The notes under the pieces: generated by a model
Database searches by the model: none
The model's input: the letters and a program-made list of their open reading frames with translations, nothing else
What the model was told of the DNA's origin: nothing
In this document: positions 1 to 64,000 of the stretch, in pieces
How the letters are laid out: each line of letters begins with the position of its first letter
How positions within the stretch are numbered: position 1 is the first letter of the stretch
From: Candidatus Bathyarchaeota archaeon
GTDB lineage: Archaea; Thermoproteota; Bathyarchaeia; Bathyarchaeales; Bathyarchaeaceae
Length of the DNA: 64,000 bases
Direction of reading: 5' to 3'
NCBI GenBank assembly: GCA_030608565.1
Contig: JAUWDY010000001.1
Location: forward strand, 15,457-79,456
Program-made: the position numbers and the translations under genes

Positions 1-769
1 GTTTCCCCAATTGGAGTTCATCAACTAACCTCATCAACCTCTTCCGATAACGCTCGCCCTCAGTTTTCCTTACTTCCGGATGAGTCTCTCCAATTATGAG
101 GTAAAGAATTCTTGGTTCTTTCTTAACGAGGGAAGGGAGCGCTCGAATAGCATGTTGAATACCCTTTCTACGGTTTATCAGTCCAAAAGTAGACAAAACT
201 ATCCTATTTCTCAGACCAAGAGAAGTTTTTGGCCTTTCGCTGGTAACAAATGGAACATCGGGACAACCATGTGGGATAACATCGATTTTTTCACGTTTAA
301 TATTATAGCTTTTTAGTAGTTGCAGAGCTGTTGTCGTCATGACGACGATTGACGCGCTATGGTATGCAATACTTTCCAAAACTGTTTGAGCAGTTGGTCC
401 AAAGTTTGGCACAATAGTATGGAGCGTAGTTACTACTGGTTTCTGAAGATCCTCCAAAAACGAATTAATGTATTCCCCCCACTCTCCTCCAAAAAGACCG
501 AATGTGTGTTGGAGATTTATTAAATCAACTTTAGATAGATTAACGTAGCGAACGGCTTGGACGTAATCATCAACAGAGTCTCGTTCAATTTGAAATCTAA
601 CTCTCCTATCATACTTGTAGATTCCCCCTTTCTCATTTATCGCGATAACCACTGATGATTTAAACTCGTGAAGCCCATCTATGGCATTGACCAGATCCTT
701 CGTGTAGTTTGCTATACCACACTCTCGCGGCGGATAAGTGCTTACATAAGCAATCCTTTTATCATCGAC
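1..769 (-). CDS. glycosyltransferase family 4 (GT-B fold), N-terminal part; gene continues beyond the left window edge
   Basis: Absent from the ORF track because it has no stop in the window. My minus-strand translation reads ..NVDDKRIAYVSTYPPRECGIANYTKDLVNAIDG..LHTIVPNFGP..IPHGCPDV..GLINRRKGIQHAIRAL..LYLIIGETHPE, typical of a GT4 N-terminal half. No ATG/GTG/TTG lies in frame upstream of the conserved N-terminus (see finding). Confidence 0.7.
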
Positions 770-1027
770 ATTGAAAAGGGAGAGTTTCTGCTTGGATGTT
801 TGCATTAACTTACTCTACCTACCTTTGGGGCAACCTTCTTCATAAAAAGTCTTGTATCATGCATGCATTTACCTCCCACAGTTGAATGTAACACTTTCCC
901 CTTTTTATCTGTCTTGTTTCTCAATAAAATACCTACCCAAACATCCATCTGGGGTCGGTGCTAGCCACAAAAACATCAAATCCTTTTTTTACAAGATAAC
1001 CACCTAGTTTTTCGGCTATTTTCTTTC

Positions 1028-1089
1028 ATGCATGTTTGATGCATGGCATGCATGCAATCTAACGAACCACTAAAACAAATCCATGCATG
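1028..1089. repeat. cluster of three (ATGC)n palindromic motifs
   Basis: catgcatg (1028-1035), gcatgcatgc (1046-1055) and catgcatg (1082-1089), just downstream of the peptidase stop codon. Confidence 0.8.
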
Positions 1090-1096
1090 GAAGATG

Positions 1097-3028
1097 TTAG
1101 AGGTTTTCGATCTGCACTGGCTCAACTGGATCGGCTAGCTTGAAGCCGAAGATCTTTGAGTAGAAGTAGAGTTCAGCTTCAAGTGAACGTTTAATATTTT
1201 TGGCTTGTCTAAAACCGTGTTGTTCACCGTCAAACGGGAGATAAGCTACCGGTAATCCCCTCTCACGTAAGGCGTCAACCATTAGCTGAGCTTGGCTGGG
1301 AGGAACGACCTTGTCCTCAAGTCCTTGGAACAGGATCATTGGACATGAGATTTGATCGACGAAGTGAATCGGCGAACGTTCCCTGTAGAGGTCACGCCGC
1401 TCAGGATAGGGACCTATCAACCGATCCAGATAACGTGACTCGAATTTATGAGTATCTTTCACAAATGTTTCTAGATCGCTGAGCCCGAAATAGCTTGCTC
1501 CTGCCTTGAAGACGTCACGGAACGTGAGAGCACATAACGTTGTATATCCTCCAGCACTACCTCCACGAATGGCAAGTCGATCACTATCAACTTCCCCCTC
1601 TTTGACTAGGTAGAGGGCTACATTCACACAATCATCCAGATCAACAACACCCCACTGACCATTGAGCCGTTGCCTATAAGCACGACCATATCCACTGCTG
1701 CCTCCATAATTTACATCAACAACTGCGAATCCACGGCTGGTAAAATATTGGATCTTCCAGGAAAGTACAGTTGAAGCAGCACCAGTGGGTCCACCGTGAC
1801 TGATGACCAAAAGTGGCGGAAGCTCTCCAGATGAACCAATGAAATCACCATTTTTTGGAGCATAAAAAAAGGCATGTGTTGTGAGCCCCTTCTCAGTTGG
1901 AAACTCAATTGCGCTTGGGACAGACAGATATTCAGAATCAACCTGTACATTGCTGGCTCGCCGTAGAATCTCAGTCTGAAGTGTTGCCGGATTAAGCTTG
2001 ATAATTGACCATGGCTCGTTTGGTGCTCCAGCTATGAAAACTGCTAGCCCTGGCGATGCATGTAAGCTCCGAATATCCGTGTAGGGATTCTGTATTTTCT
2101 CTGTTTTGCCTGAGATAGTGTCTAAACTTGCCAGATGCCAGACTCCCCCTTTTGTGTATGTGCATATGATGTTGTTTGCAGACTCGAAGGCGTAGGTAGA
2201 TATTCCAAAGACCCATTGTGGGTAACTAAAATCGGCTTGCATCTTGCACAAACACTCAGCTTGTCCATCAAGCCGGCGATAGAGATTCCACCAACCAGAG
2301 CGGTCTGAAATGAAGTGTAAAACTCCCGCTGCAGACCATTCTGGCTGAAGGATGGATTCGTCCTTGCCACCGGCAACGCGTTCGGCATTCTTCAGTGTAC
2401 CGTCAGCCCTTAACTCACTGATCCAGAGTTCTGTTCCATCCCAAGGCATGTTAGGATGGTTCCACGTAAGCCAAGCAAACCGCGAGCCATCAGGGCTAAG
2501 GCGAGGAGACGAGTAGAAATCATTCCCGGAAACTAGAACCCGGCTGTCATTGTTGTCCTTGAGATTGATGCTCACTAAAGCGTTTTCAGCTTGGCGAGTC
2601 GAAACTCTGTGATCTTCGCGCACACAGATTAAACGACTTCTGTGGTGATCAATTATGATGTCAGCATAACGAAGATCAGCCTTAGGAGTTATAGGGTGTG
2701 GTGTAACTCCAGGGTCCAGTTGATAAATTCGCTGGTCTTCAAAATTAGAGAAGTAGATCGTGCCATTGCTAACATTGTACATACCACCCCCATACTCATG
2801 CACGCGTGTTCGAGCGTTTAATGGGGGTGGTGTCATGTCCGAGATATTTCCTTCTAGCGTCCGTCGAACTATGACATACCGTCCTCCCTCATTCGGGCGC
2901 ACCTCAATCCAGTAGATGTCCTCCCCATCAAGAGCCATATAACCAAGCCATATAGTCTTGGAAGCAACCAGATCTGAAGTGATTGGAGATTCCCAAGAAC
3001 CGTATGGCGCTACCTTTGGCTTGCCCAT
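1097..3028 (-). CDS. S9 family serine peptidase (prolyl oligopeptidase / acylaminoacyl-peptidase-like)
   Basis: 643 aa. The C-terminal alpha/beta-hydrolase domain has the nucleophile elbow GGSAGGY and a distal His (GEQHGF). The long N-terminal region is propeller-like. Confidence 0.85.
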   Translation of the reverse strand: MGKPKVAPYGSWESPITSDLVASKTIWLGYMALDGEDIYWIEVRPNEGGRYVIVRRTLEGNISDMTPPPLNARTRVHEYGGGMYNVSNGTIYFSNFEDQRIYQLDPGVTPHPITPKADLRYADIIIDHHRSRLICVREDHRVSTRQAENALVSINLKDNNDSRVLVSGNDFYSSPRLSPDGSRFAWLTWNHPNMPWDGTELWISELRADGTLKNAERVAGGKDESILQPEWSAAGVLHFISDRSGWWNLYRRLDGQAECLCKMQADFSYPQWVFGISTYAFESANNIICTYTKGGVWHLASLDTISGKTEKIQNPYTDIRSLHASPGLAVFIAGAPNEPWSIIKLNPATLQTEILRRASNVQVDSEYLSVPSAIEFPTEKGLTTHAFFYAPKNGDFIGSSGELPPLLVISHGGPTGAASTVLSWKIQYFTSRGFAVVDVNYGGSSGYGRAYRQRLNGQWGVVDLDDCVNVALYLVKEGEVDSDRLAIRGGSAGGYTTLCALTFRDVFKAGASYFGLSDLETFVKDTHKFESRYLDRLIGPYPERRDLYRERSPIHFVDQISCPMILFQGLEDKVVPPSQAQLMVDALRERGLPVAYLPFDGEQHGFRQAKNIKRSLEAELYFYSKIFGFKLADPVEPVQIENL

Positions 3029-3182
3029 CTTTGATTACCCGTATTTCTATATGGGAGAAATGCGTAAATAATTTGCATGCATGCACACCATATAGAAAAC
3101 TGCTAAGATCGATCGATTTTAACTTGTTATGTGAGTATTTGCAAAGTCGATATATCGCACGCTAAACTATTTCTGAGATTGT

Positions 3183-4526
3183 TCACTTTTTCTCAGGTTT
3201 ACTGATTACAGCTTCTTCTTTCAGAGGCTCCACAATGAGTGTTAGCCCTTCCTTTGCCAAAATCTTTACCTTCTGATTGGGCTTTATTATTGTGTCTGAA
3301 CGTGCCTTCCAATACTCGCCATGAAAACGAATAAACCCCACTTTCTCTGGACCAATCTCATCTATCGTTCGACCAACTCCGCCAATAAATTCAAGCACAG
3401 TAAGCCGCTTTTTCTTTGCCTTAACTATCTTGTAAAGAACCAACGCTGAGAAAACTGTCAAAATTGCTACAAAGGCTATTACTATAAGCATGAAGGGCTG
3501 ATACCACTCTGGAGAAATCAACCATCGTGCAGGATCAAATCTCAGCAAGAGCAACGTTCCTACTGATAGGCAAACTATTCCAACTGGTCCAAAAAACTGG
3601 AGTCCTGGTTCTCGCATTTCTACGAATATAAAAACTCCGCCTAAGGTAATGAGTATGATAGTTAATAAATCCATATAGAACCCTAGTCCAATTAAACCCA
3701 AGATTAAAAGAATGCACCCCATGATTTCTCCTTCATATCCAGCAGTGAAGAAACCAAAAATGACACCGAAAACCCCAAGATTGAACAAGAGGTACGCAAT
3801 CATAGGGTCTGAAATGATGCATAGAACCCGCACACGTATACTTGCCCCAAAATAATGTATTACCGCATTTCTCGTTTGAATTGTCAATTGCCGCTTTTCC
3901 GCCACTTCCACGCTCATACCATCAACAACCTCTAAAAGTTTTTTTAGCGTGTCCGCCACTATTTCCATCACCCCATAGTTTTTCGCATCCTCTGCCCCTA
4001 TGTTAAGGTTTTCCGTCACGAACTTGGCGACAATCGTTTCATTTCTACCATGCATTTCTGCTCTTAGCTCAATAAACTTCGTTAGCGAATTGATTAACTT
4101 CGGGTCCTCTACCAATTCTCCAGTTGGGTATGCCCGTGGAGCGCAAGATCCTATAATAGAGAACGGTGCCATTGCCGCTACGTGGGATGAAAGGACGATG
4201 AAAGTGCCTGCAGACCATGCTGTTGCTCCTTTCGGATGCACAAATGAGACCACGGGGATGGATGACCTTTCAATCATGTCTATGATAGTAAATGTTGCAT
4301 CCAGCAAGCCTCCATGAGTGTTTAAAACGAGCACTACGGCTTTAGCGTTGATTTTGTGGGCTTCATCCATTCCTTCCCTAACGAGTTCTGAAGCTGCAAA
4401 GTTGATCACCCCATCCAATTTTATAACAATTACAGAATCACTGCTGGATTCGAAAGAGGTGCAAACTCCTAACCACATAGAAAAAAGGAGAATCGTAACG
4501 AGTACATGTGCGACGCGTAGGCTCAT
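3183..4526 (-). CDS. NfeD-type membrane-bound ClpP-class serine protease (stomatin operon partner)
   Basis: 447 aa. It has an N-terminal TM, a ClpP-like domain, a central multi-TM block and a C-terminal NfeD OB-like domain (GFIRFHGEYWKARS). It overlaps the upstream stomatin gene by 4 nt. Confidence 0.85.
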   Translation of the reverse strand: MSLRVAHVLVTILLFSMWLGVCTSFESSSDSVIVIKLDGVINFAASELVREGMDEAHKINAKAVVLVLNTHGGLLDATFTIIDMIERSSIPVVSFVHPKGATAWSAGTFIVLSSHVAAMAPFSIIGSCAPRAYPTGELVEDPKLINSLTKFIELRAEMHGRNETIVAKFVTENLNIGAEDAKNYGVMEIVADTLKKLLEVVDGMSVEVAEKRQLTIQTRNAVIHYFGASIRVRVLCIISDPMIAYLLFNLGVFGVIFGFFTAGYEGEIMGCILLILGLIGLGFYMDLLTIILITLGGVFIFVEMREPGLQFFGPVGIVCLSVGTLLLLRFDPARWLISPEWYQPFMLIVIAFVAILTVFSALVLYKIVKAKKKRLTVLEFIGGVGRTIDEIGPEKVGFIRFHGEYWKARSDTIIKPNQKVKILAKEGLTLIVEPLKEEAVISKPEKK

Positions 4527-5314
4527 TTCTTCTTAACCTGTTCCCCTTTCCTCGCGGTTGAGCGGGCTATGGCAATGATGTTCCCAAGTTCGCGTAGGTC
4601 AGTGGTTGAAGTAACCACTACCAAGTTCTTTTCGCGTGCGATGTCTGTTAGTGTTTGAAGCTCTCGCAGCTTTAGTGTGATCGGGCTTTTCTCGTAGACT
4701 TCTGCAGCCTGCGCCATCTTCTCTGCTGCAATATATTCTCCCTCAGCCACGATGATCCTAGCTCTTTTCTCCCTTTCAGCTTCTGCTTGCTTTGCGATTG
4801 CCCTCTGCATTTCCGCGGGAAGTAGGACATCACTAATGGCCACCGCGCTTACTTTTATTCCCCACGGGTCGGTCATTTCATCTATTTCCTCTTGAATGTT
4901 CTTTGTGAACTCTGTCGTTTTTATCAACAGGTCATCGAGCTCCGCGTGACCCAGAACATCCCGTAATACTGTCTTTGCTAACGTTTGAGTGGCGTGAACG
5001 TAATTCTCTACCTCGCAGACAGCCTTTATGGGATCGACCACTCGGTAGTACACGAACGAGTCGATATCGCATCGTATGTTATCTTTCGTAATTATTTTTA
5101 TCATGCGTGCATCGTATGTTATGGTTCTTAAATCTACAATGCGTGGTCTGTCGATTCCCGGTATAAGTAAAATCAATCCTGGACCCTTGGCACCGACGAG
5201 TCGACCTAAACGGAAAATGACTGCTCTCTCGTATTCTTTCACGATTTTGATCGAAGACGCTAGGATGGATAGGATAATTATTATGAGAACAAATAAGGCG
5301 ATGATTTCGTACAT
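4523..5314 (-). CDS. SPFH/band-7 stomatin-like protein
   Basis: 263 aa. An N-terminal TM is followed by an SPFH core (VKEYERAVIFRLGR, LPAEMQRAIAKQAEAEREKRARI). This is the classic archaeal stomatin-NfeD pair. Confidence 0.9.
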   Translation of the reverse strand: MYEIIALFVLIIIILSILASSIKIVKEYERAVIFRLGRLVGAKGPGLILLIPGIDRPRIVDLRTITYDARMIKIITKDNIRCDIDSFVYYRVVDPIKAVCEVENYVHATQTLAKTVLRDVLGHAELDDLLIKTTEFTKNIQEEIDEMTDPWGIKVSAVAISDVLLPAEMQRAIAKQAEAEREKRARIIVAEGEYIAAEKMAQAAEVYEKSPITLKLRELQTLTDIAREKNLVVVTSTTDLRELGNIIAIARSTARKGEQVKKK

Positions 5315-5391
5315 TTAAGGAGTCACTGAAAAATCATTAATACAGACATCCTTAAAAAAGTATGCTCAAGAGCGCTTGATTTGAAGCCGCA

Positions 5392-5566
5392 ATGCATGCA
5401 TAGAGTAAGATATAAGGTGTTAACTTTTCTAACTTCTAATTGTCGTTTCACTTTTATCTAACTGGAGCAAATATACATGCATGCTCACCTTTATAGCAAC
5501 CCAAAAGTGACCGAAATCCCCTATCCTTTTCATGTACTTTTCTTCTGCTTGTCATCATGCATGCAA
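5392..5566. repeat. cluster of three (ATGC)n palindromic motifs
   Basis: atgcatgcat (5392-5401), catgcatgc (5476-5484) and catgcatgca (5557-5566), in the 500-bp non-coding gap upstream of the stomatin gene. Confidence 0.8.
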
Positions 5567-5822
5567 AAATATAGGTTTTCACATTGGTTTTACACATAAA
5601 TGATTGGTTTTTTCCTATGATTTAGACTTGATAATTTTTTGTCAACTAGCGGCTCACAATTTTTAATTTGGAAAACTAGAGAAAATCCAAAATCTATGTG
5701 ACAAGTTGTGAACACCTCTCTTCAGACTCTCTTTCAGCTTCTGTGGTTACTTTTTTAATATCCATGCATTGAATGTATTAAAATAGAAGTGTTAGCTCGT
5801 GACAGCTGTGAGTTGATAGTCG

Positions 5823-6071
5823 ATGCCTTACTATGTCTACATCCTTCTCTGCAAAGACGGCAGCTACTACACTGGATACGCCAAGGATTTCAAACACCGA
5901 GTTGAACAGCACAAAAAGGGTCAAGGCGCCAGATACACAAGAATACATGAAGCTGAAAAGATGGTATACATAGAGGAGTTCAACAGCCGCAGCGAGGCTA
6001 TGAAGAGAGAACACAGAATCAAATCACTCAGCCACAACGAGAAACAACGATTGATCAACAGCCAACAATAA
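5823..6071 (+). CDS. GIY-YIG nuclease superfamily protein (small stand-alone, UPF0213/YhbQ-like)
   Basis: 82 aa. YYVYILLCKDGSYYTGYAKDFKHRVEQH matches the GIY...YIG...R..(E/Q)H pattern. Confidence 0.8.
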   Translation: MPYYVYILLCKDGSYYTGYAKDFKHRVEQHKKGQGARYTRIHEAEKMVYIEEFNSRSEAMKREHRIKSLSHNEKQRLINSQQ

Positions 6072-6487
6072 AATGCATGCATTCAAACGATGGCGAAGCG
6101 TCTCTTTGTCTAAACCAACACAATCTTTTGTTGAGATATCTAGTGAACTTTCTAAATTTCTAAGAAATAACTTATTCAGAAATATGAATTAGAAAATTAA
6201 GTATGATTTTTCTCTTGTCAAATTCTACAGCTGCTCGAGCGCTCTTCCTTTTTAATTCATTTCTCAGTTTCATCCTTAAGATCTATGCAGTCGCAGCTGC
6301 GATAACTCTCGCTGCAACCTCTATCCATTTTTTGCGTTGAATAAACTCCACATCCCCCAACAATACTTTGGTTCCAATATTGACGGAACTGTCAACTTTC
6401 ATTCTGACGAGCCATTCATGACGCCGATTGTTTGAATAAAAGTTCATTATTGATCAACCTGTCATGCAAACGCGTTCATTGAGGACT

Positions 6488-7735
6488 TCACGAACGCCTC
6501 GTTAAAATGTTGAAGTCGTTAAGATCTATTTTGCGTGTCGCTTGGACGAACCATCCCCAAGATTTGTTCAGATCTCTATTTCGGAAAACTTCAAGATTTG
6601 CTCTTACTTCTGCATCTATGATCACTGGGTCATTCAGGTATAGCTTTGCTTCTCCAACTCGAAATGTCCAAGGATACTTATCTTTATGTTGAACTTTGGG
6701 GTGAGGTTTCTTCTCGGGCCTTGACATTACCTTCGCATGTGCTATAACCCCTTTCCCACTCGCATGGAAGCACAGCCAATCCCCTGGTTTTAAGCGCTTT
6801 CTACCTGGCGTTCTTTCCCCGAAAGCGTATATTTTTTCTTGCCCGACGAGAGTCTGAATCACCTGTTCAGCTGTTGCCTCAGCTTCAGATTTTACAGGTG
6901 TAAGCCAATATTTGGGTTCTCCAGCTTCTATAGGTGGTTCTACTTCAATTGGCAGCTCTTCCAAAGGTGACTGCGCGACTACGCGTGCTATCAGCTCGAC
7001 TACAGGATCAACCCTTGGGCTAGAGGGAAGCAAAATGGCCAATATATCTTCATGGTTGACCTCATATTCGTTCATCATCTCAGCGAGTGAGAGCAAAGAT
7101 TCGACTGAGATAATTCGAAGTTTGTTTGTTCTCCTCTCTGCTATGATAGCATTCTCAAGTTGATTGACTTCAGGGTCCGGACGACCTACAACATAAAGGC
7201 CATATGCATTGTCCCAAGCTGGAATCTTCTTCTCAGAAATCAAGTCGTCCACGTAGCCAACCAACGTTGCCGTTCTTATCGCGTATGTTTCGGTAGTTTT
7301 AGCTTCCACGACAATATGAGCACCTGAAGGTGATTTCCAGTACCCATCAAACCCTATTTTGCCTCTGATCCCATGATACCGCCCGAACTGCACTTCAAAG
7401 CCTAACAAGCTGCCAAGATGATTGACCAGGTCCTGCAATGCCCGATTATATTGGTCACCGGACAGTCTTAAACACTCTTCGGTATAGTCACGGATTTGGC
7501 CAACTTCTTGAACGTTATCTCTCAAGAAGACTCGAAAACGTTCTCTTGGAGTTTCAACTCCAGCCGAGTCATCGAGTTTGCCTACTAGGTTTAGGATTTG
7601 TCGAAGGGATATAGCCGTCCTTTTTCCAATCATGTCACTCAATGTCTGTCCCCTCTTAACTTCAAAGAATCTAGTTATACTAACTGTTAGAGCAGCTTTT
7701 ACGTTTTTATATGCTTTGACCAATCTCTTCCTCAA
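6488..7735 (-). CDS. PD-(D/E)xK restriction-endonuclease-like domain fused to a C-terminal EVE (PUA-like) domain
   Basis: 415 aa. The central motif is GFDGYW...AHIVVEAKT (D...ExK). The C-terminal segment is KYWLTPVKSE..PGDWLCFHASGKGVIAHAKV..YPWTFRVGEAKLYLNDPV, typical of EVE domains. Confidence 0.6.
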   Translation of the reverse strand: MRKRLVKAYKNVKAALTVSITRFFEVKRGQTLSDMIGKRTAISLRQILNLVGKLDDSAGVETPRERFRVFLRDNVQEVGQIRDYTEECLRLSGDQYNRALQDLVNHLGSLLGFEVQFGRYHGIRGKIGFDGYWKSPSGAHIVVEAKTTETYAIRTATLVGYVDDLISEKKIPAWDNAYGLYVVGRPDPEVNQLENAIIAERRTNKLRIISVESLLSLAEMMNEYEVNHEDILAILLPSSPRVDPVVELIARVVAQSPLEELPIEVEPPIEAGEPKYWLTPVKSEAEATAEQVIQTLVGQEKIYAFGERTPGRKRLKPGDWLCFHASGKGVIAHAKVMSRPEKKPHPKVQHKDKYPWTFRVGEAKLYLNDPVIIDAEVRANLEVFRNRDLNKSWGWFVQATRKIDLNDFNILTRRS

Positions 7736-7771
7736 GCAACGACAAGACTAATGCATGCCTGTGGGTGCGAA

Positions 7772-8350
7772 TCAAGCTGACATTTCACTGCAGAGCCCAA
7801 GAATAGGCTCAAAGCCAATCATTATGACAGAAATCGGTTCCTCGGCGGTCCCTCTTCTTCGATATCGTATGTCTTCATCCTGAAATTCACCAATCAAACC
7901 TGGTTGTTTACGGAGTCTATCAGCAACTGCACCTTCAATTCTCTGTCGAATGCGCTCTTCAGCATCAAGAGGAGCCACGAAAATTCTGAATTGCCTTAGA
8001 TACTCATTGATGATTGGTGCCAACTCTAAGTACCGATTCAAAAACTCCAGCATTCGCTTAGGTACTATCTCTCTGTATTCCTTTTTCCACATACCACCCC
8101 ATACAAGCAGTTTAGATCCATTAGCAAGTTGGCGTGGATCATATATTCTGTAATATCCATTCAGGCAGCTTTGTGTGTGCTCTACGAAGCGTTCAGCAAA
8201 TGATCTTCCTGTTTCTCCTACATAGTAGGTCAAGTATTGGTTCTTGAAAGGAACTGTCCATAAATAGATGCCAGGTTGCTTTGCTTCGTGTGTAGTAAAA
8301 ATGGAGTCATCTTCTGTTCCGTAAAACTTGAATGGTCCATACCAGCGCAT
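7772..8350 (-). CDS. GIY-YIG-like nuclease domain protein
   Basis: PGIYLWTVPFKNQYLTYYVGETGRSFAERFVEH. I start it at M86 of the tracked ORF (ATG at 8348-8350), because the first 85 codons of 7772..8605 look like non-coding read-through. It lies 36 nt upstream of, and co-directional with, 6488..7735. Confidence 0.6.
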   Translation of the reverse strand: MRWYGPFKFYGTEDDSIFTTHEAKQPGIYLWTVPFKNQYLTYYVGETGRSFAERFVEHTQSCLNGYYRIYDPRQLANGSKLLVWGGMWKKEYREIVPKRMLEFLNRYLELAPIINEYLRQFRIFVAPLDAEERIRQRIEGAVADRLRKQPGLIGEFQDEDIRYRRRGTAEEPISVIMIGFEPILGLCSEMSA

Positions 8351-8631
8351 TTCATACTTCTTAGAATCCACAAGTCTCGCATCCTTTTTGGTTTCTAATA
8401 CAGCGCGCGTATATTGCTGTTTTCCTGTGCCACCAACTTTTGACAGATGGTGACAATTAGACCACAGCCAGAATTTGAATAACTGTATCCAGAGACTCCT
8501 GATTGCAATGTTGTTGAGTTTTACAATTTTATAAATTACAAACGATATAGAAAACGTAATTTTACAAGAAATTAACCTATTTGTAATTATATTTTGTAGA
8601 ATCAAAGTGTAAGTAGACCATATGAGTAGTC

Positions 8632-9153
8632 TTGGAGGTTATGTACACCAAGGCTAAAGCGATAATAAGAAATAGTCTCTTGCATGAATGCCTGTCTATG
8701 CCTCGCGAGATATCTTGTGGAGCCGTTGTATTCAAGAAGAATCAGGAAGTAAAATATCTTCTCTTGCACTACGAGGAAGGTCATTGGGACTTCGTAAAAG
8801 GTAATATTGAACCGAATGAGAGTGAGAAGGACACAGTCATTAGAGAACTTGAAGAAGAGACCAGCATCATCGAAGCCCAGTTCATTGACGGCTTCAGAGA
8901 GAAGATAAGCTATTTCTATAGAAGAGGAGGCAACACCATCTACAAGGAAGTAGTCTTCTTTCTGATTCAAACACGAGAAAGCAGGGTTGCGTTATCCAGT
9001 GAACACGTAGGATACAAATGGTTAAGTTACCAGAAAGCTACAGAAAGACTCACTTTTAACATTGCTAGAAGCCTATTGAAAAAAGCACACCAGTTCTTAG
9101 AAAATCAAGATATGCATGCACAAGTGGAGAGAACGAAAAAGGCCTTGGATTGA
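8632..9153 (+). CDS. NUDIX hydrolase
   Basis: Nudix box GHWDFVKGNIEPNESEKDTVIRELEEETSI (Gx5Ex7REUxEExGU). The true start may be the internal MPREISCGAVVF. Confidence 0.85.
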   Translation: MEVMYTKAKAIIRNSLLHECLSMPREISCGAVVFKKNQEVKYLLLHYEEGHWDFVKGNIEPNESEKDTVIRELEEETSIIEAQFIDGFREKISYFYRRGGNTIYKEVVFFLIQTRESRVALSSEHVGYKWLSYQKATERLTFNIARSLLKKAHQFLENQDMHAQVERTKKALD

Positions 9154-9849
9154 TCATGCATGCATTTTCGTAGCCTTTTTCGACGCACGTGTCAAAATGT
9201 TTTGAAGCTGAGTTATACTGGAAATCGTGAAATCTGACGCTTTCTGCAATTCATTTTTTCTTGCTTCGTAAGTGACGAGACCTACTGTTGTGATGCCTAA
9301 TTCTTGTGCGGGTTTGAGTTCTCTTCCCATGTCCCCTATCACAACAGTATCGTCGGGACTGGACCTAGCTATGGCAAGTGCACATCGATAGAGTTTCCTT
9401 CTTTGCTCATGATAAGGAAAAAGAGGAAGTGAAGTCAGTCCGAAATGTTTAGCTGTCACATCTCGCGTAACAATGTCGCGAAATAGCTCATCGATGCCAA
9501 AGAACTTCAATTCTTCACTGACCTCTGCCGGAGTCTCTCTTGAAGTGACGCACATGAGTGAGTTTTTCTTGGATAGAGTCTTCAATGTAGACTCTGCTCC
9601 TTCTCTAAGCACCGAAAAGCGATATCTCTTGACAAAAGCCGCTGTCCAGTATTTGACTGCCTTATTGGTGAGTCCCAGTCCCAATTCCTTGAACACATCG
9701 GTGTAAGAAGGGAATTGAACACATAGCTGCTTAACCTTGCTTTTCGAAACAGTTATTCCGAAATGATTAACGGTGTCGTATATCACTTCTATTTCTCGCT
9801 GATTAATGTCAATCAGCGTCCCGTCGAGATCAAAAAACAAAGATTTCAT
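9154..9849 (-). CDS. HAD-superfamily hydrolase (phosphatase-like)
   Basis: Motif I FFDLDGTLID and motif IV-like VVIGDMGRE. It converges on the NUDIX gene with no spacer. Confidence 0.8.
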   Translation of the reverse strand: MKSLFFDLDGTLIDINQREIEVIYDTVNHFGITVSKSKVKQLCVQFPSYTDVFKELGLGLTNKAVKYWTAAFVKRYRFSVLREGAESTLKTLSKKNSLMCVTSRETPAEVSEELKFFGIDELFRDIVTRDVTAKHFGLTSLPLFPYHEQRRKLYRCALAIARSSPDDTVVIGDMGRELKPAQELGITTVGLVTYEARKNELQKASDFTISSITQLQNILTRASKKATKMHA

Positions 9850-9943
9850 AACGTTTCCTCTGTTTCAAGGTATCTTAACCACTACTTCGTTTTTGATAAA
9901 GCCTTACCTTAAAAGGCTTATATCTCCTCACAAAACTCATTGT

Positions 9944-10111
9944 CTAAAGCTTCTTTATCACCCAAGCTTCATTCTCAACCTCAACAAAATCAACACAATC
10001 TTCAAACTTTCCAATACAATTACACTCAACAAAATGCTTACAGTTTAGACAGATCTCAACTCGCTCACGTTTTAGCTTCCTCTTTAGTTCTTCATCTTTC
10101 ATTTTAATCAT
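9944..10111 (-). CDS. possible small Cys-rich (zinc-ribbon-like) protein, 55 aa
   Basis: Below the ORF-track size cutoff. My translation is MIKMKDEELKRKLKRERVEICLNCKHFVECNCIGKFEDCVDFVEVENEAWVIKKL (CxxC..CxC..C). There is no homology evidence. Confidence 0.3.
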   Translation of the reverse strand: MIKMKDEELKRKLKRERVEICLNCKHFVECNCIGKFEDCVDFVEVENEAWVIKKL

Positions 10112-10130
10112 CAATAAGCACGTGTTTAAT

Positions 10131-10179
10131 AGTTGAATACACTAAAATCCTAAGAATGGAAAATCGTATGTATTCAACT
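10131..10179. repeat. 11-bp perfect inverted repeat (AGTTGAATACA / TGTATTCAACT) with a 27-nt loop
   Basis: Read directly at 10131-10141 and 10169-10179, in the ORF-free gap upstream of the ParB-ASCH gene. Confidence 0.8.
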
Positions 10180-10387
10180 AACTGCTCGTCTACACAAGAT
10201 CAGAAATTGAAACCTGCATGCGGTGTTTCTGAAATGAGCATCAAACCGCGTGTATGGACGCTTCTGTTCTAGACCTTTTTAACATTGCTCAATGTTGATA
10301 TAAGCGTCTAAAAAGCATAAAAGAAATTTGACATCACGCATGCACCACATTTTTTAGTAGGTAAACCCGGATTTAGTAAGGGAAAAA

Positions 10388-11407
10388 ATGTCGCACCAAG
10401 TTCAAGAAATTGAAATAGATAAAATTCATCACAACAAACTCAATCCAAGGCTGGATATAGACTCTCAAGAACTCAATGAACTGGCAGAAACCATTAAGGA
10501 AGTTGGCTTGCTTCAACCGATTATTGTTCGACCAATTGAAAAAGGAGACTACGAAGTTGTTGTCGGGGAAAGACGATATAGAGCTGCTCAACAGGCCGGT
10601 CTAAAAACTGTAAGAGCGTACGTCCGAGACTTCACAGATGAAGAGGTTGTAGAGCTGAATCTAATAGAGAATGTCCAGAGAGCAGATCTCAGTGCAGTAG
10701 AAAAAGGGAATTGCTGTAAGAATTTGATGGATAAATATCCCAAAAGATATCCGACGCTAGCAGCAGTTGGTGGTAGAATAGGAGTTTCTGGCACAACTGT
10801 AAGAAGCTGGCTTCAACTAGTCGAAGCACCTTTGGAACTTCAGAAAATGGTGGCGCCAGCAGCTAAGATAGGGGTTCCCAGAGAATCTGGAAAAATAGAT
10901 TGGGACACTGCAGTAACAATAACTCGACGTGTTAAGCAGCCCGAGAGACAAGTCGAAATCGCTCGAGAAATCGCAAGTAAACCAATCTACAGAAGAGAAG
11001 CAAGGGAAGTTATCGCCAGAGCTGCAATGGAACCTGAGAAGCCGATTAAGGAACTAATCAAAGCAGTTGTTGAAACTCCATATGAACTTCCTTTTAGACT
11101 ATCCCACATGAAACCTATCCTTAACGGTGTCAAAACTCAGACTTCGAGAAAGGGTATACGAGATCCCAAAATCAAAATAGGCGCCAAGATTCATGCTGCT
11201 GTCTGGGAACCTCATTTTGCGGATTTGATCGTCACTTCAATCAATCGTAAGCGATTAGGAGACTTTACTGAGGAGGATGCCAAACGAGAAGGAGGATATA
11301 CCTTAGATGAATTCCGAAAAGTCTGGATTAAAATTCATGGGAAGTGGGATGAAAATGAGTCTGTCTATGTGATCGGTTTCCAAGCAGAAGAAAAAGAGGA
11401 AGAGTAG
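10388..11407 (+). CDS. ParB/Srx N-terminal domain + HTH + C-terminal ASCH domain fusion protein
   Basis: The ParB box is LNPRLDI..LAETIKEVGLLQPIIVRP...VVVGERRYRAAQQAGL. The C-terminal ASCH-like segment is HMKPILNGVKTQTSRKG...AKREGGYTLDEFRKVWIKIHG. Confidence 0.75.
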   Translation: MSHQVQEIEIDKIHHNKLNPRLDIDSQELNELAETIKEVGLLQPIIVRPIEKGDYEVVVGERRYRAAQQAGLKTVRAYVRDFTDEEVVELNLIENVQRADLSAVEKGNCCKNLMDKYPKRYPTLAAVGGRIGVSGTTVRSWLQLVEAPLELQKMVAPAAKIGVPRESGKIDWDTAVTITRRVKQPERQVEIAREIASKPIYRREAREVIARAAMEPEKPIKELIKAVVETPYELPFRLSHMKPILNGVKTQTSRKGIRDPKIKIGAKIHAAVWEPHFADLIVTSINRKRLGDFTEEDAKREGGYTLDEFRKVWIKIHGKWDENESVYVIGFQAEEKEEE

Positions 11408-11409
11408 GA

Positions 11410-12156
11410 ATGTCTTGGAAAAAAGAGTCGATTATTGTCTTGGTCAAAGCCACCCCGATCTGGAGTGCTTCTCTAGGACGATACACAATCTGTACTGCTG
11501 GAATTGCAGAAGACGGAGGATGGCGAAGGTTATACCCATTTACTTGGAGAACAATCAAGAATAATAACATCAGACTATGGGATTCAATATCAGTTGAAAC
11601 CAAAAAACCATCTAGAGACCAGCGCCCTGAAAGTCGGAAAATAAAGAATGATACAGTTGCGAATCTTGGATGTGCAATAAGCAATAGGGAAAAACGACGA
11701 AAATACTTGAATGGACTCACCGATTCTCAGATTCCTAACGCCACCAAAGAAAAGAAAACACTTTCAGTTATCAAACCCATTCTGTTTGAGTTTTCAGTAG
11801 AAAAAAGGGAGGAAAAAGTTGACCAAGCAACGCTTTATGGAGGGGAGTTCAAAAAAAGACCTTATCACAATATTGGAATTTTCTACAAGTTCAAATGCGG
11901 AGAAAAGGGTTGTGGTGTATGTAGAAAGGTTGGGAAATTCCACATAATGGAATGCTTTGATTTTGGAGCAAATCATCTGTACAGACGGTATGATGACGAG
12001 AATGTTGCAGAAGAAAAAGTTCGTGATAAGTGTTTTACGAAAATGAGATTTGATTATGATTGTTGGTTTGCAATGGGAACTCACAGCCTGTATCCCTTTT
12101 TGAGATGGATGGTTATAGGTCTACTATGGATGAAAAAAGCAATACCTACACCTTAG
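11410..12156 (+). CDS. hypothetical protein, Cys-rich (CGEKGCGVC...H..EC)
   Basis: 248 aa. It starts 3 nt after the ParB-ASCH stop, so it is probably co-transcribed. I recognise no family. Confidence 0.5.
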   Translation: MSWKKESIIVLVKATPIWSASLGRYTICTAGIAEDGGWRRLYPFTWRTIKNNNIRLWDSISVETKKPSRDQRPESRKIKNDTVANLGCAISNREKRRKYLNGLTDSQIPNATKEKKTLSVIKPILFEFSVEKREEKVDQATLYGGEFKKRPYHNIGIFYKFKCGEKGCGVCRKVGKFHIMECFDFGANHLYRRYDDENVAEEKVRDKCFTKMRFDYDCWFAMGTHSLYPFLRWMVIGLLWMKKAIPTP

Positions 12157-12285
12157 AATGCATGCATAGGATTTCTATAAAATATGCGTGAAACGGCTTT
12201 TGCAGATACCTTGCATTTTCATTTCGAAACGTTATATTCTGCTTGACACTATTATGAGAAGTCATAACTCTCATGAGGGAGCGTT

Positions 12286-14190
12286 TTGATTGAATCATCA
12301 TTGAGTTCTCAGATAGAAAGAACTGGAAATATCTTGAGAAAGGGTGCGTCTGATCAGATTGTAGATTATAATAGACGCTTCGAGTCTATCAAAGGCCTTT
12401 ATGACACTTTTCTTGCTGATCTACTTGTGTCAGATTTTAGCTACGAGAAAGCCTATGAGACAGCAAAGAGATTCTTGGGTTCTGACAAAGTAGAGTTTGC
12501 AGCGGTTGACGGTACTGAATACACTCGTCCATTGTTTGACATGGTGATATTTTTTGGAGGTTCATACGCTGCTAGAGGTACTATAGAGTTCAAAAAAGAT
12601 AAACCTCCTAAAGTTGAGTATGCAACTCGCTTTCTTGAGCAAGGAAGAGGAATTTCCAGTTGCATACCTCTTTACGTTAACAAGGTTGTAGAAGTTGACA
12701 AGTCACTGAGTCCCATGTTAGAACTTGAACCCACTAGGATCTCTTTAATTAAGCCTTTGACTGACGAGTCAATAGCAAATAATTCATCGATTGCTTCCTG
12801 GATCATGGCTTTTTCGGAAATCTACCTAGCCTATAAACTAGCATCAGAACCAGAAGAAAACATCAAGATCTTGTTTCTTGACAGAAGTCTAACTTGCATG
12901 CAATCAAGTCTGATGTATGACACTTCTAGGAGGAAACGGTGGAAAACACATGGAGCTCTCTTTGGCTATGAAATTGATGGAGAATCTATCGATATGAACG
13001 ATCTTGCATTTGGAAGACATCGGATTCTTAACAAAGATTTAGGGACACCTTCTCCTAGAGGGGACTATCTAAGGTACAGTATTATCTATCTCCTTGAAGG
13101 AAAAGATTCCCATTCGTCTTTTAACGAAATCTGCAGAGAATTGAGCGTTAAAGATGAGAAGAGACGATCAAGGGTTTTGCGATATATCAAGAAGTCTGTG
13201 AAAGAGAATTATCTGGAAGAGAAAGCAGGAAAGTATAAAGTAAATTCCAAGTATAAAACTTCATGGCAACGACTCAAGAAACTCGTTAACATAATCGGGA
13301 AACAACTCTTTGAAGAGATAGTAGATAAAAATCCTCTTCAGGTAAAGAAGGGAGACAAATTCGATTGGTTGACAACACAAGACATTGCTTTTCTGACATT
13401 GTTTTGCATATACATGTTGGTTGAAGAATGCTGGAATAGAAAGATTCTGCTTTTAGGAATAACTAAGGACACTGCTTCTAGAGATTTCAAGAATCATGTT
13501 ATCCCTGTATTTGTTAATCAAAGAATATGGAAACACGTTGTTGATCAAGACAAATTGAGAGATGTTCCAAACACTGACAGGATGTTTCTTCAATCCATTA
13601 GCCTCTTCAACTACCAGAAAGTGAAGGTTCCTTGGAGTTTAGTGGAATATGACTCTGCCTTTCGAACTATAATCCCTGATCTGAAGAAGCGTATGGGCTA
13701 TGTTAGTGGAGCGATTAGAAACAGGATAATTCCTGAGAGACTCTTCGTCAAATCTTATATTCAGCTTTCTCAAGCAAAATCTGATCCTCAACTTCGCAGC
13801 AACGTTTTGTTCATAGATAGACTAGTTTATCCCGATTTTGATCTCAAGAAGGAATTAAGAGTGTCTTTCAAACAGGATTATGGTGGAGCAACTGAACCTA
13901 TTGATGTTATTGTGTTCAGAGATAAGAATATGGATAATGAGGTTCAGAACTTAGTCATGATAATGCTTGAAGCTATGACTAGCCCCAGTATTCCAGAGGT
14001 TTTTGGACATAACAAGCCTTTATTCATAGCTGACAAGGTGGCTAAATGGCATTATGGTCAGGCGAGGAAAATTATAGATACAACTGGACGATGGATTATT
14101 AACCGTCATGATCTTAGAAAGTTTGTGTTTTACATGAGTACGTTTAGGGAAAGGAGGTCACAAATTGAATCTGCAAGAAGAGAAATTTAA
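12286..14190 (+). CDS. NurA-like nuclease domain protein (large, divergent)
   Basis: 634 aa. The N-terminal EFAAVDGTEY resembles the catalytic (I/V)DGS motif of NurA. It overlaps the downstream HerA-like ATPase by 26 nt. Confidence 0.5.
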   Translation: MIESSLSSQIERTGNILRKGASDQIVDYNRRFESIKGLYDTFLADLLVSDFSYEKAYETAKRFLGSDKVEFAAVDGTEYTRPLFDMVIFFGGSYAARGTIEFKKDKPPKVEYATRFLEQGRGISSCIPLYVNKVVEVDKSLSPMLELEPTRISLIKPLTDESIANNSSIASWIMAFSEIYLAYKLASEPEENIKILFLDRSLTCMQSSLMYDTSRRKRWKTHGALFGYEIDGESIDMNDLAFGRHRILNKDLGTPSPRGDYLRYSIIYLLEGKDSHSSFNEICRELSVKDEKRRSRVLRYIKKSVKENYLEEKAGKYKVNSKYKTSWQRLKKLVNIIGKQLFEEIVDKNPLQVKKGDKFDWLTTQDIAFLTLFCIYMLVEECWNRKILLLGITKDTASRDFKNHVIPVFVNQRIWKHVVDQDKLRDVPNTDRMFLQSISLFNYQKVKVPWSLVEYDSAFRTIIPDLKKRMGYVSGAIRNRIIPERLFVKSYIQLSQAKSDPQLRSNVLFIDRLVYPDFDLKKELRVSFKQDYGGATEPIDVIVFRDKNMDNEVQNLVMIMLEAMTSPSIPEVFGHNKPLFIADKVAKWHYGQARKIIDTTGRWIINRHDLRKFVFYMSTFRERRSQIESARREI

Positions 14191-16015
14191 AGCACGTTTC
14201 ACGGATTTCGATGGAAAGTTTCGGGGAAGGCTTAGTGCAGTAATTCCCAAAATGATGATGGGTGAATCTAAGTTTGTGTCAGCAAGGTTTGATTGCAGAG
14301 TGAAGGTGGAATACCAGAAAGACTTGATGGGTCTTCTGGAAGAGGGTATGCTATTGGCTGTGAGGAATTTCAAACCCTCAGAATCTGGAGAAAGGTTTAC
14401 TCTCATGGAAATTTCCAGAGTGTGGCCAGAACACTTCGGGCTTCGAGGTCTAAGAGATTCAAGTTACTATCCAATGCAATTTGAGATCATAGAACAATCA
14501 GAAGGAGATTGGAGTACAGACGACAAATCTACAATGATGGTGCAAATCAGCTCTATACCAATAAACTATGACCTTTTCTTAAAAGAAGATGATTCATGTG
14601 AGTTCAAGAAAGGTTTCTCTTATCCGGTGATTGCAAGTAAAGCCTACATACTGAACAGTAGTATGATCAATCGCATGTACAACCAGAGAATAATCGAAAA
14701 GATGGCCATCGATGTTTCTGGGACAACTGCGGATGCAAGAGCTGATCCTCGTCTCGGAGTTATTAAGATGTTCGAGGCAAGTAAAGCGAGAATTCCTATC
14801 TACATCGACTTTGAAAGCCTTGTTAGGTATCATTTCGGAGTTTTTGCATTCACAGGTGGTGGCAAGAGCAATTTGACGTCAAATATTCTCAGACGGATTC
14901 TCTATCACACTAAAGACACGAAGGTTGTGATCTTTGACATTAGCTGTGAATATCCATTCCTGCTAATGGATGTCTTTGCTGATCCAAACATATCCTCGAA
15001 GATAATACTTGAGAATAGAATAGATATTGTTCAACAGTTCTACGACTCAATAGTCAAACCAAAGGAATACGAAGGTGACAATAGAGTACTTGAAGGCTTG
15101 AAGAAGATATTTGACTTCAAAGACAGAATTGGCTATTATGCCAAGCCTAAGTTAGTGATCCCAAATTATGCAAAATTCCTAGATGAGCTAAAGAACTTAT
15201 GGAAAGGTTCTGCAGACAAGCCCCATTATGTCAATGCTATTGATGAGATTAAAGGTGCTGTGATAAAATACATGGAAGACAACAGATTCGTGGAGAATCA
15301 ACCAATAGACGAAGAATTTGTCAAATTTATACATGAAAAAGCTTCTCAGGCAGTAAATAAGTTCAAAGTAAGTGACAGGAGCGGTTTGTACGCTTGGGGA
15401 AACACAAGAATTGAGTTGCTTGATGTATTTAGAAAGGCACGAGAAGAGGAGCAAAAAGAGATCAAAGGGTTGACAACCCGCAAGATTCAAGGATTGATTC
15501 AAGGGAGAGAGAGACTTGTATGTATATCCATTTCTGACCCGGCTACAATCAAGAGCATCGTTATAGCGCTGACTCGCAATATGCTTGCCGAGAGAAAGCG
15601 AGAATTCAAAGTGAAACCATACGTTCTATTTGTGTTTGACGAGGCTCAAGAGTTTATACCTGCAGGCGCATCAGGGATTGATGGAAGGTGCTCAGGGAGT
15701 GTTGAGACGCTTCTTAGGCAAGGAAGAAAATATGGTCTAGGAGGTTGTGTGGCAACACAGAGAATAGCTTATCTCAATACTAATGCACTGCAACAGTTAC
15801 ATACATATTTCGTTGGCACATTGCCAAGACCTTATGACAGACAGGTAGTAAGCAGCACATTCATGATTGACCAAGGAATTCTGGAGAAGACTCTTGAGTT
15901 TGCACCTGGTGAATGGCTACTGTCCAGTTACATTGCAACAGGAATTGAGAATGTACCCATTTTCATAAGAGCCGACAATGCAGAGACGGAAATCGAAAGT
16001 TTTCTAAGTTTCTAA
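14165..16015 (+). CDS. HerA/FtsK-superfamily (DUF87-type) ATPase
   Basis: 616 aa. Walker A is GVFAFTGGGKSNLTSN and Walker B is VLFVFDEAQEFIP. It also has the GGCVATQRIAYLN segment typical of HerA. The N-terminal region is barrel-like. Confidence 0.75.
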   Translation: MNLQEEKFKARFTDFDGKFRGRLSAVIPKMMMGESKFVSARFDCRVKVEYQKDLMGLLEEGMLLAVRNFKPSESGERFTLMEISRVWPEHFGLRGLRDSSYYPMQFEIIEQSEGDWSTDDKSTMMVQISSIPINYDLFLKEDDSCEFKKGFSYPVIASKAYILNSSMINRMYNQRIIEKMAIDVSGTTADARADPRLGVIKMFEASKARIPIYIDFESLVRYHFGVFAFTGGGKSNLTSNILRRILYHTKDTKVVIFDISCEYPFLLMDVFADPNISSKIILENRIDIVQQFYDSIVKPKEYEGDNRVLEGLKKIFDFKDRIGYYAKPKLVIPNYAKFLDELKNLWKGSADKPHYVNAIDEIKGAVIKYMEDNRFVENQPIDEEFVKFIHEKASQAVNKFKVSDRSGLYAWGNTRIELLDVFRKAREEEQKEIKGLTTRKIQGLIQGRERLVCISISDPATIKSIVIALTRNMLAERKREFKVKPYVLFVFDEAQEFIPAGASGIDGRCSGSVETLLRQGRKYGLGGCVATQRIAYLNTNALQQLHTYFVGTLPRPYDRQVVSSTFMIDQGILEKTLEFAPGEWLLSSYIATGIENVPIFIRADNAETEIESFLSF

Positions 16016-16086
16016 TGTGCAGTTTGGTTTAAAAAATCTTGTAAACCTCTAGAATTTTCTTTTAGTTAGAAATTGGGAAGTTAGAA
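16001..16086. repeat. island intergenic repeat, copy A
   Basis: TTTCTAAGTTTCTA...GTTTGGTTTAAA...TTAGTTAGAAATTGGGAAGTTAGAA. The left core overlaps the last codons (SFLSF*) of the HerA-like gene. Confidence 0.8.
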
Positions 16087-16214
16087 TCCTTAGGAAATTT
16101 TCTTTCGATTTTTTCTTATTTATCTTTATAATATTGATATGAGAGATTCTCAAAACAAAATCTTTCAGAGAAAGATCAGAACTATCAACCAAAATATTTG
16201 TATTATAGTTTTTC

Positions 16215-16232
16215 TACTATAATATTATAGTA
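16215..16232. promoter_or_regulatory. perfect 18-bp palindrome TACTATAATATTATAGTA (candidate operator)
   Basis: Verified by hand to be self-complementary. It lies 58 nt upstream of the wHTH gene start at 16290, in a TATA-rich spacer. Confidence 0.6.
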
Positions 16233-16289
16233 AATAATATATAATGTTATAGTTAGAACACTATATAACACTATACGAGTGAGACTAAT

Positions 16290-17354
16290 ATGGACACTAC
16301 AACCTTCCGAATCTTAGATACGATATCTGCAGGATTAGGTAAATCTTTTTCAATTAACCAATTAACTGCAAAGATCAAGGAGAGACATGGCACTGCTCAT
16401 TATGCAAATATCTACAAAAAGTTACACGAGCTAGAAAGACAACAGATCTTAGACTTGAACAAAATAGGAAAGTCCTCTATTGTTAGATTGAACTTCCAGA
16501 ACTATCTATTGATCGATTTACTAACGGAAATGGAGATAAAAAAGAAACTAGAATTTCTACAAGAAAAAACTGATCTTCAGATGCTTCTTCAAGAAATGTA
16601 TAGATATCTGAACAAAATGTATAGCATAAAATCAATCTGCTCCGTGAATCCAAAGAAGAATATAAAGCTCAATAGATTAGAGTTGTTGTTTCTTCTGAAA
16701 ACCTCTAAGGAAGAGTCACTCACACAAGATGAGATAACCAAAATTCTCAATGGACTACAAAAACTGCAAAATAAACACAATCTGAGAATCGATTGTCTTC
16801 TACTTGAAGAGTATGAGTTTTTAAATCTTCTAGAATCAGATGAAATAAACCCCCTCAAAGAAATTCTCTCTGATAAAATAGCTTTCTTCTGTCCTCAAGC
16901 ATTCTGGGATGAGATTCGAGGAATTATTGACAGAGGAATAGAAGTCATAACTAAGGAAAGGGAAACGAAACCTGCAGAGATTACTGAAGTGGATCTAATC
17001 TACAATCTTGCAAGGTTTGGGTATAAGGAATTTGGCTCAAGAATAAGACAAGGACAAAAATTCTGCATTGAGTACATAATCATGGCACTATTGATGCAAA
17101 ATGATGTGAGGCGTATCGAAGCTGTACCGATAATTCTCGCAAAACATAATACCAACAGTAGTCTCTTGCTATTTCTAGCTCAAAAATATAGGCTGTCGGG
17201 AAGATTGCTGGGCCTGTTGAAAATCCTAGAAAAAACAAAGCCAATGAAAGAGATCAAGAAGACGATAAAACTTCTTGAAGCCTTGAATGTAGAGGAGATA
17301 AAGGCAGACGAAGAAAGCATTCTACAAAAGATGAGGCTATACAATGCCGCTTGA
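16290..17354 (+). CDS. winged-helix (wHTH) N-terminal domain protein, partner of the downstream nucleotidyltransferase (AbiEi-like role proposed)
   Basis: 354 aa. The N-terminal FRILDTISAGLGKSFSINQLTAKIKE...YKKLHELERQQIL has a wHTH-like pattern. It overlaps the next gene by 11 nt. Confidence 0.45.
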   Translation: MDTTTFRILDTISAGLGKSFSINQLTAKIKERHGTAHYANIYKKLHELERQQILDLNKIGKSSIVRLNFQNYLLIDLLTEMEIKKKLEFLQEKTDLQMLLQEMYRYLNKMYSIKSICSVNPKKNIKLNRLELLFLLKTSKEESLTQDEITKILNGLQKLQNKHNLRIDCLLLEEYEFLNLLESDEINPLKEILSDKIAFFCPQAFWDEIRGIIDRGIEVITKERETKPAEITEVDLIYNLARFGYKEFGSRIRQGQKFCIEYIIMALLMQNDVRRIEAVPIILAKHNTNSSLLLFLAQKYRLSGRLLGLLKILEKTKPMKEIKKTIKLLEALNVEEIKADEESILQKMRLYNAA

Positions 17355-17850
17355 CAAAAGTCGTTTGCTTGATTTCCTAGCGGTTTTGGATGTTGAACTC
17401 AATAGGAAAATCACAGTCGTGGCAGTTGGCGGCACTGCAATGACGCTTCTCGATCTGAAACCTTCAACAGTTGACATTGACTTCACTGTGCTAAACGCGG
17501 ATTATGATGATTTCAATAAGGCCTTGGCAAATCTTTCGCATGGTTTCAAAGTGGACGTATATACAGATGGAATGATCTTCAGTCAAGCTCTTCCTGACGA
17601 CTACTTGGAGAAGAGTGTCCCGATAACTAGCTTCCAGCACATAAACTTGAAAGCTCTTCATCCGGTTGACATAGTAGTAACGAAAATTGGAAGACTAGAC
17701 CAAAGAGACATTCAAGATATCGAAGCTTGTGTTAAGAAATCTAAGCTCTCAAAGACCCAAGTTGAGGAAAGAGCGAATCAGGTTCAATATGTGGGTCGAG
17801 AAGAGAACTACAAATACAATCTGCAATACGTTTTGAAGGAAATGTTCTGA
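17344..17850 (+). CDS. nucleotidyltransferase-fold protein (AbiEii/MNT-like)
   Basis: 168 aa. VVAVGGTAMTLLDLKPSTVDIDFTV fits the hG[GS]x9-14DhDh minimal NTase motif. Confidence 0.6.
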   Translation: MPLDKSRLLDFLAVLDVELNRKITVVAVGGTAMTLLDLKPSTVDIDFTVLNADYDDFNKALANLSHGFKVDVYTDGMIFSQALPDDYLEKSVPITSFQHINLKALHPVDIVVTKIGRLDQRDIQDIEACVKKSKLSKTQVEERANQVQYVGREENYKYNLQYVLKEMF

Positions 17851-17899
17851 GTATTCGATATTCTAGTTTCACCAGAAATTGTTACAATCGGAAGTTTGT

Positions 17900-17987
17900 T
17901 TTCTAAGTTTCTACTTTATAATCAAGTTTAAGATTTTATAAACTTCTAATTTTTATTTGGAATTAGGAAGTTAGAAGTTGGAAAGTT
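17900..17987. repeat. island intergenic repeat, copy B
   Basis: TTTCTAAGTTTCTACTTTATAATCAAGTTTAAGATTTTATAAACTTCTAA...GGAATTAGGAAGTTAGAAGTTGGAAAGTT, between convergent stop codons (17850 and 18009). Confidence 0.8.
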
Positions 17988-18008
17988 AAAATCGAGGGCT
18001 CAATCCTG

Positions 18009-18941
18009 CTATTTACGTAGATTAAGTCTATTCAAAATCCGTCTAGTGTTTTCCAGTACCCACATAGTGGTGAGTCTATTCGGTATGTCTCCACGGTGAA
18101 CAGCCAAATTTCTGACATATGACACTTCCTGAAGCGCGCGCGCTTCGTGCTTATCAACAACTCCAAACTTCAGGGCCAACTGCAACAAAACTCCCAGAGA
18201 TTTCCTTTTTGCGCTCACATCTTTCATTCTTAATGCTTCTTCCAAGGCTAACTCAAGGGCTATCGTAGTCCTAACTAAGCATTCAAGGTAGTTTCCTGTT
18301 CTAAAGGCTATATCAGCTCCTGCCAAAGGTTCTTCAACAGCAGGTTTTGTCGATGCTGATTGCTTCTCTTCTTTGATAAGTCTCCGGACTTCCTTCTTCT
18401 TTTGTTTTCTTGTTTCAAGACCATCTTGTAGAGTCTCGAAAATGAATCTTCTCAGATCATTAGCCACTTGTTCATAGAGATCCTCTTTTCCACGAAACTG
18501 ATGGTATTTGAATTGACTCTTAAGGTCTTCTTCGATGAATTTGGTGAGTTTTTGGTCTCTTCGTTTAACCTTCTTAACATAGGTTAGACAGGGTTTCCGA
18601 TATCTCACTGCTTCTTTGTACTCTTTCATAGCTATTTCGGAATATTCACGCCCAAAAACACCAACATAGATATCAGAATTTCTGACCGCCTTGAGTGATG
18701 CTTCCAGAACATCCCTTGAGTCAGCTCCCATATTTTCAAGCGGTACACACGCTAAGAACGGAATACTGGAGATTACTTTAGCTAGCCTGTTTCGTTCCTT
18801 CTCAAATTCTTCTTGGTCTGAACTCAAAAAGATATCGAGGCTTTTTCGTGGCATTTTCCTTACATCTGTTGTTTTCTTGTCTTGATTTATAATTCTTCGT
18901 ATACAAACTCGTAACCTACTATGTGTTGTCTTGAATTTCAA
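18009..18941 (-). CDS. DUF4062 (TIR/deoxyribosyltransferase-like) N-terminal domain + C-terminal HEPN domain protein
   Basis: The N-terminus IFLSSDQEEFEKERNRL...NSDIYVGVFGREY matches the DUF4062 pattern. The C-terminus has the Rx4H motif YVRNLAVHRGD. The likely start is M30 (18854). Confidence 0.6.
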   Translation of the reverse strand: MKFKTTHSRLRVCIRRIINQDKKTTDVRKMPRKSLDIFLSSDQEEFEKERNRLAKVISSIPFLACVPLENMGADSRDVLEASLKAVRNSDIYVGVFGREYSEIAMKEYKEAVRYRKPCLTYVKKVKRRDQKLTKFIEEDLKSQFKYHQFRGKEDLYEQVANDLRRFIFETLQDGLETRKQKKKEVRRLIKEEKQSASTKPAVEEPLAGADIAFRTGNYLECLVRTTIALELALEEALRMKDVSAKRKSLGVLLQLALKFGVVDKHEARALQEVSYVRNLAVHRGDIPNRLTTMWVLENTRRILNRLNLRK

Positions 18942-19021
18942 ACCTGTGGAAGTATGGAGAAACTGAAGGGAACAGAGAGGCTGGGGAGAGACCTACTCTG
19001 TGGAGTATCCGATAGTAATCG

Positions 19022-19471
19022 TTATTCGTACCATTCTTCTTCTGCTTCAGGATAATACGATAGGAAGTCACCTTGCATATATACGGGCTGTATCTCTTCC
19101 CGTACTCGTAATCGCTTTGCTCCAGAAACAAATACTAATCCGAAGCCGCTCCTTTCACATTTCTCACTTACACGTTCAGAATCCTTCTTGTACTCGTCGA
19201 AAGGAAGAGCAAGCCACTTGTAGTTACCCTTATACTTCGCCAACTGCCTGAAACCGTGAAATTTCGAGAATGCTCTTGTTAGGGTAGATTCTGCTTCAAA
19301 AACATGAAGGCAATCTCTGCGCGCCTGTATGAACATGAGGTCAGGTCTTTTAAATCGTAAATCTGTAGCTTCAGGCTTTGTCATTCGGGAGACATCGTAG
19401 TTTCGTAAGAAATATCTTTCGATTGCTTTGATCATTCTGCTTTCCCTCAGCATTTCGACCGACCTATGCAC
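19022..19471 (-). CDS. hypothetical protein, possibly a degenerate PD-(D/E)xK fold
   Basis: 149 aa. KRPDLMFI...HVFEAES is only loosely nuclease-like. It sits between the TIR gene and the DUF4062-HEPN gene on the same strand. Confidence 0.35.
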   Translation of the reverse strand: MHRSVEMLRESRMIKAIERYFLRNYDVSRMTKPEATDLRFKRPDLMFIQARRDCLHVFEAESTLTRAFSKFHGFRQLAKYKGNYKWLALPFDEYKKDSERVSEKCERSGFGLVFVSGAKRLRVREEIQPVYMQGDFLSYYPEAEEEWYE

Positions 19472-19477
19472 ACACGT

Positions 19478-19987
19478 TCATTTTTTCCTAAATGCAAAAT
19501 ACAGGATAATCCCAAGTAGTACTAAGAAGGCAACAGCGGTTATCATCGTAAACATTTCTTCACGTTTCTGAATCTCGGATTCCAATCGGAGCTTGAGATC
19601 TGACACATAAGAAGCCACCTTGCTGATTGCTTGTTTTGGGTTAGCTTTGTCAAAAAGTATGTACTCGAGCCCAGCGAGGAGCCCTCCGATTTTCTTTTCG
19701 ATTTTCCTCTCCACCATTGGAATTATCGGTTTTTTGATTATTCTAGCTGCACCTATTTCTTGATTCACAAATTGAGAACGGGTTCCCATATAGGTTAGCA
19801 ATACAACCATACAGTCAGAGGATTTTATGTTATCGATAATCTTTTGGGGCAGGTTCTTCCCGGGTTGAAGATGCTCTTCAGCCAAGTAGACAATCATTCC
19901 CGCTTTCTTAAGGTCGTCTCGAATGCTCGTGACTAGTTTCATATCCCTTGTACTGTGACTAACAAAAACTTTGTATCTCATGAGCAA
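19478..19987 (-). CDS. TIR domain protein with a C-terminal transmembrane helix
   Basis: 169 aa. It has YKVFVSHSTRDMKLV...DCMVVLLT...SQFVNQEIGAA with a candidate catalytic Glu, and a C-terminal hydrophobic helix ITAVAFLVLLGIILYFAF. Confidence 0.7.
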   Translation of the reverse strand: MLMRYKVFVSHSTRDMKLVTSIRDDLKKAGMIVYLAEEHLQPGKNLPQKIIDNIKSSDCMVVLLTYMGTRSQFVNQEIGAARIIKKPIIPMVERKIEKKIGGLLAGLEYILFDKANPKQAISKVASYVSDLKLRLESEIQKREEMFTMITAVAFLVLLGIILYFAFRKK

Positions 19988-19998
19988 CGACCGAATTC

Positions 19999-20084
19999 TT
20001 TCTAAGTATCTATTTTATAGTTTGGTTTAGAGAATATAAGCTTCTAAGATTCTTCCTTACCTTGGAAATTATAAAGTTAGAAAC
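19999..20084. repeat. island intergenic repeat, copy C
   Basis: TTTCTAAGTATCTATTTTATAGTTTGGTTTAGAGAATATAAGCTTCTAAG...GGAAATTATAAAGTTAGAAAC, between divergent gene starts. Confidence 0.8.
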
Positions 20085-20092
20085 TCTCTCGG

Positions 20093-20641
20093 TTGAGCAA
20101 CATGGCAGTGAAACATCATACATTTGTTTGTGGCACTTCAAAGAGTAAAACGGAGGATGCGTATTATATTAGAGCCAAAAATCGATTCTGGCGTAGCCTC
20201 TGCGAAGCAGATATTACCGATAGACAACTTGAGCCAAAGGAATATCGAATACTAGGTAAGAAATATGGAATCTACCTGACAGATATTGTTGATCGTGACA
20301 GTTATATCATAAGATATGATAGGAAAATAGAACCTTTTCATCTGAAAGATGGCTTGAAGAAATTATTCCATAAAATCGATGAAGAGAAGCCAAAGAGAAT
20401 TGGTTTTACTGGGAAGAATGCTGCAACTTGGTTCTATCGATATTTGAATGATCTGGAATTAACAAAGTCTAATAATCCTGCACATAAACGAATTAGAAGC
20501 AATCTGGGAGATTACGGTCTTTTAGATTGGAAATATAAGAACGTAGACTATTCCTTGCTAACTAACACTCACAGAGACTGGCTGCCAGAAATATGGTTGG
20601 ATTTCTGGCAACGTTGCAAGTATGATGTGGATCATTTGTGA
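20093..20641 (+). CDS. uracil-DNA glycosylase superfamily protein (MUG/TDG-like, divergent)
   Basis: 182 aa. NRFWRSLCEADIT..LEPKEY..LGKKYGIYLTDIVDR resembles the MUG NxFW...G(I/L)T(D/N)L(V/I)xR pattern. The canonical GINPG motif is not conserved. Confidence 0.5.
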   Translation: MSNMAVKHHTFVCGTSKSKTEDAYYIRAKNRFWRSLCEADITDRQLEPKEYRILGKKYGIYLTDIVDRDSYIIRYDRKIEPFHLKDGLKKLFHKIDEEKPKRIGFTGKNAATWFYRYLNDLELTKSNNPAHKRIRSNLGDYGLLDWKYKNVDYSLLTNTHRDWLPEIWLDFWQRCKYDVDHL

Positions 20642-20698
20642 GCGTAAGAGAGTAGGAAAAGGAGGAAATGACAATGCATGCAGGCCAGCTCTAACAGA

Positions 20699-20732
20699 TT
20701 TCTAAGTTTTTACTTTATATTGAGTTTAAAGC
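20699..20732. repeat. island intergenic repeat, copy D (left half only)
   Basis: ATTTCTAAGTTTTTACTTTATATTGAGTTTAAAG, between convergent stop codons. Confidence 0.7.
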
Positions 20733-20734
20733 AT

Positions 20735-21202
20735 TCATGCAATTAGTTTTGCAGCTTGGTTCTCTCGCTTGGTTATCGGATTGACTGATCGTCCATATTC
20801 AGCGATTCCAGCAAGAACAAGTATGTCACATATGTGTGGTGCTGACTTCAAATCTACATGGCGATCTGGATAGATTTCTTTTGCCTTCTTCTGGATTTGC
20901 CATTCTATCGTGTCTGGATCATCAGCATAGAATCTTGTTCCTAATCTAGTCCATCTGCCTCTGTTTCTTCTGAGGACTTCCAGAGCGGTCTCAAATCTCC
21001 AGAACTCCAATCTCAGGACTGTAAATTGTTTACTGAACTCTATTTCTATGAACTGTTTTACCTCATTAACACGAATTATCTTGAAACGTTGAGTTTTCGT
21101 CTTGAAGATAGTTCCTCTAGGTGAATCTAAAGACTGGCTACGATTCGACTTCAGCCATTTTAGGAGACTTTCATCCATCAATCTTACCGCCTTACAATAC
21201 AA
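20735..21202 (-). CDS. hypothetical protein
   Basis: 155 aa single-gene cassette flanked by repeat copies D and E. I recognise no family. Confidence 0.4.
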   Translation of the reverse strand: MYCKAVRLMDESLLKWLKSNRSQSLDSPRGTIFKTKTQRFKIIRVNEVKQFIEIEFSKQFTVLRLEFWRFETALEVLRRNRGRWTRLGTRFYADDPDTIEWQIQKKAKEIYPDRHVDLKSAPHICDILVLAGIAEYGRSVNPITKRENQAAKLIA

Positions 21203-21207
21203 TTGAG

Positions 21208-21283
21208 GTTTCTAAGCTTCTAGTTTATAAGTTAAGGTTTTTATAGACTTCAAGTTTTTCCTTTGGCTTAGAAAGTTATAAAC
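21208..21283. repeat. island intergenic repeat, copy E
   Basis: GTTTCTAAGCTTCTAGTTTATAAGTTAAGGTTTTTATAGACTTCAAG...GGCTTAGAAAGTTATAAAC, between divergent gene starts. Confidence 0.8.
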
Positions 21284-21317
21284 TCAAAAGACTCTAGATA
21301 ATCTTTGAGCGATAAAA

Positions 21318-21971
21318 ATGAACCCTGTCTTACGTGAGCAGATTAATGTGCCAAGAATTTGTGATGCAGCTTGCTTGAGGAAGTTCAAGACTTTGCTCTC
21401 ACAATGTTTCACAGTAGAAGAAGACAGCATTCCCAGCCACATGACATTCAAAGCCAGACTTAGACGAACCGGTCTACCAAGAGAAGTACACATCGAAATT
21501 TTCACAAATGAAAACACTGAAATCAAAGGATCTTCAGAAATAGAACCCTTTTTCCAATCCATCCTTCTTGAGCTGAAGCAGATATTTCAGGAAGCAACCA
21601 ACATTCTGAGCACGCAAAGCGTTGTGCGCGTGAACAGAGCTAGAAGAATAATGGCATATATGAGGACCATCTCTGTTGGAAGTGAGGTCGAAAGGATGGT
21701 GATTGTAACGTTGTGTGATGTAATCCTAGACCTACTGGTGACGGAGAAACTCTCCCTTTTTACTCATAAAAGACAAGATTTAGAAGATGAGAGTGTTGGA
21801 GTAAAAGTTGGGAAGTTAGAAAAACAATACAGAATTCCTGTTTACAAACCTAAAGCAATTCGCGACATTAGAGAGCTCAGAAACAGAGTAGCGCATGGAG
21901 GCATATCACCAATAACAGAGGAAGCTACTTTTGCTAGGGATACAACCATCGAAATATTTGAACTATTCTAG
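21318..21971 (+). CDS. HEPN domain protein
   Basis: 217 aa. The C-terminal Rx4H motif is IRELRNRVAHGGISP. Its stop is 3 nt before the next gene. Confidence 0.6.
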   Translation: MNPVLREQINVPRICDAACLRKFKTLLSQCFTVEEDSIPSHMTFKARLRRTGLPREVHIEIFTNENTEIKGSSEIEPFFQSILLELKQIFQEATNILSTQSVVRVNRARRIMAYMRTISVGSEVERMVIVTLCDVILDLLVTEKLSLFTHKRQDLEDESVGVKVGKLEKQYRIPVYKPKAIRDIRELRNRVAHGGISPITEEATFARDTTIEIFELF

Positions 21972-21974
21972 ACG

Positions 21975-22844
21975 GTGAGATATTTGGCTCCAATAGTGAT
22001 AAAAGTAAATAAGGATCAAATTTCGCTACTGAAACAGCTACTTATCAGCAGAATAGATGTTAAACAGCTCAAAACGACTAATCCATACGAAGTATTCAGA
22101 GTCAAATACTATGATTGCTTGATCATCGGGTATACAACTGGCAAGATAGTCGCTAACAAAGAGACTGCGAGGACGCTAATCTCAGGACTACTACCCAAAA
22201 TCTCCAGAGAGCCAGACAGAAAATTGGTGATAGGGTCTGACGAAGCTGGTAAGGGAGAATGGTTAGGACCAATAGTTGTTGCTGCGGTAGCTGTCAAACC
22301 AGCCCAATCATTTGAACTTCAAGCTGCAGGAGTAATGGACAGCAAAGAATTATCCTTGCCTAGAATCCATGAACTCGCTAGTTTCATCAGAGATAATCAC
22401 TACTTGAGAAAACATGTTATAATCACTCCAAGACGGTTCAACGAACTATTTGACGAACTTAAGGATGAGAATAGAACATTGAACGATCTTCTGGCTTGGG
22501 GTCACTCTACAGCAATAGGAGACATACTTGAATCGGTGCGTCAAGATAATGAGAAGATCAGAGTAATTATTGATGAATTCGACAGAATTAAGACTGAACA
22601 GCGCTTACGAAACGTTTTAGACCAGAGTGAAGTTGAAGTCATTCAACGACCTAAAGCTGAAGAAAATATTGCTGTAGCTGCTGCAAGTATAATCGCTCGC
22701 GACCTGAGGGAAGACTACATAGACTTGCTATGTAAGAGACTTCAAAGAGATCTAAGAATTCTGACGGTTGAAGATGCTATTGCAGACGAGAGGGCCACCG
22801 AATACTCCAAAATCAGCTACTTGAAGAAGCGAACACAGATGTGA
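21975..22844 (+). CDS. RNase HII/HIII-family ribonuclease with an RNase HIII-like N-terminal domain
   Basis: 289 aa. It has VIGSDEAGKGEWLGPIVVAAVAV (DEAG[KR]G..GP), MDSKELS and VAAASIIARDLRE. The N-terminal LIIGYTTGKIVANKETA resembles the RNase HIII N-domain. Confidence 0.7.
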   Translation: MRYLAPIVIKVNKDQISLLKQLLISRIDVKQLKTTNPYEVFRVKYYDCLIIGYTTGKIVANKETARTLISGLLPKISREPDRKLVIGSDEAGKGEWLGPIVVAAVAVKPAQSFELQAAGVMDSKELSLPRIHELASFIRDNHYLRKHVIITPRRFNELFDELKDENRTLNDLLAWGHSTAIGDILESVRQDNEKIRVIIDEFDRIKTEQRLRNVLDQSEVEVIQRPKAEENIAVAAASIIARDLREDYIDLLCKRLQRDLRILTVEDAIADERATEYSKISYLKKRTQM

Positions 22845-22893
22845 TGTGCGTTTAATAATTAATTCGGTGGTCAGGAAATAGGAACTGGTAGGA

Positions 22894-24423
22894 ATGGGCT
22901 TGAAATTAGACCAAGCAAATGAACTTGCCCAACAAGCCAGTCAGAAAATGGATGCTGGTGATTTTGAGGGAGCACTCAATCTTGCTTATAGAATTCAAAG
23001 TCTTGGGTCGGATTATCGTGTGTCTTATTTAGTAAGTGGACTTCTGATAGACATTGGATTTGCGCTAGTCAGAGAAGAGATAGTAAAGGAAGGTGTTGAG
23101 CTACTTGAAAAGGATTTTGAATCGATAATTAGTTGTAAGGAATATGCACCTACGACATATTACAATCTTGCAAATGGCTATTACAATCTTTTCCGTTTCA
23201 AAGTTGAGAAGAATCCTAATGCTGCATATTTCAGAGAGACTGAGTTGGATCAAGCAAGAATCTACTATAGACAAGCGCTAGAATACGACTTACAGAATAA
23301 AGTGTTTGCGTCGAAAATCTGGGTGAACCTTGGAAATTGTTTTGACACTCTTGGTAGAGTGGTTGATGCTTTGGAATGCTATGAGGAAGCCTTAAAATGG
23401 AAACCAGATCATGGAATGGCTCTGGGTAACAAAGGAATAGCACTGCGCTACTACGCCCTAGTTTCTGGTGAGCATCAAGCAACGTACTTAATAGAAGCCT
23501 ACTTCCTTCTGTCTCAAGCCTTGAAGCTGGGTGTACCCCCTGAAACTGTTGACACTTTTTCGCAGTATTTGGAAGATATCAAGAGACGCTTTCCAGACAA
23601 AGGAACTTTGGAGAAACCACCCCAATATCCAAGGTATAGAATTGATGCAGAATCGGATGTCGAAAGGTTCTTGGTCGAGTTTTGTTTGAAAAACAAACTG
23701 TTTTTGAATGTCTGTGACTTTTGCCAAAAGTGTGGTGCTGCCATTGGCGATACAGCGGTAATAAAGCGAATGATTGTAGAGATGCGCAAAGAACCAAAGA
23801 AGAACTCTCTAAGAGACAATCGCTATCTTCGTTTGTCAGAGTATTTGAACCAGATCAAACAAGATTATGTTTCTGCGAGGTTCTTGCTTGTTCTTTCGAA
23901 GTATCAAGGATTGAACTTGAATTTTGTAGATAGACATGTCACAATTATTGATACACTTGACCAATGCATGCATAGCATTTATATCCAATTAGTGAAGACA
24001 TCATTCAAAAGCTTCTATGACATCCTAGATAAAATTGCATGCTTCATAAATGACTATTTGGAGCTTGGCATTCATGAGACGCGTGTGGATTTCAGAAAGA
24101 TATGGTACATTGACCTGAAGAAAAAGGAACTTCGCCAGAAAATCGAAGAGAGAAAGAATCCTAGCCTCAACGCGTTGTTTGACATACATAGAGGCTTTCG
24201 GAGAGACGGTCCATATGAGAGACTGCAAGACACTAGAAATGCGCTAACCCATAGATTTGTCAACATCAGAACCTCCCAAGAATTTGAAGATAAGAAGAAT
24301 ATAACAGAAGGCACACTAGTTAAGCGCACATTAGAACTTGCGAGAATAGTAAGAAGCGCAATTATTTATCTGCTGTACTTTGTAGATTTCGAAGAACGTA
24401 AGAAAGAACGTGCACTGAAATGA
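22894..24423 (+). CDS. TPR-repeat N-terminal + C-terminal HEPN (LA2681-like) domain protein
   Basis: 509 aa. TPR-like repeats are present (NLGNCFDTLGRVVDALECYEEALKWKPDHGMALGNKG). The C-terminal Rx4H motif is LQDTRNALTHRFVN. Confidence 0.6.
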   Translation: MGLKLDQANELAQQASQKMDAGDFEGALNLAYRIQSLGSDYRVSYLVSGLLIDIGFALVREEIVKEGVELLEKDFESIISCKEYAPTTYYNLANGYYNLFRFKVEKNPNAAYFRETELDQARIYYRQALEYDLQNKVFASKIWVNLGNCFDTLGRVVDALECYEEALKWKPDHGMALGNKGIALRYYALVSGEHQATYLIEAYFLLSQALKLGVPPETVDTFSQYLEDIKRRFPDKGTLEKPPQYPRYRIDAESDVERFLVEFCLKNKLFLNVCDFCQKCGAAIGDTAVIKRMIVEMRKEPKKNSLRDNRYLRLSEYLNQIKQDYVSARFLLVLSKYQGLNLNFVDRHVTIIDTLDQCMHSIYIQLVKTSFKSFYDILDKIACFINDYLELGIHETRVDFRKIWYIDLKKKELRQKIEERKNPSLNALFDIHRGFRRDGPYERLQDTRNALTHRFVNIRTSQEFEDKKNITEGTLVKRTLELARIVRSAIIYLLYFVDFEERKKERALK

Positions 24424-24474
24424 CAAGCATGCATGTATAGGTACGTGCAAAAAAAGGGAGAGTTTGTCGGGCAT

Positions 24475-25734
24475 CTAGAACCTAAACTCTCTCCGTTTCC
24501 ATACTACTTGCATTCTCAGGGCTTGTGCGAATCCTTTGTCAACTGTTTCCTCACTCATTCGGCCATAATACTTCTTGAGCATGTCGACACTGATCCAGCC
24601 GAGAATTTCCGCGGTGAGTTCATAACTGTAGTTTGTGGCTTCCAGCATGTCTTGAGCTGCTGTGTGCCGCCATATGTGAAAGGGCATCCCTCTCCATAGG
24701 TTTTCTGGGATTCCTGCCTCTTCGTAGCACTCTTTGAAGAGCTCGCCGACGGCGCCACCGTTGAAGGGAAACCATAGGCCTTTTTTCGGCTTTCCAAGGG
24801 CCTCATGCAAATTCGTAAATTCCGTTAGGAACTCTCCAGCAGTGCGCTTCCTCCATTCTATGCCGCCTTTGTCGACTACCGTCTGGATGGCTATCGGGTT
24901 GTGCCATTCCATGTCTTGTATCCTCGCTTGGAGCGTTGCCTTCTTTCTGGACCCCCAATAATAATAGGCCTTAGGCAGCAGTAACATCCTCTTTCTTAGG
25001 TGAGGCTCGTCGCCGAATTTTATTCCGCCTCGATATGCTCGCGTCTTGCAAGTCCAATTGTGCCTCGTCTTTTCTTCTAGCACTCGCATGAATGCGGTTC
25101 GCTGTTCAGGGGTTAATCTTGCCCTGGACCGCTTCGGTTCTTGGAAACTGCTGGGTATTCCTTTGATTGTTAGGTACTCCGCGCTTAACGCGTGCATCGT
25201 CTGAAACCATGATCTGAAAGTTTTCTTTGTGTTATCTATGCCCATGCGTTGTATGCCGTACCGCGTCTGGGTCGTGATTTCTCCGCGTTCCACTTTGGCT
25301 ATGAGGATGACACATTCTTCGATGTGCTCTTGATTTAGGTGTGAAGGATGTAGCCTGAGAACACAGCATATTTTATGTAGGGAATGGATTCTTTGTTTAA
25401 GGTACCCGTGTGAAACTTTTCTGTTGTACGCTAGCATGTCTCTATATCGCTGCACCGCTGGAATCTGCTCAAAAACCGTGTAATCCATCTTCGCTGGGGT
25501 CAACGTGGAATCCGCCAGCGTCATCAGAATTCCATTGATCTTCTTTCTGGCAATTTCTTCGAGCCTCGCATAGATCGTCTTCCGCGACACCTGAAGCTTC
25601 TTTGCCAATATCGTAACCGAATCCGTTGCATACATCTCGATCGCATGTAACAGCTGCTCTTTTGTCACCGCTTTGGGCCTTCCAACCTTTCCATGAACTC
25701 GCTGAGAAACATCATAAACTTTAACATGTTTCAC
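24475..25734 (-). CDS. tyrosine recombinase / integrase
   Basis: 419 aa. The C-terminal catalytic box is FHIWRHTAAQDMLE...LGWISVDMLKKYYGR (HxxR...Y). The N-terminus is HTH-like (LAKKLQVSRKTIYARL). The start codon is GTG. Confidence 0.85.
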   Translation of the reverse strand: MKHVKVYDVSQRVHGKVGRPKAVTKEQLLHAIEMYATDSVTILAKKLQVSRKTIYARLEEIARKKINGILMTLADSTLTPAKMDYTVFEQIPAVQRYRDMLAYNRKVSHGYLKQRIHSLHKICCVLRLHPSHLNQEHIEECVILIAKVERGEITTQTRYGIQRMGIDNTKKTFRSWFQTMHALSAEYLTIKGIPSSFQEPKRSRARLTPEQRTAFMRVLEEKTRHNWTCKTRAYRGGIKFGDEPHLRKRMLLLPKAYYYWGSRKKATLQARIQDMEWHNPIAIQTVVDKGGIEWRKRTAGEFLTEFTNLHEALGKPKKGLWFPFNGGAVGELFKECYEEAGIPENLWRGMPFHIWRHTAAQDMLEATNYSYELTAEILGWISVDMLKKYYGRMSEETVDKGFAQALRMQVVWKRREFRF

Positions 25735-25800
25735 GTTCTTTCACCTCTTACGATTTTCCAAAACCCGTATTCTCCAATAAGGCTGCCGTCGATTCTCATC

Positions 25801-25850
25801 TTTTCCAGCCTTTTTCCACCTTTTCAAACCTTTTCCCGTCTTTTCCAGAC
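25801..25850. repeat. five tandem, exactly 10-bp-phased repeats (iteron/arm-site-like)
   Basis: TTTTCCAGCC TTTTTCCACC TTTTCAAACC TTTTCCCGTC TTTTCCAGAC, lying 67-116 nt upstream of the integrase start. Confidence 0.85.
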
Positions 25851-25925
25851 GTGGGATAAACCGTTTTCAAGCTTAATTTCAAAAAACAAACGAAAAACAA
25901 GCTTTGTGAAAAACTAAAAAAAAAT

Positions 25926-25957
25926 TATAGGGGGGTCTATAAAAGAGAGAGAATAGC
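25926..25957. repeat. copy 1 of a ~30-nt inverted repeat shared with 49126-49160
   Basis: TTATAGGGGGGTCTATAAAAGAGAGAGAATAG. The reverse complement of 49126-49160 reads GGGGGGCTATAGGGGGGTCTATAAGAGAGAATACG. The two share a 17-nt exact core, TATAGGGGGGTCTATAA. Confidence 0.85.
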
Positions 25958-25970
25958 ATCATGTAACGTG

Positions 25971-27560
25971 TTACTTCAAGGTTTTAGACATGTAAGGCCC
26001 ATCATAACCATAACCAAACCGCATATAATACCGCTTCGTCCCAACCGCACTAATAACAACAACCTTCCTACAACCATAATCCTCCCGTGATATCCGTTCA
26101 GCCTCAGACAACAAAGCCTCACCGTAGCCTTTATGCTGCCAAGCCTCAGCCACATGCGCTCCAACAGGAACCAAAGGACCATAAACATGAAGCGCCCGAA
26201 CAATCGAAACATCTCCACCACAGATTTCAGACCTATGCGCACATTCAGACGGAATACGCAACCTAAGATAACCAACAAGAACATCGTTAACAGGATCCTC
26301 AAACGAAATAAAAACCTCTTCTCCCCCTGAAGCCTTCTCCTTAATTGTTAACAATCGAACATTATCTAGGTCAGGCTTCACCTTATCCATTAACCAACGA
26401 TGCCCCACCTCACGACAACGCATACACCGACAACGCATCCCCTCAGCCCTAAGCTTCTGTTGAACTAACTGCCGAAGATTACTTCGATTCACCCCAGCCT
26501 CAATAAGAAAAGCCGGAATATCCCTCTGAACCCGCATTATCCGAATCCAAGAAGGAACCAACTTCTTCACCTCAAAAACAAGCTGAGCCGCCTCATCAGT
26601 AGTATATGGCACGTATTCTCCTCTCTTCCACCAATCATAAGCCCTAGTCCCCTTGAGAACGAGACAAGGATAAATCTTAATCATATCCGGCTTAAAATCA
26701 GAATTCACGAATATTTCTTGAAAAGCCTCCAAATCACGCGCATAACTTGAACCCGGCAAACCCGGCATAAGATGATAAACCACCTTCAACCCCGCATCTT
26801 TCAATACACGAGTAGCTTCAACAACATCTTGAACACTGTGCCCCCGATCAACCAACTCATAAACATCATCATACACGTTTTGGACACCCAATTCCACACG
26901 AGTCACACCCATAGACAACATGTGATCAACATGAGTTTCTTTAGCCCAGTCAGGACGAGTCTCCACCGTAATCCCAACATTACGAATTCGACTCGTCTCC
27001 GCCAGTTTCTTAGCCTCATCCAAAGACCTAGATCTCTCTTTAGTAACTGCATCCAAACATCCTTGAATAAAACGCTCTTGATAATCCACAGGCATGCTAG
27101 GAAAAGTTCCACCCATAATTATAAGCTCCACTTTATCAACCGTATGCCCAATTGCCTCCAATTGCCCAATACGGTGACTCACTTGCCTATGAGGGCTAAA
27201 CTCATTCTGTATCCCCCTCATCGCAGCAGGCTCATACCCAGTATAGCTCTGAGGAGCCCCATAAGGAGGACCCCCAGGACAGTAAGCACATGGAACCGTT
27301 TTGGGACAAGGCCAAGGTTTAGTCATCACAGCAACGATTGTAATCCCGGAAATGGTACGGGTAATTTTTCTGCGAAGTAAAGGCAATAGCTTAGTTTTTT
27401 CATCTGGTCTGAGGCGACTTATCAGTTCCGAGCTAGAGGGAACCCGTTTCAATTTATACTGGCCAGCAACTTTCATCTTGACCAGATTGACATCTTCTTT
27501 TGAGGCACTTGGAAGCTTCATCAAACGTTCAATGATTTCTCTGCAAACTTCGTTACTCAA
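25971..27560 (-). CDS. elp3: Elp3-type tRNA uridine(34) modification enzyme (radical SAM + GNAT)
   Basis: 529 aa. It has the Cys cluster CPKTVPCAYCPGG, a radical-SAM core, and a C-terminal GNAT domain (WQHKGYGEALLSEAE). Confidence 0.9.
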   Translation of the reverse strand: MSNEVCREIIERLMKLPSASKEDVNLVKMKVAGQYKLKRVPSSSELISRLRPDEKTKLLPLLRRKITRTISGITIVAVMTKPWPCPKTVPCAYCPGGPPYGAPQSYTGYEPAAMRGIQNEFSPHRQVSHRIGQLEAIGHTVDKVELIIMGGTFPSMPVDYQERFIQGCLDAVTKERSRSLDEAKKLAETSRIRNVGITVETRPDWAKETHVDHMLSMGVTRVELGVQNVYDDVYELVDRGHSVQDVVEATRVLKDAGLKVVYHLMPGLPGSSYARDLEAFQEIFVNSDFKPDMIKIYPCLVLKGTRAYDWWKRGEYVPYTTDEAAQLVFEVKKLVPSWIRIMRVQRDIPAFLIEAGVNRSNLRQLVQQKLRAEGMRCRCMRCREVGHRWLMDKVKPDLDNVRLLTIKEKASGGEEVFISFEDPVNDVLVGYLRLRIPSECAHRSEICGGDVSIVRALHVYGPLVPVGAHVAEAWQHKGYGEALLSEAERISREDYGCRKVVVISAVGTKRYYMRFGYGYDGPYMSKTLK

Positions 27561-27832
27561 GTGAATTCATCTACAAACATGCATTACGCGCTTTTAGATA
27601 AACCTACAGCATACCAACTGAAAATTATGCGCCAGATCTATCAACTCAAAATCGAAATATTAAAAAATCGATTTCTAAACAAAAAAGGGAAAAGAAACAA
27701 ACACTAAGAGGCCGCTACCGCACCTTGACACCCTCAAGAAAATAAGCCAAACCTATTTGCCAATCATTTGAACCTTACAGTAGATCGGTGTAGAAATTGG
27801 CACACACATGCGCTCAAACCGAAGGAGTGCCG

Positions 27833-28944
27833 CTATTCAAAGTTTTCAAGCTGATCTAAACCCAAATCTACTGGGAGAGGTTTCTCCGGCTCCGCACAAG
27901 GATCAATATTAAACAGACTTGGCGCTATAGTTCCAAACCCACTAGGCAAACGCGACGAATGCACACCCGTCATCACAAGCGTCACCTTCAAAATCCCAGC
28001 CAAACTCGGATTCACTCGGGCACCCCAAATAACAGTAGCATTGCTCTTCATCATCTCCGTAATAATTTCCCCAACCCTATTCGCTTCTTCAACAGTCATC
28101 TGATCATCACCACAAATATGAATCAGCGCCCCCGAAGCCCCCGCATAATCAATATCAAACAGAGGACTCCTCAAAGCATTACGAACAGCCTCTTCCGCCC
28201 TGCCTGGAGCATCCGACTCACCAACCCCAACAACCGCCAACCCACCCTCTCTCACAACAGTTTTGAAATCTGCAAAGTCCAAATTAATCAAACTCGGCGC
28301 CGAAATAGTTTCCACAATTCCTTTAATCAAGTTCGCCAACACTTGATCTGCAATCTTAAACGTCTCATTCAACGGAAGCTGACCCGCAAACTCCATTAGC
28401 TTATTGTTATCAATCACAACCACAGTATCACATTCCCTCCGCATCTCAGTCAACCCTTGAGCCGCACATTCAATTCTACCCTTCTCAATTCTAAAAGGCA
28501 GGGTAACAACCCCTATCACAATCGCCCCGTTACGCCGAGCAATCTTCGCCACCATCGGAGCTGCACCAGTTCCAGTCCCACCGCCCAAACCAGTTGCGAC
28601 GAACGCTACATCAACATCTCTGAGAATCTCCTCCACCCGCTTCTCTGACTCCTCAACCGCAGCTCTGCCAACCTCTGGATCTCCTCCAGCTCCGAAACCT
28701 CGAGTCACCTCTTCTCCAATCAGTATTTTATGGGCGGCACGCGCCGTGTTGAGGTGCTGTAAGTCCGTGTTAATGGCTATGCACTCTGCACCCTTCACGT
28801 TCATCTCCATTAGCCGAGTAACTGTGTTATTCCCTGCGCCTCCCACGCCCACAACCACGATACGGCAGTGGCCTGGTTTACGGTTCTCCTGGACTGTGTT
28901 TTGCCAAGTTAACTGCAAAGCCTCACTGTTTGACCTAGCCATTT
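27833..28944 (-). CDS. ftsZ: cell division protein FtsZ
   Basis: VVGVGGAGNNTV and the tubulin signature GLGGGTGTGAAP. I prefer the start at MARSNSE (ATG 28942-28944), which overlaps the stop of the upstream RHH ORF (ATGGCTAG). Confidence 0.9.
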
Positions 28945-29081
28945 GGCTTTCTCCCCCATGCCTCAATGCTGAGAAGATCTCGAACCGCTACTCGGATAGC
29001 TTCAGCTCTGTTGGGATAAAATTTTTCTTGTACCAATTGATCTAACGCTCGGATGTAAGGCTCGGGGAGATATAATGTAAT
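28935..29081 (-). CDS. ribbon-helix-helix (CopG-like) small protein upstream of ftsZ
   Basis: My translation is ..(I)TLYLPEPYIRALDQLVQEKFYPNRAEAIRVAVRDLLSIEAWGRKPNG*. No ATG/GTG/TTG lies in frame before the beta-strand, so the listed 5' end is a candidate ATT. Confidence 0.5.
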   Translation of the reverse strand: MTLYLPEPYIRALDQLVQEKFYPNRAEAIRVAVRDLLSIEAWGRKPNG

Positions 29082-29367
29082 TAATCTCGTCTCGTATCCC
29101 TCCTGTTCAGTAACGTCTGTGAAAACAAGAAAAGCTTCGTAGAGAGTTATATTGCTATGTGTTAAGAAGTAAATATATTTCGATCATGCAAAGGTATGTC
29201 CTTATAAAGCTTTCTCACGACCTTCTTTTAGTCCGCTGCGTTTTTATGTGAAAATGGCGGCGATTTTTCGGAATGTTTTTTATACTTTTCTTATATGACT
29301 AAAATAACGTCTTATGTGTAGGTTACTATGTTTTGAAGCGTCGTTATAGTGGAGTGGAAAGAAGCTG

Positions 29368-30657
29368 ATGACTAGAAGGGGCAAACGAGTTTATGTTAAG
29401 AGTTTTGGTTGTCCGGTAAATATTGCTGATGGGGAATGTATTGTTGGTTGTCTTTCGCAGGCTGGTTATGAAATTGTTGAAAACGTTGACGCTGCGGACA
29501 TTTTGATTTATAATACTTGTGCGGTGAAGTCTCCTACGGAAAATCGGATGATAGACGTTTTGAGAAGAGTTTCGGAAGATAAGCGGCTCATCATAACTGG
29601 TTGTTTGCCGTTGATAAATTTTGAGAGGTTGAAGGCTCAGGTCAAGTTTGATTGTGTGTTAGGACCAGCTCCTGGTTCTGGAATCGTTGAGGCTGTAGAT
29701 AATGTGAGTCGCGGACAAAAGGTTGTTATGTTGAAGTATGATTCGAAGCCGAGTCTTGATCTTCCCAAAACTCCTGTAAACGAAGCTGTTGGGATAGTGC
29801 CGATTAACTATGGTTGCTCGGGGTCGTGCTCTTATTGCTGTGTTCTCTTTGCGAGGGGACATTTGAGAAGTTATGCACCAAGTGAGATAGCTAGAAGGGT
29901 GCAACGCGATCTTGCTTCCGGCGTTAATGAGATATGGCTGACTTCCCAAGACACAGCGTGTTATGGAAGAGACTTTGCAACTAGTCTCGCGGATTTGCTT
30001 AGCGAAGTTTGTAAAATCAAAGAGAAGTTTTTTATTCGTGTTGGGATGATGACGCCGAATTATGCGCTGGAATTGTTGGATGGTTTGATTGATGCTTATA
30101 GGGATGAGAAGGTTTTCAAGTTTTTGCATTTGCCTGTTCAGAGTGGAGACGACGAGGTTTTGAGGCTTATGAATCGTTTCTATTCTGTGGAGGACTTTAA
30201 GAAGGTTATTTACACCTTCAGGAAAAAGTTTCCCAAGATAACGGTGGCTACTGATGTTATCTGCGGCTTTCCGGGTGAAAGTCGAGATGCTTTTGAGCAT
30301 ACAGTGCAACTTGTTGAGGAGGTTCAGCCTGATATTGTTAATATCTCAAAGTTTTTCCCGAGACCCCGTACGCCTGCTGCAAAAATGAAGCAGCATCCAC
30401 CTGAGGAAGTAAAAGCGAGAAGTAGAAGGATGGCTGAGGTGGCGAGAAGAGTTTCGTTTAAGAAAAACGAAACTTGGATGGGTTGGGAAGGACAAATACT
30501 TATTGACGAAAAAGGGAAGAAACCAGCATCGTGGGTTGGGAGGAATTGTGCTTACAAGCCCATTGTGGTGAGACGCGGTGATTTTTTGCTTGGGAGGTTT
30601 GTGGATGTTAGGGTGGTTAAAGTTTTTCCGACTTATTTGGAAGCTGAGGTCATTTGA
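29368..30657 (+). CDS. archaeal MiaB-like / MtaB-type tRNA methylthiotransferase (radical SAM)
   Basis: 429 aa. It has a UPF0004 N-domain (FGCPVN..NTCAV), a radical-SAM CSGSCSYC motif and a C-terminal TRAM-like domain. Confidence 0.85.
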   Translation: MTRRGKRVYVKSFGCPVNIADGECIVGCLSQAGYEIVENVDAADILIYNTCAVKSPTENRMIDVLRRVSEDKRLIITGCLPLINFERLKAQVKFDCVLGPAPGSGIVEAVDNVSRGQKVVMLKYDSKPSLDLPKTPVNEAVGIVPINYGCSGSCSYCCVLFARGHLRSYAPSEIARRVQRDLASGVNEIWLTSQDTACYGRDFATSLADLLSEVCKIKEKFFIRVGMMTPNYALELLDGLIDAYRDEKVFKFLHLPVQSGDDEVLRLMNRFYSVEDFKKVIYTFRKKFPKITVATDVICGFPGESRDAFEHTVQLVEEVQPDIVNISKFFPRPRTPAAKMKQHPPEEVKARSRRMAEVARRVSFKKNETWMGWEGQILIDEKGKKPASWVGRNCAYKPIVVRRGDFLLGRFVDVRVVKVFPTYLEAEVI

Positions 30658-31022
30658 TATGGTGTTCGTATGCGAAAGGTCTAGGTATAGAGGGAAAAGA
30701 GAGATAGAGACGGATATACCTGGGTCTAGAAGAGTAGTCGTGTGGATATGTAACAGTTTCTATCCCGGTCTACCGTCGTCATACATGGCATAGAAGAAAC
30801 CAGCTCTCCAGTTTACGTCAACGTGGAAACACCGGAGCAACACAGCTAGCGGTACACTAGCATCAGGGTAATAGAGGTTCTCATAACGACTGCGATAACT
30901 GCAATGGCAATTTACAGCAAAAGAATGAAAAGTGAGAAGTAACGCAGCACATCAAACTACTTTTGGTATTATTATATCAAGTCAACCGGTATTAACGAAT
31001 GGACAGAAATCTCCTGACATCT

Positions 31023-32546
31023 CTACCTTCTTGACCTTTTCAGATACATCTTCCAACTCAAAGCCATATTCTTGGGATGCGAAGCCTTAACCTCGTCCAA
31101 ACGAGTTACCGCCGCATTCTTCGGAGCTTCCAAAACAAAATCAGGAGTTGAATACGCCTCATCCGATATCTTTCTCATCACCTCAACAAACCTGTCCAAC
31201 TCCTCCTTCTCAAAAGATTCAGTCGGCTCAATCATCAACGCCTCATCAACTATAAGTGGGAAGTATATTGTCGGCGCGTGCATGCCATAGTCCAAAATCC
31301 TCTTAGAAACGTTAAACGCACGTACCCCAGTCTCTTTATACAGTTTCTTGGCACTAATAACACACTCATGTTTTCTCAGTCGTCCCTGAGCATAAGGAAG
31401 CTCAAAACCACGAATCTTCTCCAGCTTCTTCATAACATAATTAGCATTCAACACAGAAACCTCCGCCACTTCTTCAAGCCCCTCCGCGCCTAAACTAAGA
31501 ATGTAAGCGAACGCCTTCAACAGAACCCCAACGTTTCCATAGAAGCCTCTGATTCTACCAACGCTGTGTGGCTTGCCATAGTCTAGACGATACTGTTTAC
31601 CATCGGACACTATTCTCGGAACTGGCAAAAACTTTTCGAGTTCTTCGGACACTCCGATAGGACCTGCTCCCGGACCTCCACCACCATGAGGAGTTCCAAA
31701 GGTTTTGTGTATATTCATGTGCACGATGTCGAACCCCATGTCTCCAGGCCTCACTTTCCCAAGAATGGCATTAAGATTCGCACCGTCATAATACAGCAGT
31801 CCGCCAGCCTCATGAACAATCTTCGCGATTTCTTCAATGTTTTTCTCGAAAATCCCCAGTGTATTCGGGTTTGTCAACATCAATCCTGCTGTACGTTCTG
31901 AAACAGCGGCTCTTAACGCTTCAAGATCGACACAACCATCTTCATCGGAAGGAACGACCACAACCTTGAACCCTCCCATAGCTCCACTCGCAGGATTAGT
32001 GCCATGCGCCGAATCAGGCACAATAAGTTCAGTTCTCTTTCCAAGCTCATCGTTCAATTTGTGATAAGCCCGCATGATCAACGTACCCAAGAATTCTCCG
32101 TGAGCCCCAGCTGCCGGCTGCAAACTCACTTCGTGTGTGCCAGTAATCTCCGCCAGCCATCTAGAGAGCCGATACATGATTTCAAGTATGCCCTGAACCG
32201 TTCGTTCATCTTGATATGGATGAATCAAGGTTATAGAAGGCAATTTAGCGAGGACTTCATCGATTTTCGGGTTATATTTCATAGTGCAGCTTCCAAGCGG
32301 ATAAAAGCCCGAGTCAACACCAAAATTCATCTGAGACAAACGAACGTAGTGCCTCACCACTTCAACCTCTGAAAGCTCCGGCAACCTTGGAAGCGTTTTC
32401 CTTCGCAACTTCTCCGGCAAAAATGCCTTTGTGTCTCCGACTACGCGCTGAATTTCTTTCTTAACTTTCGGTATGGTGCAACCTCTTCTTCCAGAGCGCC
32501 CCAACTCGAAGATCATTCGTTCATTCCAACGTGCTTGCCTAAACAT
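31023..32546 (-). CDS. gcvPB: glycine dehydrogenase (decarboxylating) subunit 2
   Basis: 507 aa. It has the PLP-lysine region HMNIHKTFGTPHGGGGPG. Its start abuts the gcvPA stop. Confidence 0.9.
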   Translation of the reverse strand: MFRQARWNERMIFELGRSGRRGCTIPKVKKEIQRVVGDTKAFLPEKLRRKTLPRLPELSEVEVVRHYVRLSQMNFGVDSGFYPLGSCTMKYNPKIDEVLAKLPSITLIHPYQDERTVQGILEIMYRLSRWLAEITGTHEVSLQPAAGAHGEFLGTLIMRAYHKLNDELGKRTELIVPDSAHGTNPASGAMGGFKVVVVPSDEDGCVDLEALRAAVSERTAGLMLTNPNTLGIFEKNIEEIAKIVHEAGGLLYYDGANLNAILGKVRPGDMGFDIVHMNIHKTFGTPHGGGGPGAGPIGVSEELEKFLPVPRIVSDGKQYRLDYGKPHSVGRIRGFYGNVGVLLKAFAYILSLGAEGLEEVAEVSVLNANYVMKKLEKIRGFELPYAQGRLRKHECVISAKKLYKETGVRAFNVSKRILDYGMHAPTIYFPLIVDEALMIEPTESFEKEELDRFVEVMRKISDEAYSTPDFVLEAPKNAAVTRLDEVKASHPKNMALSWKMYLKRSRR

Positions 32547-33950
32547 TTACGATTTCTCCTCCAAAATTGCCTCTAAAGCCCAAGCGAGGCGATCAATATC
32601 CTCTTTCGAATGCATTTCAGTGACACAGTACAACGCGGTTTCACCCAACTCGGGAAGCTCCTTCGCAATGTTTTTTCCTCCGTGAACCTGATGTTGCAAA
32701 AGCCTTTCATGTACGTCGCGCGCAGTTTTCCCCGTTTGATCAAAATTCACTGTAAATTCTTTGAAGTGCGCAGACTTGAACATAGGTGTTGTGATTCCAT
32801 CTATTTTCGCCAGAAGCTGCATCGCGTAACGTGCTTTGCACAGGATTGCTTCACCTAACTCTCTCATGCCCCTGGGGCCAAGTAAGGCTAGGTAAACTGC
32901 AGAGGCAACCGCACATAAAGATTCATTAGAGCAGATGTTGGATGTAGCCTTCTCTCTTCTAATATGTTGCTCCCTGGTTTGTAGAGCCATACAAAATCCT
33001 CTTTTCTTTCCATCAACAGTGTTCGTCATACCAACTGTGCGACCGGGCAATTGTCGGATTAGTCGCATGTCGTCCCGACAAGCAAATATACCAAGTAACG
33101 GTCCGCCATAGTTCATGGGATTTCCAAGCGGTTGGCCCTCACCGACCACAATGTCCGCGCCGTATTCACCTGGTGGTTTCAATACGCCAAGCGAGATGGG
33201 GTCAACCCCAACTATGAACAATGCCCCGTGGTCGTGTACTATTTCAGCGATGTCTTCAGCTTGCGTTTAAATAAAACCAAGGTATGCTGGGTTCTCGACA
33301 TACACGGAGGCGGTTTTTTCTGAAATCTTTGTTTTCAAGTCTTCAACATCAAGTTGTCCAGTTTCTGATTCATAGCCGACAGACTTGATACGCATTCCTA
33401 TAGGCTCGGTGTACGTTTTCAGTGTCGCTTTTCTTTCTGGATGAATAATTTTGGGAACGAGGGCTTCGGTTCGATGGGTTAGTCGAGCGGTCATACGTAC
33501 AGCTTCACCGAGAGCGGATGCCCAATCATACATAGAGCAGTTGGCCACCTCCATCGCTGTGATTTCGCAGATCATGCTTTGATACTCGAAAAGTGCTTGC
33601 AACATTCCTTGGGAAACTTCCGGTTGATATGGAGTGTAGGATGTGAAGAGTTCTGTTCGTTGAATAGTGGTTTCAACGGCGGCGGGCACGTAGTGAGGCC
33701 AGCAACCAGCTCCTAGAAAGATAGGCATGTCTTGGAAAGTCTTGTTTTTGGATAGGATGGTTTCAACAAGTCTTTTAACTTCCTGTTCTGACGTTGGGCT
33801 AGGGAGGTCAAGTCTTCTTTTTAACTTGAACCTCTGAGGAACATCCGCGTAAAGTTCTTCTATGCTCTGGATTCCAATCCTCCTCATCATTTCCTCTTTT
33901 ATTTTTGGAATAGAGTTTGGAATGTAAGGGTGAGTAAAGGATTTAGCCAT
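32547..33950 (-). pseudogene. gcvPA: glycine dehydrogenase subunit 1 (GcvPA) interrupted by an in-frame TAA at 33267-33269
   Basis: ORFs 33267..33950 and 32547..33221 are in the same frame (both end coordinates are 2 mod 3). Reading through the stop gives ..NPAYLGFI*TQAEDIAEIVHDHGALFIVGVDP.., a continuous GcvPA. Confidence 0.7.
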
Positions 33951-34214
33951 GTTTTTTCACCGCTGAAAGTTAAGACTATTTCTAAGTCGTTTTCTTTAAG
34001 CTTTGTTAAAACGCTGGCAGACTAGAATGACCAGAGACCATCGAGCTTGTAGTTTTCCATCATTTTAAGCACTCATGCTATACCAAACTAAGACTATCAA
34101 ACATCTAGTAAGAGTCACCAAATTTTACCGCTTTGCTTAAGTACTAAGAATAGAAACTCCTAAAAGGAATCAATCAATTGCTAACTTGACAAGTCTGTAT
34201 GGGATGTTGAACCA

Positions 34215-34625
34215 ATGAAGATGAATTACGAGGAGATGCTGAAGCGTGCGCGTTCGCAACTTCCACCTGAAATGCTTGAACACAAACGATTCGATATTCC
34301 TAAACCTCGCTGCCATGTTATTGGCATGCGAACAATTTTTCGAAACTACAAAGAAATATGTGATACCCTAAACAGAGACCCACACCATTTGCTAAAGTTT
34401 CTTTCCAGAGAGATGGCCACCGCTGGAACCACAGATAGGTCACGACTGGTTTTCCAAGGGAGATTTAGATATGACACCTTTGAGCGACTCATCAAGAGAT
34501 ACGTTGACGAATTCGTTATATGCCCAGTGTGTAAACGACCAGATACGAAAATAATTAAAGAGAAACGGCTCTATTTCTTAATATGTGAGGCATGCGGAGC
34601 AAAGTCATCTATAAGACCAGTATAA
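34215..34625 (+). CDS. translation initiation factor aIF-2 subunit beta
   Basis: 136 aa. The C-terminal zinc ribbon is CPVCKRPDT...CEACGA. Confidence 0.9.
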   Translation: MKMNYEEMLKRARSQLPPEMLEHKRFDIPKPRCHVIGMRTIFRNYKEICDTLNRDPHHLLKFLSREMATAGTTDRSRLVFQGRFRYDTFERLIKRYVDEFVICPVCKRPDTKIIKEKRLYFLICEACGAKSSIRPV

Positions 34626-34626
34626 A

Positions 34627-34932
34627 GTGCTCAGATTGGAAGTCTACGTGAACGTGCAGAGACGCGGGCAATATACGCTTCTGGCTACATGCGACATCGA
34701 ACTGCTAGGAAAAATCCTAAACGACGGAAAAGTTGTCTTCGAGGTACGAAAAGAGTTTTACATGGGACCAAAAATGAGTGTAGAGGAAGCTGTCGACCTC
34801 ATGAGACAATCCACTATGGTGAACATGATTGGACGAAATATCGTTAAGAAAGCAATAGAAAATGGCTTGATTCATCCAGAGGCGGTTTTAGAGATCTCAG
34901 GCATCCCACACGCACAGATTATTAAAATATGA
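34627..34932 (+). CDS. DUF424-family archaeal protein
   Basis: 101 aa, in the conserved position directly after aIF-2beta. It contains LATCDIELLGK. Confidence 0.6.
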   Translation: MLRLEVYVNVQRRGQYTLLATCDIELLGKILNDGKVVFEVRKEFYMGPKMSVEEAVDLMRQSTMVNMIGRNIVKKAIENGLIHPEAVLEISGIPHAQIIKI

Positions 34933-34997
34933 TAAATGTCCTCTTAACCTATTTAAGCAACGTTCCTCTCCTTTTTTAAAGAAGTCTTTGAGGTAGC

Positions 34998-35306
34998 TTG
35001 TTGGGAAAAAAGAAAATTATCAGCGAAGAAGAAATCAAAGATATGGTGCTTCCAGTCGCGAACGATATGCTCGACATAGCTACGCGACTGTTAGGTTTTG
35101 ACAGAGTTTTGATGAAATGTCAAGATGGTCATGAACGACTCTGTAGACTTCGCGGTAAAATGAAGAGGAGAGTTTGGATAAGAATAGGGGGCGTAGTCCT
35201 CGTTTCTCCGTGGGATTTCCAATCTCACAAACGTGGTGACGTTATTTGGCGTTACAAAAAATCTCAGGCTGAATGGCTTCGAAAGAACGGATATCTTTCT
35301 ATTTAA
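34998..35306 (+). CDS. translation initiation factor aIF-1A
   Basis: 102 aa with an S1-like OB fold: CRLRGKMKRRVWIRIGGVVLVSPWDFQ..KGDVIWRY. Confidence 0.9.
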   Translation: MLGKKKIISEEEIKDMVLPVANDMLDIATRLLGFDRVLMKCQDGHERLCRLRGKMKRRVWIRIGGVVLVSPWDFQSHKRGDVIWRYKKSQAEWLRKNGYLSI

Positions 35307-36115
35307 TGAGGAGGGCTACAGTGTCTTTTCGAAGAAAAGTGGATAAGAAGATACTGCGCAAGGAGAAGATGTATGAAATCAAGAGGTTGATGAGAGAAAA
35401 AAGGAGCGAGGAACTCGAGGTTTTGGAAGAAGTTTTTGACCGCTCTACGCTCATGACCATCTACGACTTTCTAAACAAGGGAACAATCGACGAGATACAT
35501 GGTGTTGTGAAAGCTGGAAAGGAAGCTCGAATCTATTGGGGAAAAGATTCGGATGGAGAAGAACTCGCGATCAAAATCTACCTAACCATTTCATCTGAGT
35601 TCAAGAAGGGCATGCTTCCCTACATCGATGGTGACCCACGCTTCGCCCATGTTCGGAGAAACTCGCGGGCCCTCGTCTACGCTTGGGCTCGGAAAGAATT
35701 CAAAAACTTGCGGTGTGTGCGCGAGGCTGGAGTCAAGGCTCCTAAACCCATCGCTGTCAGCAAAAATGTGCTCATCATGGAGTTTATCGGGAAAAACGGG
35801 GTCGGCGCTCCTGTCATGAAGGAAGTCCCTCCACAGAGTCCAGAACGAGTTTACCGACGGCTACTAGCCTACGTAAAGAAAATGTATCATAAGGCTGAAC
35901 TGGTGCACGCAGACCTAAGCGAATACAACGTTATGATGTGGAAGAACAAGCCTGTTCTGTTCGATGTTTCACAAGCGGTGTCCCGCAAACATCCCATGGC
36001 TCACCAATTTCTGCGAAGAGACTTAGAAAACCTCTATCGATACTTCAAAAAACTGGGTGTAGATGTACTATCCGTAGATGAAATGTACAGGAGGGTTTTG
36101 GGTGGCAAGCGCTAG
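35273..36115 (+). CDS. rio1: RIO-type serine protein kinase (Rio1)
   Basis: GKEARIYWG, LVHADLSEYNVM and FDVSQAV. The start may lie at an internal Met. Confidence 0.85.
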   Translation: MASKERISFYLMRRATVSFRRKVDKKILRKEKMYEIKRLMREKRSEELEVLEEVFDRSTLMTIYDFLNKGTIDEIHGVVKAGKEARIYWGKDSDGEELAIKIYLTISSEFKKGMLPYIDGDPRFAHVRRNSRALVYAWARKEFKNLRCVREAGVKAPKPIAVSKNVLIMEFIGKNGVGAPVMKEVPPQSPERVYRRLLAYVKKMYHKAELVHADLSEYNVMMWKNKPVLFDVSQAVSRKHPMAHQFLRRDLENLYRYFKKLGVDVLSVDEMYRRVLGGKR

Positions 36116-36689
36116 CACCTTCTTGAAAATTCCGCGAGAACGCATCGGAGCACTTGTAGGTCCTAACGGTCGCGTGAAAGAAGTCATCGAGAAGAAGCTC
36201 TTGGTTGATCTTGAAGTTGACAGTGAAACAGGTGGCATCAAAATAGTACTAACGCCCACTGCACAAGACCCATCTCTTCTCTTCAGAGCCAAGGAAGTGA
36301 TTACCGCAATTGGCAGAGGCTTTTCACCGGAACGTGCGTTTAGGCTGATTGGAGACGATGAAGTCGTGTTGGAAGTCATTGATTTACGGGAGATTGTCGG
36401 CAAATCTCAGTCTGATATGAAGCGACTAAAAGGGAGAATTATTGGGAAGGAGGGAAAAACCCGAAGGATCATTGAGGAGTTGACTGAAGCTAGCGTTTCT
36501 GTGTTTGGGCACACTATTTCTATCATTGGGGACATGGAACAGGCTGAAGCGGCGAGGGAGGCGATTCAGATGTTCCTTAGGGGAAGCCAACATCGCACGG
36601 TGTACCGATTTCTACATAGAAAAAGAAGAGAACTGAAGAAAAAGAAGATGGAACTCTGGGAGCCGTCACATGAGAAATTAGAACCGTGA
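36078..36689 (+). CDS. KH-domain RNA-binding protein (Dim2/Pno1-like)
   Basis: Two KH GxxG loops (LVGPNGR, IIGKEGKTRR), in the conserved aIF-1A/Rio1/KH neighbourhood. Confidence 0.8.
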   Translation: MKCTGGFWVASASTFLKIPRERIGALVGPNGRVKEVIEKKLLVDLEVDSETGGIKIVLTPTAQDPSLLFRAKEVITAIGRGFSPERAFRLIGDDEVVLEVIDLREIVGKSQSDMKRLKGRIIGKEGKTRRIIEELTEASVSVFGHTISIIGDMEQAEAAREAIQMFLRGSQHRTVYRFLHRKRRELKKKKMELWEPSHEKLEP

Positions 36690-36919
36690 GTGAAAAGAGC
36701 CTCTATTCTCTTCGATACATCATTTGTTATCATTTAATAGTTCAAAGCTAAAATAATTATGTAAATTCTAATTTTTTATGTGTTTTTTGTGAATCTGCTT
36801 CAGTTCTTCAGTCACCAGTTTTTTCTAATGCGGTTAAATTAAAATGTAGGAAATAGTATTTTGAAGAGGATGATGTGTGTAACCGTAAAAAACTTGAGGA
36901 GTTATAGGAGGTTGGATGG

Positions 36920-38443
36920 GTGGCACAAACTTTTGAAGAAATTAGTGCCGCTGACTTCTTCTACCGCAACCGAGACATAGCTGGTTTCACCAATCCAGCA
37001 AGGGCAGTCTTCTCATCTATGAGAGAACTTGTAGAAAACGCCCTTGACGCCTCCGACCTATACAGCGTATCTCCAGACATATACATCCGGCTGTCTCAAG
37101 AGGATGAGGCAGAACCTGATGAAATCGCCGTTTATACGTTAAGAATCGAAGACAATGGTTCAGGCATTCCACCGCGTCACATACCCTCTGCATTCGGCCA
37201 GGTTTTGTTCGGTTCAAAATACAAGTTAAAACAGGCAAGAGGCACGTTCGGCCTCGGAGGAACCATGGCAATACTCTACGGCCAAATTACCACACACAAA
37301 CCGGTTTACGTTGCCTCAAGCACCGGCACATCAAAAATTTACAAATATAAATTAATGATAGACATCCAAAGAAATCGTCCCCTCATTTTAGACCGCAAAA
37401 TCCAGATAAACAAAGACAAATGGCGTGGAACAATCGTGGAATTTTGCCTAGAAGGCGACTATTTCCGAGCTATGCCAAAAATCTTGGAATATTTGAAACA
37501 GACAGCGTTGGTGACACCGTACGCAAATATAACTTTCATTGACCCTAAAGGACGCTTATACAAGTTCACCCGCGTCACAACGAAAATGCCACCGCCACCC
37601 AAAGAAACACTACCTCATCCATATGGAGTGGATGTGGAAACTATTCAACGCCTTATACGAATCACTCCGTGCCGAAACATGCTAGACTTTATGAAAACAC
37701 ATTTCCATAGGGTTGGCGAGAACATCGCGCATCACTTTTTAGAGTTTGCTGGAATAAGCGAGAGAAAAAATCCAAAAAAATTGAAACCTCATGAGATCGT
37801 GAGGCTTGTACGAATGATAAAGAGGTTTAAGGGCTTCCTTCCCCCAGACGCGAGTTGCTTGTCTCCGTTAGGTGAAGAACTGTTAAAGGCAGGGATTCTT
37901 AAAGAATTGAAACCAGAGTTCACTGCAGTTTTTCAACGCAAACCCTCAACTTATTCTGGTCATCCTTTCATTGTGGAGACGGCGATAGTGTATGGCGGAG
38001 ATGTACCGAAGGACGATTTTCCTGTGTATCGATTTGCTAACAGGATTCCATTGTTATATGATGAAGCTAGTGACGTTTCAGTAAAAGTCATAAGATCCAT
38101 CAACTGGCGAAGATACAAAGTTTTACCTGACATGCCCATTGCTATTCTGGTACATGTGTGTAGCACGAAGGTTCCCTACAAAACTGTGGGCAAAGAGTTC
38201 ATAGCGGACAGACCGGAAGTGAAGAGGGAAATCCTGAACGGTATTCGCGAGGTGGCCCGTCAACTTCAACGCTTTTTGACTAAACGGGAACACGTTGAAA
38301 AAGAAAGGAGGCGACTATCCGTCTTTTCCAAGTATTTGCCCAAGATCGCTCGGTTCTCCACGGAACTAGCTGGAAAAGAAAAAACACCTGACATTAAAAA
38401 ATTGTTAAGGACTGTGAGAAAACTTGAAGAAGAAAAAAAATGA
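36920..38443 (+). CDS. top6B: DNA topoisomerase VI subunit B
   Basis: Bergerat-fold motifs ELVENALDA, EDNGSGIP and GTFGLGG. Confidence 0.9.
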   Translation: MAQTFEEISAADFFYRNRDIAGFTNPARAVFSSMRELVENALDASDLYSVSPDIYIRLSQEDEAEPDEIAVYTLRIEDNGSGIPPRHIPSAFGQVLFGSKYKLKQARGTFGLGGTMAILYGQITTHKPVYVASSTGTSKIYKYKLMIDIQRNRPLILDRKIQINKDKWRGTIVEFCLEGDYFRAMPKILEYLKQTALVTPYANITFIDPKGRLYKFTRVTTKMPPPPKETLPHPYGVDVETIQRLIRITPCRNMLDFMKTHFHRVGENIAHHFLEFAGISERKNPKKLKPHEIVRLVRMIKRFKGFLPPDASCLSPLGEELLKAGILKELKPEFTAVFQRKPSTYSGHPFIVETAIVYGGDVPKDDFPVYRFANRIPLLYDEASDVSVKVIRSINWRRYKVLPDMPIAILVHVCSTKVPYKTVGKEFIADRPEVKREILNGIREVARQLQRFLTKREHVEKERRRLSVFSKYLPKIARFSTELAGKEKTPDIKKLLRTVRKLEEEKK

Positions 38444-39515
38444 AAGTTCAGTTACGGAGAAGCGAAAGAAAGTTCTAGCTGGTTTGGAAAACTTTGGAAT
38501 GAAGCTCTATGACCAGATGGAAGAAGGCGTTTTCCCTTGGATTAAGATGCCAAGCCGATCCATCGAAAACATCTTTTACAGTCAAGAGGTTCGGCAATAC
38601 ATTTTAGGAGACAAAACTGTACGTAGAACTTCTCGGAATATACGTCACATTCGCCCTCTTACGCGGCTGGTTTGGGCTGCCCGTTTTGTCCATGAACTTA
38701 CGCAACATCGGAAGACTTCTACTCTTCGTGATGTATATTATTCGGCGCAGGCATATGACATGACGTTCAAGGACCAACCGGAATCCAACAATATCATAAC
38801 TGACCTTGAAACCGTGGTCGGTCTCTCCCGAGAGGATTTTAACGTTTTTCCTGAAGAACGTTCAGCCATCTTCGGCGACTTAACCATCGAATACACAGTT
38901 CCCGGCTATGAAGGTAGACAACTAAATTTAACATCACATCCCGACGGAATGATGATAGGCCCAGCGCTTACTTCTGCCAATTTTGTCAAAACCGGCGCAG
39001 ACATGGTTATAGCTATCGAGAAAGGAGGCTTATTCACGCGTTTCATAGAGGAGGCGGTTCACAAAAAATTCAATGCACTCCTTGTGCTTACGGCAGGTCA
39101 GGCCCCCCGCGCTACAAGACATTTTATTCATAGACTAAACAAAGAGTTAGACCTCCCAGTACACATATTCACTGACGGCGACCCATGGGGAATGCACATT
39201 GCGATGGTTATCATCTCAGGATCAGCGAACGCAGCCCATCTCAGAGAGTTGACTACTCCCGATGCCACTTGGAGCGGTATGTGGGCAACCGATATCGTAG
39301 ATTATAAGCTACCGAGTGATCCGTTGACTAACATAGATATCAAACGCCTCCACGAGCTGCAGAGGGACCCACGTTATAAAGGAAAGCTTTGGCAAAGAGA
39401 AGTGAAGAAATTTTTAAAGATTAAGAAAAAGGCGGAGCAAGAAGCTTTCAGCAGATACGGATTAACATACATTGTTGATGAATATCTGCCTGCGAAGCTG
39501 GAAGAGACTAGCTGA
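38424..39515 (+). CDS. top6A: DNA topoisomerase VI subunit A (Spo11 family)
   Basis: It has the Tyr region TLRDVYY, and Toprim motifs VIAIEKGG and FTDGDPWG. Confidence 0.9.
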   Translation: MKKKKNESSVTEKRKKVLAGLENFGMKLYDQMEEGVFPWIKMPSRSIENIFYSQEVRQYILGDKTVRRTSRNIRHIRPLTRLVWAARFVHELTQHRKTSTLRDVYYSAQAYDMTFKDQPESNNIITDLETVVGLSREDFNVFPEERSAIFGDLTIEYTVPGYEGRQLNLTSHPDGMMIGPALTSANFVKTGADMVIAIEKGGLFTRFIEEAVHKKFNALLVLTAGQAPRATRHFIHRLNKELDLPVHIFTDGDPWGMHIAMVIISGSANAAHLRELTTPDATWSGMWATDIVDYKLPSDPLTNIDIKRLHELQRDPRYKGKLWQREVKKFLKIKKKAEQEAFSRYGLTYIVDEYLPAKLEETS

Positions 39516-39611
39516 TTTAATCTTCGTAAAAGTGCCCGACTCATCGGTATTTTAATAAGGTTAAAATAACGCTTTCACAACCTGAAGTAAGCCTAGAATA
39601 GAGGGTGGGAT

Positions 39612-39815
39612 ATGAGCGAAGAGGTTGGTTCCGGATTAACTATAGCCGAGAAAATCTCTGGGTTAATAGCTCTCCTCATAGGGGCGACAATCATCTATTT
39701 TACGTATGCTAGTCCCCCTTCGGGATATGTTAAGCCTTTCTCTGGCATCTTTTTAGTCGCTGGCTTTGTATTAGTAGCAGTCGGCATTGTTTTAGTGTTA
39801 GCAAGGGCTGAATAG
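39612..39815 (+). CDS. small membrane protein (two predicted TM helices)
   Basis: 67 aa with two hydrophobic stretches. Confidence 0.45.
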   Translation: MSEEVGSGLTIAEKISGLIALLIGATIIYFTYASPPSGYVKPFSGIFLVAGFVLVAVGIVLVLARAE

Positions 39816-39824
39816 ACATAATTT

Positions 39825-39955
39825 TGGCGCCGCCGGACGGATTCGGACCGTCGACCCACTGGTTAACAGCTTCAACCTCTGATAGAGATTCTATCAAAGT
39901 CAGTTGCTCTACCTAACTGAGCTTTCGCCCACGTTTATGTTGCGTGTACGGCGGC
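39825..39955 (-). tRNA. tRNA-Asn(GTT) with two putative non-canonical introns; CCA encoded
   Basis: Hand fold: exons 39955-39947 (GCCGCCGTA), 39922-39901 (GCTCAGTTAGGTAGAGCAACTG) and 39870-39825 (G CTGTTAA CCAGT GGGTC GACGG TCCGAAT CCGTC CGGCGGC G CCA). Introns of 24 nt (between positions ~9/10) and 30 nt (~30/31). Confidence 0.7.
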
Positions 39956-40134
39956 TTGATTTTTCAACGGCGCCGTTTAATTTGACACTTTGTAGCGATA
40001 TTTAAAGTTTGGTTGCAGAGACGCCGAGCTTCAGATGTGCACGCATAATATACAAGTGGTTCCTTTAGCGAAAGAGGAATTAGAAACCTTTTTGATGTTA
40101 AAGAACTATTCAATTAACCAAAGGAGGTACTATC

Positions 40135-40953
40135 ATGAGTTGGGGAATTAAAAACCGTTTGGCACGACTAATACAACCTGATGGTCATTGCTTGTTTTTG
40201 CCCATAGATCACGGATATTTTCAAGGACCTACCACAAAATTAGAAAAGCCAGGCGAAACTGTCAAACCACTTCTCCCTTATTGCGATGCGATTTTTGTCA
40301 CGAGAGGAGTACTGCGTTCATGTATAGATCCGAATAGTAAAACACCCATCATTCTAAGAGTATCTGGGGGTACGAGTATTGTTGGAGAAGATCTGGCCAA
40401 TGAAGGAATAACCACATCTCTAAAAGAAGCTATACGTCTTAATGCGTCAGCCGTAGGTCTTTCTATCTTTGTTGGCAGCAAATATGAACATCAGACATTA
40501 TTAAATCTTGCAAGACTCGTTGATGAGGCTGAAGAATATGGAATTCCTGTAATGGCGGTTACTGCCGTAGGTAAGGAGTTGGGAAAAAGAGAAGCCCGTT
40601 ATCTTGCTTTATCCTGTAGAATTGCCGCTGAACTGGGTGCCAGAGTAGTAAAAACTTACTGGTGTGAAAACTTTGAAAAGGTTGTAGATGGTTGTCCTGT
40701 TCCAGTCGTTATAGCGGGTGGACCTAAAGTAGACACGGAACTTGAGGTATTTGAATTTGTTTATGATGGTATTCAAAAAGGCGCTATAGGTGTAAACCTA
40801 GGAAGAAACATTTGGAAAAATGATTACCCAATTGCAATGATCAAGTCTATAAGAGCAGTAGTTCATGAAAACGCCACCGCAAAAGAAGCAAATGAATTGT
40901 TTGAGAGTGTCAAGAAAGAAGAAACAGGGCAGTTGCTGGCATCATGCGAGTAG
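40135..40953 (+). CDS. class I aldolase of the DhnA/LsrF family (FBP aldolase class Ia / ADH-synthase-like)
   Basis: 272 aa. Schiff-base Lys context ARVVKTYW, plus GGPK..., GRNIW. Confidence 0.75.
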   Translation: MSWGIKNRLARLIQPDGHCLFLPIDHGYFQGPTTKLEKPGETVKPLLPYCDAIFVTRGVLRSCIDPNSKTPIILRVSGGTSIVGEDLANEGITTSLKEAIRLNASAVGLSIFVGSKYEHQTLLNLARLVDEAEEYGIPVMAVTAVGKELGKREARYLALSCRIAAELGARVVKTYWCENFEKVVDGCPVPVVIAGGPKVDTELEVFEFVYDGIQKGAIGVNLGRNIWKNDYPIAMIKSIRAVVHENATAKEANELFESVKKEETGQLLASCE

Positions 40954-41984
40954 CGATGTATTACAACAATAAAGACATTAGAATAGAGGAGATGCCAAAA
41001 CCGAAAATTGGTCCCAATGAATTGCTGGCAAAAGCTATGGCCTGTGGTATCTGTGGCAGCGATGTGATGGAGTGGTATCGCATCAAAAAGGCGCCGAGAG
41101 TCTTAGGACATGAGATGACTGGAGAAATTGGAGAAATTGGAGATAATGTGAAAGATTTCAAAGTTGGGGATAGAGTTTTTGTATCCCACCATGTTCCCTG
41201 TAATAAGTGCCTATATTGTTTAGACGGTCAACATACTGTATGCGAAACTTTACACAATACGAACCTTGATCCTGGCGGGTTCTCTGAATTTGTTCGTGTG
41301 CCAAAGATAAACGTTGAATATGGAACATTTTTGTTACCTAATGAAATATCTTTCGAGGATGGAACCTTTATCGAGCCTTTAGGCTGTGTTATAAGAGGGC
41401 AAAGAAGAGCAAGCATAAAATCAAATCATACTATCCTCGTCATAGGCAGCGGTATCTCCGGATTACTTCACATAAAGCTTGCCCGTGCTAAAGGTATTAA
41501 AAAAGTGATTGCAACCGATATCAACGAGTACCGGATGAATGCGGCAAAGAAATTTGGAGCAGACGATGTAATCAATGCTAGAGATGACGTGCCCGCCCGT
41601 GTAAAAGAAGTCAACAAAGGTAGACTCGCTGATCGTATTGTTGTCTGTACAGGAGCTGTATCAGCTATCAAACAGGCTTTGAAATCTATAGATGCTGGAG
41701 GCACTATTCTTTTCTTTGCTCCTACCGAGCCTGGAGTCGATATCTTTCTACCCTTCAATGAGTTTTGGAGTAGTCAGACAACTTTAACGACTACCTATGC
41801 TGCTGCTCCTAATGATCTTGAAAAAGCGATAGAATTGATTCGTTCTCGCAAAGTGAAGGTACACGATATGATAACACATCGATTGAGTTTAGCAGAAATA
41901 AGTAAGGGCTTCCAACTTGTTGCAGATGCGAATGAGTCTATCAAAGTGATAATAAAACCACGGAAAGAGATTGAGTTCGATTGA
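40944..41984 (+). CDS. zinc-dependent medium-chain alcohol/threonine dehydrogenase family protein
   Basis: CGICGSD, GHEMTGEI and a Rossmann GSGISG motif. Confidence 0.85.
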   Translation: MRVAMYYNNKDIRIEEMPKPKIGPNELLAKAMACGICGSDVMEWYRIKKAPRVLGHEMTGEIGEIGDNVKDFKVGDRVFVSHHVPCNKCLYCLDGQHTVCETLHNTNLDPGGFSEFVRVPKINVEYGTFLLPNEISFEDGTFIEPLGCVIRGQRRASIKSNHTILVIGSGISGLLHIKLARAKGIKKVIATDINEYRMNAAKKFGADDVINARDDVPARVKEVNKGRLADRIVVCTGAVSAIKQALKSIDAGGTILFFAPTEPGVDIFLPFNEFWSSQTTLTTTYAAAPNDLEKAIELIRSRKVKVHDMITHRLSLAEISKGFQLVADANESIKVIIKPRKEIEFD

Positions 41985-42318
41985 TGCTCGTATGAATGGA
42001 GATTTATCGTATCCATGTGGAACGTCGAAACTTGGAAATTCTACGGTCTAACTACTTCCTTCCGTTCAGTCGAAACAGCAAACAAAGGATAGTCGTTCTT
42101 CAGTGCAGATTCTTTTTCAGTCTACCCAAAATGCATGCATCAGCTATTCTTGTTGACCAAGACTTGATTATGTTGAAACGAAATATGGTCTCGCGAATGT
42201 ATCAATGAGAGATGAAGACCAACTATGAGAAGGTTAAGTGGGTTTTCTTGAAGCGTCAATAATTCACCAGAAGTTTCATTTATACGATGTGCCCATACAA
42301 ACTGTGGGAAAAGCCTTG

Positions 42319-43521
42319 ATGGTTGGCGTCGTTGGAAAACCCAACACCGGCAAGTCCACGTTCTTCTCCGCTGCAACACTAGTTCCAGTTGAGATTGCGA
42401 GTTATCCGTTCACAACCATAAAGCCGAATCGAGGAATAGGCTACGTACGAACCCCATGCGTGTGCAAAGAATTTAACGTAAAAGACAACCCGAAAAATTC
42501 CACATGCATAGACGGAATACGATTAATCCCAGTCGAGTTAATAGACTGTGCCGGCCTCGTACCAGGAGCATGGCAGGGAAGAGGACTGGGAAACCAGTTT
42601 CTAGACGAAATTAGAAAGGCAGACGCCCTCATCCACATTGTGGACGCCGCTGGAACAACGGACTCGGAGGGAAAATTGTGCAAGCTTGGTTCTCACGATC
42701 CCGCAGAAGATGTACGTTTCTTGGAGAAGGAGATGACGATGTGGCTTGCGCAGATATTGAAGAGGGACTGGTCTAAAATCGCTAGAACCGTTGGGTCGGG
42801 TACAGAGGACCTGTTCACTCTCCTCGAAGAACGGTTCAGCGGACTCGCCATAAAGAGAACACATGTCATGGAGGCACTGAGAAAAACAGAGCTTAATGCA
42901 GAAAAACCAATCCTCTGGAGCGACGACGATCTCATCAAGTTTCTCGACGTTTTGAGGAGAATCTCTAAACCCATGCTGATTGCGGCAAACAAAATCGATC
43001 TTCTACCAGCGGAAGAAAATGCTGAACGATTGAAAGAGCTGGACTATACGGTTGTTCCATGCTGTGCAGAAGCAGAGCTGGCGTTGAGGAGAGCCGCAGA
43101 GAAAAAGTTGGTCGACTACAAGCCTGGAGACTGCAACTTTGAAGTTATGAAGCCTAAGGAGCTAACAGAAGTTCAGAATAAAGCGTTAAAAGTAGTTCAA
43201 GAAAGGATACTGCAGAAATTTGGATCCACCGGCGTACAAGAGGCCATTAACATGGCGTTCTTTAAACTGTTGAATATGATTGTCGTTTATCCAATTGAAG
43301 ACCTTGAACATCTCAGTGATCATGAGGGCCGAGTGCTTCCAGACGCATATATTGTGCCCTACGGCACCACCGCACGACAACTAGCTTACTTAATTCACAC
43401 AGAATTAGGGGAAAGTTTCATCTATGCAGTTGAGGCTCATGAAAAGAAGAGAATTGGAGAAGACCATGTGTTAAAGGACAGGGATGTGGTTTCAATAGTA
43501 AGCGCTAAGAAAAGAGGTTAA
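42319..43521 (+). CDS. YchF/OLA1-type P-loop NTPase with C-terminal TGS domain
   Basis: VGVVGKPNTGKSTFF, DCAGLV and NKIDL motifs, with a TGS-like C-terminus. I start it at ATG 42319 rather than the tracked GTG at 42238. Confidence 0.8.
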   Translation: MVGVVGKPNTGKSTFFSAATLVPVEIASYPFTTIKPNRGIGYVRTPCVCKEFNVKDNPKNSTCIDGIRLIPVELIDCAGLVPGAWQGRGLGNQFLDEIRKADALIHIVDAAGTTDSEGKLCKLGSHDPAEDVRFLEKEMTMWLAQILKRDWSKIARTVGSGTEDLFTLLEERFSGLAIKRTHVMEALRKTELNAEKPILWSDDDLIKFLDVLRRISKPMLIAANKIDLLPAEENAERLKELDYTVVPCCAEAELALRRAAEKKLVDYKPGDCNFEVMKPKELTEVQNKALKVVQERILQKFGSTGVQEAINMAFFKLLNMIVVYPIEDLEHLSDHEGRVLPDAYIVPYGTTARQLAYLIHTELGESFIYAVEAHEKKRIGEDHVLKDRDVVSIVSAKKRG

Positions 43522-43536
43522 GTTTCCTTCCTTTCA

Positions 43537-43758
43537 TTACGCTTTTGATCGGACTTCTTTTTCAAGCCAGCCTGTTCTAATATTTTCTTTTCGGTCACGC
43601 GACGTATACGGCTTTATGTCCACAACTGGTGTGTCGTCTACCATGTCGACTCCTCTAACCTTCAATATGTTTCCTTTTCTCTTCAAAAGTTCTACAACAG
43701 TGAAACCTATAGGGTTAGACCTATTAGGATGTCTTGTGGCAAAAATGCCGCGTAAGCC
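43537..43758 (-). pseudogene. C-terminal remnant of a TrmO/TsaA (YaeB)-family tRNA methyltransferase
   Basis: My translation is GIFATRHPNRSNPIGFTVVELLKRKGNILKVRGVDMVDDTPVVDIKPY.., matching the family core. An in-frame TAA (43759-43761) lies directly upstream, and no N-terminal half is found before uppS. Confidence 0.6.
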
Positions 43759-43857
43759 TTAGTACCAAAGAGGTTTCACGTGAAGCGAATAACCCTATCG
43801 ACTTAAGTTCTCTCTTCACTCCTACGCACCCCTCTATAGACTAACCACACGCATATT

Positions 43858-44640
43858 CTACTGGCCAAAACGCCTCTTCCGCCTCTGATACGTCCGGACA
43901 GCCCGCAAAAGGTCGATACGCCGAAACTTAGGCCAATACACATCTAAGAAACAAAGTTCACTATATGCACACTGCCACAGCAAAAAGCCACTCAGTCGTT
44001 CCTCCCCAGAAGTTCGAATAATCAGATCCGGATCCTGTTTAGGCATATGAGCCGTATACAAATACTGCTCAAAAACCTCTTCATCAATCTCGTCAGAATC
44101 CATGTCTCCCCTCTTCACTTTCTGAGCGATCTTTCTCGTTGCATCCACGATCTCAGCTCTTCCACCATAAGCCAAAGCTATATTCAAAAAATGCTCATCA
44201 TAACCTTTCGTGGCCTTCTCTACCCGTCTAATTATCTCTTGGAGCTTCTTCGGCAAAAGACCGATCCTACCTATAACCTTAACTCGAACCTTTTGTTCAT
44301 GAATACGTTTGTTTGTGAGAATTTCACTCAATTTTTCCTCAGCTAACTGCAGGATTTCACCCACTTCTTGTAAAGAGCGTTGAAAATTTTCGGTTGAAAA
44401 CGCGTAAAGAGTAATCGATTTTACATTCAAATCCAAGCACCAGTCTAATAGCTCTTCAACCTTCTCGGCGCCGTGCTGATGGCCAAACAAAGGATTTAAC
44501 GACGACTCAGAAGCCCATCGACGATTTCCATCTAATATAATAGCGATGTGTTCAGGCTTCATACCATTCTTCACCTGCTGCCAGAGCCACTTCTCGTAAG
44601 CCTTATACACGCCGAGTAGAGACAACAACGTCTGCAGCAT
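43858..44640 (-). CDS. uppS: cis-prenyltransferase (undecaprenyl diphosphate synthase family)
   Basis: HIAIILDGNRRWA and RTSGEERLSGFLLWQ. Its start overlaps the MTAP stop (TAATG). Confidence 0.9.
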   Translation of the reverse strand: MLQTLLSLLGVYKAYEKWLWQQVKNGMKPEHIAIILDGNRRWASESSLNPLFGHQHGAEKVEELLDWCLDLNVKSITLYAFSTENFQRSLQEVGEILQLAEEKLSEILTNKRIHEQKVRVKVIGRIGLLPKKLQEIIRRVEKATKGYDEHFLNIALAYGGRAEIVDATRKIAQKVKRGDMDSDEIDEEVFEQYLYTAHMPKQDPDLIIRTSGEERLSGFLLWQCAYSELCFLDVYWPKFRRIDLLRAVRTYQRRKRRFGQ

Positions 44641-45470
44641 TATTTAACCTCGAATCTTGCAGCCCTAAGCGCATGCGCACACAAACAGTGACGTTCTGAG
44701 GGTAAGTGCTTGATAGTTTCTCTTAAAATTTGCTGAATAACTGGATTTTTCTTTTCTGCTACATTAGCCACTTCATCAGCGGTTAACTGTTGTTGCATCC
44801 CCGCCGCCATGTTCGAAACAAAACATATGGTTGCGTAACACATTTCCAGCTCACGCGCAAGCATAGCTTCTGGTGCACTCGTCATACCGACAATGTCACA
44901 GCTCAACCGTCTAAACATTTCAATCTCTGCAGGAGTTTCGTAACGGGGGCCCTCCGTGCAAACCAGAACAGCGTGATCCCATACCTGCACACCCCGTTCC
45001 CTAGCCGTTTTAATCAAAAGTGCACGAATCGTCGGACAGTACAACTGAGACATGTCTACATGTGTAACAGGGGCGTCGTCGTAGAAGGTGAGCTGTCTGA
45101 GTTTAGTGAAGTCAACCAAATCATGTGGAACAACCAAGTCGCCTGGTTCAAAATCGGATTTTATGGCTCCAACCGCGTTTGTCGCAACGACTTGTTTGAC
45201 ACCAATTTTGTATAAAGCAAAGACGTTTGCTCGATAATTCACCTTGTGTGGAGGAACAGAGTGATGGATGCCGTGGCGAGGCAGAAACGCAACGGGTTTT
45301 CCGTTAACTTGACCTAGGGATATGGGAGGTGGGAGGCCGTAAGGGGTTCCAACTCGAATCTGCTCGGCGTCCTTCAACAAAGCTTCTAAACCAGTTCCGC
45401 CGATTATTGCCACATCAGCCTTCGCTAAACTCTTCAATTTCTTCTTTCTTCTCCCTGAAAAAACGAGCAT
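44640..45470 (-). CDS. S-methyl-5'-thioadenosine phosphorylase (PNP family)
   Basis: VAIIGGTG, FLPRHG and GMTSAPE motifs. Confidence 0.85.
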   Translation of the reverse strand: MLVFSGRRKKKLKSLAKADVAIIGGTGLEALLKDAEQIRVGTPYGLPPPISLGQVNGKPVAFLPRHGIHHSVPPHKVNYRANVFALYKIGVKQVVATNAVGAIKSDFEPGDLVVPHDLVDFTKLRQLTFYDDAPVTHVDMSQLYCPTIRALLIKTARERGVQVWDHAVLVCTEGPRYETPAEIEMFRRLSCDIVGMTSAPEAMLARELEMCYATICFVSNMAAGMQQQLTADEVANVAEKKNPVIQQILRETIKHLPSERHCLCAHALRAARFEVK

Positions 45471-46629
45471 ATTTTCTATGCAGCAAAAAGGTGGCTAAGA
45501 CGGCAGCTACGATCAAAGGTATGCCAATAATAATAGTAGCTACAAGCCCTACGGTGTAAGTTTCTGCCTGTTCAGGATAAATAAGAATCTGTGATGCTTG
45601 GTAAAACATTGGCCACGACCATGCAACCGCAACCACAATGACAATGGTGCGCCACATCCGAGGGTCATGCTCGAAATACCAGCGGATTGCCCTACCAGAA
45701 AGCAAGACGCAGATGCCAACTATTATAAGAGCTATAGATCCTGAAATGAACCATCCTATTAGGTTGGGAAGTAGAGCGATCCATTGACCAAAATCTACTG
45801 GAGGCGGCTGAGGAATCGAATCTGCGGTAGCAACTCCTCCCAGATAGCAACCGACGAGACCTAATAGAACCCCAGCGACTGTAGAATAATTTGCTATTTG
45901 TATTGGAAGGGGTGGTGGAGAATATTCTCGAACGAATCTGTAGAACTTCAGTGCTGCTTTGTCAATTCTGAATCCTTTTATGAGAAGGAATGCGCCACAA
46001 ACGATGAGAAAGGCTATTCCTGTGTATCTTATCCAACCAGTTATGTATAGAATGCCTAAGATTATCATTAAAATTCCGGGTAAGCCAAGCATAATCCGAG
46101 AATAACGTGGGTTCTCCCAAATCATTTTTAAATATCGAGAAAAAACCGCTGCTGTTTCTTCGATCGATTCACTATGTGTCACCACGATCCTTCGAACCGA
46201 GGTCACAGGCACCCGAGATTGAACTAACGGTAAAATCGCCTCATCACCGAAACCGTCCGTGACGAGGATAACGTCGCTTGCTGGAAAGCTTTCTAGCACT
46301 TCGGTGAGTTCAGATACGAGTTTTCTATCTGCTCCGACTCCACCCAGTTCGGAACCTGCTATAGTTGCAATTTGATGGATCTCAGATGGTTTGCTCCCTT
46401 TTTCTAGATGATCGTAGATTCGAACTGCTTCAAACATGGCGTTGGCATCTGGCTCCTCAGGATCCTCCAGAGCGAGGCTGACAGCTGCATCTATGTTTTC
46501 CTTTCTTCCAAGAACTGGTGTCTTTATCCTTCCTTTCACGCCCAGATCGTCATCTCTGTCAACGCAAAGGACGAGAATGCGTTCCGACTCTTTTTTTGTG
46601 GGCTTTGGCATAGCCTTCCGCTCGTTCAT
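45415..46629 (-). CDS. DUF373-family archaeal membrane protein
   Basis: A cytosolic N-domain (LVLCVDRDDDLG..DPEEPDANAMFEA) followed by multiple TM helices. Confidence 0.7.
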   Translation of the reverse strand: MNERKAMPKPTKKESERILVLCVDRDDDLGVKGRIKTPVLGRKENIDAAVSLALEDPEEPDANAMFEAVRIYDHLEKGSKPSEIHQIATIAGSELGGVGADRKLVSELTEVLESFPASDVILVTDGFGDEAILPLVQSRVPVTSVRRIVVTHSESIEETAAVFSRYLKMIWENPRYSRIMLGLPGILMIILGILYITGWIRYTGIAFLIVCGAFLLIKGFRIDKAALKFYRFVREYSPPPLPIQIANYSTVAGVLLGLVGCYLGGVATADSIPQPPPVDFGQWIALLPNLIGWFISGSIALIIVGICVLLSGRAIRWYFEHDPRMWRTIVIVVAVAWSWPMFYQASQILIYPEQAETYTVGLVATIIIGIPLIVAAVLATFLLHRKYARFFREKKEEIEEFSEG

Positions 46630-46705
46630 TTGCTAAATCTTTATCGTTTAACTTTTTGTCTTCCATCCTTCTTTAAAGTTCCGTAAATTGTGCACATGCA
46701 GAATT

Positions 46706-47575
46706 TTAAGAATCATAAATCCCCTTGTCAGTGAGAGCCTTAAATTCCTGCCACGTTAACTTCTCACCACGTTTTAACTTTTCTAACGCTCTTTCTTCCA
46801 ACTCTTTACGCAGTTCAAGTTGGCGTTTAGCTTCCATCTTCTCTTCTATTTGATGTAGTTCTTGTTTGAGGGATTTGATCTGACATGAAAATTCTATGTA
46901 TTTTTGATGAGGATGTTGCGCTTTCTGTTTGGTCTCCAAAAATTTTTGATGCATATCATCTGCATCACTTTGAAGGGTGTAAGTTTTATTTAGTGTATCG
47001 AGCATTTCTTCATGAAGTTTTTGACTTTGCTTAGCGAGTTTCGAGAGCTTTTCATGGCAAATGTTTGCCTCAGTTTCAAGCGTTTTCTCTCCAGTTTGAA
47101 GCTCGGTGAGTTTTTCTCGTAGTTTCTGCATTTTTTTGTAAACTACCAATTTGTTCTCAAGCACTCGCACTTGATCAACCAACAACTTTTCCTCTTCTAG
47201 GGAGAGAGAACTAGTTTGAATCTTCCACTCGAGGTTTTCGATTTCTCTTTGTATGTTTTCCATGCTTTGAGATGGTTTCTTTCTCACGCGTTCTCTTATT
47301 TTTTCCTTTAATCTCATAATTTGAACATGCTTTTGTTTACGTTTCACTCTTGTTTTTTCACGTTGGCTTTTGAGCTCTTGAACTTGTTCGTTCAATGTGT
47401 CACGTCTCTGTTTAAGGTCCGCGGCTTCTTGTCGCAGCTTTTTAATCTGTTTATGTATAGCGTTTCTTTTTTCAGCCCACTCTTTTGCTTCAGAGTTCAG
47501 CTTGTCGAGTTCCTTCTCAAGCGGGGCGAGTACTTGATTAAGTTCCGCAATTTTCTGTTTGAGGGATTCAGACAC
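46706..47575 (-). CDS. archaeal coiled-coil protein (COG1340-like)
   Basis: 289 aa, almost entirely heptad-like and rich in K, E and Q. Confidence 0.6.
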   Translation of the reverse strand: MSESLKQKIAELNQVLAPLEKELDKLNSEAKEWAEKRNAIHKQIKKLRQEAADLKQRRDTLNEQVQELKSQREKTRVKRKQKHVQIMRLKEKIRERVRKKPSQSMENIQREIENLEWKIQTSSLSLEEEKLLVDQVRVLENKLVVYKKMQKLREKLTELQTGEKTLETEANICHEKLSKLAKQSQKLHEEMLDTLNKTYTLQSDADDMHQKFLETKQKAQHPHQKYIEFSCQIKSLKQELHQIEEKMEAKRQLELRKELEERALEKLKRGEKLTWQEFKALTDKGIYDS

Positions 47576-47753
47576 GTTTTTTTCTTCCTACGCCGGGTTT
47601 GGCCTGTTCAAGGATTCTTTGAATCAAGTTGTTTCCTTTTGTTGATGAAAAAAGTGGAGGGTCCAGTTCTCTTTGATTCGTCGATGGGTTACCATGTGGT
47701 TTTGCACTTGCATGCATGCAGAGAATGCTTCATACTTGGGATGGTTAGAGCTC

Positions 47754-48461
47754 TTATTCCAGTATGATTCTTGCATCGACCGTTTTCGCACCTTTTTTGT
47801 AGACCATGATGGGGTTCAGATCGAGTTCTTTGATTTCCAGATGATCCATCACCAGCCTTGAGGTTTTTAGCAAAATGTCCACAATGGCATCGATGTCTAC
47901 GGAGGGTTGACCACGATAGCCTTTGAGAATTGGATATGCTTTTACTTCGGTGACCATCTCTTGGGCGTCTTGTCTAGTGATAGGCGCTATTCTAAACGTT
48001 ACGTCTTTGAGAACCTCAACAAAGATTCCGCCGAGTCCAAACATCAGAGCTGGGCCAAATTGGGGGTCCTTTGTTGCTCCAACGATAACCTCGGTTGACT
48101 GAGGGGCCATCTCTTGAACGAGAATGCCTATAATCTTGGTGTCTGTCTTGTGCTTCTTTACGTTTTCCAAGATTTTCTTGTAAGCGTCTTTAACCTCTTG
48201 GGCGCTGTTCAAATCAAGGATAACGCCGCCTACATCAAACTTGTGAATAACATCGGGAGAGACAATCTTGAGAACCACTGGATAACCGATTTCTTCAGCA
48301 AACTTCGCAGCCTCATCAACGTTTTTTGCCACTTTGAACTTCGTTACGGGTATCCCATACTCTCTGCATATGGTTTTGGCCTCTGGTTCAAGTAGATAGT
48401 TTCTCCCTTCTTCACGAGCATTCCTAAATATCTGAGCAACTTTTCTCAACGAGTTCAACAA
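47754..48461 (-). CDS. ADP-forming acetyl-CoA synthetase beta-type ATP-grasp domain protein
   Basis: LLEPEAKTICREYGIPV, YPVVLKIVSPDVIHKFDVGGV and ELDLNP. Confidence 0.8.
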   Translation of the reverse strand: MLNSLRKVAQIFRNAREEGRNYLLEPEAKTICREYGIPVTKFKVAKNVDEAAKFAEEIGYPVVLKIVSPDVIHKFDVGGVILDLNSAQEVKDAYKKILENVKKHKTDTKIIGILVQEMAPQSTEVIVGATKDPQFGPALMFGLGGIFVEVLKDVTFRIAPITRQDAQEMVTEVKAYPILKGYRGQPSVDIDAIVDILLKTSRLVMDHLEIKELDLNPIMVYKKGAKTVDARIILE

Positions 48462-48668
48462 CCCTTCATTGAAGAAATATAGACCAGTTATCTTTCTAAC
48501 TTTTCGTGTATTTTAACCTTAAGCATTTTTTGATTCGTTCGAAAATTGGGGACGCGGTAACATTCTGCATGGAAATGTTGTCATCGTTTTTCTCGTTCGA
48601 GTTGGAGAACTTGTGTTTGTTTTGCGTAAAATCTCCAGTAATCTTCTGAATATGCCTAAAAATGTTGG

Positions 48669-48881
48669 TGGTCGGGCGGGCAGGACTTTCATGAAGTGAA
48701 ACCTTCATTTTGAAATCGCCGAGCTGAGATTAGCCCTGCAGCTCTCCTGCGACAATCCGGTGTCTGCATGTATGCTTGGTAGGCTGGGTGACACCTACCG
48801 TGGGTGGATGTCTACAGCGTCTTCGTCAGCTGGTTTTGGCCAAGCTGGCTCGGAAGCTCTACCAAGCTGAGCTACCGCCCG
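48669..48881 (-). tRNA. tRNA-Tyr(GTA) requiring four putative introns (213-nt gene, 77-nt mature incl. CCA)
   Basis: Hand fold: exons 48881-48851, 48818-48812, 48761-48746, 48714-48708 and 48684-48669. Joined they give CGGGCGG TA GCTC AGCTTGGTA GAGC T TCCGG CTGTAGA CCGGA TTGTC GCAGG TTCAAAA CCTGC CCGCCCG A CCA. It has C1-G72 and A73 as in archaeal tRNA-Tyr. Confidence 0.7.
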
Positions 48882-48944
48882 TTGTCGACCAAGAAAATAG
48901 GGGAATCAAACGGATATATTAACTTTGATTTATTGTGGGTTTTT

Positions 48945-49036
48945 TGGTGGACCGGGCGGGATTTGAACCCGCGGCTTCCGCCTTTTTCGGCTTGGCACGC
49001 GAAGGCGGCGTTCATACCAAACTGAACTACCGGCCC
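48945..49036 (-). tRNA. tRNA-Ala(CGC) with a 14-nt canonical (37/38) intron; CCA encoded
   Basis: GGGCCGG TA GTTC AGTTTGGTAT GAAC G CCGCC TTCGCG[tgccaagccgaaaa]A GGCGG AAGCC GCGGG TTCAAAT CCCGC CCGGTCC A CCA. The G3:U70 identity pair is present. Confidence 0.85.
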
Positions 49037-49125
49037 ATATTGGTTTTGATTTGTTAGTTGATATATAGGTTTTTGAGGTGGGTGTCTCTCTTCTATTAGC
49101 CAGCCCCTATGATTTTTTGCGGTTT

Positions 49126-49160
49126 CGTATTCTCTCTTATAGACCCCCCTATAGCCCCCC
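49126..49160. repeat. copy 2 (inverted) of the ~30-nt repeat shared with 25926-25957, with a local tandem TATAG-C6/7 duplication
   Basis: The + strand reads CGTATTCTCTCTTATAGACCCCCCTATAGCCCCCC, 90-125 nt upstream of the tRNA-Ala 5' end. Confidence 0.85.
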
Positions 49161-49393
49161 CTATACAAAGAGAGGGGTCGCGGATTCTGTCAGGCTTGTC
49201 TTAGGTCTTGTTCTGTTTCTACGCTTTGTGGAAGCCCTGTTTATGCTTTGATTGTGTGAGTCTCCAACATGGATCACGTGAAAAATGTGTGCTGTGGGTT
49301 TTTATTGGTGCCGCCGTCTTTGAGTTAGTGGGCTCACTTGTACTTGTCTCTCGGTTTTTCCGTCCATGCCGCTGTGCAACGTCTGTGAAGCAT

Positions 49394-51046
49394 CTATTCG
49401 TTCAAATCTTCAAGATAAGAAACTGGAATAATATTCCCTACATTCAGAATGTGATTAGGATCAAACGCATGCTTTATTCTGGCAACAGATTTCAAGCCTT
49501 CAACGCCATACATAAGCTTCAAATAAGGCTTCCTTTCGCCATTCTCCACAAAAGTCTTCTTGCCGACCCCATGCTCGGCAGTAATCGTACCTCCTAGTTC
49601 AACTGCTTTCTTCAAAAGAAGTGCGCATGCTCTTTCCGCGCGTACCAACGCCTCTTCAGATTCGGGTATAAAATTGAAATGCAGATGATTATCCCCAACG
49701 TGACCGAAAATTGCATACGAGATTCCTGAATTCTTTCCCACCTCATGATAATAACTCATCATTTTGTCAAATGCTCTTTCCGGGACTGCAATGTCTGTTG
49801 CCACCTTGTGAACTCCTTTTGAGCGTACAATGGTGTTAATTGATTCAGGTAACGCGTGTCTGATGTCTTTTATTTCCTTCAGCCAGTCTATTCCGCGAGA
49901 TGCCATTGTGTCGAGAACGTTACAGCTTTCGAGCAGGTCAACACAACTCTTGAGCAAATCATTGAAAGCCTGTTCGTTCGGAATTTCTTGTTCGAAAAAT
50001 ATGGCGGATTTTGATTTCGCGGGGATTTTTGATGGTGGATATTTCTTTTTCAGCAGTTCTATAGACCTTTCGTCAAGGAATTCTATGGATAACGCGTCAA
50101 TTCCTACTTCATCAGGTTTTTTGCTTCGAGACAAGGTTCGGAGACTTTTCACAAATTTTATGGCGTCACTTTCGCTGGAGAAATGTGCAAAAACGGGGAG
50201 AACATTTTTCGGTTGATTTTCAAGTTTGATTTCAACCTCGCTGATGACACCTAGTGTTCCTTCTGATCCGATGAAAAGGTCTATGAGGTCCATGCCAGGT
50301 TTCGTGTAGTACCCCGCTGCGTTCTTTTTTATATCTGGCATTGTGTAGGAGGGTAATTCAACTGTTATGCGTTTTCCAGACGTCAGAATTATATCGAACT
50401 GTTTTTCTTCGCTTGCAAATACTCTTCCACGTTTAATGTCAAGAACGTCGCCGTTGGGTAATACTACTCGTAGGCGTCTGACGTAGTCTCTTGTGCATCC
50501 GTAATGAAATGTTCGTGCTCCCGATGCATTCGTCGCTACGGTTCCGCCTAGCAGCGCGGTCATTTCCGTTGTGTCGGGTGGATAGCAGAGATTCTTGTCT
50601 TCGAAGATTTTTTTCAAAGTTTCTAGGGGGATGCCTGGAGGCACTATTGCATAGTGTTCATTTCTTTCCGCGTCTTTTTGAATGTACAGGGTGTATTTTA
50701 CGCCCAAGTCCGAGTGCTCAGCCAAGTTTTCCTCCGAGCCTCGTTCAAAAACGTTCGTCATTTTCTCAGTTGCGAGTACGATTCCGCCTTGAGGAACCCT
50801 TGACCCAGTAATACCTGTTCCTGCGCCAGAAATCGTCACGCGAATCTTCCTTTTGTTTGCATCGATGAGAATCTTGGTAATGTGTGCTTCGGTTCGAGGA
50901 AAAAACACTTTTTCAGCTTTTCCCGTGATTAATCGTGATTCGTCTGTGAGATAATTTTCTATAGTAGCTGGCTTAGTTGAGCTGACAAAGTCTGTTTCAG
51001 GAACATCTTTCCTCGGTTTCTCGGCGTAAATTTCATGTCTATGCAT
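49394..51046 (-). CDS. FAD-linked oxidase (GlcD / D-lactate dehydrogenase family)
   Basis: 550 aa. It has an FAD-binding PCMH-type N-domain (ISGAGTGITG) and a C-terminal region with EHGVGK. Confidence 0.8.
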   Translation of the reverse strand: MHRHEIYAEKPRKDVPETDFVSSTKPATIENYLTDESRLITGKAEKVFFPRTEAHITKILIDANKRKIRVTISGAGTGITGSRVPQGGIVLATEKMTNVFERGSEENLAEHSDLGVKYTLYIQKDAERNEHYAIVPPGIPLETLKKIFEDKNLCYPPDTTEMTALLGGTVATNASGARTFHYGCTRDYVRRLRVVLPNGDVLDIKRGRVFASEEKQFDIILTSGKRITVELPSYTMPDIKKNAAGYYTKPGMDLIDLFIGSEGTLGVISEVEIKLENQPKNVLPVFAHFSSESDAIKFVKSLRTLSRSKKPDEVGIDALSIEFLDERSIELLKKKYPPSKIPAKSKSAIFFEQEIPNEQAFNDLLKSCVDLLESCNVLDTMASRGIDWLKEIKDIRHALPESINTIVRSKGVHKVATDIAVPERAFDKMMSYYHEVGKNSGISYAIFGHVGDNHLHFNFIPESEEALVRAERACALLLKKAVELGGTITAEHGVGKKTFVENGERKPYLKLMYGVEGLKSVARIKHAFDPNHILNVGNIIPVSYLEDLNE

Positions 51047-51233
51047 CTTAGCTTCACATTAGAAAGGAAGTGAAGATTTAACTATATCGTTACTTTCTTT
51101 CCGCCTATCCTTTATTTCCGTTTGCGGAAGATTTTGCATCGTCCATTTCGCAGGGATTGTCAAACATTAAGCTTATTTTGAGTTTTCGGGTCATATATGC
51201 CAAAGAGATGGCTTTAATGATGGAGTAATCATC

Positions 51234-52220
51234 ATGAAAAATCACCCAATTTACAAGAGAGTTGAGCAATGGGAGATTTATGACCGGATAACAGGGCAGG
51301 GAATTTATGCAGACGTTGACAAGGAGTTTCTTTCTGCCGAACGATATGACTGGACTCTACTTACTGAAATTGAGTTATTTAGAAATGCCGTTAAAGGATG
51401 CAAGAAAGTTTTGGACATCGGCTGTGGTACGGGTCATCCGTCACTTTATATTGCAAAAGATGTTGGAGTAATTATTGGAATCGATAAATCAGAAAGGATG
51501 ATTGAAATAGCAAAAAATAGGCTAAGGAGAAGTGGGGCAGATAACATAGTCTTTGAGGTGGGGGATGCAGGAAACCTGAAGTTCCCAGACGAAAGTTTCG
51601 ATGCCATCATTCTATGTGGTTCGTTGGCAACTTTGTCAGACAAGAAAAAATCCCTACAGGAGATTAAAAGAGTATTAATGAAGAACGGAAAAGTCGCTTG
51701 TATAGAGGCAAACTGGCTATACCAATCGACGCATGAAAGGCATTTTCAACGAGAGGGCAACTTCGTCCTCACGGAAAAAGGCTCAATAAGGTACCGTTAT
51801 GTGAGACGTTCAGTACGCCCTCACAAGGAAACAGACTACCGCTGCGTTATCAATTCAAAGAGTGCTCTCGGGAAAAAGTTGTTGTCCAACCCTCATTTTC
51901 TTAAACATAAAACCTTGAAAGCAGAAATGAGCATTGAAGAAGTGGAACCTTATTGCGACGAGATTGAATACGACGAACAAGAGAGCTTCGACGCAGAAAT
52001 CATTGTCAGTCTCTTTGCAGAAAACGGTTTCAAAGATATAGTTGTTAGCGGATATGGAATAATGTATGACTTGTTAGATAGCGCAGGTTTGGTCAGCAAA
52101 ATGGCATCTTACATGAAAGAATTAAGCCAAGCAGAAGCAACCATTTCGAGATTACTTGATCCATTGAGAACAGAAATGTTATTCCTCGTGTGCAAGCCTA
52201 ACTCAACTATTGTCCAATAA
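51234..52220 (+). CDS. class I SAM-dependent methyltransferase
   Basis: Motif I VLDIGCGTGHPS. Confidence 0.75.
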   Translation: MKNHPIYKRVEQWEIYDRITGQGIYADVDKEFLSAERYDWTLLTEIELFRNAVKGCKKVLDIGCGTGHPSLYIAKDVGVIIGIDKSERMIEIAKNRLRRSGADNIVFEVGDAGNLKFPDESFDAIILCGSLATLSDKKKSLQEIKRVLMKNGKVACIEANWLYQSTHERHFQREGNFVLTEKGSIRYRYVRRSVRPHKETDYRCVINSKSALGKKLLSNPHFLKHKTLKAEMSIEEVEPYCDEIEYDEQESFDAEIIVSLFAENGFKDIVVSGYGIMYDLLDSAGLVSKMASYMKELSQAEATISRLLDPLRTEMLFLVCKPNSTIVQ

Positions 52221-52384
52221 AAGCAGAAAAAAGGGGAGTTGGCGGGAGACATCTCCACCATAGTAAAGATCTAACCATATTGTTATTGTCTACATGTTCT
52301 CATCGGAGTCTATGAATAATCTTATATTTTCGTTTTTGCTGAAATGCTGTGGCTAATTTCCATCTGCTAGGAGGAAGGTTGTTT

Positions 52385-53762
52385 ATGGCTACTATTAGAG
52401 AGGTTCCGCGCAAGGTTCGTCGTTTTGAAAGGATCGGGGCTCATACTCACATAAAAGGACTGGGTCTCGACGAAAATTCGAACGCGGTTAAGATTAGAGA
52501 TGGGATGGTTGGGCAAGAAAAAGCTAGGGAAGCAGCTGGCTTGATTGTGAAGATGATTCAAGAGGGGAAACTAAGTGGCAAATGCATTATCTTGGCGGGT
52601 CCACCTGGAACGGGCAAGACGGCTATAGCGGTTGCTGTTTCTAGAGAGTTAGGTGCAAACGTTCCGTTCATCCAAATGAGTGGAAGCGAAATTTACAGTA
52701 GCGAGCGTTAAGAAGACGGAGATACTGCTCGGGGCAATAAGGAAGTGCATAGGCGTTGAAATCCATGAGATACGCAAAGTATACGAGGGCGAGCTCACTC
52801 ACTCCGACATTGTCACGGCGCCGCATCCATACAACCCTTACCAAAAGGTGCCTGAAAGCATCCGTCTCACATTGAAAACAGAAAAAGAGGAAAAAACCAT
52901 CGAGGCAGGAGCAACCATAGCTCAACAAATAATACAACAGAACATTTCTGAAGGGAATATAGTACAAATTGACGCTGAAACTGGAAGAGTAGTCAATCTC
53001 GGTCTCAGTTTGGAAAGCGCGAAAGGGAAAAAATACGATGTGGACACGCGTAGGAAGATACCGCGTCCTGCTGGAAAGGTTTTGAAGGAGAAAGAATTTG
53101 TTTACCCCCTCACGCTGGCAGACATGGATGAACTCAATGTTAAGAGTCGAGCAGGAGGCGGGTTCTTTTCAATGTTCCTTGGAGGAGCCGGAACTAAGGA
53201 GATAGACACTGAGATTCGGACGATGGTGGATCAGCAGGTAAAGAAACTAGTTGATGAGGACAAGGCGTTCATTCATCCAGGCGTACTGTTCATCGACGAC
53301 TCACATCTCTTAGACCTTGAAGCCTTCAGCTTTTTGGGCCGAGCCATAGAAAGCGAGCTAGTGCCCATCATTATCCTCGCCACTAATCGGGGCATAGCAC
53401 GAATCCGAGGAACGGACGTGAAGAGCCCCCTGGGCTTTCCGTTAGATCTAGTCGACCGCTCCGTGATCATTGCAACCCACGAGTACGATCCCGACAGCAT
53501 CAGAGAGATACTGCACATACGATCCATTGAAGAGAAGGTAAAGCTAAAGAAAGATGCTCTCGATAGACTCACCGAAATTGGATCCAAGAGTTCTCTCAGA
53601 TACTCAGTTCAATTGCTCAGCCTCGCGTCACAAAACTCAAAGTCGATGGGACATGAAAAAGTAACCGTTGACGATGTGGAAAAGGTTGACAATCTTTTCA
53701 TGGACATTAGAGAAGCTGCGGAACACCTTAGAAGGTACGAAGAGAAAATGATGGTACACTAG
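52385..53762 (+). pseudogene. TIP49/RuvB-like AAA+ ATPase interrupted by a +1 frameshift near 52706
   Basis: ORF 52349..52711 ends ..PFIQMSGSEIYSSER*. The next frame continues (A)SVKKTEILLGAIRKCIGVEI.. Removing c52706 gives GSEIYSSE|VKKTE, the conserved TIP49 junction. Walker A is GPPGTGKT and Walker B is LFIDDSH. Confidence 0.75.
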
Positions 53763-53912
53763 GCCAAATAGGTTCCGTCTTAACTAGGCTCGAACCCTTT
53801 TCTTATATCGTTCAGCTATCGACTTATGTTTTCTTACTCATGACTTAGCCATTATGAATAATAGAAAGCAAAATTAACTGTAGCTTACCTAAAATGTCAT
53901 TGTAATGTCTGG

Positions 53913-54761
53913 TTGAGGCAAATGGGAAAATTAAGTGCGCTTCTACGATTAATTAGACCCGTAAACTGTGTGATGATGGGGTTTGCAGTGATCGTGGGAG
54001 CTTCACTTATTACTTATCCGAACTTTTCAACAAATTTGCTTTTGGGGTTTGTGACATCGTTCACATTGACAGCAGCTTCTATGGCGATAAACGATTATTA
54101 TGACAGAGATATCGACGCAATAAATGAGCCGCAACGTCCAATTCCAAGTGGTGCGATCAGTCCGAAAGAAGCGTTATTCCTCGCCCTTGTTTTAAGCGTA
54201 ATAGGATTCATTGCAGCTTTTAGAACCAATACGCAATGCTTGATAGTCGCCACGGTCGCTTGGATTGTATCTGTAACCTATGTTACTAAGGGGAAACGAA
54301 CCGGGCTTCCTGGAAATCTTTTAGTCAGCACCTGCGTTGTGATTCCTTTCATCTACGGAGGCTTCGCTACAGGAACACCTGAGTTGACCACGATAATGTT
54401 TGTGGCTATTGCCTTTCTTTCAAACACCGGCAGAGAAGTAGCAAAGGACATAGTTGACATTGAGGGAGACAAATCTCAGGACATAAAGACAATTCCAGTA
54501 GTATATGGAGATAGAGTCGCAGCGTTTGTTTCTTCCATTTTCTTTGTCCTCGCTGTAGCTTTGAGCCCCTTACCTTGGCTGCTGAAACTTGTTTCTCCAT
54601 GGTTTCTTCCGCTAGTCATTTTAACCGACGCTGGACTAGTATGGTCTTCTTTTTCACTTGCTCGAGACCATTCTCGAAACAACGCTAGAAGAGTCAAGAA
54701 TTTGGCTTTGATATGGTTTCTTACTGGACTCTTGGGTTTCGTTGCGGGCAGTATTGGCTGA
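53913..54761 (+). CDS. UbiA-family prenyltransferase, digeranylgeranylglyceryl phosphate synthase-like
   Basis: NDYYDRDIDAINEPQRPIPSG, with a multi-TM topology. Confidence 0.8.
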   Translation: MRQMGKLSALLRLIRPVNCVMMGFAVIVGASLITYPNFSTNLLLGFVTSFTLTAASMAINDYYDRDIDAINEPQRPIPSGAISPKEALFLALVLSVIGFIAAFRTNTQCLIVATVAWIVSVTYVTKGKRTGLPGNLLVSTCVVIPFIYGGFATGTPELTTIMFVAIAFLSNTGREVAKDIVDIEGDKSQDIKTIPVVYGDRVAAFVSSIFFVLAVALSPLPWLLKLVSPWFLPLVILTDAGLVWSSFSLARDHSRNNARRVKNLALIWFLTGLLGFVAGSIG

Positions 54762-54767
54762 CAAAAA

Positions 54768-55109
54768 TTATCTGACTTTGCTTCCTATTTCCACGTCTTT
54801 TTCAGGTTTTATCAAGATAACGTTGCCCTTAGTGTCTTCGGCGGCAAGTATCATGCACTGGGATTCCACGCCCATCATTTTCTTTCTTTGCAAGTTCAAG
54901 ACAAAGGCGTATTTTTTATCTATCAATTCTTCTGGTTTGTAGTATCGTAGCAGGCCTGCTACTGATTGCCTCTTTTCAGAACTAAAATCAACAATCATCT
55001 TGATCAGGTTTCTCGACTCTGGTATCTGTTCAGCTTCAACAATCTTGCCAACCCGCATATCAAGTTTCAGGAAATCCTCAAACGAGACTTCCATTTTAAC
55101 CACCAACAA
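54768..55109 (-). CDS. tRNA-binding domain protein (CsaA/Trbp111-like OB fold)
   Basis: FLKLDMRVGKIVEAEQIPESRNLIKMIVDF. Confidence 0.8.
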   Translation of the reverse strand: MLVVKMEVSFEDFLKLDMRVGKIVEAEQIPESRNLIKMIVDFSSEKRQSVAGLLRYYKPEELIDKKYAFVLNLQRKKMMGVESQCMILAAEDTKGNVILIKPEKDVEIGSKVR

Positions 55110-55229
55110 TCATTTCCTTGCTATTCCTTTAGCTTTAAATTTTACGTACACAAATAAAAGTGTCTGGCCAAAGAAAGATAGATGACAAAGGTATATGGGG
55201 CAATGATCCGTCGGGCATGGTGAAGAAAG

Positions 55230-55661
55230 ATGAAAATGCGAACGTTAACAATAAACGATTATGAAGATATGGTCAAGCTCTGGATAGAATCGGCTCTCCC
55301 CTTTAAATCTAAAGGTCGAGACCGTAGGCAAGCCATTGCAGACCAAATAGAAACAGACCCTAGTCTCTTTTTAGGAGCATTCAAAAATAACACACTAATC
55401 GGTGTTGTAATTGGAAGCTACGATTATAGGGGAAAAGGCTGGATCAATCGCTTAGCTGTGAATACAAAATACCAGAGACAAGGCATTGGTCATCGTTTGA
55501 TCACCAGCATGGAGAAAATTCTGAAGGAAAAAGGCGCAGTGGTTACTTGTGCTCTAATTGAGGAGACAAATCAAGAGTCAATTGCAATTTTTGAAAAACT
55601 AGGATACGTCTCTGAGAAATCGATCCTTTATTTCAGCAAGCGAGAAAGCGAAGATGCATGA
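55230..55661 (+). CDS. GNAT family N-acetyltransferase
   Basis: Acetyl-CoA loop RLAVNTKYQRQGIGHRLI. Confidence 0.8.
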   Translation: MKMRTLTINDYEDMVKLWIESALPFKSKGRDRRQAIADQIETDPSLFLGAFKNNTLIGVVIGSYDYRGKGWINRLAVNTKYQRQGIGHRLITSMEKILKEKGAVVTCALIEETNQESIAIFEKLGYVSEKSILYFSKRESEDA

Positions 55662-55664
55662 CGA

Positions 55665-57293
55665 TTATCTGGAACTAGAAACGTTTTTCCTCAGCAATGT
55701 ATCTCGAGCAACTGGCAATTTCTCAGGATAGTCCAAGAAATAGTGAATCCCCCGACTTTCTTTTCGCATCATCGCGGAATCGATGATGAGTTCTGCTACC
55801 AATGCCATGTTTCGTAGCTCGACAAGGTCTGTTGTAAGGATGAAATCCCAATAATACTGGTTGATCTCTTGTTGCAGGAGGGTTATGCGTTTTTTGGCGC
55901 GGGTTAGACGTTTGTCAGAACGCACGATTCCTACATAGTTCCACATCAAACGGCGAATCTCATCCCGATTTTGAGTGATGACCACTGCTTCATCAATGTC
56001 CACGGCTTCTCCCGGTTCCCAAGGAGCAAATGGTTGTAAAGGAATCTCTTCCTTCAGCAATCTTTTGCATCTCTCAGCCGCATGGTCGGCACAAACTAAA
56101 GCCTCAAGTAGAGAGTTGCTGGCCAATCGATTGGCTCCATGAAGACCTGTGCACGCTGTTTCGCCGATTGCAAACAGATTTTTCACATCTGTCTCACCAA
56201 CAATAGTGGCTTTTACACCCCCGCAACAATAGTGGGCTGCAGGGACCACCGGGATCGGATCTTTTGTGATGTCAATTCCGAATGATAGACATTTCTCATA
56301 GATCCCTGGAAATCGAGATCGAATGAACTGATGATCTTTAAAGGATACGTCGAGAAGAACATATTCATCTCCGCTTTTCTTTAACTCCTGATCAATAGCT
56401 CGAGCAACCACATCTCGAGGAGCTAGCTCTTTCATCGAATGGTAATGGTCCATAAACCGTCTTTCACGCTTATCTTGAAGAATGGCTCCTTCGCCTCTGA
56501 GGGCTTCTGAGATGAGAAAGGGTGTTTCGTAGGGACGATATAGACATGTTGGATGAAATTGGGTGAACTCCATGTTCATAATTGTGGCTCCGGCTCGATA
56601 TGCCATGGCGATTCCGTCTCCAGTGGCTATGTCTGGATTGCTTGTGTGAAGATAGACTCTTCCCATTCCACCCGCTGCAAGCACAGTTACCTTTGCCACA
56701 AAATTTCGAATTGTTGAATTCTCTCTGTCTAGAACATAGCATCCTCCACACTGACTATCTTTTACGACAAGGTTAATTGCGATGTGATTCTCAAAAAGCT
56801 TGATGGCTGGATGCCTACTAATGGCATTCAACAGAACATCTTCGATCTCTTCACCCGAAAGATCTTTCGCGTGGACGATTCGTCGCTTTGAATGCCCGCT
56901 CTCCATTCCTAGGTCAAGTTCACCTGTTGCTCTCCTAGAAAAATCGACCCCAAGCGTCATGAGTTCTTGAACACGTGCAGGGCCTTCTCGTACAATCTTT
57001 TCAACCACGTTTCTCTTACTTAATCCGTTGCCACAAGCCAAAGTGTCTCTAATGTGGTTCTCAAAAGAATCCGCTGGAGAAAAAACAGCTGCAATTCCAC
57101 CTTGCGCATAATTTGTGTTCGATTCAGCCTTCTCTTTCTTGGTAACAATCACTACTTGGGCGTGGTCAGCTATCTTTAATGCAAAGGATAACCCTGCGAT
57201 TCCGCTTCCGATCACAAGTACATCTGAGACAACATCTGCCGCGTCCATATGATTCCCACAGAGCTCAAATAAGATGCTTTTGCTTGCATGCAA
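55665..57293 (-). CDS. nadB: L-aspartate oxidase
   Basis: DVLVIGSGIAG, and a succinate-dehydrogenase/fumarate-reductase flavoprotein-like core (RPYETPFLISEALRGEG, HYCCGG). Confidence 0.85.
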   Translation of the reverse strand: MHASKSILFELCGNHMDAADVVSDVLVIGSGIAGLSFALKIADHAQVVIVTKKEKAESNTNYAQGGIAAVFSPADSFENHIRDTLACGNGLSKRNVVEKIVREGPARVQELMTLGVDFSRRATGELDLGMESGHSKRRIVHAKDLSGEEIEDVLLNAISRHPAIKLFENHIAINLVVKDSQCGGCYVLDRENSTIRNFVAKVTVLAAGGMGRVYLHTSNPDIATGDGIAMAYRAGATIMNMEFTQFHPTCLYRPYETPFLISEALRGEGAILQDKRERRFMDHYHSMKELAPRDVVARAIDQELKKSGDEYVLLDVSFKDHQFIRSRFPGIYEKCLSFGIDITKDPIPVVPAAHYCCGGVKATIVGETDVKNLFAIGETACTGLHGANRLASNSLLEALVCADHAAERCKRLLKEEIPLQPFAPWEPGEAVDIDEAVVITQNRDEIRRLMWNYVGIVRSDKRLTRAKKRITLLQQEINQYYWDFILTTDLVELRNMALVAELIIDSAMMRKESRGIHYFLDYPEKLPVARDTLLRKNVSSSR

Positions 57294-57302
57294 ACTTTTC
57301 GG

Positions 57303-58904
57303 TTATATGTTTTCGAATGCTACGTCTATATGCTCTTTTGGAAGCTGTTTTGAAATCAAACTTACAATAATTGTTAAGACAAATGATATTGGTATCGCTA
57401 AAAATAATGGGTCTAAATATGAAACTAGACCGCTCAACGTTATTCCTGAGATCGAGGGTGCAGTCTTATAATACACGAGGCAGTACCAAAGTATGGCAAA
57501 CCAGAAACCACTCATCAATCCAACCCATGCACCAGCCCTCGTAATTTTCCTCCAGTAAATAGTCAACGTATATGGTGCCAAGAATGTGCACGCCATCAAA
57601 CCGAAGAAGAACGATGTTAGATACGCAACTACGTCTGGAGGGTTCAAAGAAAGTATCAAAGTAACAGCTATTATTGCCGCCGTCGCAAGCCTCGTAACAA
57701 GCATAGATTTTTTCCCAGCTAAACCTTTCTTTATAGCTTTGTCGTAAACGTCTCTCCCAATACTGGCTCCTGCCACATGGAATAGAGCAGCCGCCGTTGA
57801 CATCGCTGCCATCAGAATGGCGAACAAGAAGAGAAGGACAAACCATTGTGGAAAGAGTTCCATAATCACTGTAGGTAAGACCAAATCTGGTGATCCTGGA
57901 TACAAGATTCCGTGGTTAACCATGAATACGTCGCACAAAGGACCGACGCTAAAAGCAGTGAAAGTCATAAAGAGTATGAATATTCCACCAATTGGAACTG
58001 CTAATCGCAAAGCTCTGTCGTTTTTTGCAGTCAAATACCGTTGAATCAATTGTGGCTGGGCAAGAACTCCAATGCCGACACCGAAAATAATCGTTAGCAC
58101 CATCATAAAAGGCTCTGTTAAAAATGGTTGCATAGACGTCAACCCGTTTGGAGCTAAGTTGGCCTCAGGAAATCCAATATTGACCAAGTCTGCCCAAGTT
58201 AGACTGGCTAATGCTTCATGGGCGGAGACTATTCCACCCAGCTTGAAGTACATCCAGCAGTACATCACTAACATTCCTATGAACATTGTAATGCCTTGAA
58301 TTACATGCGCCCACATTACTGCCAGAAGACCGCCGAGGAGTACGTATGCTCCCGCTATTACCGTGAAAATTACTACCGACAATTCATATGGTATCCCAAA
58401 TACAACTTTGATAAGAGAAGATATAGCCAGAAAGACCGCTGTTGTATATGCAACCATAAAGATAGCGATTATTACTCCGCTCACACCCTGCAGTCGCGTA
58501 TCTTTGAATCTATTTCCTAAAAGCTCTGGCAGTGTTTCTGCTCCAAGCGAGATTCCTATTTTTCTAGTTCTTAAGCCGAAGAAAACGAATGCTATGAAAA
58601 CGCCGACAAAAATGTTGAGAAACGCAAGCCACAAGACTGATTGGCCGAACATTGAGGCGATTCCGGAGAAACCTATCAATGCTACAGCGCTTACGAATGT
58701 GGCGCCGTAGGAAAGTGCTACAACAAATCCACCCATCTTTCCGCCAGCGATGTACCAATCTTTCGCTGTCTTAGTTCTCTTATATCCAAGATAGCCTAAA
58801 AATGTGAATATGATAACGTACGCTATTATGAATAGTATAAAAATGATGTAGTTATCCACTTTCTTTTGCACCACGTGTCTTAACGTCTTTTCGAACGTAT
58901 TCAC
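57303..58904 (-). CDS. sodium:solute symporter family transporter
   Basis: 533 aa, about 13 TM segments, SSS-like pattern. The start codon is GTG. Confidence 0.8.
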   Translation of the reverse strand: MNTFEKTLRHVVQKKVDNYIIFILFIIAYVIIFTFLGYLGYKRTKTAKDWYIAGGKMGGFVVALSYGATFVSAVALIGFSGIASMFGQSVLWLAFLNIFVGVFIAFVFFGLRTRKIGISLGAETLPELLGNRFKDTRLQGVSGVIIAIFMVAYTTAVFLAISSLIKVVFGIPYELSVVIFTVIAGAYVLLGGLLAVMWAHVIQGITMFIGMLVMYCWMYFKLGGIVSAHEALASLTWADLVNIGFPEANLAPNGLTSMQPFLTEPFMMVLTIIFGVGIGVLAQPQLIQRYLTAKNDRALRLAVPIGGIFILFMTFTAFSVGPLCDVFMVNHGILYPGSPDLVLPTVIMELFPQWFVLLFLFAILMAAMSTAAALFHVAGASIGRDVYDKAIKKGLAGKKSMLVTRLATAAIIAVTLILSLNPPDVVAYLTSFFFGLMACTFLAPYTLTIYWRKITRAGAWVGLMSGFWFAILWYCLVYYKTAPSISGITLSGLVSYLDPLFLAIPISFVLTIIVSLISKQLPKEHIDVAFENI

Positions 58905-59001
58905 AATAGACCCAATAAATAATGCAGAGCAGAGTGCTTAGTATGCACCCTATCCATGCAACGAACACCCAAAGATCTTGGCCAAGAATCAAAGTTTCCA
59001 C
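58852..59001 (-). CDS. possible small membrane protein overlapping the symporter start
   Basis: 49 aa from GTG (58999-59001): VETLILGQDLWVFVAWIGCILSTLLCIIYWVYCEYVRKDVKTRGAKESG. SSS transporters are often preceded by a small TM subunit. Confidence 0.35.
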   Translation of the reverse strand: METLILGQDLWVFVAWIGCILSTLLCIIYWVYCEYVRKDVKTRGAKESG

Positions 59002-59061
59002 AGCATCCTCACTTCGTCAAAACAAAATAAATCTTGTGCTTCTCTGTGATAAAACTTTAAT

Positions 59062-59124
59062 CCAACCAACCAAACGGGGGAAACGACCAACCAACGGTTA
59101 AAATTTAACCCGACCAACCAAAAC
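59062..59124. repeat. three direct copies of a (C/G)ACCAACCAA motif
   Basis: CCAACCAACCAAAC (59062-59075), CGACCAACCAAC (59085-59096) and CGACCAACCAAAAC (59111-59124), upstream of the symporter operon. Confidence 0.7.
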
Positions 59125-59220
59125 CCAAAGGTTGTCATAACAATCTAGACAGTAATACAAAGTTTTCGCCTTATGCTTCCTTGTGTGTTTGCGAATTACC
59201 TTTCAAAGTTTTGGTTTTTC

Positions 59221-60003
59221 TTAATCTTTCCTTGCTACAATAGCGAATCCTGGCACATATGTTAGCCAATGCTCCCAACTTCCCGGAGCCGCTTGTACAT
59301 GCTGATAGTAATATGGTGCTTCTTGGACATGTTTTATAGATAGTCCTAAGGCGAGGAGCCCATTAAAGATGCTACTCAATGTGTGTCGAAATTCAATAGG
59401 ACCATCCTCAAGTCTACGGATTCGCTCAGTATACGGTCTGGTGATGCGATAACCTTCTCCATCCCAGTCGTCGCAGTCCACGAACTCTGTCGCTGGATTT
59501 GTGAAATTCACTCGATATTTCCCCCCAGTTCTCAACACTCCGGCAACTTCGGAATAGACTTGCTTGACATCAGGGACATAGCTCATACCTGTTCCATATA
59601 CAAGATCAAAAGATTTATCTCCTACACATGAGAGATCGCGCATATCTCCTTGAATGGTGTCAATCTCATATCCATAGTGTGTTGCTGCTTTCTGATCCCC
59701 TCTCAACTGTCCTTCAGCTAGATCCACCACAGTCACATGCGCACCAAGAAGACTAAAAACCACTGACTGTTGTCCTCCACCGGCTGCAAGACACAAGACA
59801 TCCTTGCTTTCAACATCAGCAAGTACACTGGATGGATACATAACGAGCAACGGCTCCGGTACAGGATTCAACTGACCTTTCACATACTGACTAATGAGGT
59901 TAGCATCCAGCTCCAGCCATGGGCGTGTGAATCCACACCCTTCTTTCACCATCTTTTCCCAGTGCCGCTTATTGGTTACTATAATATCATTATGTTTCGT
60001 CAT
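59221..60003 (-). CDS. class I SAM-dependent methyltransferase
   Basis: Motif I VLCLAAGGGQQS. Confidence 0.7.
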   Translation of the reverse strand: MTKHNDIIVTNKRHWEKMVKEGCGFTRPWLELDANLISQYVKGQLNPVPEPLLVMYPSSVLADVESKDVLCLAAGGGQQSVVFSLLGAHVTVVDLAEGQLRGDQKAATHYGYEIDTIQGDMRDLSCVGDKSFDLVYGTGMSYVPDVKQVYSEVAGVLRTGGKYRVNFTNPATEFVDCDDWDGEGYRITRPYTERIRRLEDGPIEFRHTLSSIFNGLLALGLSIKHVQEAPYYYQHVQAAPGSWEHWLTYVPGFAIVARKD

Positions 60004-60244
60004 GTTTTCTCAGCTTCTCAACTTTCCAGTGATCTTTTATATTATAAGAGCGATAGTACATTTTTACTTTTTTTAATTGCTTATTAATCAAGTTAGTAAG
60101 AATTTTGAGAGATGCGCGCGCTTTGCATGCCTGCAACTAGAATGAGAGAGGGGGTTTGGGGGATACTTCCCCCAAGTTGGTGAAGTTTAGGAAGGAATAA
60201 AACTTTAATTCTGCCTTTTCCGTTTTTTCATGTGGGTCTAGGTA

Positions 60245-60589
60245 ATGCCTGAGCGGAAAAAGAAAAGGCGATTTTTTGACCTATTTGGCTTTGATGAAGA
60301 AGATTTTCTGTTGGGGCAAGAGCCTGTCGATGGCGAATCTGGATATTCTATATCTGTAACCTACGGTAACAGTGGCAAACCTGTTGTTCAAGTGTGGACT
60401 CGTGGAGATGTGAACACGGCGGAGTTACGGAGGGATATAGAGCAGCAGTATCCTGGGGCTAGGATTAAGGGATTGGAGAAAAAGCCCTTGATTAAGATAG
60501 TGGGTGAAAAAGACACGAGAAAAAAGGAAGAAAAGCCAAAGAAAAACAATGCTAAGAAAGAGAAGCCTTTGATAAAAGTTATCGAGTAA
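60245..60589 (+). CDS. hypothetical protein with a Lys-rich tail
   Basis: 114 aa ORF. I recognise no family. Confidence 0.4.
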   Translation: MPERKKKRRFFDLFGFDEEDFLLGQEPVDGESGYSISVTYGNSGKPVVQVWTRGDVNTAELRRDIEQQYPGARIKGLEKKPLIKIVGEKDTRKKEEKPKKNNAKKEKPLIKVIE

Positions 60590-60737
60590 AAGAGAAGAAG
60601 TTGTTTTCGCCGCAAAATTTAACGTCAAAGTCCGAGATTGAAAATAAAGTTACTACTCTCTTTTATATCTGTTCCTTTTTGGAAAAATAGGGTGACGATT
60701 TATTAGTAGAGCTAACCTTTTTTGTTAGTGATAACCG

Positions 60738-60968
60738 ATGAGCGAAGAAGAGAAAAAAGAAAAGGCGACAGCGTATCAATCTTCATGGCCGAGACGACCA
60801 GAGAGACCATGGGAACGACCATTGCCCTCACCAACCCCTATGCCTATAATTCCAACAGAAGATGTCAACAGAATACTCAAACAAATATTAGATCGACTGG
60901 GTGCAATAGAAAAGCGGCTGGAAAAGATCGAGAAGTTGTTGGCTGAAAAAGCAGCGTCTTCCACATAG
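60738..60968 (+). CDS. hypothetical small protein (Pro-rich, then a short coiled coil)
   Basis: 76 aa ORF. Competing overlapping ORFs are less protein-like. Confidence 0.3.
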   Translation: MSEEEKKEKATAYQSSWPRRPERPWERPLPSPTPMPIIPTEDVNRILKQILDRLGAIEKRLEKIEKLLAEKAASST

Positions 60969-61102
60969 AATTGCAGATAGTGTCGTCCTCGTCTAGAAGA
61001 GGAGACTAGCCTACTTTCTGGTGTGTCTACCTGCGATAGGAATCAACTTCCCATATTTGGGGCAATCTTTGTCATCAATGACTCAGTATGCGCAAGCATG
61101 TG

Positions 61103-62203
61103 TTATCTGTTAGCCGTTTTAACAGCGTCAGAAACGCGTCTCAAATATTCTAAAGCACATTCGTACGTAGGGAACCCTCCAAGCCCACATTCTGGTCCTG
61201 CGTACAGAATCCTATCCACGCCAAACTTGTTAGCAATCTTGATCAACCGTTTCTTCATCAACCTGTCGCTTTCAAGAAAAACTTTGGGATCCAGGTTTCC
61301 ACTTTTAACTCTCCTCCAAGTTTCTGCAATTTTTTCGTTTATTGTTAATTCACTAATCTTCTGTTGGGAAGCAACTGTTATGCTTTCTCGGATCAAACTG
61401 TCAAAATCCGTGATACATACGCTCGCTTTCAAGAACTTGTCTGTTGACTCTAAGAGTTCTTTGGTTTTCCCAGTTTGGTAGATGGGGTCGTCTACGTGTG
61501 ACTCGATTATGCTCAGCGGTTCTACCTCCCAAAACAGTTCATCCGCCGTGTTGTGAAGGTGTATGCATGTCTGTATGCCTTTAGAGTGGGCCGTGTGAAA
61601 GATGGATTCCCAAGCCTTTCGTAGATGTTCTCTTCCTTCAGAGCCACGGTCGATTAACGGGTCGTCCAGCAATCCAAAGATTGGCTCATCCATGGCAACT
61701 AGGCTTACGCTTCCATATTTCCCATTGAAGAGATTGTTCTCTACTATCTGCGAAATCATCTCTCCTACTCTGCTGAAGATTTCTCTGTCTCTGTAAACGA
61801 AGAGTGAAGAAAGCGTGTAGGGACCTGTGACGCAAACCTTGACTTGAAACGGCTCGCTTATCCTCTCATAAATCTGCTGAGAATTTTCTTTTATCACCGA
61901 AACTTCAGGTATACAACTCTCCTCCGCCCTCAGAGACAGAATCCCCGTCTCCATGTAACCATCCTTCGCCTTCTCCACACCGTCTATCATTCCCAGAAAC
62001 ATCCTGCTCATGTCCCTAAACTGGGGATAGTTTGGAACGTCAATGCCTGCTCTCAGTTTATCAAAAAAACCTTCAACTATCATTCTTTCAAAATATTTAG
62101 CGGTTTTTTCCGTAGGCGAGGATTCGAAGCGTGTCGCGCCCTCCAAGAATCTTTCAACATCACCGATAAGAGGCAGGCTTCCTACGTCACACGATTTAAT
62201 CAT
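61103..62203 (-). CDS. cobalamin-independent methionine synthase (MetE C-terminal domain)-like protein
   Basis: 366 aa. IHLH..., and YAGPECGLGG near the C-terminus, typical of the MetE/URO-D-like fold. Confidence 0.65.
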   Translation of the reverse strand: MIKSCDVGSLPLIGDVERFLEGATRFESSPTEKTAKYFERMIVEGFFDKLRAGIDVPNYPQFRDMSRMFLGMIDGVEKAKDGYMETGILSLRAEESCIPEVSVIKENSQQIYERISEPFQVKVCVTGPYTLSSLFVYRDREIFSRVGEMISQIVENNLFNGKYGSVSLVAMDEPIFGLLDDPLIDRGSEGREHLRKAWESIFHTAHSKGIQTCIHLHNTADELFWEVEPLSIIESHVDDPIYQTGKTKELLESTDKFLKASVCITDFDSLIRESITVASQQKISELTINEKIAETWRRVKSGNLDPKVFLESDRLMKKRLIKIANKFGVDRILYAGPECGLGGFPTYECALEYLRRVSDAVKTANR

Positions 62204-62226
62204 GAAAACTCACAAGCCCGTTATGT

Positions 62227-63219
62227 TTAAGCTGTTTTGAAGTGTTCCCATCCCCTAGCCTCAATAGGAATAATCCTTTCTTTCGTTCTGAGGAGAAGGG
62301 TTTTCTCCTCGGTGACTTGACCAATTTTGGTTAGAGACGCCCCGACCTGTTCAGTAGCTTTTTTTGCTTTCTCCCAAAGTTCAGGTTTCACAGTTACTAC
62401 AATCTCGTATTCTTCCCCGCCGTACAAACTCAGCTCTACCGGATCAAAATCGTGAATCTTTGCGAATTCCTCTACTTCACGGGCGACTGCAAGGTTGTCG
62501 ATGACGAATCCTACGTTACTTGCTCGTGAGATTTCATGTAGGCTCCATGCTAGTCCGTCGCTGGAGTCGATAGACGCGGTTACAGCATGGGTCTGGGCTA
62601 GGGCTAAACCTTCTTTGAGTCGTGCTTGGGGCATAAGAACTGCGTTGACAAGCTCTTTCCTCATCTCAGGAGGAGCTGTGAGGCTTTTAAGCAGAATCTT
62701 TAGGCCAGAGGATGTTTTGCCGAAGACCCCGGTGACTGCAACTAGGTCGTCGGGCTTCGCACCGCTGCGCTTCATCAAATAGCGTTTTTCAACAATCCCA
62801 AATGCGGTGCAGCTTATCACTAGGTCAGAAGCCTCGTTGGTGTCTCCGCCCAAAACATAGGCGTTGTATTCGCGAGCACCAGCGTTTAGTCCCTTGCCGA
62901 TCTGTTCGATGTCTTTCTTTACGAAGCCTCTTGGAATACCAATGGATGCGAGCAGGGCGATAGGCTTTACTCCTTTAGCGGCTAGGTCGCTTATGTTCAT
63001 GACTACAGCTTTACGTGCCGCTTGCCAAAGGTTCATACTTGGCGGAACATCGGTTTTTCCAACGAGCATGTCAGTCTTTATGACAGCGAGTTTTTCGTTT
63101 CCTATATCTACGGCTGAGACATCGTCTCCGAAGGGTACCGGCATATTTGGCATTTGGTCTAGGCATCCGAGAATGATTTCGATTATTTTTCGTTCACCCA
63201 GTTCTTCAGCCAAGCTCAA
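62227..63219 (-). CDS. thiL: thiamine-monophosphate kinase (AIR synthase-related family)
   Basis: FGDDVSAVDI, MNISDLAAKG and GGDTN motifs. Confidence 0.8.
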   Translation of the reverse strand: MSLAEELGERKIIEIILGCLDQMPNMPVPFGDDVSAVDIGNEKLAVIKTDMLVGKTDVPPSMNLWQAARKAVVMNISDLAAKGVKPIALLASIGIPRGFVKKDIEQIGKGLNAGAREYNAYVLGGDTNEASDLVISCTAFGIVEKRYLMKRSGAKPDDLVAVTGVFGKTSSGLKILLKSLTAPPEMRKELVNAVLMPQARLKEGLALAQTHAVTASIDSSDGLAWSLHEISRASNVGFVIDNLAVAREVEEFAKIHDFDPVELSLYGGEEYEIVVTVKPELWEKAKKATEQVGASLTKIGQVTEEKTLLLRTKERIIPIEARGWEHFKTA

Positions 63220-63292
63220 ACATGGGTTTCCTCAGTTAATGAGTTGCGTCCGAACGTCTTAAAAATGTGTGCTTCTCTCAATTGATTTGGAA

Positions 63293-63368
63293 GCCTCGGT
63301 GGCTCAGCTGGTAGAGCGTCAGCCTCGTAAGCTGGTGGTCGGGGGTTCGAATCCCCCCCGAGGCTCCA
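63293..63368 (+). tRNA. tRNA-Thr(CGT), intronless, CCA encoded
   Basis: GCCTCGG TG GCTC AGCTGGTA GAGC G TCAGC CTCGTAA GCTGG TGGTC GGGGG TTCGAAT CCCCC CCGAGGC T CCA. Confidence 0.9.
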
Positions 63369-63536
63369 GATATACATGGGAACTATCTGTTTATCGGAAC
63401 TCAGGCAAGTCTAGAATCCCAAAGACCTCTCTATACCTGTCTGTCTCTGTGTTTCTTTTTCTACAGATTAACAGACACCAGTAAAATATATCAGATCACA
63501 GCTAAAACCATACACTTCGGAGGCATCAAGTTCACA

Positions 63537-64000
63537 ATAGATCTAATTCAAACCTTAATCCTCGCTATCATCCAGGGCATAACCGAATGGCTACCAGTCT
63601 CCAGTACCGGCCACCTCAACATCGCACGAAATTGCATGGGCTTGAGTACAAAAGACCCCTCCTACATATTTTTTGATTTTATGCTACACATAGGAACCTT
63701 ATGTGTCGTCTTAGTAGCGTTTAGAAAGGACATCGTGAAAATCCTCAAAGCCGTAATTAGACGGGATTTCCAAACAGATGAAGGAAAACTAGCCTTATTC
63801 ATAATCGTAGGAAGCATACCAACAGCCATCATAGGTTTTATCCTCGATTTTCTCTTTCAGAAACAATTCGAATCTCTTTATCTCAACTTACTAACTGTGG
63901 GCATAGCTTTGCCAATTAATGGTTTCTTCCTGTACATTTCGCAGCTTAGAAGAAACAATAAAAAACTAAATTATATGGATTCTTTGTTGGTAGGGATAGC
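63537..64000 (+). CDS. uppP: undecaprenyl-diphosphatase (BacA/UppP), 5' part; runs off the right window edge
   Basis: My translation is (I)DLIQTLILAIIQGITEWLPVSSTGHL...GSIPTAIIGF. No canonical start codon lies in frame upstream of the conserved motif, so the listed start is a candidate ATA. Confidence 0.75.
   Translation, partial: MDLIQTLILAIIQGITEWLPVSSTGHLNIARNCMGLSTKDPSYIFFDFMLHIGTLCVVLVAFRKDIVKILKAVIRRDFQTDEGKLALFIIVGSIPTAIIGFILDFLFQKQFESLYLNLLTVGIALPINGFFLYISQLRRNNKKLNYMDSLLVGI

Follow-up and report, generated by a model that had tools for sequence, protein, structure and literature searches.

The window analysed here, a 64,000-nt contig stretch from an uncultured Candidatus Bathyarchaeota archaeon (Bathyarchaeia), carries a short (ATGC)n repeat mostly outside its genes, which raises the question of whether the repeat is a signal placed between genes or a trace of how the DNA was joined.

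Abundance and placement of the (ATGC)n runs

The exact 10-mer ATGCATGCAT occurs seven times in the window (859, 5392, 6073, 9156, 12158, 23964 and 42131) against 0.05 expected from dinucleotide shuffles, and strand matches to ATGCATGC number 26, with 1.86 expected. The initial annotation had reported this enrichment correctly, except that the copy listed at 12168 should be at 12158; the variants it listed are all present, with shifts of 1-10 nt for those at 1027, 5556, 20674 and 57285 (noted as 1028, 5557, 20675 and 57295). The enrichment also survives Markov models of orders 3, 4 and 5 on the window, with 14 strand counts of ATGCATGCAT against 0.27, 0.51 and 3.1, and 34 of TGCATGCA against 3.1, 5.2 and 16, the order 5 model being trained on the same window and contaminated by the motif. 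In total, the window scan found 20 in-phase runs of at least 8 nt, a density of 3.1 per 10 kb, or about 1 per 3 kb.

The runs are 8-13 nt long and vary in phase, and some copies consist of CATGCATG only, with a different symmetry centre. Flanks of the TGCATGCA core are conserved as A...T only (30 of 42 flank positions), and no extended element was found around the motif. Relative to chance, exact copies of ATGCATGCAT far exceed one-mismatch copies, one of which lies at 5760-5769, and 7-nt runs are also somewhat enriched outside genes. The window has a general excess of alternating purine-pyrimidine runs of at least 10 nt (72 vs 29 +/- 5), and among them a single specific repeat dominates, not a mix of CA/TG, GC and other types. 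A second tetranucleotide repeat that was checked, GATCGATC, occurs once, and the top enriched 8-mers besides the ATGC phases are only GC-rich palindromes with 3-4 sites each. The motif is self-complementary and alternates purine and pyrimidine, as first described, but the cruciform potential ascribed to it does not hold, as the 10-mer has no hairpin (0 kcal/mol) and no cruciform stability. The suggested REP-like element finds no support either, since the flanks go no further than A...T and flanking inverted repeats are not above background. Nor is a selected link to restriction sites borne out, with isolated ATGCAT and GCATGC occurring at the expected frequency and no avoidance of these single sites.

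Non-ORF DNA accounts for 14.4% of the sequence but holds 15 of the 20 runs (binomial P = 1.7e-9). A further three (9112, 9155 and 57285) fall within a few codons of an ORF's start or end, and only those at 12895 and 23964 lie deep inside genes, in agreement with the intergenic bias and the two or so clearly coding copies described earlier. Placement near stop codons was likewise confirmed (11 of 20 runs within 50 nt), and several runs lie between convergent genes. Two gaps had been credited with three copies each, which is true of the divergent spacer 5315-5822, whereas spacer 806-1096 has four runs and a 7-mer. The first 25 kb, a rearranged region with a defence island, holds 17 of the 20 runs (P = 3e-5) but just 3.0 kb of the window's 9.2 kb non-coding DNA; therefore, (ATGC)n is not a general intergenic signal. 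In the conserved part at 25-64 kb, most spacers and about 35 gene ends are without the motif, and the statement that it occurs in both island and core, though true, is misleading given only three core runs. Many copies lie upstream of TATA-like boxes, at distances of 0, 10, 12, 18, 21 and 33 nt, and the genes beside them are functionally unrelated to one another. The copies outside the key junctions and one run of a sister motif, none of which is assigned a strand, are as follows.

858-868: CATGCATGCAT run in spacer 806-1096, 53 nt upstream of the start (805) of a minus-strand glycosyltransferase gene
1027-1034, 1039-1045 and 1046-1056: CATGCATG, ATGCATG and GCATGCATGCA, a cluster 3' of the S9 peptidase gene
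5476-5484: CATGCATGC, second copy in the divergent spacer 5315-5822
5556-5565: CATGCATGCA, third copy in the same spacer
6073-6082: ATGCATGCAT, beginning 2 nt past the stop of an 82-aa GIY-YIG gene
7751-7758: ATGCATGC, in the 36 nt that separate two co-directional genes, both of unknown function
12158-12167: ATGCATGCAT, beginning 2 nt past the stop of island gene 11410-12156
12895-12902: TGCATGCA, within a 634-aa island gene
20674-20682: ATGCATGCA, between convergent island genes 20093-20641 (UDG-like) and 20735-21202
23964-23973: ATGCATGCAT, within a TPR-HEPN_LA2681 gene
24427-24435: GCATGCATG, 4 nt past the HEPN gene stop, at the defence island's right edge and between convergent genes
42131-42140: ATGCATGCAT, in the middle of a 171-nt segment missing from the close relative L002
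57285-57292: TGCATGCA, 11 nt past the stop of a sodium:solute symporter gene and upstream of a flavoprotein gene
60114-60121: GCGCGCGC run, the sister motif, in a divergent spacer

The sequence at 858-868 is identical in an independent Logan contig (L148). The coding copy at 12895 is probably a chance match, and the one at 23964, which shows no indel against its homologues (codons QCMHS vs YSVHN or YSMHN in relatives), is compatible with chance extension of a pre-existing ATGCAT. At the 24427 copy, homology with L153 and L154 stops at 24412-24418. An integrase-like gene adjoins this copy. The 171-nt segment around 42131 has AACTA direct repeats at its bounds.

Deletions, truncations and module borders

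Several copies mark places where genes were deleted, truncated or re-joined (no strand is assigned to the motif copies themselves).

47709-47720: TGCATGCATGCA, junction of a ~590-nt internal deletion in a Thg1-family gene
47576-47753, minus strand: Thg1-family remnant, with a start codon and four codons, the motif, then about 45 degenerate 3' codons
9155-9165: CATGCATGCAT, substituting exactly 10 nt of a HAD-ArsR fusion gene
9121-9154, minus strand: 34-nt fragment between two motif copies, whose first 12 nt continue the relatives' HAD-ArsR frame
9112-9120: ATGCATGCA, at the end of family similarity in the NUDIX protein 8632-9153 (plus strand)
1082-1089: CATGCATG, 8 nt past the S9 peptidase stop codon
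3074-3085: TGCATGCATGCA, immediately upstream of the peptidase gene's TATA-like AATTATTTAC
5392-5401: ATGCATGCAT, upstream border of the conserved SPFH-NfeD promoter module

The Thg1-family gene is intact in L003 and L066 (Pfam Thg1 and Thg1C), and both window flanks still align with them, while the scar with TGCATGCATGCA is common to the window and L002. The relatives P0242, P0247 and P0248 are HAD-ArsR fusions, and the window's truncated HAD gene (9154-9849, minus strand) ends at a stop codon that the motif provides (ATG CAT GCA TGA). The nucleotide alignment runs through ...ACGAAAA, after which the window reads TGCATGCATG and L168 reads CTATCAGCAA; past the motif, 9 of 12 nt are identical to the relatives before homology stops. 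The same truncated structure with the motif is present in L169, from another sample. The outgroup Thg1 and HAD-ArsR genes contain no motif-like sequence at the positions of the window's motifs. On the opposite strand, NUDIX family similarity stops at residue ~159-161 of 173, the start of the 9112 copy, which encodes M-H-A of an atypical tail.

Peptidase homology with L149 and L150 stops at 1090 and 1098, and L150-L152 carry GCGCGCGC at the equivalent 3' junction, where the window has CATGCATG; upstream of the gene, homology with L151 stops at 3076. Homology of the SPFH-NfeD module with L085, L075, L072 and L070 ends at 5393, and four lineages have differing DNA upstream of the SPFH promoter from the same nucleotide (+/- 3). 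At this one junction, one relative has (ATGC)n and another (GC)n: L076 carries ATGCATGCATG upstream of the promoter and L081 carries GCGCGCGCGCG, while L071 has CGCGCG nearby and L068 has nothing. The peptidase and SPFH-NfeD relatives compared live in other genomic contexts, and most downstream junctions of the SPFH operon are without the motif.

Of the window's 27 interior homology breakpoints, six have a run no more than 15 nt away, compared with 0.85 for shifted controls (at most 4 in 1000); the other 21 have no motif. Across all loci, 22 of 424 breakpoints are near (ATGC)n or (GC)n, against 4.25 +/- 2.1. Only three or four events are polarised by outgroups; the other junction cases are motif positions coinciding with BLAST alignment ends, which in any case gather near gene ends in spacers, and the shifted control meets this only partly. 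The motif is lineage-restricted: L085, 96% identical in SPFH, has no runs in 20.8 kb, some runs occur in L002, L068 and L076 in a patchy distribution, and (GC)n runs of the GCGCGCGC type take its place in some of the close relatives that lack it. Similar arrays are also found in non-coding regions of unrelated viral and phage contigs. In no instance had a lone ATGCAT or TGCA site simply gained 4 nt by duplication in place.

Origin of the repeat

Since the motif sits at deleted, truncated and re-joined genes, it has the look of a scar from repair or rearrangement, not of a signal that stops transcription. We tentatively favour, at slightly below even confidence, (ATGC)n as a self-complementary filler left by break repair or segment joining and kept only where harmless. 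Such filler would be written in where the chromosome broke and was re-joined, including places where a gene lost an internal piece or was cut short and the edges of promoter-plus-gene modules whose context differs among related genomes. Purifying selection would clear it from other places and so let it build up in dead genes and non-coding DNA, and it would be dense where the genome is flexible and may often undergo and tolerate such events. The filler sequence would be set by a putative lineage-specific enzyme activity, for example a staggered cut at ATGCAT or TGCA with subsequent fill-in (filling in and re-ligating A^TGCAT would give exactly ATGCATGCAT), or reiterative synthesis of the repeat on DNA ends, where self-complementarity would allow any two ends to anneal and be ligated. 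In those sister lineages whose equivalent junctions carry (GC)n, the activity would differ in specificity. To our knowledge, no prokaryotic repair pathway leaves a constant filler. The 10-for-10 nt replacement in HAD-ArsR is an odd outcome for break repair and counts against a scar, as do the motif-free breakpoints and downstream SPFH junctions, the absence of simple 4-nt duplications, and the spacers with 3-5 copies (806-1096 and 5315-5822), which look like binding-site arrays and have counterparts in the unrelated viral contigs. Conservation of the motif at 47709 (window and L002) and in L169 also counts against it, since selection on the motif is therefore possible.

The same junction data would be expected if the motif came before the events, as a breakage-prone alternating palindrome or as a site targeted by a nuclease, recombinase or mobile element specific to the lineage, so that deletions and module exchanges start or end at existing copies and recombination between copies leaves one per junction. 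The recombination or nicking target proposed initially was the closest of the functions offered, given the motif at deletion junctions, truncations and homology breakpoints. A recurrent hot spot is suggested by the four lineages diverging at one SPFH nucleotide, the out-of-phase cluster at 1027-1089 could represent repeated events at one site, and the integrase-like gene beside 24427 would suit this reading. However, this order would require copies to arise beforehand within Thg1 and HAD-ArsR, where the outgroups have none; (ATGC)n and (GC)n at the same junction in sister lineages are hard to reconcile with a sequence-specific recombinase, and known tyrosine-recombinase core sites are longer than 10 bp. 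We regard this order of events as unlikely. Somewhat less likely still, ATGCATGCAT may be the putative site of a lineage-specific dimeric protein (boundary, regulator or nucleoid protein), selected at upstream promoter edges and after genes, between transcription units. The perfect 10-bp palindrome and the strong A...T extension of its core, the excess of exact over one-mismatch copies relative to chance, arrays of 3-5 copies in several spacers, positions 0-33 nt upstream of TATA-like boxes, conservation in L002 and L169 and the phage arrays all speak for such a site. Repeat filler nevertheless fits the variable phase and length and flanks conserved no further than A...T better than a fixed binding site does, and the shifted symmetry centre of CATGCATG-only copies, the inconstant TATA distance, the unrelated adjoining genes, the majority of conserved-part spacers being without the motif and (GC)n in the same place in a sister lineage add to this. 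A protein site also leaves the exact deletion-junction position and the overwritten coding sequence unexplained.

A structural role, in which (ATGC)n or (GC)n flips to Z-DNA or absorbs supercoiling between transcription units, would account for the interchange of two alternating repeats at one junction and the general excess of alternating runs, as any such repeat would therefore serve. It is improbable, because 8-12 bp runs with A-T steps form Z-DNA poorly, the 10-mer lacks hairpin or cruciform stability, one repeat dominates, and the runs gather in the flexible 25 kb and not at promoters generally. Slippage of a neutral microsatellite tolerated outside genes, with a coincidental junction association, agrees with the variable lengths, the non-genic placement and the enriched 7-nt runs, but is very improbable: efficient slippage needs more than two to three units, one tetranucleotide is affected among many possible, the observed events comprise no unit gains but replacements of 10-12 nt and a deletion of 590 nt, and the breakpoint association is significant. 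A general terminator or insulator is not supported, and a terminator or 3'-end signal, the leading idea at first, is hardly credible despite the 11 near-stop copies and those between convergent genes; hairpin potential is lacking, no consistent T-tract follows the motif on reading of the spacers, three copies occupy a divergent promoter spacer, about 35 gene ends and most spacers of the 25-64 kb part go without, and close relatives lack it entirely.

Equally hard to credit is an uptake or self-recognition sequence spread through biased uptake and recombination, although lineage specificity, a (GC)n "dialect" in relatives and the density would suit it; we know of no uptake specificity in archaea, and the junction positions would be left unexplained. 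This reading likens the motif to the DUS and USS of Neisseria and Haemophilus, which are frequent in core genes (PMC1939737), unlike the present motif, almost absent from genes and the conserved part. For the favoured scar reading, a precedent for repeat filler comes from thermophilic A-family and archaeal B-family polymerases, which in vitro produce short repeated palindromes containing the site of the accompanying nicking enzyme (PMC10520511).

Enrichment and distribution of the (ATGC)n palindrome

The palindromic 10-mer ATGCATGCAT occurs seven times in the window against an expectation of 0.05, ATGCATGC gives 26 strand matches against 1.9, and 20 in-phase (ATGC)n runs of 8-12 nt are present. 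The enrichment reported by the initial annotation is real and survives Markov backgrounds of orders 3 to 5, under which the 14 strand counts of the 10-mer compare with 0.27 (order 3), 0.51 (order 4), and 3.1 (order 5, a background contaminated by the motif itself). The over-representation, about 50-fold at order 3 and 27-fold at order 4, lies above the 10-fold level characteristic of HIP1-like palindromes. When the 8-mers most enriched over the order-3 background are ordered by count, every one at the top is a phase of the (ATGC)n repeat; the GC-rich palindromes CGGCGCCG and GCGCGCGC have higher enrichment ratios, yet at just 3-4 sites each. The positions first listed were mostly right, apart from 12168, a typing error for 12158, and a few others that were off by 1-10 nt.

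The intergenic bias, also proposed at the outset, is equally real, since 15 of the 20 runs lie outside ORFs, where non-ORF DNA makes up 14.4% of the sequence (P = 1.7e-9). The terminal codons of ORFs hold three further runs, a stop codon lies within 50 nt of 11 runs, and the two runs deep within genes are both compatible with chance. Spacers often contain several extragenic copies, a location typical of REP/BIME elements. The first 25 kb contains 17 of the 20 runs, though its share of the 9.2 kb of non-coding DNA is just 3.0 kb, and the motif is therefore no general end-of-gene signal; the conserved 39-kb part has just three runs despite 6.2 kb of spacers. Of the 20 runs, all 8 nt or longer, 15 contain the core TGCATGCA, at 17 palindrome positions because each 12-mer contains two. 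The core is strongly extended by A...T in its flanks (30 of 42 positions), and nothing farther out is conserved.

Two compositional features of the whole window were also observed. Alternating purine-pyrimidine runs of at least 10 nt number 72 against 29 +/- 5 in first-order Markov simulations, and this roughly 2.5-fold excess persists inside genes and with the (ATGC)n runs discounted. Once the runs are masked, GGCC, GATC, and CTAG fall short of expectation (ratios 0.57, 0.73, and 0.82), CGGCCG does not occur at all, and GCGCGC and GGCGCC are in about 1.9-fold excess, a pattern that restriction-modification systems may have left.

Genes for aIF2-beta, aIF1A, topoisomerase VI A and B, ELP3, RIO kinase, FtsZ, and an intron-containing tRNA identify the window as archaeal, and its Obg-like GTPase (42238-43521) matches nearly exclusively Candidatus Bathyarchaeia MAGs when one genome per species is scanned. 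The closest locus, L002, has a DNA identity of 85-95% across 34.1-50.1 kb of the window. Parts of the window are matched at 99.98% identity by independent Logan contigs of run SRR14876854, and the window sequence is therefore no assembly accident; as well, a double-motif structure described below recurs in another sample, and a 10-nt repeat is shorter than assembler k-mers. A defence island of lower G+C occupies 10.4-24.4 kb (about 10388-25734 with an integrase-like ORF) and encodes ParB_N-ASCH, DUF87/HerA-like ATPase, DUF6036 nucleotidyltransferase, DUF4062, TIR, UDG-like, RNase HII-like, and TPR-HEPN_LA2681 products, together with several ORFs that have no family match.

Other features of the window
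16001-16040, 17900-17939, 19999-20038, 20699-20738: repeat family of about 40 nt (TTTCTAAGTTTCTA...TTTAA...) in four island spacers
16060, 17950, 21795: second repeat family, TTAGAA-rich, adjoining the first; both may be island-specific promoter or terminator modules
24475-25734: integrase-like ORF at the island end, with weak sub-threshold Pfam matches only (HTH_7 and Phage_integrase)
25926-25948 and 49131-49153: inverted repeat pair TATAGGGGGGTCTATAAAAGAGA, 23 nt, 96% complementary, 23 kb apart, one copy adjoining the intron-containing tRNA gene (48945-49036); a possible shared promoter element
32547-33950, minus strand: glycine cleavage P-protein subunit 1 gene with one in-frame stop at 33267-33269 (...NPAYLGFI*TQAEDIAE...), which could reflect a pseudogene, a sequencing error, or recoding
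43522-43857: convergent GTPase/UppS spacer, 342 nt against 11-30 nt in most relatives, with a 90-nt stretch (43656-43745) 82% identical to part of the distant locus L043; no Rfam match, and folding energy not unusual
48619-48642: place where L002 has about 3.7 kb of extra DNA (L002 14058-17740), with borders lacking an (ATGC)n run
52349-53762, plus strand: TIP49/RuvB-like AAA+ gene in two overlapping ORFs of different frames (52349-52711 and 52680-53762), which could be a frameshift, a pseudogene, or an error

In a set of about 150 related loci, run numbers exceed chance only in the window (3.1 per 10 kb), L002, L068, L076, and L074, and the motif is therefore not a clade feature. The related locus L085 has no run in 20.8 kb despite an SPFH protein 96% identical to that of the window. 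Some related Bathyarchaeia lineages that have no (ATGC)n carry (GC)n runs, 6-14 nt long and placed in spacers or at homology borders; L068 has both repeats. Dense (CATG)n/(ATGC)n clusters were also seen in non-coding, purine-pyrimidine-alternating regions of unrelated IMG/VR contigs, where those of L161 adjoin tRNA genes and terminator-like hairpins.

Run sites in related loci and viral contigs
L081: (GC)n at 105-116, 461-471, and 2817-2825
L068: (GC)n at 10681-10694
L150: (GC)n at 1950 and 3992
L085: (GC)n at 12158
L154: (GC)n at 5192
L157 (viral): run cluster at 9990-11098
L160 (viral): run cluster at 10553-10983
L161 (viral): run clusters at 989-1137 and 2298-2427

Motif copies at deletions, truncations, and module borders

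Comparison with relatives places several copies exactly where sequence has been lost or joined. In the related loci L003 and L066, an intact Thg1-family gene (tRNA-His guanylyltransferase; Pfam Thg1 and Thg1C) lies between the ATP-grasp and DUF7121 genes. Of this gene, the window and L002 retain the start codon, four further codons, and some 45 degenerate codons of the 3' end; TGCATGCATGCA lies exactly between the two remnants, replacing about 590 nt. Similarly, the HAD gene (9154-9849, minus strand) terminates in ...TKMHA*, and its relatives of 74-85% identity are 318-aa HAD-ArsR fusions running on as ...TKTISKSIEE.... At the DNA level, ...ACGAAAA is followed in the window by TGCATGCATG and ATCAATCCAAGG, and in the comparison locus L168 by CTATCAGCAA and ATCAATTGAAGA; the motif replaces 10 nt and makes the stop codon, after which 9 of 12 nt match and homology then ends. 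A second copy, 34 nt farther (9112-9120), coincides with the end of the family resemblance of a convergent NUDIX protein. Representative homologues cover query residues of about 23-160, and residues 161-163, in an atypical tail, are encoded by the motif. The identical double-motif HAD/NUDIX structure is present in L169, a 97% identical locus from another sample. As expected of a junction filler, the motif thus stands in Thg1, in HAD-ArsR, and at the NUDIX C-terminus exactly between stretches that are contiguous or far apart in the outgroup gene.

The 16 kb shared by the window and L002 contains three motif sites, one of which is common to both. The second lies within a 171-nt segment missing from L002, and the third, present in L002, replaces about 17 nt of window sequence. 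The 171-nt segment, around 42131, was also considered as a remnant of the extra gene of L003, to which it has no similarity. The copy at 23964, in the HEPN gene, was considered as an insertion and rejected, because the protein aligns without gaps (QCMHS in the window, YSVHN or YSMHN in relatives) and there is no indel. With about five substitutions within 15 nt and a background identity of 79%, this copy is compatible with a chance extension of pre-existing Met-His codons (ATGCAT), and no inference is drawn from it.

The borders of gene modules give further examples. The contexts of the SPFH-NfeD operon and of the S9 peptidase gene are unrelated among relatives, and only the gene or genes and the promoter are common. 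Homology of SPFH-NfeD stops at 5393 (motif at 5392-5401), and that of the peptidase stops at 3076 (motif at 3074-3085, immediately upstream of a TATA-like box) and at 1090 (motif at 1082-1089). Each of four lineages in another branch of the SPFH clade has an upstream sequence of its own, and all four start at one place; beside this junction stand ATGCATGCATG in L076, GCGCGCGCGCG in L081, CGCGCG in L071, and nothing in L068. As well, GCGCGCGC overlaps the peptidase stop codon in L150-L152, where the window has CATGCATG, and GCGCGC or CGCGCG is found at the junctions of L085 and L077/L078. Between the motif and the SPFH-NfeD TATA-like box, a separate palindrome, TCAAGCGCTCTTGA (5366-5379), has been retained by relatives with 85-91% DNA identity and probably serves as an operator.

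This association was also quantified over homology breakpoints, that is, places where homology to a relative's locus stops. In the window, with breakpoints taken against all fetched loci, 6 of 27 interior breakpoints lie within 15 nt of a run, against a mean of 0.85 and a maximum of 4 in 1000 trials with controls shifted by 60-500 nt. Across all loci, where a run means (ATGC)n of 8 nt or more or (GC)n of 6 nt or more, 22 of 424 breakpoints have one no farther than 12 nt away, against 4.25 +/- 2.1 in shifted controls, the 22 being partly redundant through near-identical loci and about 15 of them independent. Motif copies are therefore nearer to breakpoints than matched controls, which is again the behavior of a junction filler.

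Candidate explanations for the motif

The simplest account of these comparisons, from Thg1 to the window and L002, is that a run is filler or a scar left by the breaking and re-joining of DNA; of the functions offered by the initial annotation, a recombination or nicking target comes closest to the evidence. A scar would also cover the variable phase and length, the self-complementarity, the missing flanks, the restriction to harmless sites, the concentration in shuffled regions, and the patchy lineages with a sister motif. The motif may instead pre-exist as a fragile or targeted site at which rearrangements end, which fits its place at breakpoints, but outgroup genes lack it at the relevant positions. 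It may also be the binding site of a lineage-specific protein. Spacers with 3-5 copies do resemble binding arrays, such arrays occur in unrelated viral contigs too, and both points count against a scar. Phase, TATA-box spacing, and neighboring genes are, however, inconsistent with a binding site, (GC)n can substitute, and the deletion junctions would be left unexplained. Further points against a scar are that polarized events are few, that most breakpoints have no motif, that no enzyme was found, and that a 10-for-10 replacement is unusual.

Because so many copies follow stop codons, the motif may be a terminator, but the terminator or insulator function first proposed finds no support: the 10-mer folds at 0 kcal/mol and the 12-mer at -1.8 kcal/mol, spacers read without a consistent T-tract, and the motif is missing at most gene ends and from close relatives, as well as being sparse in the conserved part. 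A non-B DNA element may be suggested by the purine-pyrimidine alternation, but the run is too short and has A-T steps. A slippage microsatellite may also be considered, but the units are too few, and one tetranucleotide alone is involved. In-situ duplication of 4 nt was rejected, with no example among comparable sites. An uptake sequence may be proposed too, but core genes lack the motif. The initial annotation had also pointed to superimposed restriction sites; with runs masked, single ATGCAT (30 against 28.3 expected) and GCATGC (24 against 20.5) are as frequent as expected, which gives no indication of selection by restriction on the single site.

Other candidates were rejected as well. All-against-all BLAST of +/-125 nt around the copies, together with a repeat search, revealed no larger repeat such as a MITE or REP, with shared flanks arising only from overlapping neighbors, and inverted repeats flanking the copies are not above background. 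Known RNAs in the window, at the Rfam gathering threshold, are only two tRNAs. A link to the neighboring GIY-YIG gene was discarded because its homologue is absent from every motif-bearing related locus, and NCBIfam gave no names to the unknown genes beside motif copies.

Two routes to the constant sequence of a scar may be envisaged. By enzyme chemistry, cleavage at A^TGCAT and filling-in of the 4-nt 5' overhang would yield exactly ATGCATGCAT, and (GC)n would arise analogously from GCGC- or CGCG-type cuts. Alternatively, a self-complementary repeat synthesized reiteratively on DNA ends could provide microhomology for any two ends. In vitro, A-family polymerases of thermophiles and B-family polymerases of archaea are reported to generate short palindromes in repeated copies that include the site of the nicking enzyme present (PMC10520511). 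Such ab initio synthesis with a nuclease would account for an enzyme-specified self-complementary repeat. It is conceivable, though in our estimate unlikely, that some Bathyarchaeia heal breaks and join segments through such an enzyme-specified repeat on the ends, leaving a constant palindromic scar and driving module shuffling and the build-up of defence islands. The (ATGC)n of the window's lineage and the (GC)n of its sisters would then be universal ligation microhomologies, a natural "linker tailing".

Should the motif prove to be a scar, the sites of breakage and re-joining in this archaeal genome could be read from it, an end-joining or DNA-healing activity not yet described would be implied for a major group of uncultured archaea, and metagenome-assembled genomes could be screened with a simple marker for recent deletions, truncated genes, and acquired modules. 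The contrast between (ATGC)n and (GC)n in sister lineages would give a handle on the responsible enzyme through gene-content correlation. If it is a protein-binding boundary element instead, it would represent a new lineage-specific regulator site. Under either reading, the popular interpretation of post-stop-codon palindromes as terminators would be wrong here.

Comparison with known systems

HIP1 (GCGATCGC) of cyanobacteria is abundant in genes and quasi-periodic along the genome. Like the motif, it is a short, perfect, over-represented, and lineage-specific palindrome whose function is not settled. Cyanobacterial highly iterated palindromes are over-represented tens- to hundreds-fold, and exceptional strains use alternative palindromes (PMC5861425, PMC4390886). 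HIP1 has been connected with cognate methyltransferases and, as a proposal, with a mismatch-repair drive (PMC4390886); among the genes of the window, none was recognized as a DNA methyltransferase. Unlike HIP1, the motif is not abundant in coding DNA, lies nearly always in non-coding DNA of the flexible region, and is a variable-phase tandem tetranucleotide at indel and rearrangement junctions.

REPs are imperfect, hairpin-forming palindromes of 20-40 nt with a conserved GTAG head. REP/BIME elements and the motif are alike in being extragenic, palindromic, lineage-specific, often placed after stops or between convergent genes, and present in multi-copy spacers. This location and lineage-specificity is described in PMC2817692. 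REP/BIME elements are associated with RAYT transposases, and no RAYT-like (IS200/IS605-like) transposase gene was found in the 64 kb plus 3 kb of genome covered. The REP-like element initially suggested finds no support, since the motif has 8-12 nt, no hairpin-forming 20-40 nt unit or hairpin stability, and no conserved flanks or conservation beyond ATGCATGCAT.

Integron cassettes are usually promoterless and co-oriented, and attC sites are structured sequences of 50-150 nt recombined by IntI. They share with the motif single-gene modules, a recurring palindrome just past the stop, and contexts differing between genomes. The modules here, however, have their own promoters, mixed orientations, and a 10-nt motif; attC was rejected because the runs are 8-12 nt without structure, the only integrase-like ORF is weak in Pfam, and no integron integrase was found.

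Transposon footprints (canonically of Tc1/mariner) and restriction fill-in likewise leave a constant short palindromic insertion at a repaired break. To our knowledge, footprints like those of Tc1/mariner have not been described for prokaryotic IS elements. No full-length element with such ends was encountered in the roughly 1.9 Mb of related loci compared, and no orthologous single site was seen expanded by 4 nt: TGCA, CATG, and ATGCAT are all absent from the outgroup sequence at the sites of 47709, 9155, and L002:9273. Cyanobacterial SDRs, very small dispersed repeats of 21-27 nt reportedly described by Elhai et al. in 2008, a study cited in PMC4390886, resemble the motif in that orthologue comparisons show a tiny repeat arising at new places without a transposon-sized vehicle, but the motif is a simple tandem repeat of 8-13 nt.

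The products of ab initio polymerases in vitro are also tandem short palindromes containing a nuclease site (PMC10520511). The phenomenon is known solely from the test tube, and its link to cells or chromosome breaks would be one of analogy. The sequence of the motif is, moreover, shared with eukaryotic RY and TGCATGCA elements, although the domain of life differs. TGCATGCA and CATGCATG are plant RY and apicomplexan cis-elements bound by the B3 and AP2 families. An upstream TGCATGCA motif of Cryptosporidium is reported to act as a protein-binding promoter element (PMC3734150).

In the searchable literature, we found no prokaryotic description of the motif, no prokaryotic genomic motif among the matches listed for papers with the string ATGCATGCAT, and nothing on Bathyarchaeota with a palindromic intergenic motif. 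We rate the motif as one of the short highly iterated palindromes, set apart from them by its association with junctions and by the alternation of (ATGC)n and (GC)n between sister lineages.

Follow-up and report, generated by a model that had tools for sequence, protein, structure and literature searches.

A conserved ~85-bp intergenic element with promoter-like motifs marks sites of gene-module turnover in sediment archaea

Does the short sequence that recurs between genes in this archaeal DNA delimit exchangeable gene cassettes, and by what means? The window, the whole stretch of 64,000 nucleotides analysed here, had been predicted to carry at least seven copies of an intergenic repeat beside a tyrosine recombinase. 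A search for the 14-mer TTTCTAAGTTTCTA with at most one mismatch returned positions 6149, 16001, 17900, 19999, 20699 and 21209, on the + strand in every case; at up to two mismatches there were 11 matches against 1.4 expected, a number reached in none of 100 shuffles. Outside 6–21.3 kb the window held no copy of the element, its single match with ≤1 mismatch (50612) lying inside an ORF. A family-wide HMM recovered C, D, E and G as full-length copies, with E-values of 8e-16 to 7.5e-11. Copy F aligned to model positions 2–30 only, corresponding to the left 22-mer, with an E-value of 0.1 alone and a near-exact motif. The core motifs and the inverted arm were as originally described, and the repetition was far beyond chance, but the copies confirmed were four full ones (C, D, E, G) and one solo left core (F), all on the + strand. 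Copy B is doubtful as a decayed copy with an internal deletion, and copy A is unsupported as a family member, its E-value of 31 not being significant. From position only, a decayed eighth copy is possible at 10262..10340: the preceding DNA (9948–10230, with a small Cys-rich ORF) is homologous to left flanks that adjoin full copies in two other loci (L137, L087), while the interval itself holds element-like remnants only.

Table 1. Repeat copies, gene modules and integrase of the window
Feature	Position	Strand	Description
Copy A (as originally predicted)	5424..5462	+	HMM E 31; only TTCTAACTTCTAA present
Copy B	6149..6202	+	TTTCTAAATTTCTAAG ... TTAGAAAATTAAG; 14-mer with 1 mismatch; HMM E 1.6–9 (6146–6170)
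Eighth copy, putative	10262..10340	+	upstream of ParB_N-ASCH gene; HMM not significant
Copy C	16001..16086	+	full-length; HMM E 7.5e-11
Copy D	17900..17985	+	full-length, convergent genes either side; HMM E 8e-15
Copy E	19999..20084	+	full-length, divergent genes either side; HMM E 4.6e-14
Copy F	20699..20720	+	solo left core, 22-mer TTTCTAAGTTTTTACTTTATAT, between convergent genes
Copy G	21209..21289	+	full-length, divergent genes either side; HMM E 8e-16
Cassette-like module	10388..16015	+	ParB_N-ASCH, PDC-M19B, 634-aa orphan, HerA (Pfam, PADLOC); putative 4-gene defence operon
C-D cassette	16290..17850	+	354-aa protein and DUF6036 nucleotidyltransferase
D-E cassette	18009..19987	-	DUF4062 protein, 149-aa protein, TIR protein; oriented leftward from E
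E-F cassette	20093..20641	+	UDG-superfamily protein, oriented rightward from E
F-G cassette	20735..21202	-	155-aa protein, oriented leftward from G; homologues in L109, L159
Module right of G	21318..24423	+	217-aa protein (weak HEPN-like), RNase HII-like, TPR-HEPN (LA2681)
Integrase	24475..25734	-	tyrosine-recombinase-like, divergent, N-terminal HTH; weak, sub-threshold Pfam Phage_integrase match

Delimitation of one- to three-gene modules by the repeats was supported, and the convergent contexts at 17850|18009 and 20641|20735 had been correctly described. Overlap with the stop of the HerA-like gene (14165–16015) was likewise real, but it belongs to copy C and not to copy A: the first 15 nt of C (16001–16015) encode the end of the protein together with its TAA stop. 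The C-D cassette recurs, with other neighbours, in L086 (92.6% nt), L128 (94.6%) and L169 (82%). Copy C is kept with an extended right part (16001–16134) in L139 and L171, and copy G with its left gene in L109 and with its two right genes in L167, where the 217-aa and RNase HII-like genes accompany a G-like copy. The TPR-HEPN gene is found separately, in L125 and L130.

The repeat is 'island-specific', as first described, within the window, but it belongs to a large family in other genomes: an HMM search of Bathyarchaeia MAGs and sediment metagenomes found 189 copies in 102 loci, the majority of these only a few kb in length, and zero copies in IMG/VR. These ~85-bp intergenic elements form a real repeat family, apparently undescribed and widespread in sediment archaea, the host group being probably Bathyarchaeia. 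The consensus, TTTCTAAGTTTCTAnTTTATAA-N10-ATTTTATAAACTTCTAA-T-rich-TTAGAAAgTTATAAAgTTAGAAA, contains three TATA-like boxes, BRE-like purine-rich stretches and five TTCTAA/TTAGAA boxes. Copies are 60–80% similar, with motif positions mostly 80–100% conserved and spacers variable (109 full copies); the apparent invariance of the 22-mer is inflated, as the loci were gathered through it. Information content is ~110 bits, well above a promoter's needs. The ends of the consensus form an 11-nt inverted repeat (TTTCTAAGTTT / AAACTTAGAAA), a 10–12-bp inverted pair with a 7-bp spacer occupies model positions 24–54, and the central and right TATA-like boxes form a near-palindrome. Solo 22-mers were present in L045, L088, L141 and L020.

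Adjacent copies were co-oriented in 69/80 pairs; dereplication left 51 intervals, 46 of them co-oriented. They lay 0.3–3.6 kb apart, with one to three very diverse genes in between. The 208 element-adjacent proteins fell into 159 clusters and 109 Pfam families, with an enrichment in small detoxification-type enzymes (nitroreductases, GNATs, HAD, MBL, LMWPc). Two-gene intervals were mostly convergent ('><', 11/18), and both gene orientations occurred in single-gene intervals. Arrays are few and clustered in each genome, with one stretch in an 828-kb contig and one or two stretches per MAG.

Comparison with relatives, which had been proposed beforehand as a check on cassette variability, showed that the elements mark where genomes gain, lose and exchange modules. 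Where L112/L117/L153 have a single element, L076 has two around a 1.1-kb insert, and the crossover falls inside the 22-mer; L063 and L091 likewise show one element versus two flanking an insert. L112 and L143 have their outer flanks in common, and between these lie three versus two unrelated cassettes. Pairs of copies sharing one flank only outnumbered those sharing both by 50:24, and 55 of 104 internal homology end-points fell at an element. Copy D of the window is itself a break point relative to L086 and L128: in a three-way alignment its left ~45–55 nt were co-inherited with the DUF6036 cassette, its right part and all beyond differed from the window, and the change-points lay at model positions 25–35 and 55–58. 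Breaks were spread over several zones (model positions 10–39, 54–72 and 73–96), most of them in 10–39 and mostly within or beside the invariant 22-mer; the independent recombination events come to only ~20. The two flanking copies of the L076 event differ in the 33–42 spacer, which therefore did not serve there as a common overlap region. A dedicated site-specific system, too, would give strict co-orientation and repeated breaks in one 22-mer.

Small modules bounded by repeats beside a tyrosine recombinase, and the similarity of GTTAGA to GTTRRR, recall a divergent integron, in which the repeats would be attC sites folded as single strands and the recombinase would be IntI. We give this reading almost no credence. 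The attC-like hairpins sought by folding both strands as ssDNA were no more stable than shuffles (z −1.0 to +0.7), and across 103 distinct copies no inverted pairing showed a compensatory change; the original view that the repeat is unlike known attC was borne out. Genes lie in both orientations, the repeats themselves carry predicted promoters, and the attC sites of published archaeal integrons are canonical ones (Ghaly et al. 2022, PMC9668308). The 24475..25734 protein, whose family includes proteins with PF00589, is probably the island's integrase, and its action on the repeat is purely putative. It had no IntI, NCBIfam or PDB sequence match, and IntI is absent. Four related integrase loci, three with an intact gene (78–85% identity), adjoin islands with no element copy, and ~100 repeat-bearing loci are without this integrase family, L130 excepted, contrary to the link implied originally. 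For the features tested, integron/attC membership was refuted.

The terminal inverted repeat, and the ~85-bp, intergenic, multi-copy nature of the element, would also fit a MITE with outward promoters, similar to the Correia elements of Neisseria, and MITE remnants had been among the original suggestions. We consider this very improbable. Target-site duplications of 2–8 bp, at any offset, were not above the shuffled control, which largely refutes it. No partner transposase was found among the element-adjacent proteins, copies keep a common orientation and cluster instead of being placed at random, and 60–80% likeness with conserved motifs and variable spacers is a pattern of selection, not of a recent burst.

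A promoter role had been dismissed on the ground that some copies lie between convergent genes. Such contexts are a minority: in the 90 copies that had a gene called to the left and another to the right, both genes pointed toward the element in 11 and away from it in 40. Flanking genes were directed away on the left in 66/100 cases and on the right in 65/99 (~66%). Start codons, as placed by a crude ORF caller, peak 10–40 nt past both element ends, ~20–60 nt from TATA-1 and TATA-3. Copies E and G match this pattern, with the TIR gene starting at 19981, 18 nt left of E, and the UDG-like gene at 20102/20108, 18–24 nt to its right; beside G, the 155-aa gene starts at 21178/21202 and the 217-aa gene at 21318. 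From the resemblance of their outward BRE/TATA-like motifs and these distances, the elements look like two-way promoters. The 58-bp intergenic repeats of halovirus HF2, proven experimentally to be BRE/TATA promoters (PMC8707807), were taken as precedent and counted for this role. The other 34% of flanking genes face the element, and at some well-conserved copies, D among them, there is no gene that a promoter could serve.

It could be that the element is only the shared promoter/operator of an accessory-gene regulon (stress, detoxification, defence), with breaks falling there because intergenic DNA tolerates them. The BRE/TATA anatomy, the start-codon spacing and the cargo enrichment agree with this, and since elements fill ~30% of the intergenic gaps of these loci, by a rough and uncalculated estimate, break-point enrichment over intergenic DNA is only ~2-fold. 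We nevertheless judge it unlikely, as it leaves unexplained the co-orientation, the single-versus-double insertions with both copies retained, the clustering in arrays instead of dispersal, the solo cores, and the intact copies that have convergent genes on either side (D; 11 cases across the family).

Our preferred explanation, held at about even odds (0.5), is that the element is both a bidirectional promoter/operator and a junction where cassettes recombine. Each repeat would be a conserved ~85-bp double-stranded protein-binding module, named 'junction element' here. Its left outer TATA-like box (TTTATAA) would drive leftward transcription and its right BRE-TATA pair (AGAAAG-TTATAAA) rightward transcription, and the central T-rich run could stop incoming rightward transcripts. 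Archaeal repressors typically act between the TATA box and the start site, and the five TTCTAA/TTAGAA boxes occupy this same interval, as judged from the predicted start sites, so that they are probable sites for a shared regulator. As otherwise unrelated one- to three-gene modules would have only the element in common, it would be the place of their insertion, excision and exchange, with crossovers mostly in, or immediately right of, the 22-mer and a second break zone in the T-rich middle. If circular DNA were inserted at a directional site, this would account for the co-orientation of array copies and for inward-facing promoters at both cassette ends, so that either gene orientation could be expressed. 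The recombination would probably be general or short-homology, across invariant blocks, and the adjacent integrase would not be its agent. Against this explanation, well-studied bacteria carry out homologous recombination only inefficiently when the shared stretch is ~22 bp.

Dedicated site-specific gene capture is possible but less likely. The element would then be the site of a recombinase encoded elsewhere or of a host Xer-like enzyme, its core being either the 22-mer or the inverted arms TATA-1/TATA-2; circular cassettes would be inserted and excised in integron-like fashion, and the promoters would be a built-in expression device. This would suit the co-orientation of 46/51 intervals although genes leave equally on either side, the clean single-versus-double insertions with a crossover in the 22-mer, the change-points mostly at positions 10–39, the inverted pair at 24–54, the very high conservation of the whole element, and the few, clustered arrays; solo 22-mers and half-elements look like secondary-site products. 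It sits poorly with break points in at least two or three zones, the differing spacer of the L076 event, and the lack of covariation or folded structure. Nor was any recombinase found consistently close to the arrays, in loci of mostly a few kb, where a distant gene is possible.

Among known systems, integron cassette arrays and their attC sites, including the Vibrio cholerae repeats, are similar in that co-oriented 60–140-bp repeats are interspersed with small, functionally miscellaneous genes, singly or a few at a time, content varies between related genomes, homology breaks within the repeat, making each a hybrid of two cassettes, and arrays are local, one or few per genome. Unlike attC, the element has end motifs TTCTAAG/CTTAGAA, not RYYYAAC/GTTRRRY, and neither folded hairpin nor covariation. 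Its arrays lack IntI, attI and Pc and hold genes in both orientations, the element carries its own predicted outward BRE/TATA promoters, and its break positions are not limited to one point.

Correia elements and other promoter-bearing MITEs are small and intergenic, have terminal inverted repeats, and give their neighbours promoters or terminators. The junction element shares the size, setting and terminal repeats, but has no target-site duplication, a non-random orientation and copies clustered in arrays. In the pdif (Xer) modules of Acinetobacter plasmids, small accessory or resistance modules are bounded by short conserved sites and pass from one replicon to another through a host recombinase encoded elsewhere. 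Here too, short conserved sites bound small accessory modules with no recombinase consistently nearby, but dif-type sites have a length of 28 bp (11-6-11) and those of pdif type alternate in orientation, whereas the element is ~85 bp and co-oriented. Its sole inverted pair with a spacer of 4–10 bp consists of TATA sequence made up of A and T only, and the inner positions of this pair are poorly conserved. The archaeal XerA/dif system (PMC2958812) provides a comparison for short recombination sites.

Putative mobile promoters (Matus-Garcia, Nijveen & van Passel 2012, PMC3488235) are also homologous, intergenic, promoter-like sequences before non-homologous genes, within and between genomes; unlike the element, they are defined by similarity only, with no array structure, co-orientation or demonstrated cassette insertions/deletions at the repeat. 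The class I/II repeats of halovirus HF2 differ in being viral, at positions and orientations conserved among relatives, in not being reported as cassette junctions, and in their unrelated sequences. Like the element, they are archaeal, intergenic and tens of bp long (58 and 29 bp), combine BRE/TATA with additional repeat-specific conserved motifs, and are promoters by experiment, some active in both directions (Russ, Pfeiffer & Dyall-Smith 2021, PMC8707807).

The window encodes Topo VI-B, ELP3 and FtsZ, has a GC content of ~43%, and is archaeal DNA. A search for the 14-mer TTTCTAAGTTTCTA with at most one mismatch returned positions 6149, 16001, 17900, 19999, 20699 and 21209, on the + strand every time; the sole further match in the window, at 50612, lies within an ORF. 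With up to two mismatches, 11 matches were found against 1.4 expected, a number reached by no shuffle. As determined with the family HMM, four copies of the ~85-bp intergenic repeat (C, D, E and G, see table) were full-length, with E-values of 8e-16 to 7.5e-11. Copy F matched over the left 22-mer alone, the invariant left core of the element, while copy B was marginal and copy A was not significant. A chance AT-rich promoter as the source of the repeat is ruled out by the shuffles and by full-length HMM matches elsewhere. Among Rfam covariance models run against the window, the gathering score was reached by two tRNAs only, with no match to the element. A tRNA gene at 48945-49036 (- strand), with a score of 56 bits for the Rfam tRNA model and an anticodon that ARAGORN left unresolved, is probably an intron-containing archaeal tRNA.

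Full-length copies of the element in the window, and sequence blocks along the element model
Feature	Coordinates	Sequence or status
C	16001-16086	full-length by family HMM
D	17900-17985	full-length by family HMM
E	19999-20084	full-length by family HMM
G	21209-21289	full-length by family HMM
Element model	positions 11-32	TTTCTAAG-TTTCTAc-TTTATAA
Element model	positions 33-42	variable spacer
Element model	positions 43-59	ATTTTATAAAC-TTCTAA
Element model	positions 60-72	TTTTTTCTTTtgt
Element model	positions 73-95	TTAGAAAg-TTATAAAg-TTAGAAA

The gene neighbourhood of the window copies is defence-flavoured, with ParB_N-ASCH, PDC-M19B, HerA, DUF6036, DUF4062, TIR, UDG-like, HEPN and RNase HII-like proteins, and a divergent tyrosine-recombinase-like gene (24475-25734, - strand; the window integrase) adjoins these genes of the island. 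A putative four-gene defence operon at 10388-16015 comprises ParB_N-ASCH, the PADLOC candidate PDC-M19B (1e-27), a protein of 634 aa that matched no family, and the HerA ATPase. An unlisted 56-aa Cys-rich ORF (CxxC...CxC) at 9946-10113 (- strand) is kept at 74-76% nucleotide identity in two comparison loci, L137 and L087, where a full element copy lies ~145 nt to its right. At the matching position in the window (~10262-10340) there is a decayed element-like stretch only, which, judging solely from flank homology, may be an additional decayed copy.

The repeat had been thought specific to this island. It proved instead to belong to a family of 189 copies at 102 loci, which are short, partly redundant and ascertained via the 22-mer. 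Scanned with a degenerate pattern, the GTDB set of one genome per species yielded 68 single matches, most of them chance matches in bacteria. Five loci were real (L012, L029, L045, L060 and L063), and an HMM built from four window copies found several full-length copies in each. Four are in MAGs labelled Bathyarchaeia/Bathyarchaeota, and L060 is labelled 'Levybacteria'. The latter, which also appears as L144, is the 6.5-kb contig MFNH01000055.1, labelled Candidatus Levybacteria; it carries three co-oriented copies and the palindrome ATGCATGCA, and probably comes from an archaeon, having been binned by mistake with a CPR bacterial MAG. Scanning JGI metagenomes with the 22-mer yielded 99 stretches, nearly all from sediment samples. 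A viral origin was rejected, with 0 element matches in IMG/VR. One stretch was present in an 828-kb contig and 1-2 stretches per MAG, indicating that copies are few and clustered in each genome. The window thus probably derives from a Bathyarchaeia-like archaeon living in sediment. Searches by exact protein sequence with FtsZ and the MiaB-like gene were negative, probably owing to the choice of start codon.

The palindromic motif ATGCATGCA(T) had 22 matches in the window against 0.45 expected, for example at 859, 1048, 3074, 5392, 5557, 6073, 9156, 12158, 20674, 23964, 42131 and 47709. The sites checked were intergenic and directly 3' of stop codons, except that at 23964, which is inside an ORF. 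The motif was dense in related loci (L002, L004, L060, L086 and L128), whereas 442 kb of unrelated GTDB loci contained none. This intergenic signal is specific to the lineage and distinct from the element, and may be a terminator or a regulator site.

Element anatomy was derived from 109 full copies over model positions 11-95. Conservation was mostly 80-100% at motif positions and the spacers were variable, which suggests selection on sequence and not recent copying. Two BRE-like/TATA pairs placed back to back make positions 45-87 a near-palindrome. The outermost 11 nt of the consensus are inverted repeats, TTTCTAAGTTT / AAACTTAGAAA, each arm being conserved independently. In three candidate inverted pairings analysed for covariation over 103 distinct copies, pairing equalled the shuffled expectation and broken pairs far outnumbered compensatory ones. 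When four copies were folded as single-stranded DNA, neither strand gave better structures than shuffled sequence (z from -1.04 to +0.68). Together, these two results suggest that the element is read by proteins as duplex DNA, and not as a hairpin or RNA. Truncated copies ended most frequently at positions 60-69.

Three BRE/TATA-like stretches, conserved at 86-100%, were identified by comparison with a BRE/TATA consensus (PMC8707807 and established knowledge): a rightward pair, AGAAAg-TTATAAA, at positions 75-87; a minus-strand pair, TTAGAAG-TTTATAAA, at positions 59-45; and a minus-strand TATA, TTATAAA, at positions 32-26. Intergenic repeats of the halovirus HF2 are proven BRE/TATA promoters (PMC8707807). 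Flanking genes pointed outward on 66 of 100 left sides and 65 of 99 right sides, with both outward in 40 copies and both inward in 11. Outward start codons, as placed by crude ORF calling, peaked 10-40 nt past either end, roughly 20-60 nt from the outer left TATA-like box (TATA-1, leftward) or the right one (TATA-3, rightward), distances that fit short archaeal leaders. Copies E and G matched the family pattern, with starts 18-31 nt from the element ends. Most two-gene intervals were convergent, suggesting that the two genes are transcribed from separate elements, each from the one beside it. This indirect evidence makes the element a candidate two-way BRE/TATA promoter.

Neighbouring copies shared their orientation in 69 of 80 pairs and, after dereplication, in 46 of 51 intervals, with 3 more mixed (p ~2e-9). 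Copy spacing ranged from 0.28 to 6.0 kb and was nearly always <3.7 kb. Same-orientation intervals held one gene (n = 28), two genes (n = 18) or three genes (n = 10); single genes ran leftward in 18 cases and rightward in 10, and convergent pairs filled 11 intervals. The 208 proteins adjoining elements fell into 159 clusters, with 109 Pfam families among 150 representatives. The cargo includes nitroreductases, GNATs, HAD and MBL hydrolases, LMW phosphatases, besides many singletons; element-adjacent cargo showed no recurrent recombinase. A putative mobile promoter is recognized as an intergenic sequence whose homologues lie upstream of unrelated genes, and here 189 copies stand beside proteins of 159 clusters.

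Comparison between loci showed that 24 copy pairs share both flanks and 50 share one flank only, and that 55 of 104 internal homology end-points fall at an element; the independent recombination events number ~20. L076 carries two elements and a 1.1-kb insert where L112, L117 and L153 carry one element, the junction lying within the shared 22-mer. The same one-versus-two-element pattern was found between L063 and L091, with a 0.9-kb insert, and in L165 a 1.3-kb insert splits another L112 element. L112 and L143 have common outer flanks, with three and two unrelated cassettes inside. The cassette between window copies C and D (a 354-aa protein and DUF6036) recurs in L086 (92.6% nucleotide identity), L128 and L169 in different surroundings. 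In L128, a close relative of the window (ELP3 93% identical in amino acids), 4 kb of other genes, with no integrase, replace window positions 17954-25760, and one break point is inside copy D. These insertions and replacements, with the one- to three-gene intervals, bear out the original reading that the repeats bound small modules, and they answer the check proposed with it: cassette content does vary between genomes at the repeats. Most change-points lay at model positions 10-39, and minorities fell at 54-72 and at 73-96; they are intervals bounded by invariant blocks and define no single exact crossover point.

We favour, with a probability of about 0.5, the reading that the element acts both as a two-way promoter/operator and as a shared junction where cassettes recombine. 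Exchange would proceed by short-homology or general recombination across the invariant blocks. A dedicated site-specific system, which predicts both the strict co-orientation and the recurrent 22-mer crossovers, is a serious rival, albeit one we hold as doubtful. It is improbable that the element is purely a regulon promoter at which breaks are incidental, as this would leave unexplained the co-orientation, the one-versus-two-element insertions, and the intact copies between convergent genes.

A link between the repeat and the neighbouring tyrosine recombinase, implied in the original description, was not supported by comparison. The window integrase scored 19.5 bits against Pfam PF00589, below the 27.1 cutoff, and had no NCBIfam IntI match. 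Its family was sought near ~100 repeat loci with tblastn and a family HMM, and was found at L130 only, plus two weak partial matches. Conversely, four related integrase loci were compared (L002-L004 and L130), three of which have an intact gene (78-85% identity); the relatives adjoin different defence cargo, and L002-L004 contain no copy of the element, only the ATGCATGCAT motif. No direct repeat (att) joins the island edges at ~5370 and 25770-25907. The element was thus rejected as the att site of this integrase.

The integrase gene is itself a self-contained 1.3-kb module (24447-25770), 80-88% identical in nucleotides and common to several islands (L002, L003, L004 and L130). In L002-L004 the cargo next to it is wholly different and in part defence-like (OLD/AAA_15 nuclease, MTase, ParB_N, TIR), and in L130 the TPR-HEPN gene beside it is inverted relative to the window. 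In an independent Logan assembly of SRR14876854, a contig 100% identical to the window ends exactly at 5370 and 25907. The variable region is enclosed by these ends, a sign that the population may be heterogeneous at both edges.

Bathyarchaeia, which rank among the most abundant archaea of sediments, are barely cultivated and lack a genetic system, and to our knowledge almost nothing is known of their accessory-gene acquisition or transcription control. The element family offers a conserved, portable two-way promoter candidate for the group, and its HMM a sequence tag for locating variable gene arrays in metagenomes, whose cargo is defence genes in the window and, at other loci, small enzymes of detoxification or modification. 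It is also a concrete case of cassette-style gene exchange in Archaea without integron machinery. Should a dedicated recombinase exist, the arrays would represent a new class of gene-capture system; otherwise, the shared promoter would itself be the portable homology by which genes are shuffled.

The literature on Bathyarchaeia and other archaea, as searched, yielded no account of such arrays. Closest in concept are integron arrays (PMC9668308), HF2 promoter repeats (PMC8707807) and mobile promoters (PMC3488235). A dif-type site has 28 bp, with 11-bp inverted arms and a 6-bp spacer (PMC2958812). When the consensus was scanned with arms of 9-15 bp and spacers of 4-10 bp, the only pairs were AT-only combinations of TATA-1 with the central box TATA-2 (7-9-bp spacer, 2-3 mismatches), besides a weak one at positions 54-57. 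The 11-6-11 architecture is absent, and a Xer/dif-type site was rejected. Moreover, pdif sites alternate in orientation, whereas 86-90% of neighbouring element copies are co-oriented. The 11-nt terminal inverted repeats resemble those of a MITE, but the element is co-oriented and clustered, not dispersed in either orientation, and target-site duplications (k = 2-8, 36 offset combinations) did not exceed the shuffled control. MITE remnants, an alternative raised at the outset, were dismissed on these grounds.

In integrons, attC sites fold as single-stranded bulged hairpins (R''-L''/L'-R' pairing) with cores RYYYAAC ... GTTRRRY, and an adjacent IntI with attI and the Pc promoter serves cassettes that are mostly promoterless and co-oriented with the array. 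The element likewise forms co-oriented repeats bounding small cassettes of varying content. Its consensus, however, ends in TTTCTAAG ... (g/c)TTAGAAA, and at model positions 18/88, which correspond to the AAC/GTT pair, G stands against C (43%) or G (46%). The arrays hold genes in both orientations, and promoter-like motifs lie in the repeat itself. An attC/integron identity was rejected on the missing hairpin, the core motifs, the lack of IntI and the gene orientations. The original description, integron-like in layout but unlike attC, held on both counts, the folding of both strands having revealed no attC-like hairpin. Tentatively, the element may serve as the recombination site in a hitherto undescribed gene-capture system of archaea, operating across Bathyarchaeia, with a double-stranded, hairpin-free ~85-bp site doubling as a two-way promoter, a recombinase encoded away from the array, and chromosomal arrays of accessory and defence cassettes. 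Such a system would be an integron analogue in function, different in mechanism, in which captured genes are expressed in either orientation.

What the first reader, a model, noticed from the sequence alone, without database searches (positions are those of the whole stretch)
39825..39955. tRNA-Asn with two non-canonical introns and an unusual T-loop
The exons GCCGCCGTA | GCTCAGTTAGGTAGAGCAACTG | GCTGTTAACCAGT... assemble into a standard archaeal tRNA-Asn(GTT) with G73. This needs removal of a 24-nt insert between the acceptor/8-9 region and the D-stem, and of a 30-nt insert inside the anticodon stem (about 30/31). Both inserts contain internal hairpins (cacg..cgtg; gatag..ctatc). The T-loop reads TCCGAAT, with C at position 55 instead of the near-universal U. 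The same 30/31 position is used in the neighbouring-style tRNA-Tyr, which suggests a lineage-specific intron insertion hotspot.
Basis: seen in the sequence. Interest (0 to 1): 0.55.

Follow-up and report, generated by a model that had tools for sequence, protein, structure and literature searches.

The report
Two-intron tRNA-Asn with helper leader
This is a real, conserved archaeal asparagine tRNA gene split by two small protein-spliced introns, which is ordinary for its Bathyarchaeia lineage, but its transcript leader carries a spare strand that probably holds the tRNA's 3' end while the first intron is cut out.

Summary
The gene is on the minus strand, window 39955-39825, 131 nt. Removing 24 nt (39947-39924) and 30 nt (39900-39871) gives a 77-nt tRNA-Asn(GTT) with G73 and an encoded CCA.

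- **Introns.** Both sit in perfect hBHBh' splice motifs. The first lies at 8/9, not 9/10; the second lies at 30/31.
- **Only Asn gene found.** It is the only tRNA-Asn found in a 98.5%-complete genome. That genome encodes two EndA paralogues (one without the catalytic His) and RtcB.
- **Conservation.** Of the 28 relatives' genes I could resolve, 21 have the 30/31 intron and 9 the 8/9 intron, with compensatory changes in the splice helices.
- **C55.** It is real. This is the only tRNA in the genome that has it. It is shared by 10 related genomes and recurs in other archaea and in bacteria.
- **30/31.** Tyr, Phe and a Met tRNA of this genome use it too, but it is a published position, not a lineage-specific one.

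New here: a 10-nt leader element (39974-39965) pairs with the acceptor 3' strand plus G73-C74-C75. In folding models it is needed for the first splice helix to form. All 7 tRNAs of this genome with introns at or before 10/11 have such an element, against 0 of 31 others.

This scan has noted the same leader element before on other DNA. I found no paper describing it. No spliced RNA was seen.

The parts
39999..40006 (-). Archaeal TATA-like box TTTAAATA, 44-51 nt upstream of G1
   Evidence: Read directly in the sequence. The same ACTTTAAATA-type box lies at the same distance in the orthologues. Its promoter function is inferred.
39965..39974 (-). Leader element GGCGCCGUUG. It is complementary (10 bp, 2 G-U) to the acceptor 3' strand C66-C72 plus G73 C74 C75, and acts as a surrogate acceptor strand.
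   Evidence: The MFE fold pairs it with the 3' end. The pairing probability of the BHB-1 central helix is 0.81-0.83 with it, 0.00 without the leader, and 0.04 with the 10 nt shuffled. It is present in all 10 genomes that have the 8/9 intron.
39948..39955 (-). Exon 1, tRNA nt 1-8 (GCCGCCGU)
39924..39947 (-). Intron 1, 24 nt, at position 8/9. The hBHBh' has h = A-1 G1 C2 / G10 C11 U12, H = C3-C6 / GGCG, bulges GU|A and AA|A, and h' = CACG/CGUG.
   Evidence: The strict BHB scan gives H 4/4, outer 3 and inner 4. Across the 7 distinct orthologue sequences, 92.9% of cells are paired and 3 pairs have compensatory changes.
39901..39923 (-). Exon 2, tRNA nt 9-30 (D arm and the 5' side of the anticodon stem)
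39871..39900 (-). Intron 2, 30 nt, at position 30/31. The hBHBh' has h = A23 G24 / C32 U33, H = C25 A26 A27 C28 / GUUG, bulges UG|A and AA|G, and h' of 9-10 bp.
   Evidence: The strict BHB scan gives H 4/4, outer 2 and inner 10. Across 21 orthologues, 96.5% of cells are paired, 7 of 11 pairs have compensatory changes, and 0 of 500 shuffles reach this.
39825..39870 (-). Exon 3, tRNA nt 31-76: anticodon GUU at 39867-39865, T arm, acceptor 3' strand, G73, and encoded CCA at 39827-39825
39846..39846 (-). C55 in the T-loop (UCCGAAU), where U55/pseudouridine is nearly universal
   Evidence: It is the only tRNA of this genome with C55. It is shared by 10 related genomes. It is identical in an independent 192-nt contig from a public run.

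Best explanation
This is the working asparagine tRNA gene, and the only one found, of a cold-seep or marine-sediment Bathyarchaeia-type archaeon.

1. Transcription probably starts about 20 nt upstream of G1, downstream of a TTTAAATA box (inferred).
2. In the precursor, the leader element GGCGCCGUUG pairs with the acceptor 3' strand plus G73-C74-C75.
3. This leaves the true 5' strand (C3-C6) free to pair with GGCG near the 3' end of intron 1. That completes a bulge-helix-bulge at 8/9.
4. A second, independent bulge-helix-bulge at 30/31 is built from nt 23-28, intron 2 and nt 32-33. The two motifs use different nucleotides, so they can coexist.
5. The splicing endonuclease (two EndA paralogues, one lacking the catalytic His, so the broad-specificity alpha-beta type) cuts after the second nucleotide of each 3-nt bulge. 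RtcB joins the exons.
6. The real acceptor stem then forms and the leader is trimmed. The result is a 77-nt tRNA-Asn(GUU) with G73 and a genome-encoded CCA.
7. Because position 55 is C, this tRNA cannot carry pseudouridine-55.

Shown here: the sequence anatomy, both BHBs, covariation, the enzyme genes, the lack of another detectable copy, and the thermodynamic dependence of BHB-1 on the leader.

Inferred: the transcription start, actual splicing, the order of events, and the helper role of the leader.
For: - **Gene identity.** The spliced product is called tRNA-Asn(gtt), ARAGORN score 120.3.
- **Splice motifs.** Both introns have perfect hBHBh' motifs. The same geometric rule recovers the canonical 37/38 introns of Ala(CGC), Leu(CAA) and Thr(GGT).
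- **Covariation.** Intron 2: 96.5% paired, 7 of 11 pairs compensatory, 0 of 500 shuffles, and slid partners reach only 18-50%. In H, the pairs CAAC/GUUG, CAGC/GCUG and CGGC/GCCG all occur. Intron 1: 92.9% paired, 3 compensatory pairs.
- **Conservation.** Among 29 resolved genes, 22 have the 30/31 intron and 10 the 8/9 intron, the latter in 4 families of the order.
- **Copy number.** No other tRNA-Asn was found in the 98.5%-complete genome. The same holds for a single-contig genome of the same genus.
- **Enzymes.** The two EndA paralogues are 30% identical, each has the N- and C-terminal domains, and one lacks the His of the Y-H-K triad. RtcB is present.
- **Leader in this gene.** The MFE fold pairs the leader with the 3' strand. 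P(H of BHB-1) is 0.81-0.83 with the leader, 0.00 without it, and 0.04 with it shuffled.
- **Leader in this genome.** All 7 tRNAs with introns at or before 10/11 have a 7-10 nt leader complement: Asn, Ser-UGA, Ser-CGA, iMet, Glu-UUC, Gln-CUG and Gln-UUG. The 31 other tRNAs have at most 6 nt.
- **Leader in orthologues.** Asn: 10 of 10 genomes with the intron, against 6 of 19 without. iMet 4/5 intron: 14 of 15 against 0 of 13. Ser-UGA 8/9 intron: 8 of 8 against 0 of 15.
Against: - No spliced RNA was seen. The public RNA-labelled contigs show only the unspliced sequence and may be DNA.
- Six genomes keep the leader element without the 8/9 intron (G022, G008, G010, G016, G017, and a degenerate one in G006). 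One iMet gene with a 4/5 intron lacks the element.
- The relatives are not independent samples.
- In three relatives, helix H of intron 1 has a C-A mismatch.
- The leader helix (10 bp) is predicted to be more stable than the native 7-bp acceptor stem, so how it is displaced after splicing is unexplained.
- In the thermodynamic MFE the central helix of BHB-2 is not the top prediction. Its support comes from covariation.
Confidence: 0.85

Rival explanations
1. The leader element is a relic, not a helper. It would be a leftover duplicate of the 5' acceptor strand from the event that inserted the intron, with no role in splicing.
For: In Ser-UGA, Ser-CGA and Gln-CUG the element is an exact copy of the 7-nt acceptor strand. 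Six genomes keep it without the intron.
Against: - In Asn and iMet the element extends 3 nt further to pair with N73-C74-C75. That extension is not a copy of anything at the tRNA 5' end.
- Its changes between genomes are mostly C to U opposite G. These destroy identity with the acceptor strand but keep pairing.
- It is retained across four families of the order.
- Folding models make BHB-1 depend on it.
Confidence: 0.2
2. The locus is a decaying tRNA pseudogene that has picked up two insertions. The cell would decode Asn with another tRNA that was not assembled.
For: Standard tools do not call the gene. The genome is in 45 contigs. C55 departs from the tRNA consensus. No spliced RNA was seen.
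Against: - The exons are identical or nearly so across genera, while the introns vary with compensatory changes.
- Both inserts are exact BHB introns.
- No second copy was found in this genome, nor in a single-contig genome of the same genus.
- The promoter box is conserved.
Confidence: 0.03
3. The first intron sits at 9/10. It would then be removed through a relaxed motif rather than a full BHB.
For: The mature sequence is the same for 8/9 and 9/10, because an A flanks both sides.
Against: With 9/10, the four nucleotides that should form the central helix (G4-G7 against GCGA) pair at only one position. With 8/9, all of h, H and h' form (and direct reading), and the 8/9 register holds in all eight aligned orthologues.
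Confidence: 0.05

Closest known systems
[quoted passage not shown] 2007, 2008; reviewed in PMC4090602; detected by tRNAscan-SE 2.0, PMC8450103)
   Same: They have short introns at non-canonical positions, including 30/31, each in a bulge-helix-bulge, with up to three or more per gene. They are removed by EndA and joined by RtcB. They occur in lineages whose endonuclease has two different subunits.
   Different: The lineage here is Bathyarchaeia-type. The held reviews give 3/4, 20/21, 22/23, 25/26, 29/30, 30/31, 45/46, 53/54, 56/57 and 59/60 'etc.', and I could not confirm that 8/9 is on a published list. The reviews and papers I read do not describe the leader-encoded surrogate acceptor strand.
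Trans-spliced split tRNAs of Nanoarchaeum equitans and Caldivirga, and permuted tRNAs
   Same: Sequence outside the mature tRNA (leaders and trailers) base-pairs to build the structure that the splicing endonuclease needs (PMC4090602, PMC4033280).
   Different: In those cases the extra strands pair with each other and themselves form the BHB. Here the leader pairs with the tRNA's own 3' acceptor strand, away from the BHB, and acts by freeing the 5' strand.
Four-intron tRNA-Tyr of the same window (48669-48881, minus strand)
   Same: Same genome, and the same 30/31 position for its first intron. BHB introns are found there as well.
   Different: It has more introns, none before position 30, and no leader complement (5 nt).

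Membership tests
Archaeal BHB (protein-spliced) tRNA intron | A 4-bp central helix flanked by two 3-nt bulges on opposite strands, with the splice sites after the second bulge nucleotide | tested here: met
   Both introns have H 4/4, plus outer and inner helices. The same rule returns 37/38 for the canonical introns of this genome.
Archaeal BHB (protein-spliced) tRNA intron | Removal restores a canonical cloverleaf tRNA | tested here: met
   ARAGORN calls tRNA-Asn(gtt) with score 120.3 after both introns are removed. It makes no call on the unspliced gene.
Archaeal BHB (protein-spliced) tRNA intron | The motif helices are kept by compensatory change in relatives | tested here: met
   Intron 2: 7 of 11 pairs compensatory, 0 of 500 shuffles. 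Intron 1: 3 of 10 pairs, 14 of 500 shuffles, from only 7 distinct sequences.
Archaeal BHB (protein-spliced) tRNA intron | The splicing endonuclease and RtcB ligase are encoded in the genome | tested here: met
   PF01974 hits at C12:66622-66861 and C28:40260-40514. PF01139 hit at C33:55822-57132.
Archaeal BHB (protein-spliced) tRNA intron | The intron is actually excised in vivo | tested here: inconclusive
   Only assembled contigs of four public runs could be laid. They show no joints and only the unspliced sequence.
Heterotetrameric (alpha-beta)2 splicing endonuclease | Two paralogous subunits, one catalytic (Tyr-His-Lys) and one structural without the triad | tested here: met
   Two proteins of 203 and 202 aa, 30% identical, both with the PF02778 and PF01974 domains. 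In the pairwise alignment the His of the first (DHAPY) is matched by ETAKY in the second. The catalytic assignment is by eye.
Heterotetrameric (alpha-beta)2 splicing endonuclease | The specific loop insertion that gives broad substrate range (PMC5829648) | not tested
   No structural model or alignment to characterised enzymes was made.
tRNA-Asn | Anticodon GUU in a 7-nt loop, with a standard acceptor, D arm and T arm | tested here: met
   The exception is C55 in the T-loop.

The most novel reading that the evidence does not exclude
The 10-nt leader element is a true cis-acting conformational switch. It would belong to a general, undescribed class in intron-rich archaea: a surrogate acceptor strand that sequesters the tRNA 3' strand, so that introns lying within about 11 nt of the 5' end can form their bulge-helix-bulge. 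Without it such introns could not be spliced or maintained. A second, less likely novelty concerns the elbow. This tRNA might work with a G18-C55 pair and no pseudouridine-55, or C55 might be edited to U.
Probability: 0.55. Interest if true: 0.65.

Novelty: new variant of a known kind. Interest (0 to 1): 0.5.

Why it matters
- **Annotation.** The gene itself shows that standard tRNA finders can miss an essential tRNA. Genomes of this lineage would then look as if they lack tRNA-Asn.
- **Splicing mechanism.** The leader element speaks to a practical question in archaeal tRNA splicing: how an intron whose splice motif must borrow the acceptor 5' strand can compete with the very stable acceptor stem. 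If the helper role holds, it explains which positions near the 5' end can host introns. It also sets an order of processing, with splicing before 5' trimming. It gives a simple sequence signature for finding such introns.
- **T-loop.** C55 is a natural, conserved exception to the most universal tRNA modification site. It offers a test case for what pseudouridine-55 is needed for.

Tried and rejected
- **Default tools on the unspliced gene.** ARAGORN and Rfam at gathering threshold give no call.
- **An extra intron in the leader.** I looked for one between the leader copy and the true 5' end, in registers 1/2 to 4/5 and 7/8. No BHB forms in any register, and the strict and relaxed scans give no candidate there (and hand check). 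Rejected.
- **Copies of the introns elsewhere in the genome.** BLAST of the precursor against its own genome gave only two 17-nt chance hits. There is no sign of intron transposition. The tRNA-Phe 30/31 intron does share the ACU...GAGG-H'-AA layout.
- **A second tRNA-Asn.** One hit at C16:8076-8218 scores 100.1, which is threshold noise. It is AT-rich, has no CCA and needs two unlikely introns. Rejected.
- **RNA evidence.** Contigs of four runs were laid. A 192-nt contig of X17 (labelled RNA-Seq, probably DNA) spans the whole unspliced gene with no differences. X18 contigs cover the 3' exon and part of intron 2, and one contig comes from a relative that has a different intron 2 and no intron 1. 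There are no joints, so this says nothing about splicing or expression.
- **Literature.** I could not search for '8/9' or '30/31' as terms. Sugahara 2007 (PMC1852824) is not held.
- **A wasted call.** One search printed nothing.

Full report
**What is there.**
The feature lies on the minus strand of the window, between two plus-strand ORFs (39612-39815 and 40135-40953). Read 5' to 3' it consists of:
- GCCGCCGU (39955-39948)
- a 24-nt insert (39947-39924)
- the D arm and the first four anticodon-stem bases (39923-39901)
- a 30-nt insert (39900-39871)
- the rest of the tRNA down to an encoded CCA (39870-39825)

ARAGORN and Rfam at gathering threshold do not see it. With relaxed thresholds Rfam aligns model positions 9-63 at 25.9 bits, with a 32-nt insertion in the anticodon arm. 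After both inserts are removed, ARAGORN calls a 77-nt tRNA-Asn(gtt). Its score is 120.3, against 101.7 with only the second insert removed.

**Splice motifs.**
I wrote a scanner for the bulge-helix-bulge geometry. It requires a 4-bp central helix H, two 3-nt bulges on opposite strands, cuts after the second bulge base, an outer helix h and an inner helix h'. The geometry comes from established knowledge (Marck and Grosjean 2003). It is validated here because it returns 37/38 for the canonical introns of tRNA-Ala(CGC), Leu(CAA) and Thr(GGT) of this genome.

Both inserts are full hBHBh' motifs.
- **Intron 1.** H = C3-C6 with GGCG, bulges GU|A and AA|A, h = A-1 G1 C2 with G10 C11 U12, h' = CACG/CGUG. 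This works only in the 8/9 register. The 9/10 register gives the same mature sequence but no central helix.
- **Intron 2.** H = C25 A26 A27 C28 with GUUG, bulges UG|A and AA|G, h = A23 G24 with C32 U33, h' of 9-10 bp.

The two motifs use different nucleotides. Each strand of the future D stem is engaged in a different motif.

Strict motifs occur at about 4.6e-4 per site and length in this genome.

**Is it the working gene?**
The assembly is 1.76 Mb in 45 contigs and 98.5% complete.
- ARAGORN with introns and the Rfam tRNA model at E<=1 find no other Asn tRNA.
- I excised every combination of up to three strict BHB candidates across both strands of the whole genome, 10.2 million variants. The only credible tRNA-Asn was this locus. 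A 100.1-score hit on C16 is threshold noise.
- A single-contig genome of the same genus has one locus only.
- The genome encodes two EndA paralogues, each with both domains and 30% identical to each other. One lacks the histidine of the catalytic triad. That is the two-subunit architecture linked in the literature to broad substrate range (PMC4090602, PMC5829648).
- RtcB is present.

**Relatives.**
The precursor was searched in 40 related genomes: the same genus, 19 further genera of the family, and 11 other families of the order. I solved the gene structure in 28 of them, which makes 29 genes with this one.

| Feature of tRNA-Asn | Genes with it (of 29, this one included) |
|---|---|
| 30/31 intron (28-40 nt) | 22 |
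| 8/9 intron (20-34 nt) | 10, in four families |
| further introns at 49/50, 59/60 or 63/64 | some |
| no intron | 2 |

The architecture is therefore old and ordinary for this order.

On an alignment of 21 intron-2 regions, 96.5% of cells pair and 7 of 11 pairs show compensatory change. No shuffle out of 500 reaches this, and slid partners give 18-50%. In H the pairs CAAC/GUUG, CAGC/GCUG and CGGC/GCCG all occur. For intron 1 there are 7 distinct sequences. 92.9% of cells pair and 3 pairs are compensatory. Three genomes have a C-A mismatch in H.

**C55.**
- **Sequence.** The T-loop reads UCCGAAU (C55 = window 39846).
- **This genome.** Among 32 confidently solved tRNAs of this genome, 29 have UUC, 2 have CUC and only Asn has UCC. 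The tRNAs solved later all have U55.
- **Relatives.** Counting this genome, C55 is present in the tRNA-Asn of 11 genomes in six genera of the family. It is absent from the nine other resolved genera of the family and from all other families sampled.
- **Wider distribution.** A pattern scan of one genome per prokaryotic species found the same C55 tRNA-Asn in many named Bathyarchaeota MAGs, in Micrarchaeota and Thermoplasmatales, and in various bacteria (Bacilli/Tenericutes, Muribaculaceae, Planctomycetota).
- **Reading.** C55 is rare but recurrent. It is not an assembly error, because an independent 192-nt public contig is identical.
- **Consequence.** A U55C tRNA cannot be pseudouridylated by Cbf5 or Pus10 (PMC1616971). 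That a G18-C55 pair replaces G18-psi55 at the elbow is my inference only.

**The 30/31 'hotspot'.**
In this genome 30/31 is used by Asn, Tyr, Phe and a CAT-anticodon tRNA on C23. Position 29/30 is used by Ser-GCU, Gly-UCC and Ser-GGA. The Phe intron has the same layout as the Asn intron (ACU, stem, GAGG, H', AA). But 30/31 is on the published list of non-canonical positions (PMC4090602), so the site is favoured rather than lineage-specific.

**The leader.**
I had not been asked about the leader, but it bears on how intron 1 can work. BHB-1 needs C3-C6, which in the mature tRNA are locked in a seven-GC-pair acceptor stem.

- **The element.** Nine nucleotides upstream of G1 the leader reads GGCGCCGUUG (39974-39965). 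It starts about 25-30 nt after the TTTAAATA box, near the expected transcription start. It is complementary to C66-C72 plus G73 C74 C75.
- **Folding models.** RNAfold pairs it with the 3' end and forms H and h' of BHB-1. The pairing probability of H is 0.81-0.83 with the native leader, 0.00 when the transcript starts at G1, and 0.04 on average when the 10 nt are shuffled.
- **This genome.** All seven tRNAs with an intron at or before 10/11 have a 7-10 nt leader complement: Asn 8/9, Ser-UGA 8/9, Ser-CGA 3/4, iMet 4/5, Glu-UUC about 8/9, and Gln-CUG and Gln-UUG 10/11. The 31 others have at most 6 nt.

| Orthologue set | With the intron: leader element present | Without the intron: leader element present |
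|---|---|---|
| Asn, 8/9 | 10 of 10 | 6 of 19 |
| iMet, 4/5 | 14 of 15 | 0 of 13 |
| Ser-UGA, 8/9 | 8 of 8 | 0 of 15 |

- **How it varies.** The element changes mostly by C-to-U opposite G, which keeps pairing but not identity with the acceptor strand. In Asn and iMet it also pairs with N73-C75, which no duplication of the 5' strand would give.
- **Reading and caveats.** I read it as a surrogate acceptor strand that holds the 3' strand while the true 5' strand is used for splicing. The relatives are not independent. Some genomes keep the element without the intron. How the 10-bp helix is later displaced is unknown.
- **Prior knowledge.** I found no description of it in the reviews and papers I could read. 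Earlier notes of this scan report the same element on other archaeal DNA. I looked these up after finding it here.

**Expression.**
Public runs that hold this DNA are cold-seep and marine-sediment metagenomes. Laid contigs from four RNA-labelled runs show only unspliced sequence and no joints. This neither supports nor refutes splicing.

**Verdict.**
This is a genuine, conserved two-intron tRNA-Asn gene. As a kind it is known. The position of the first intron is refined to 8/9. It carries a real and lineage-conserved C55. It also has a leader helper element that deserves a bench test.

Noticed in passing
window 48945-49036 (minus): tRNA-Ala(CGC), with G3-U70, a canonical 14-nt intron at 37/38 and an encoded CCA. 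ARAGORN without intron mode labels it 'tRNA-???'.
   Followed up: yes
window 48669-48881 (minus): tRNA-Tyr(GTA) with its first intron (32 nt) at 30/31 and at least two or three more. My best ARAGORN solutions need three (score 113.8) or four (109.9) introns. Its leader has no complement to the 3' strand.
   Followed up: partly
G000 C9:15957-16045, C19:20916-21002, C19:19320-19423: Three other tRNAs of the genome (Leu-UAA, Thr-GGU and a Met-CAU) have C54 in the T-loop (CUCAAAU or CUCGAAU) instead of U54.
   Followed up: no
G000 C25:84259-84363: The tRNA-Phe(GAA) 30/31 intron (28 nt) has the same layout as the Asn 30/31 intron: ACU, a stem, GAGG, the four bases complementary to nt 25-28, then AA. 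This could reflect common origin or shared constraint.
   Followed up: no
L004 (G001), L019/L021-L024, L026/L027: Orthologous tRNA-Asn genes carry further introns at 59/60 (24-26 nt), 63/64 (about 31 nt) or 49/50 (30-31 nt). One gene of the same genus has three introns.
   Followed up: partly
L015, L021-L024 (G022, G008, G010, G016, G017): These tRNA-Asn genes keep the 9-10 nt leader complement and a conserved 14-nt spacer (AAGCUGUCGAUCGA-like), although they have no 8/9 intron. This could be intron loss with the helper retained, or a second role for the element.
   Followed up: no
G000 C4:15290-15423: Initiator tRNA with a 42-nt intron at 4/5. Its BHB is partly built from leader nucleotides -4 to -1 (CCGU), so splicing must come before 5' end trimming. 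Its leader element GGUGGCGGGG pairs with the 3' strand plus A73 C74 C75.
   Followed up: partly
window 39612-39815 (plus): A 67-aa ORF ends 9 nt from the tRNA 3' end, convergent with it. Similar sequence follows tRNA-Asn in several relatives, so the neighbourhood seems conserved.
   Followed up: no
G000 C12:66403-66861: The presumed catalytic EndA gene lies about 140 nt from tRNA-Cys(GCA).
   Followed up: no
window 39892-39923, run X18 contig 7: A metatranscriptome contig from a cold seep carries a relative's tRNA-Asn gene, unspliced, with a different 30/31 intron and no 8/9 intron.
   Followed up: no
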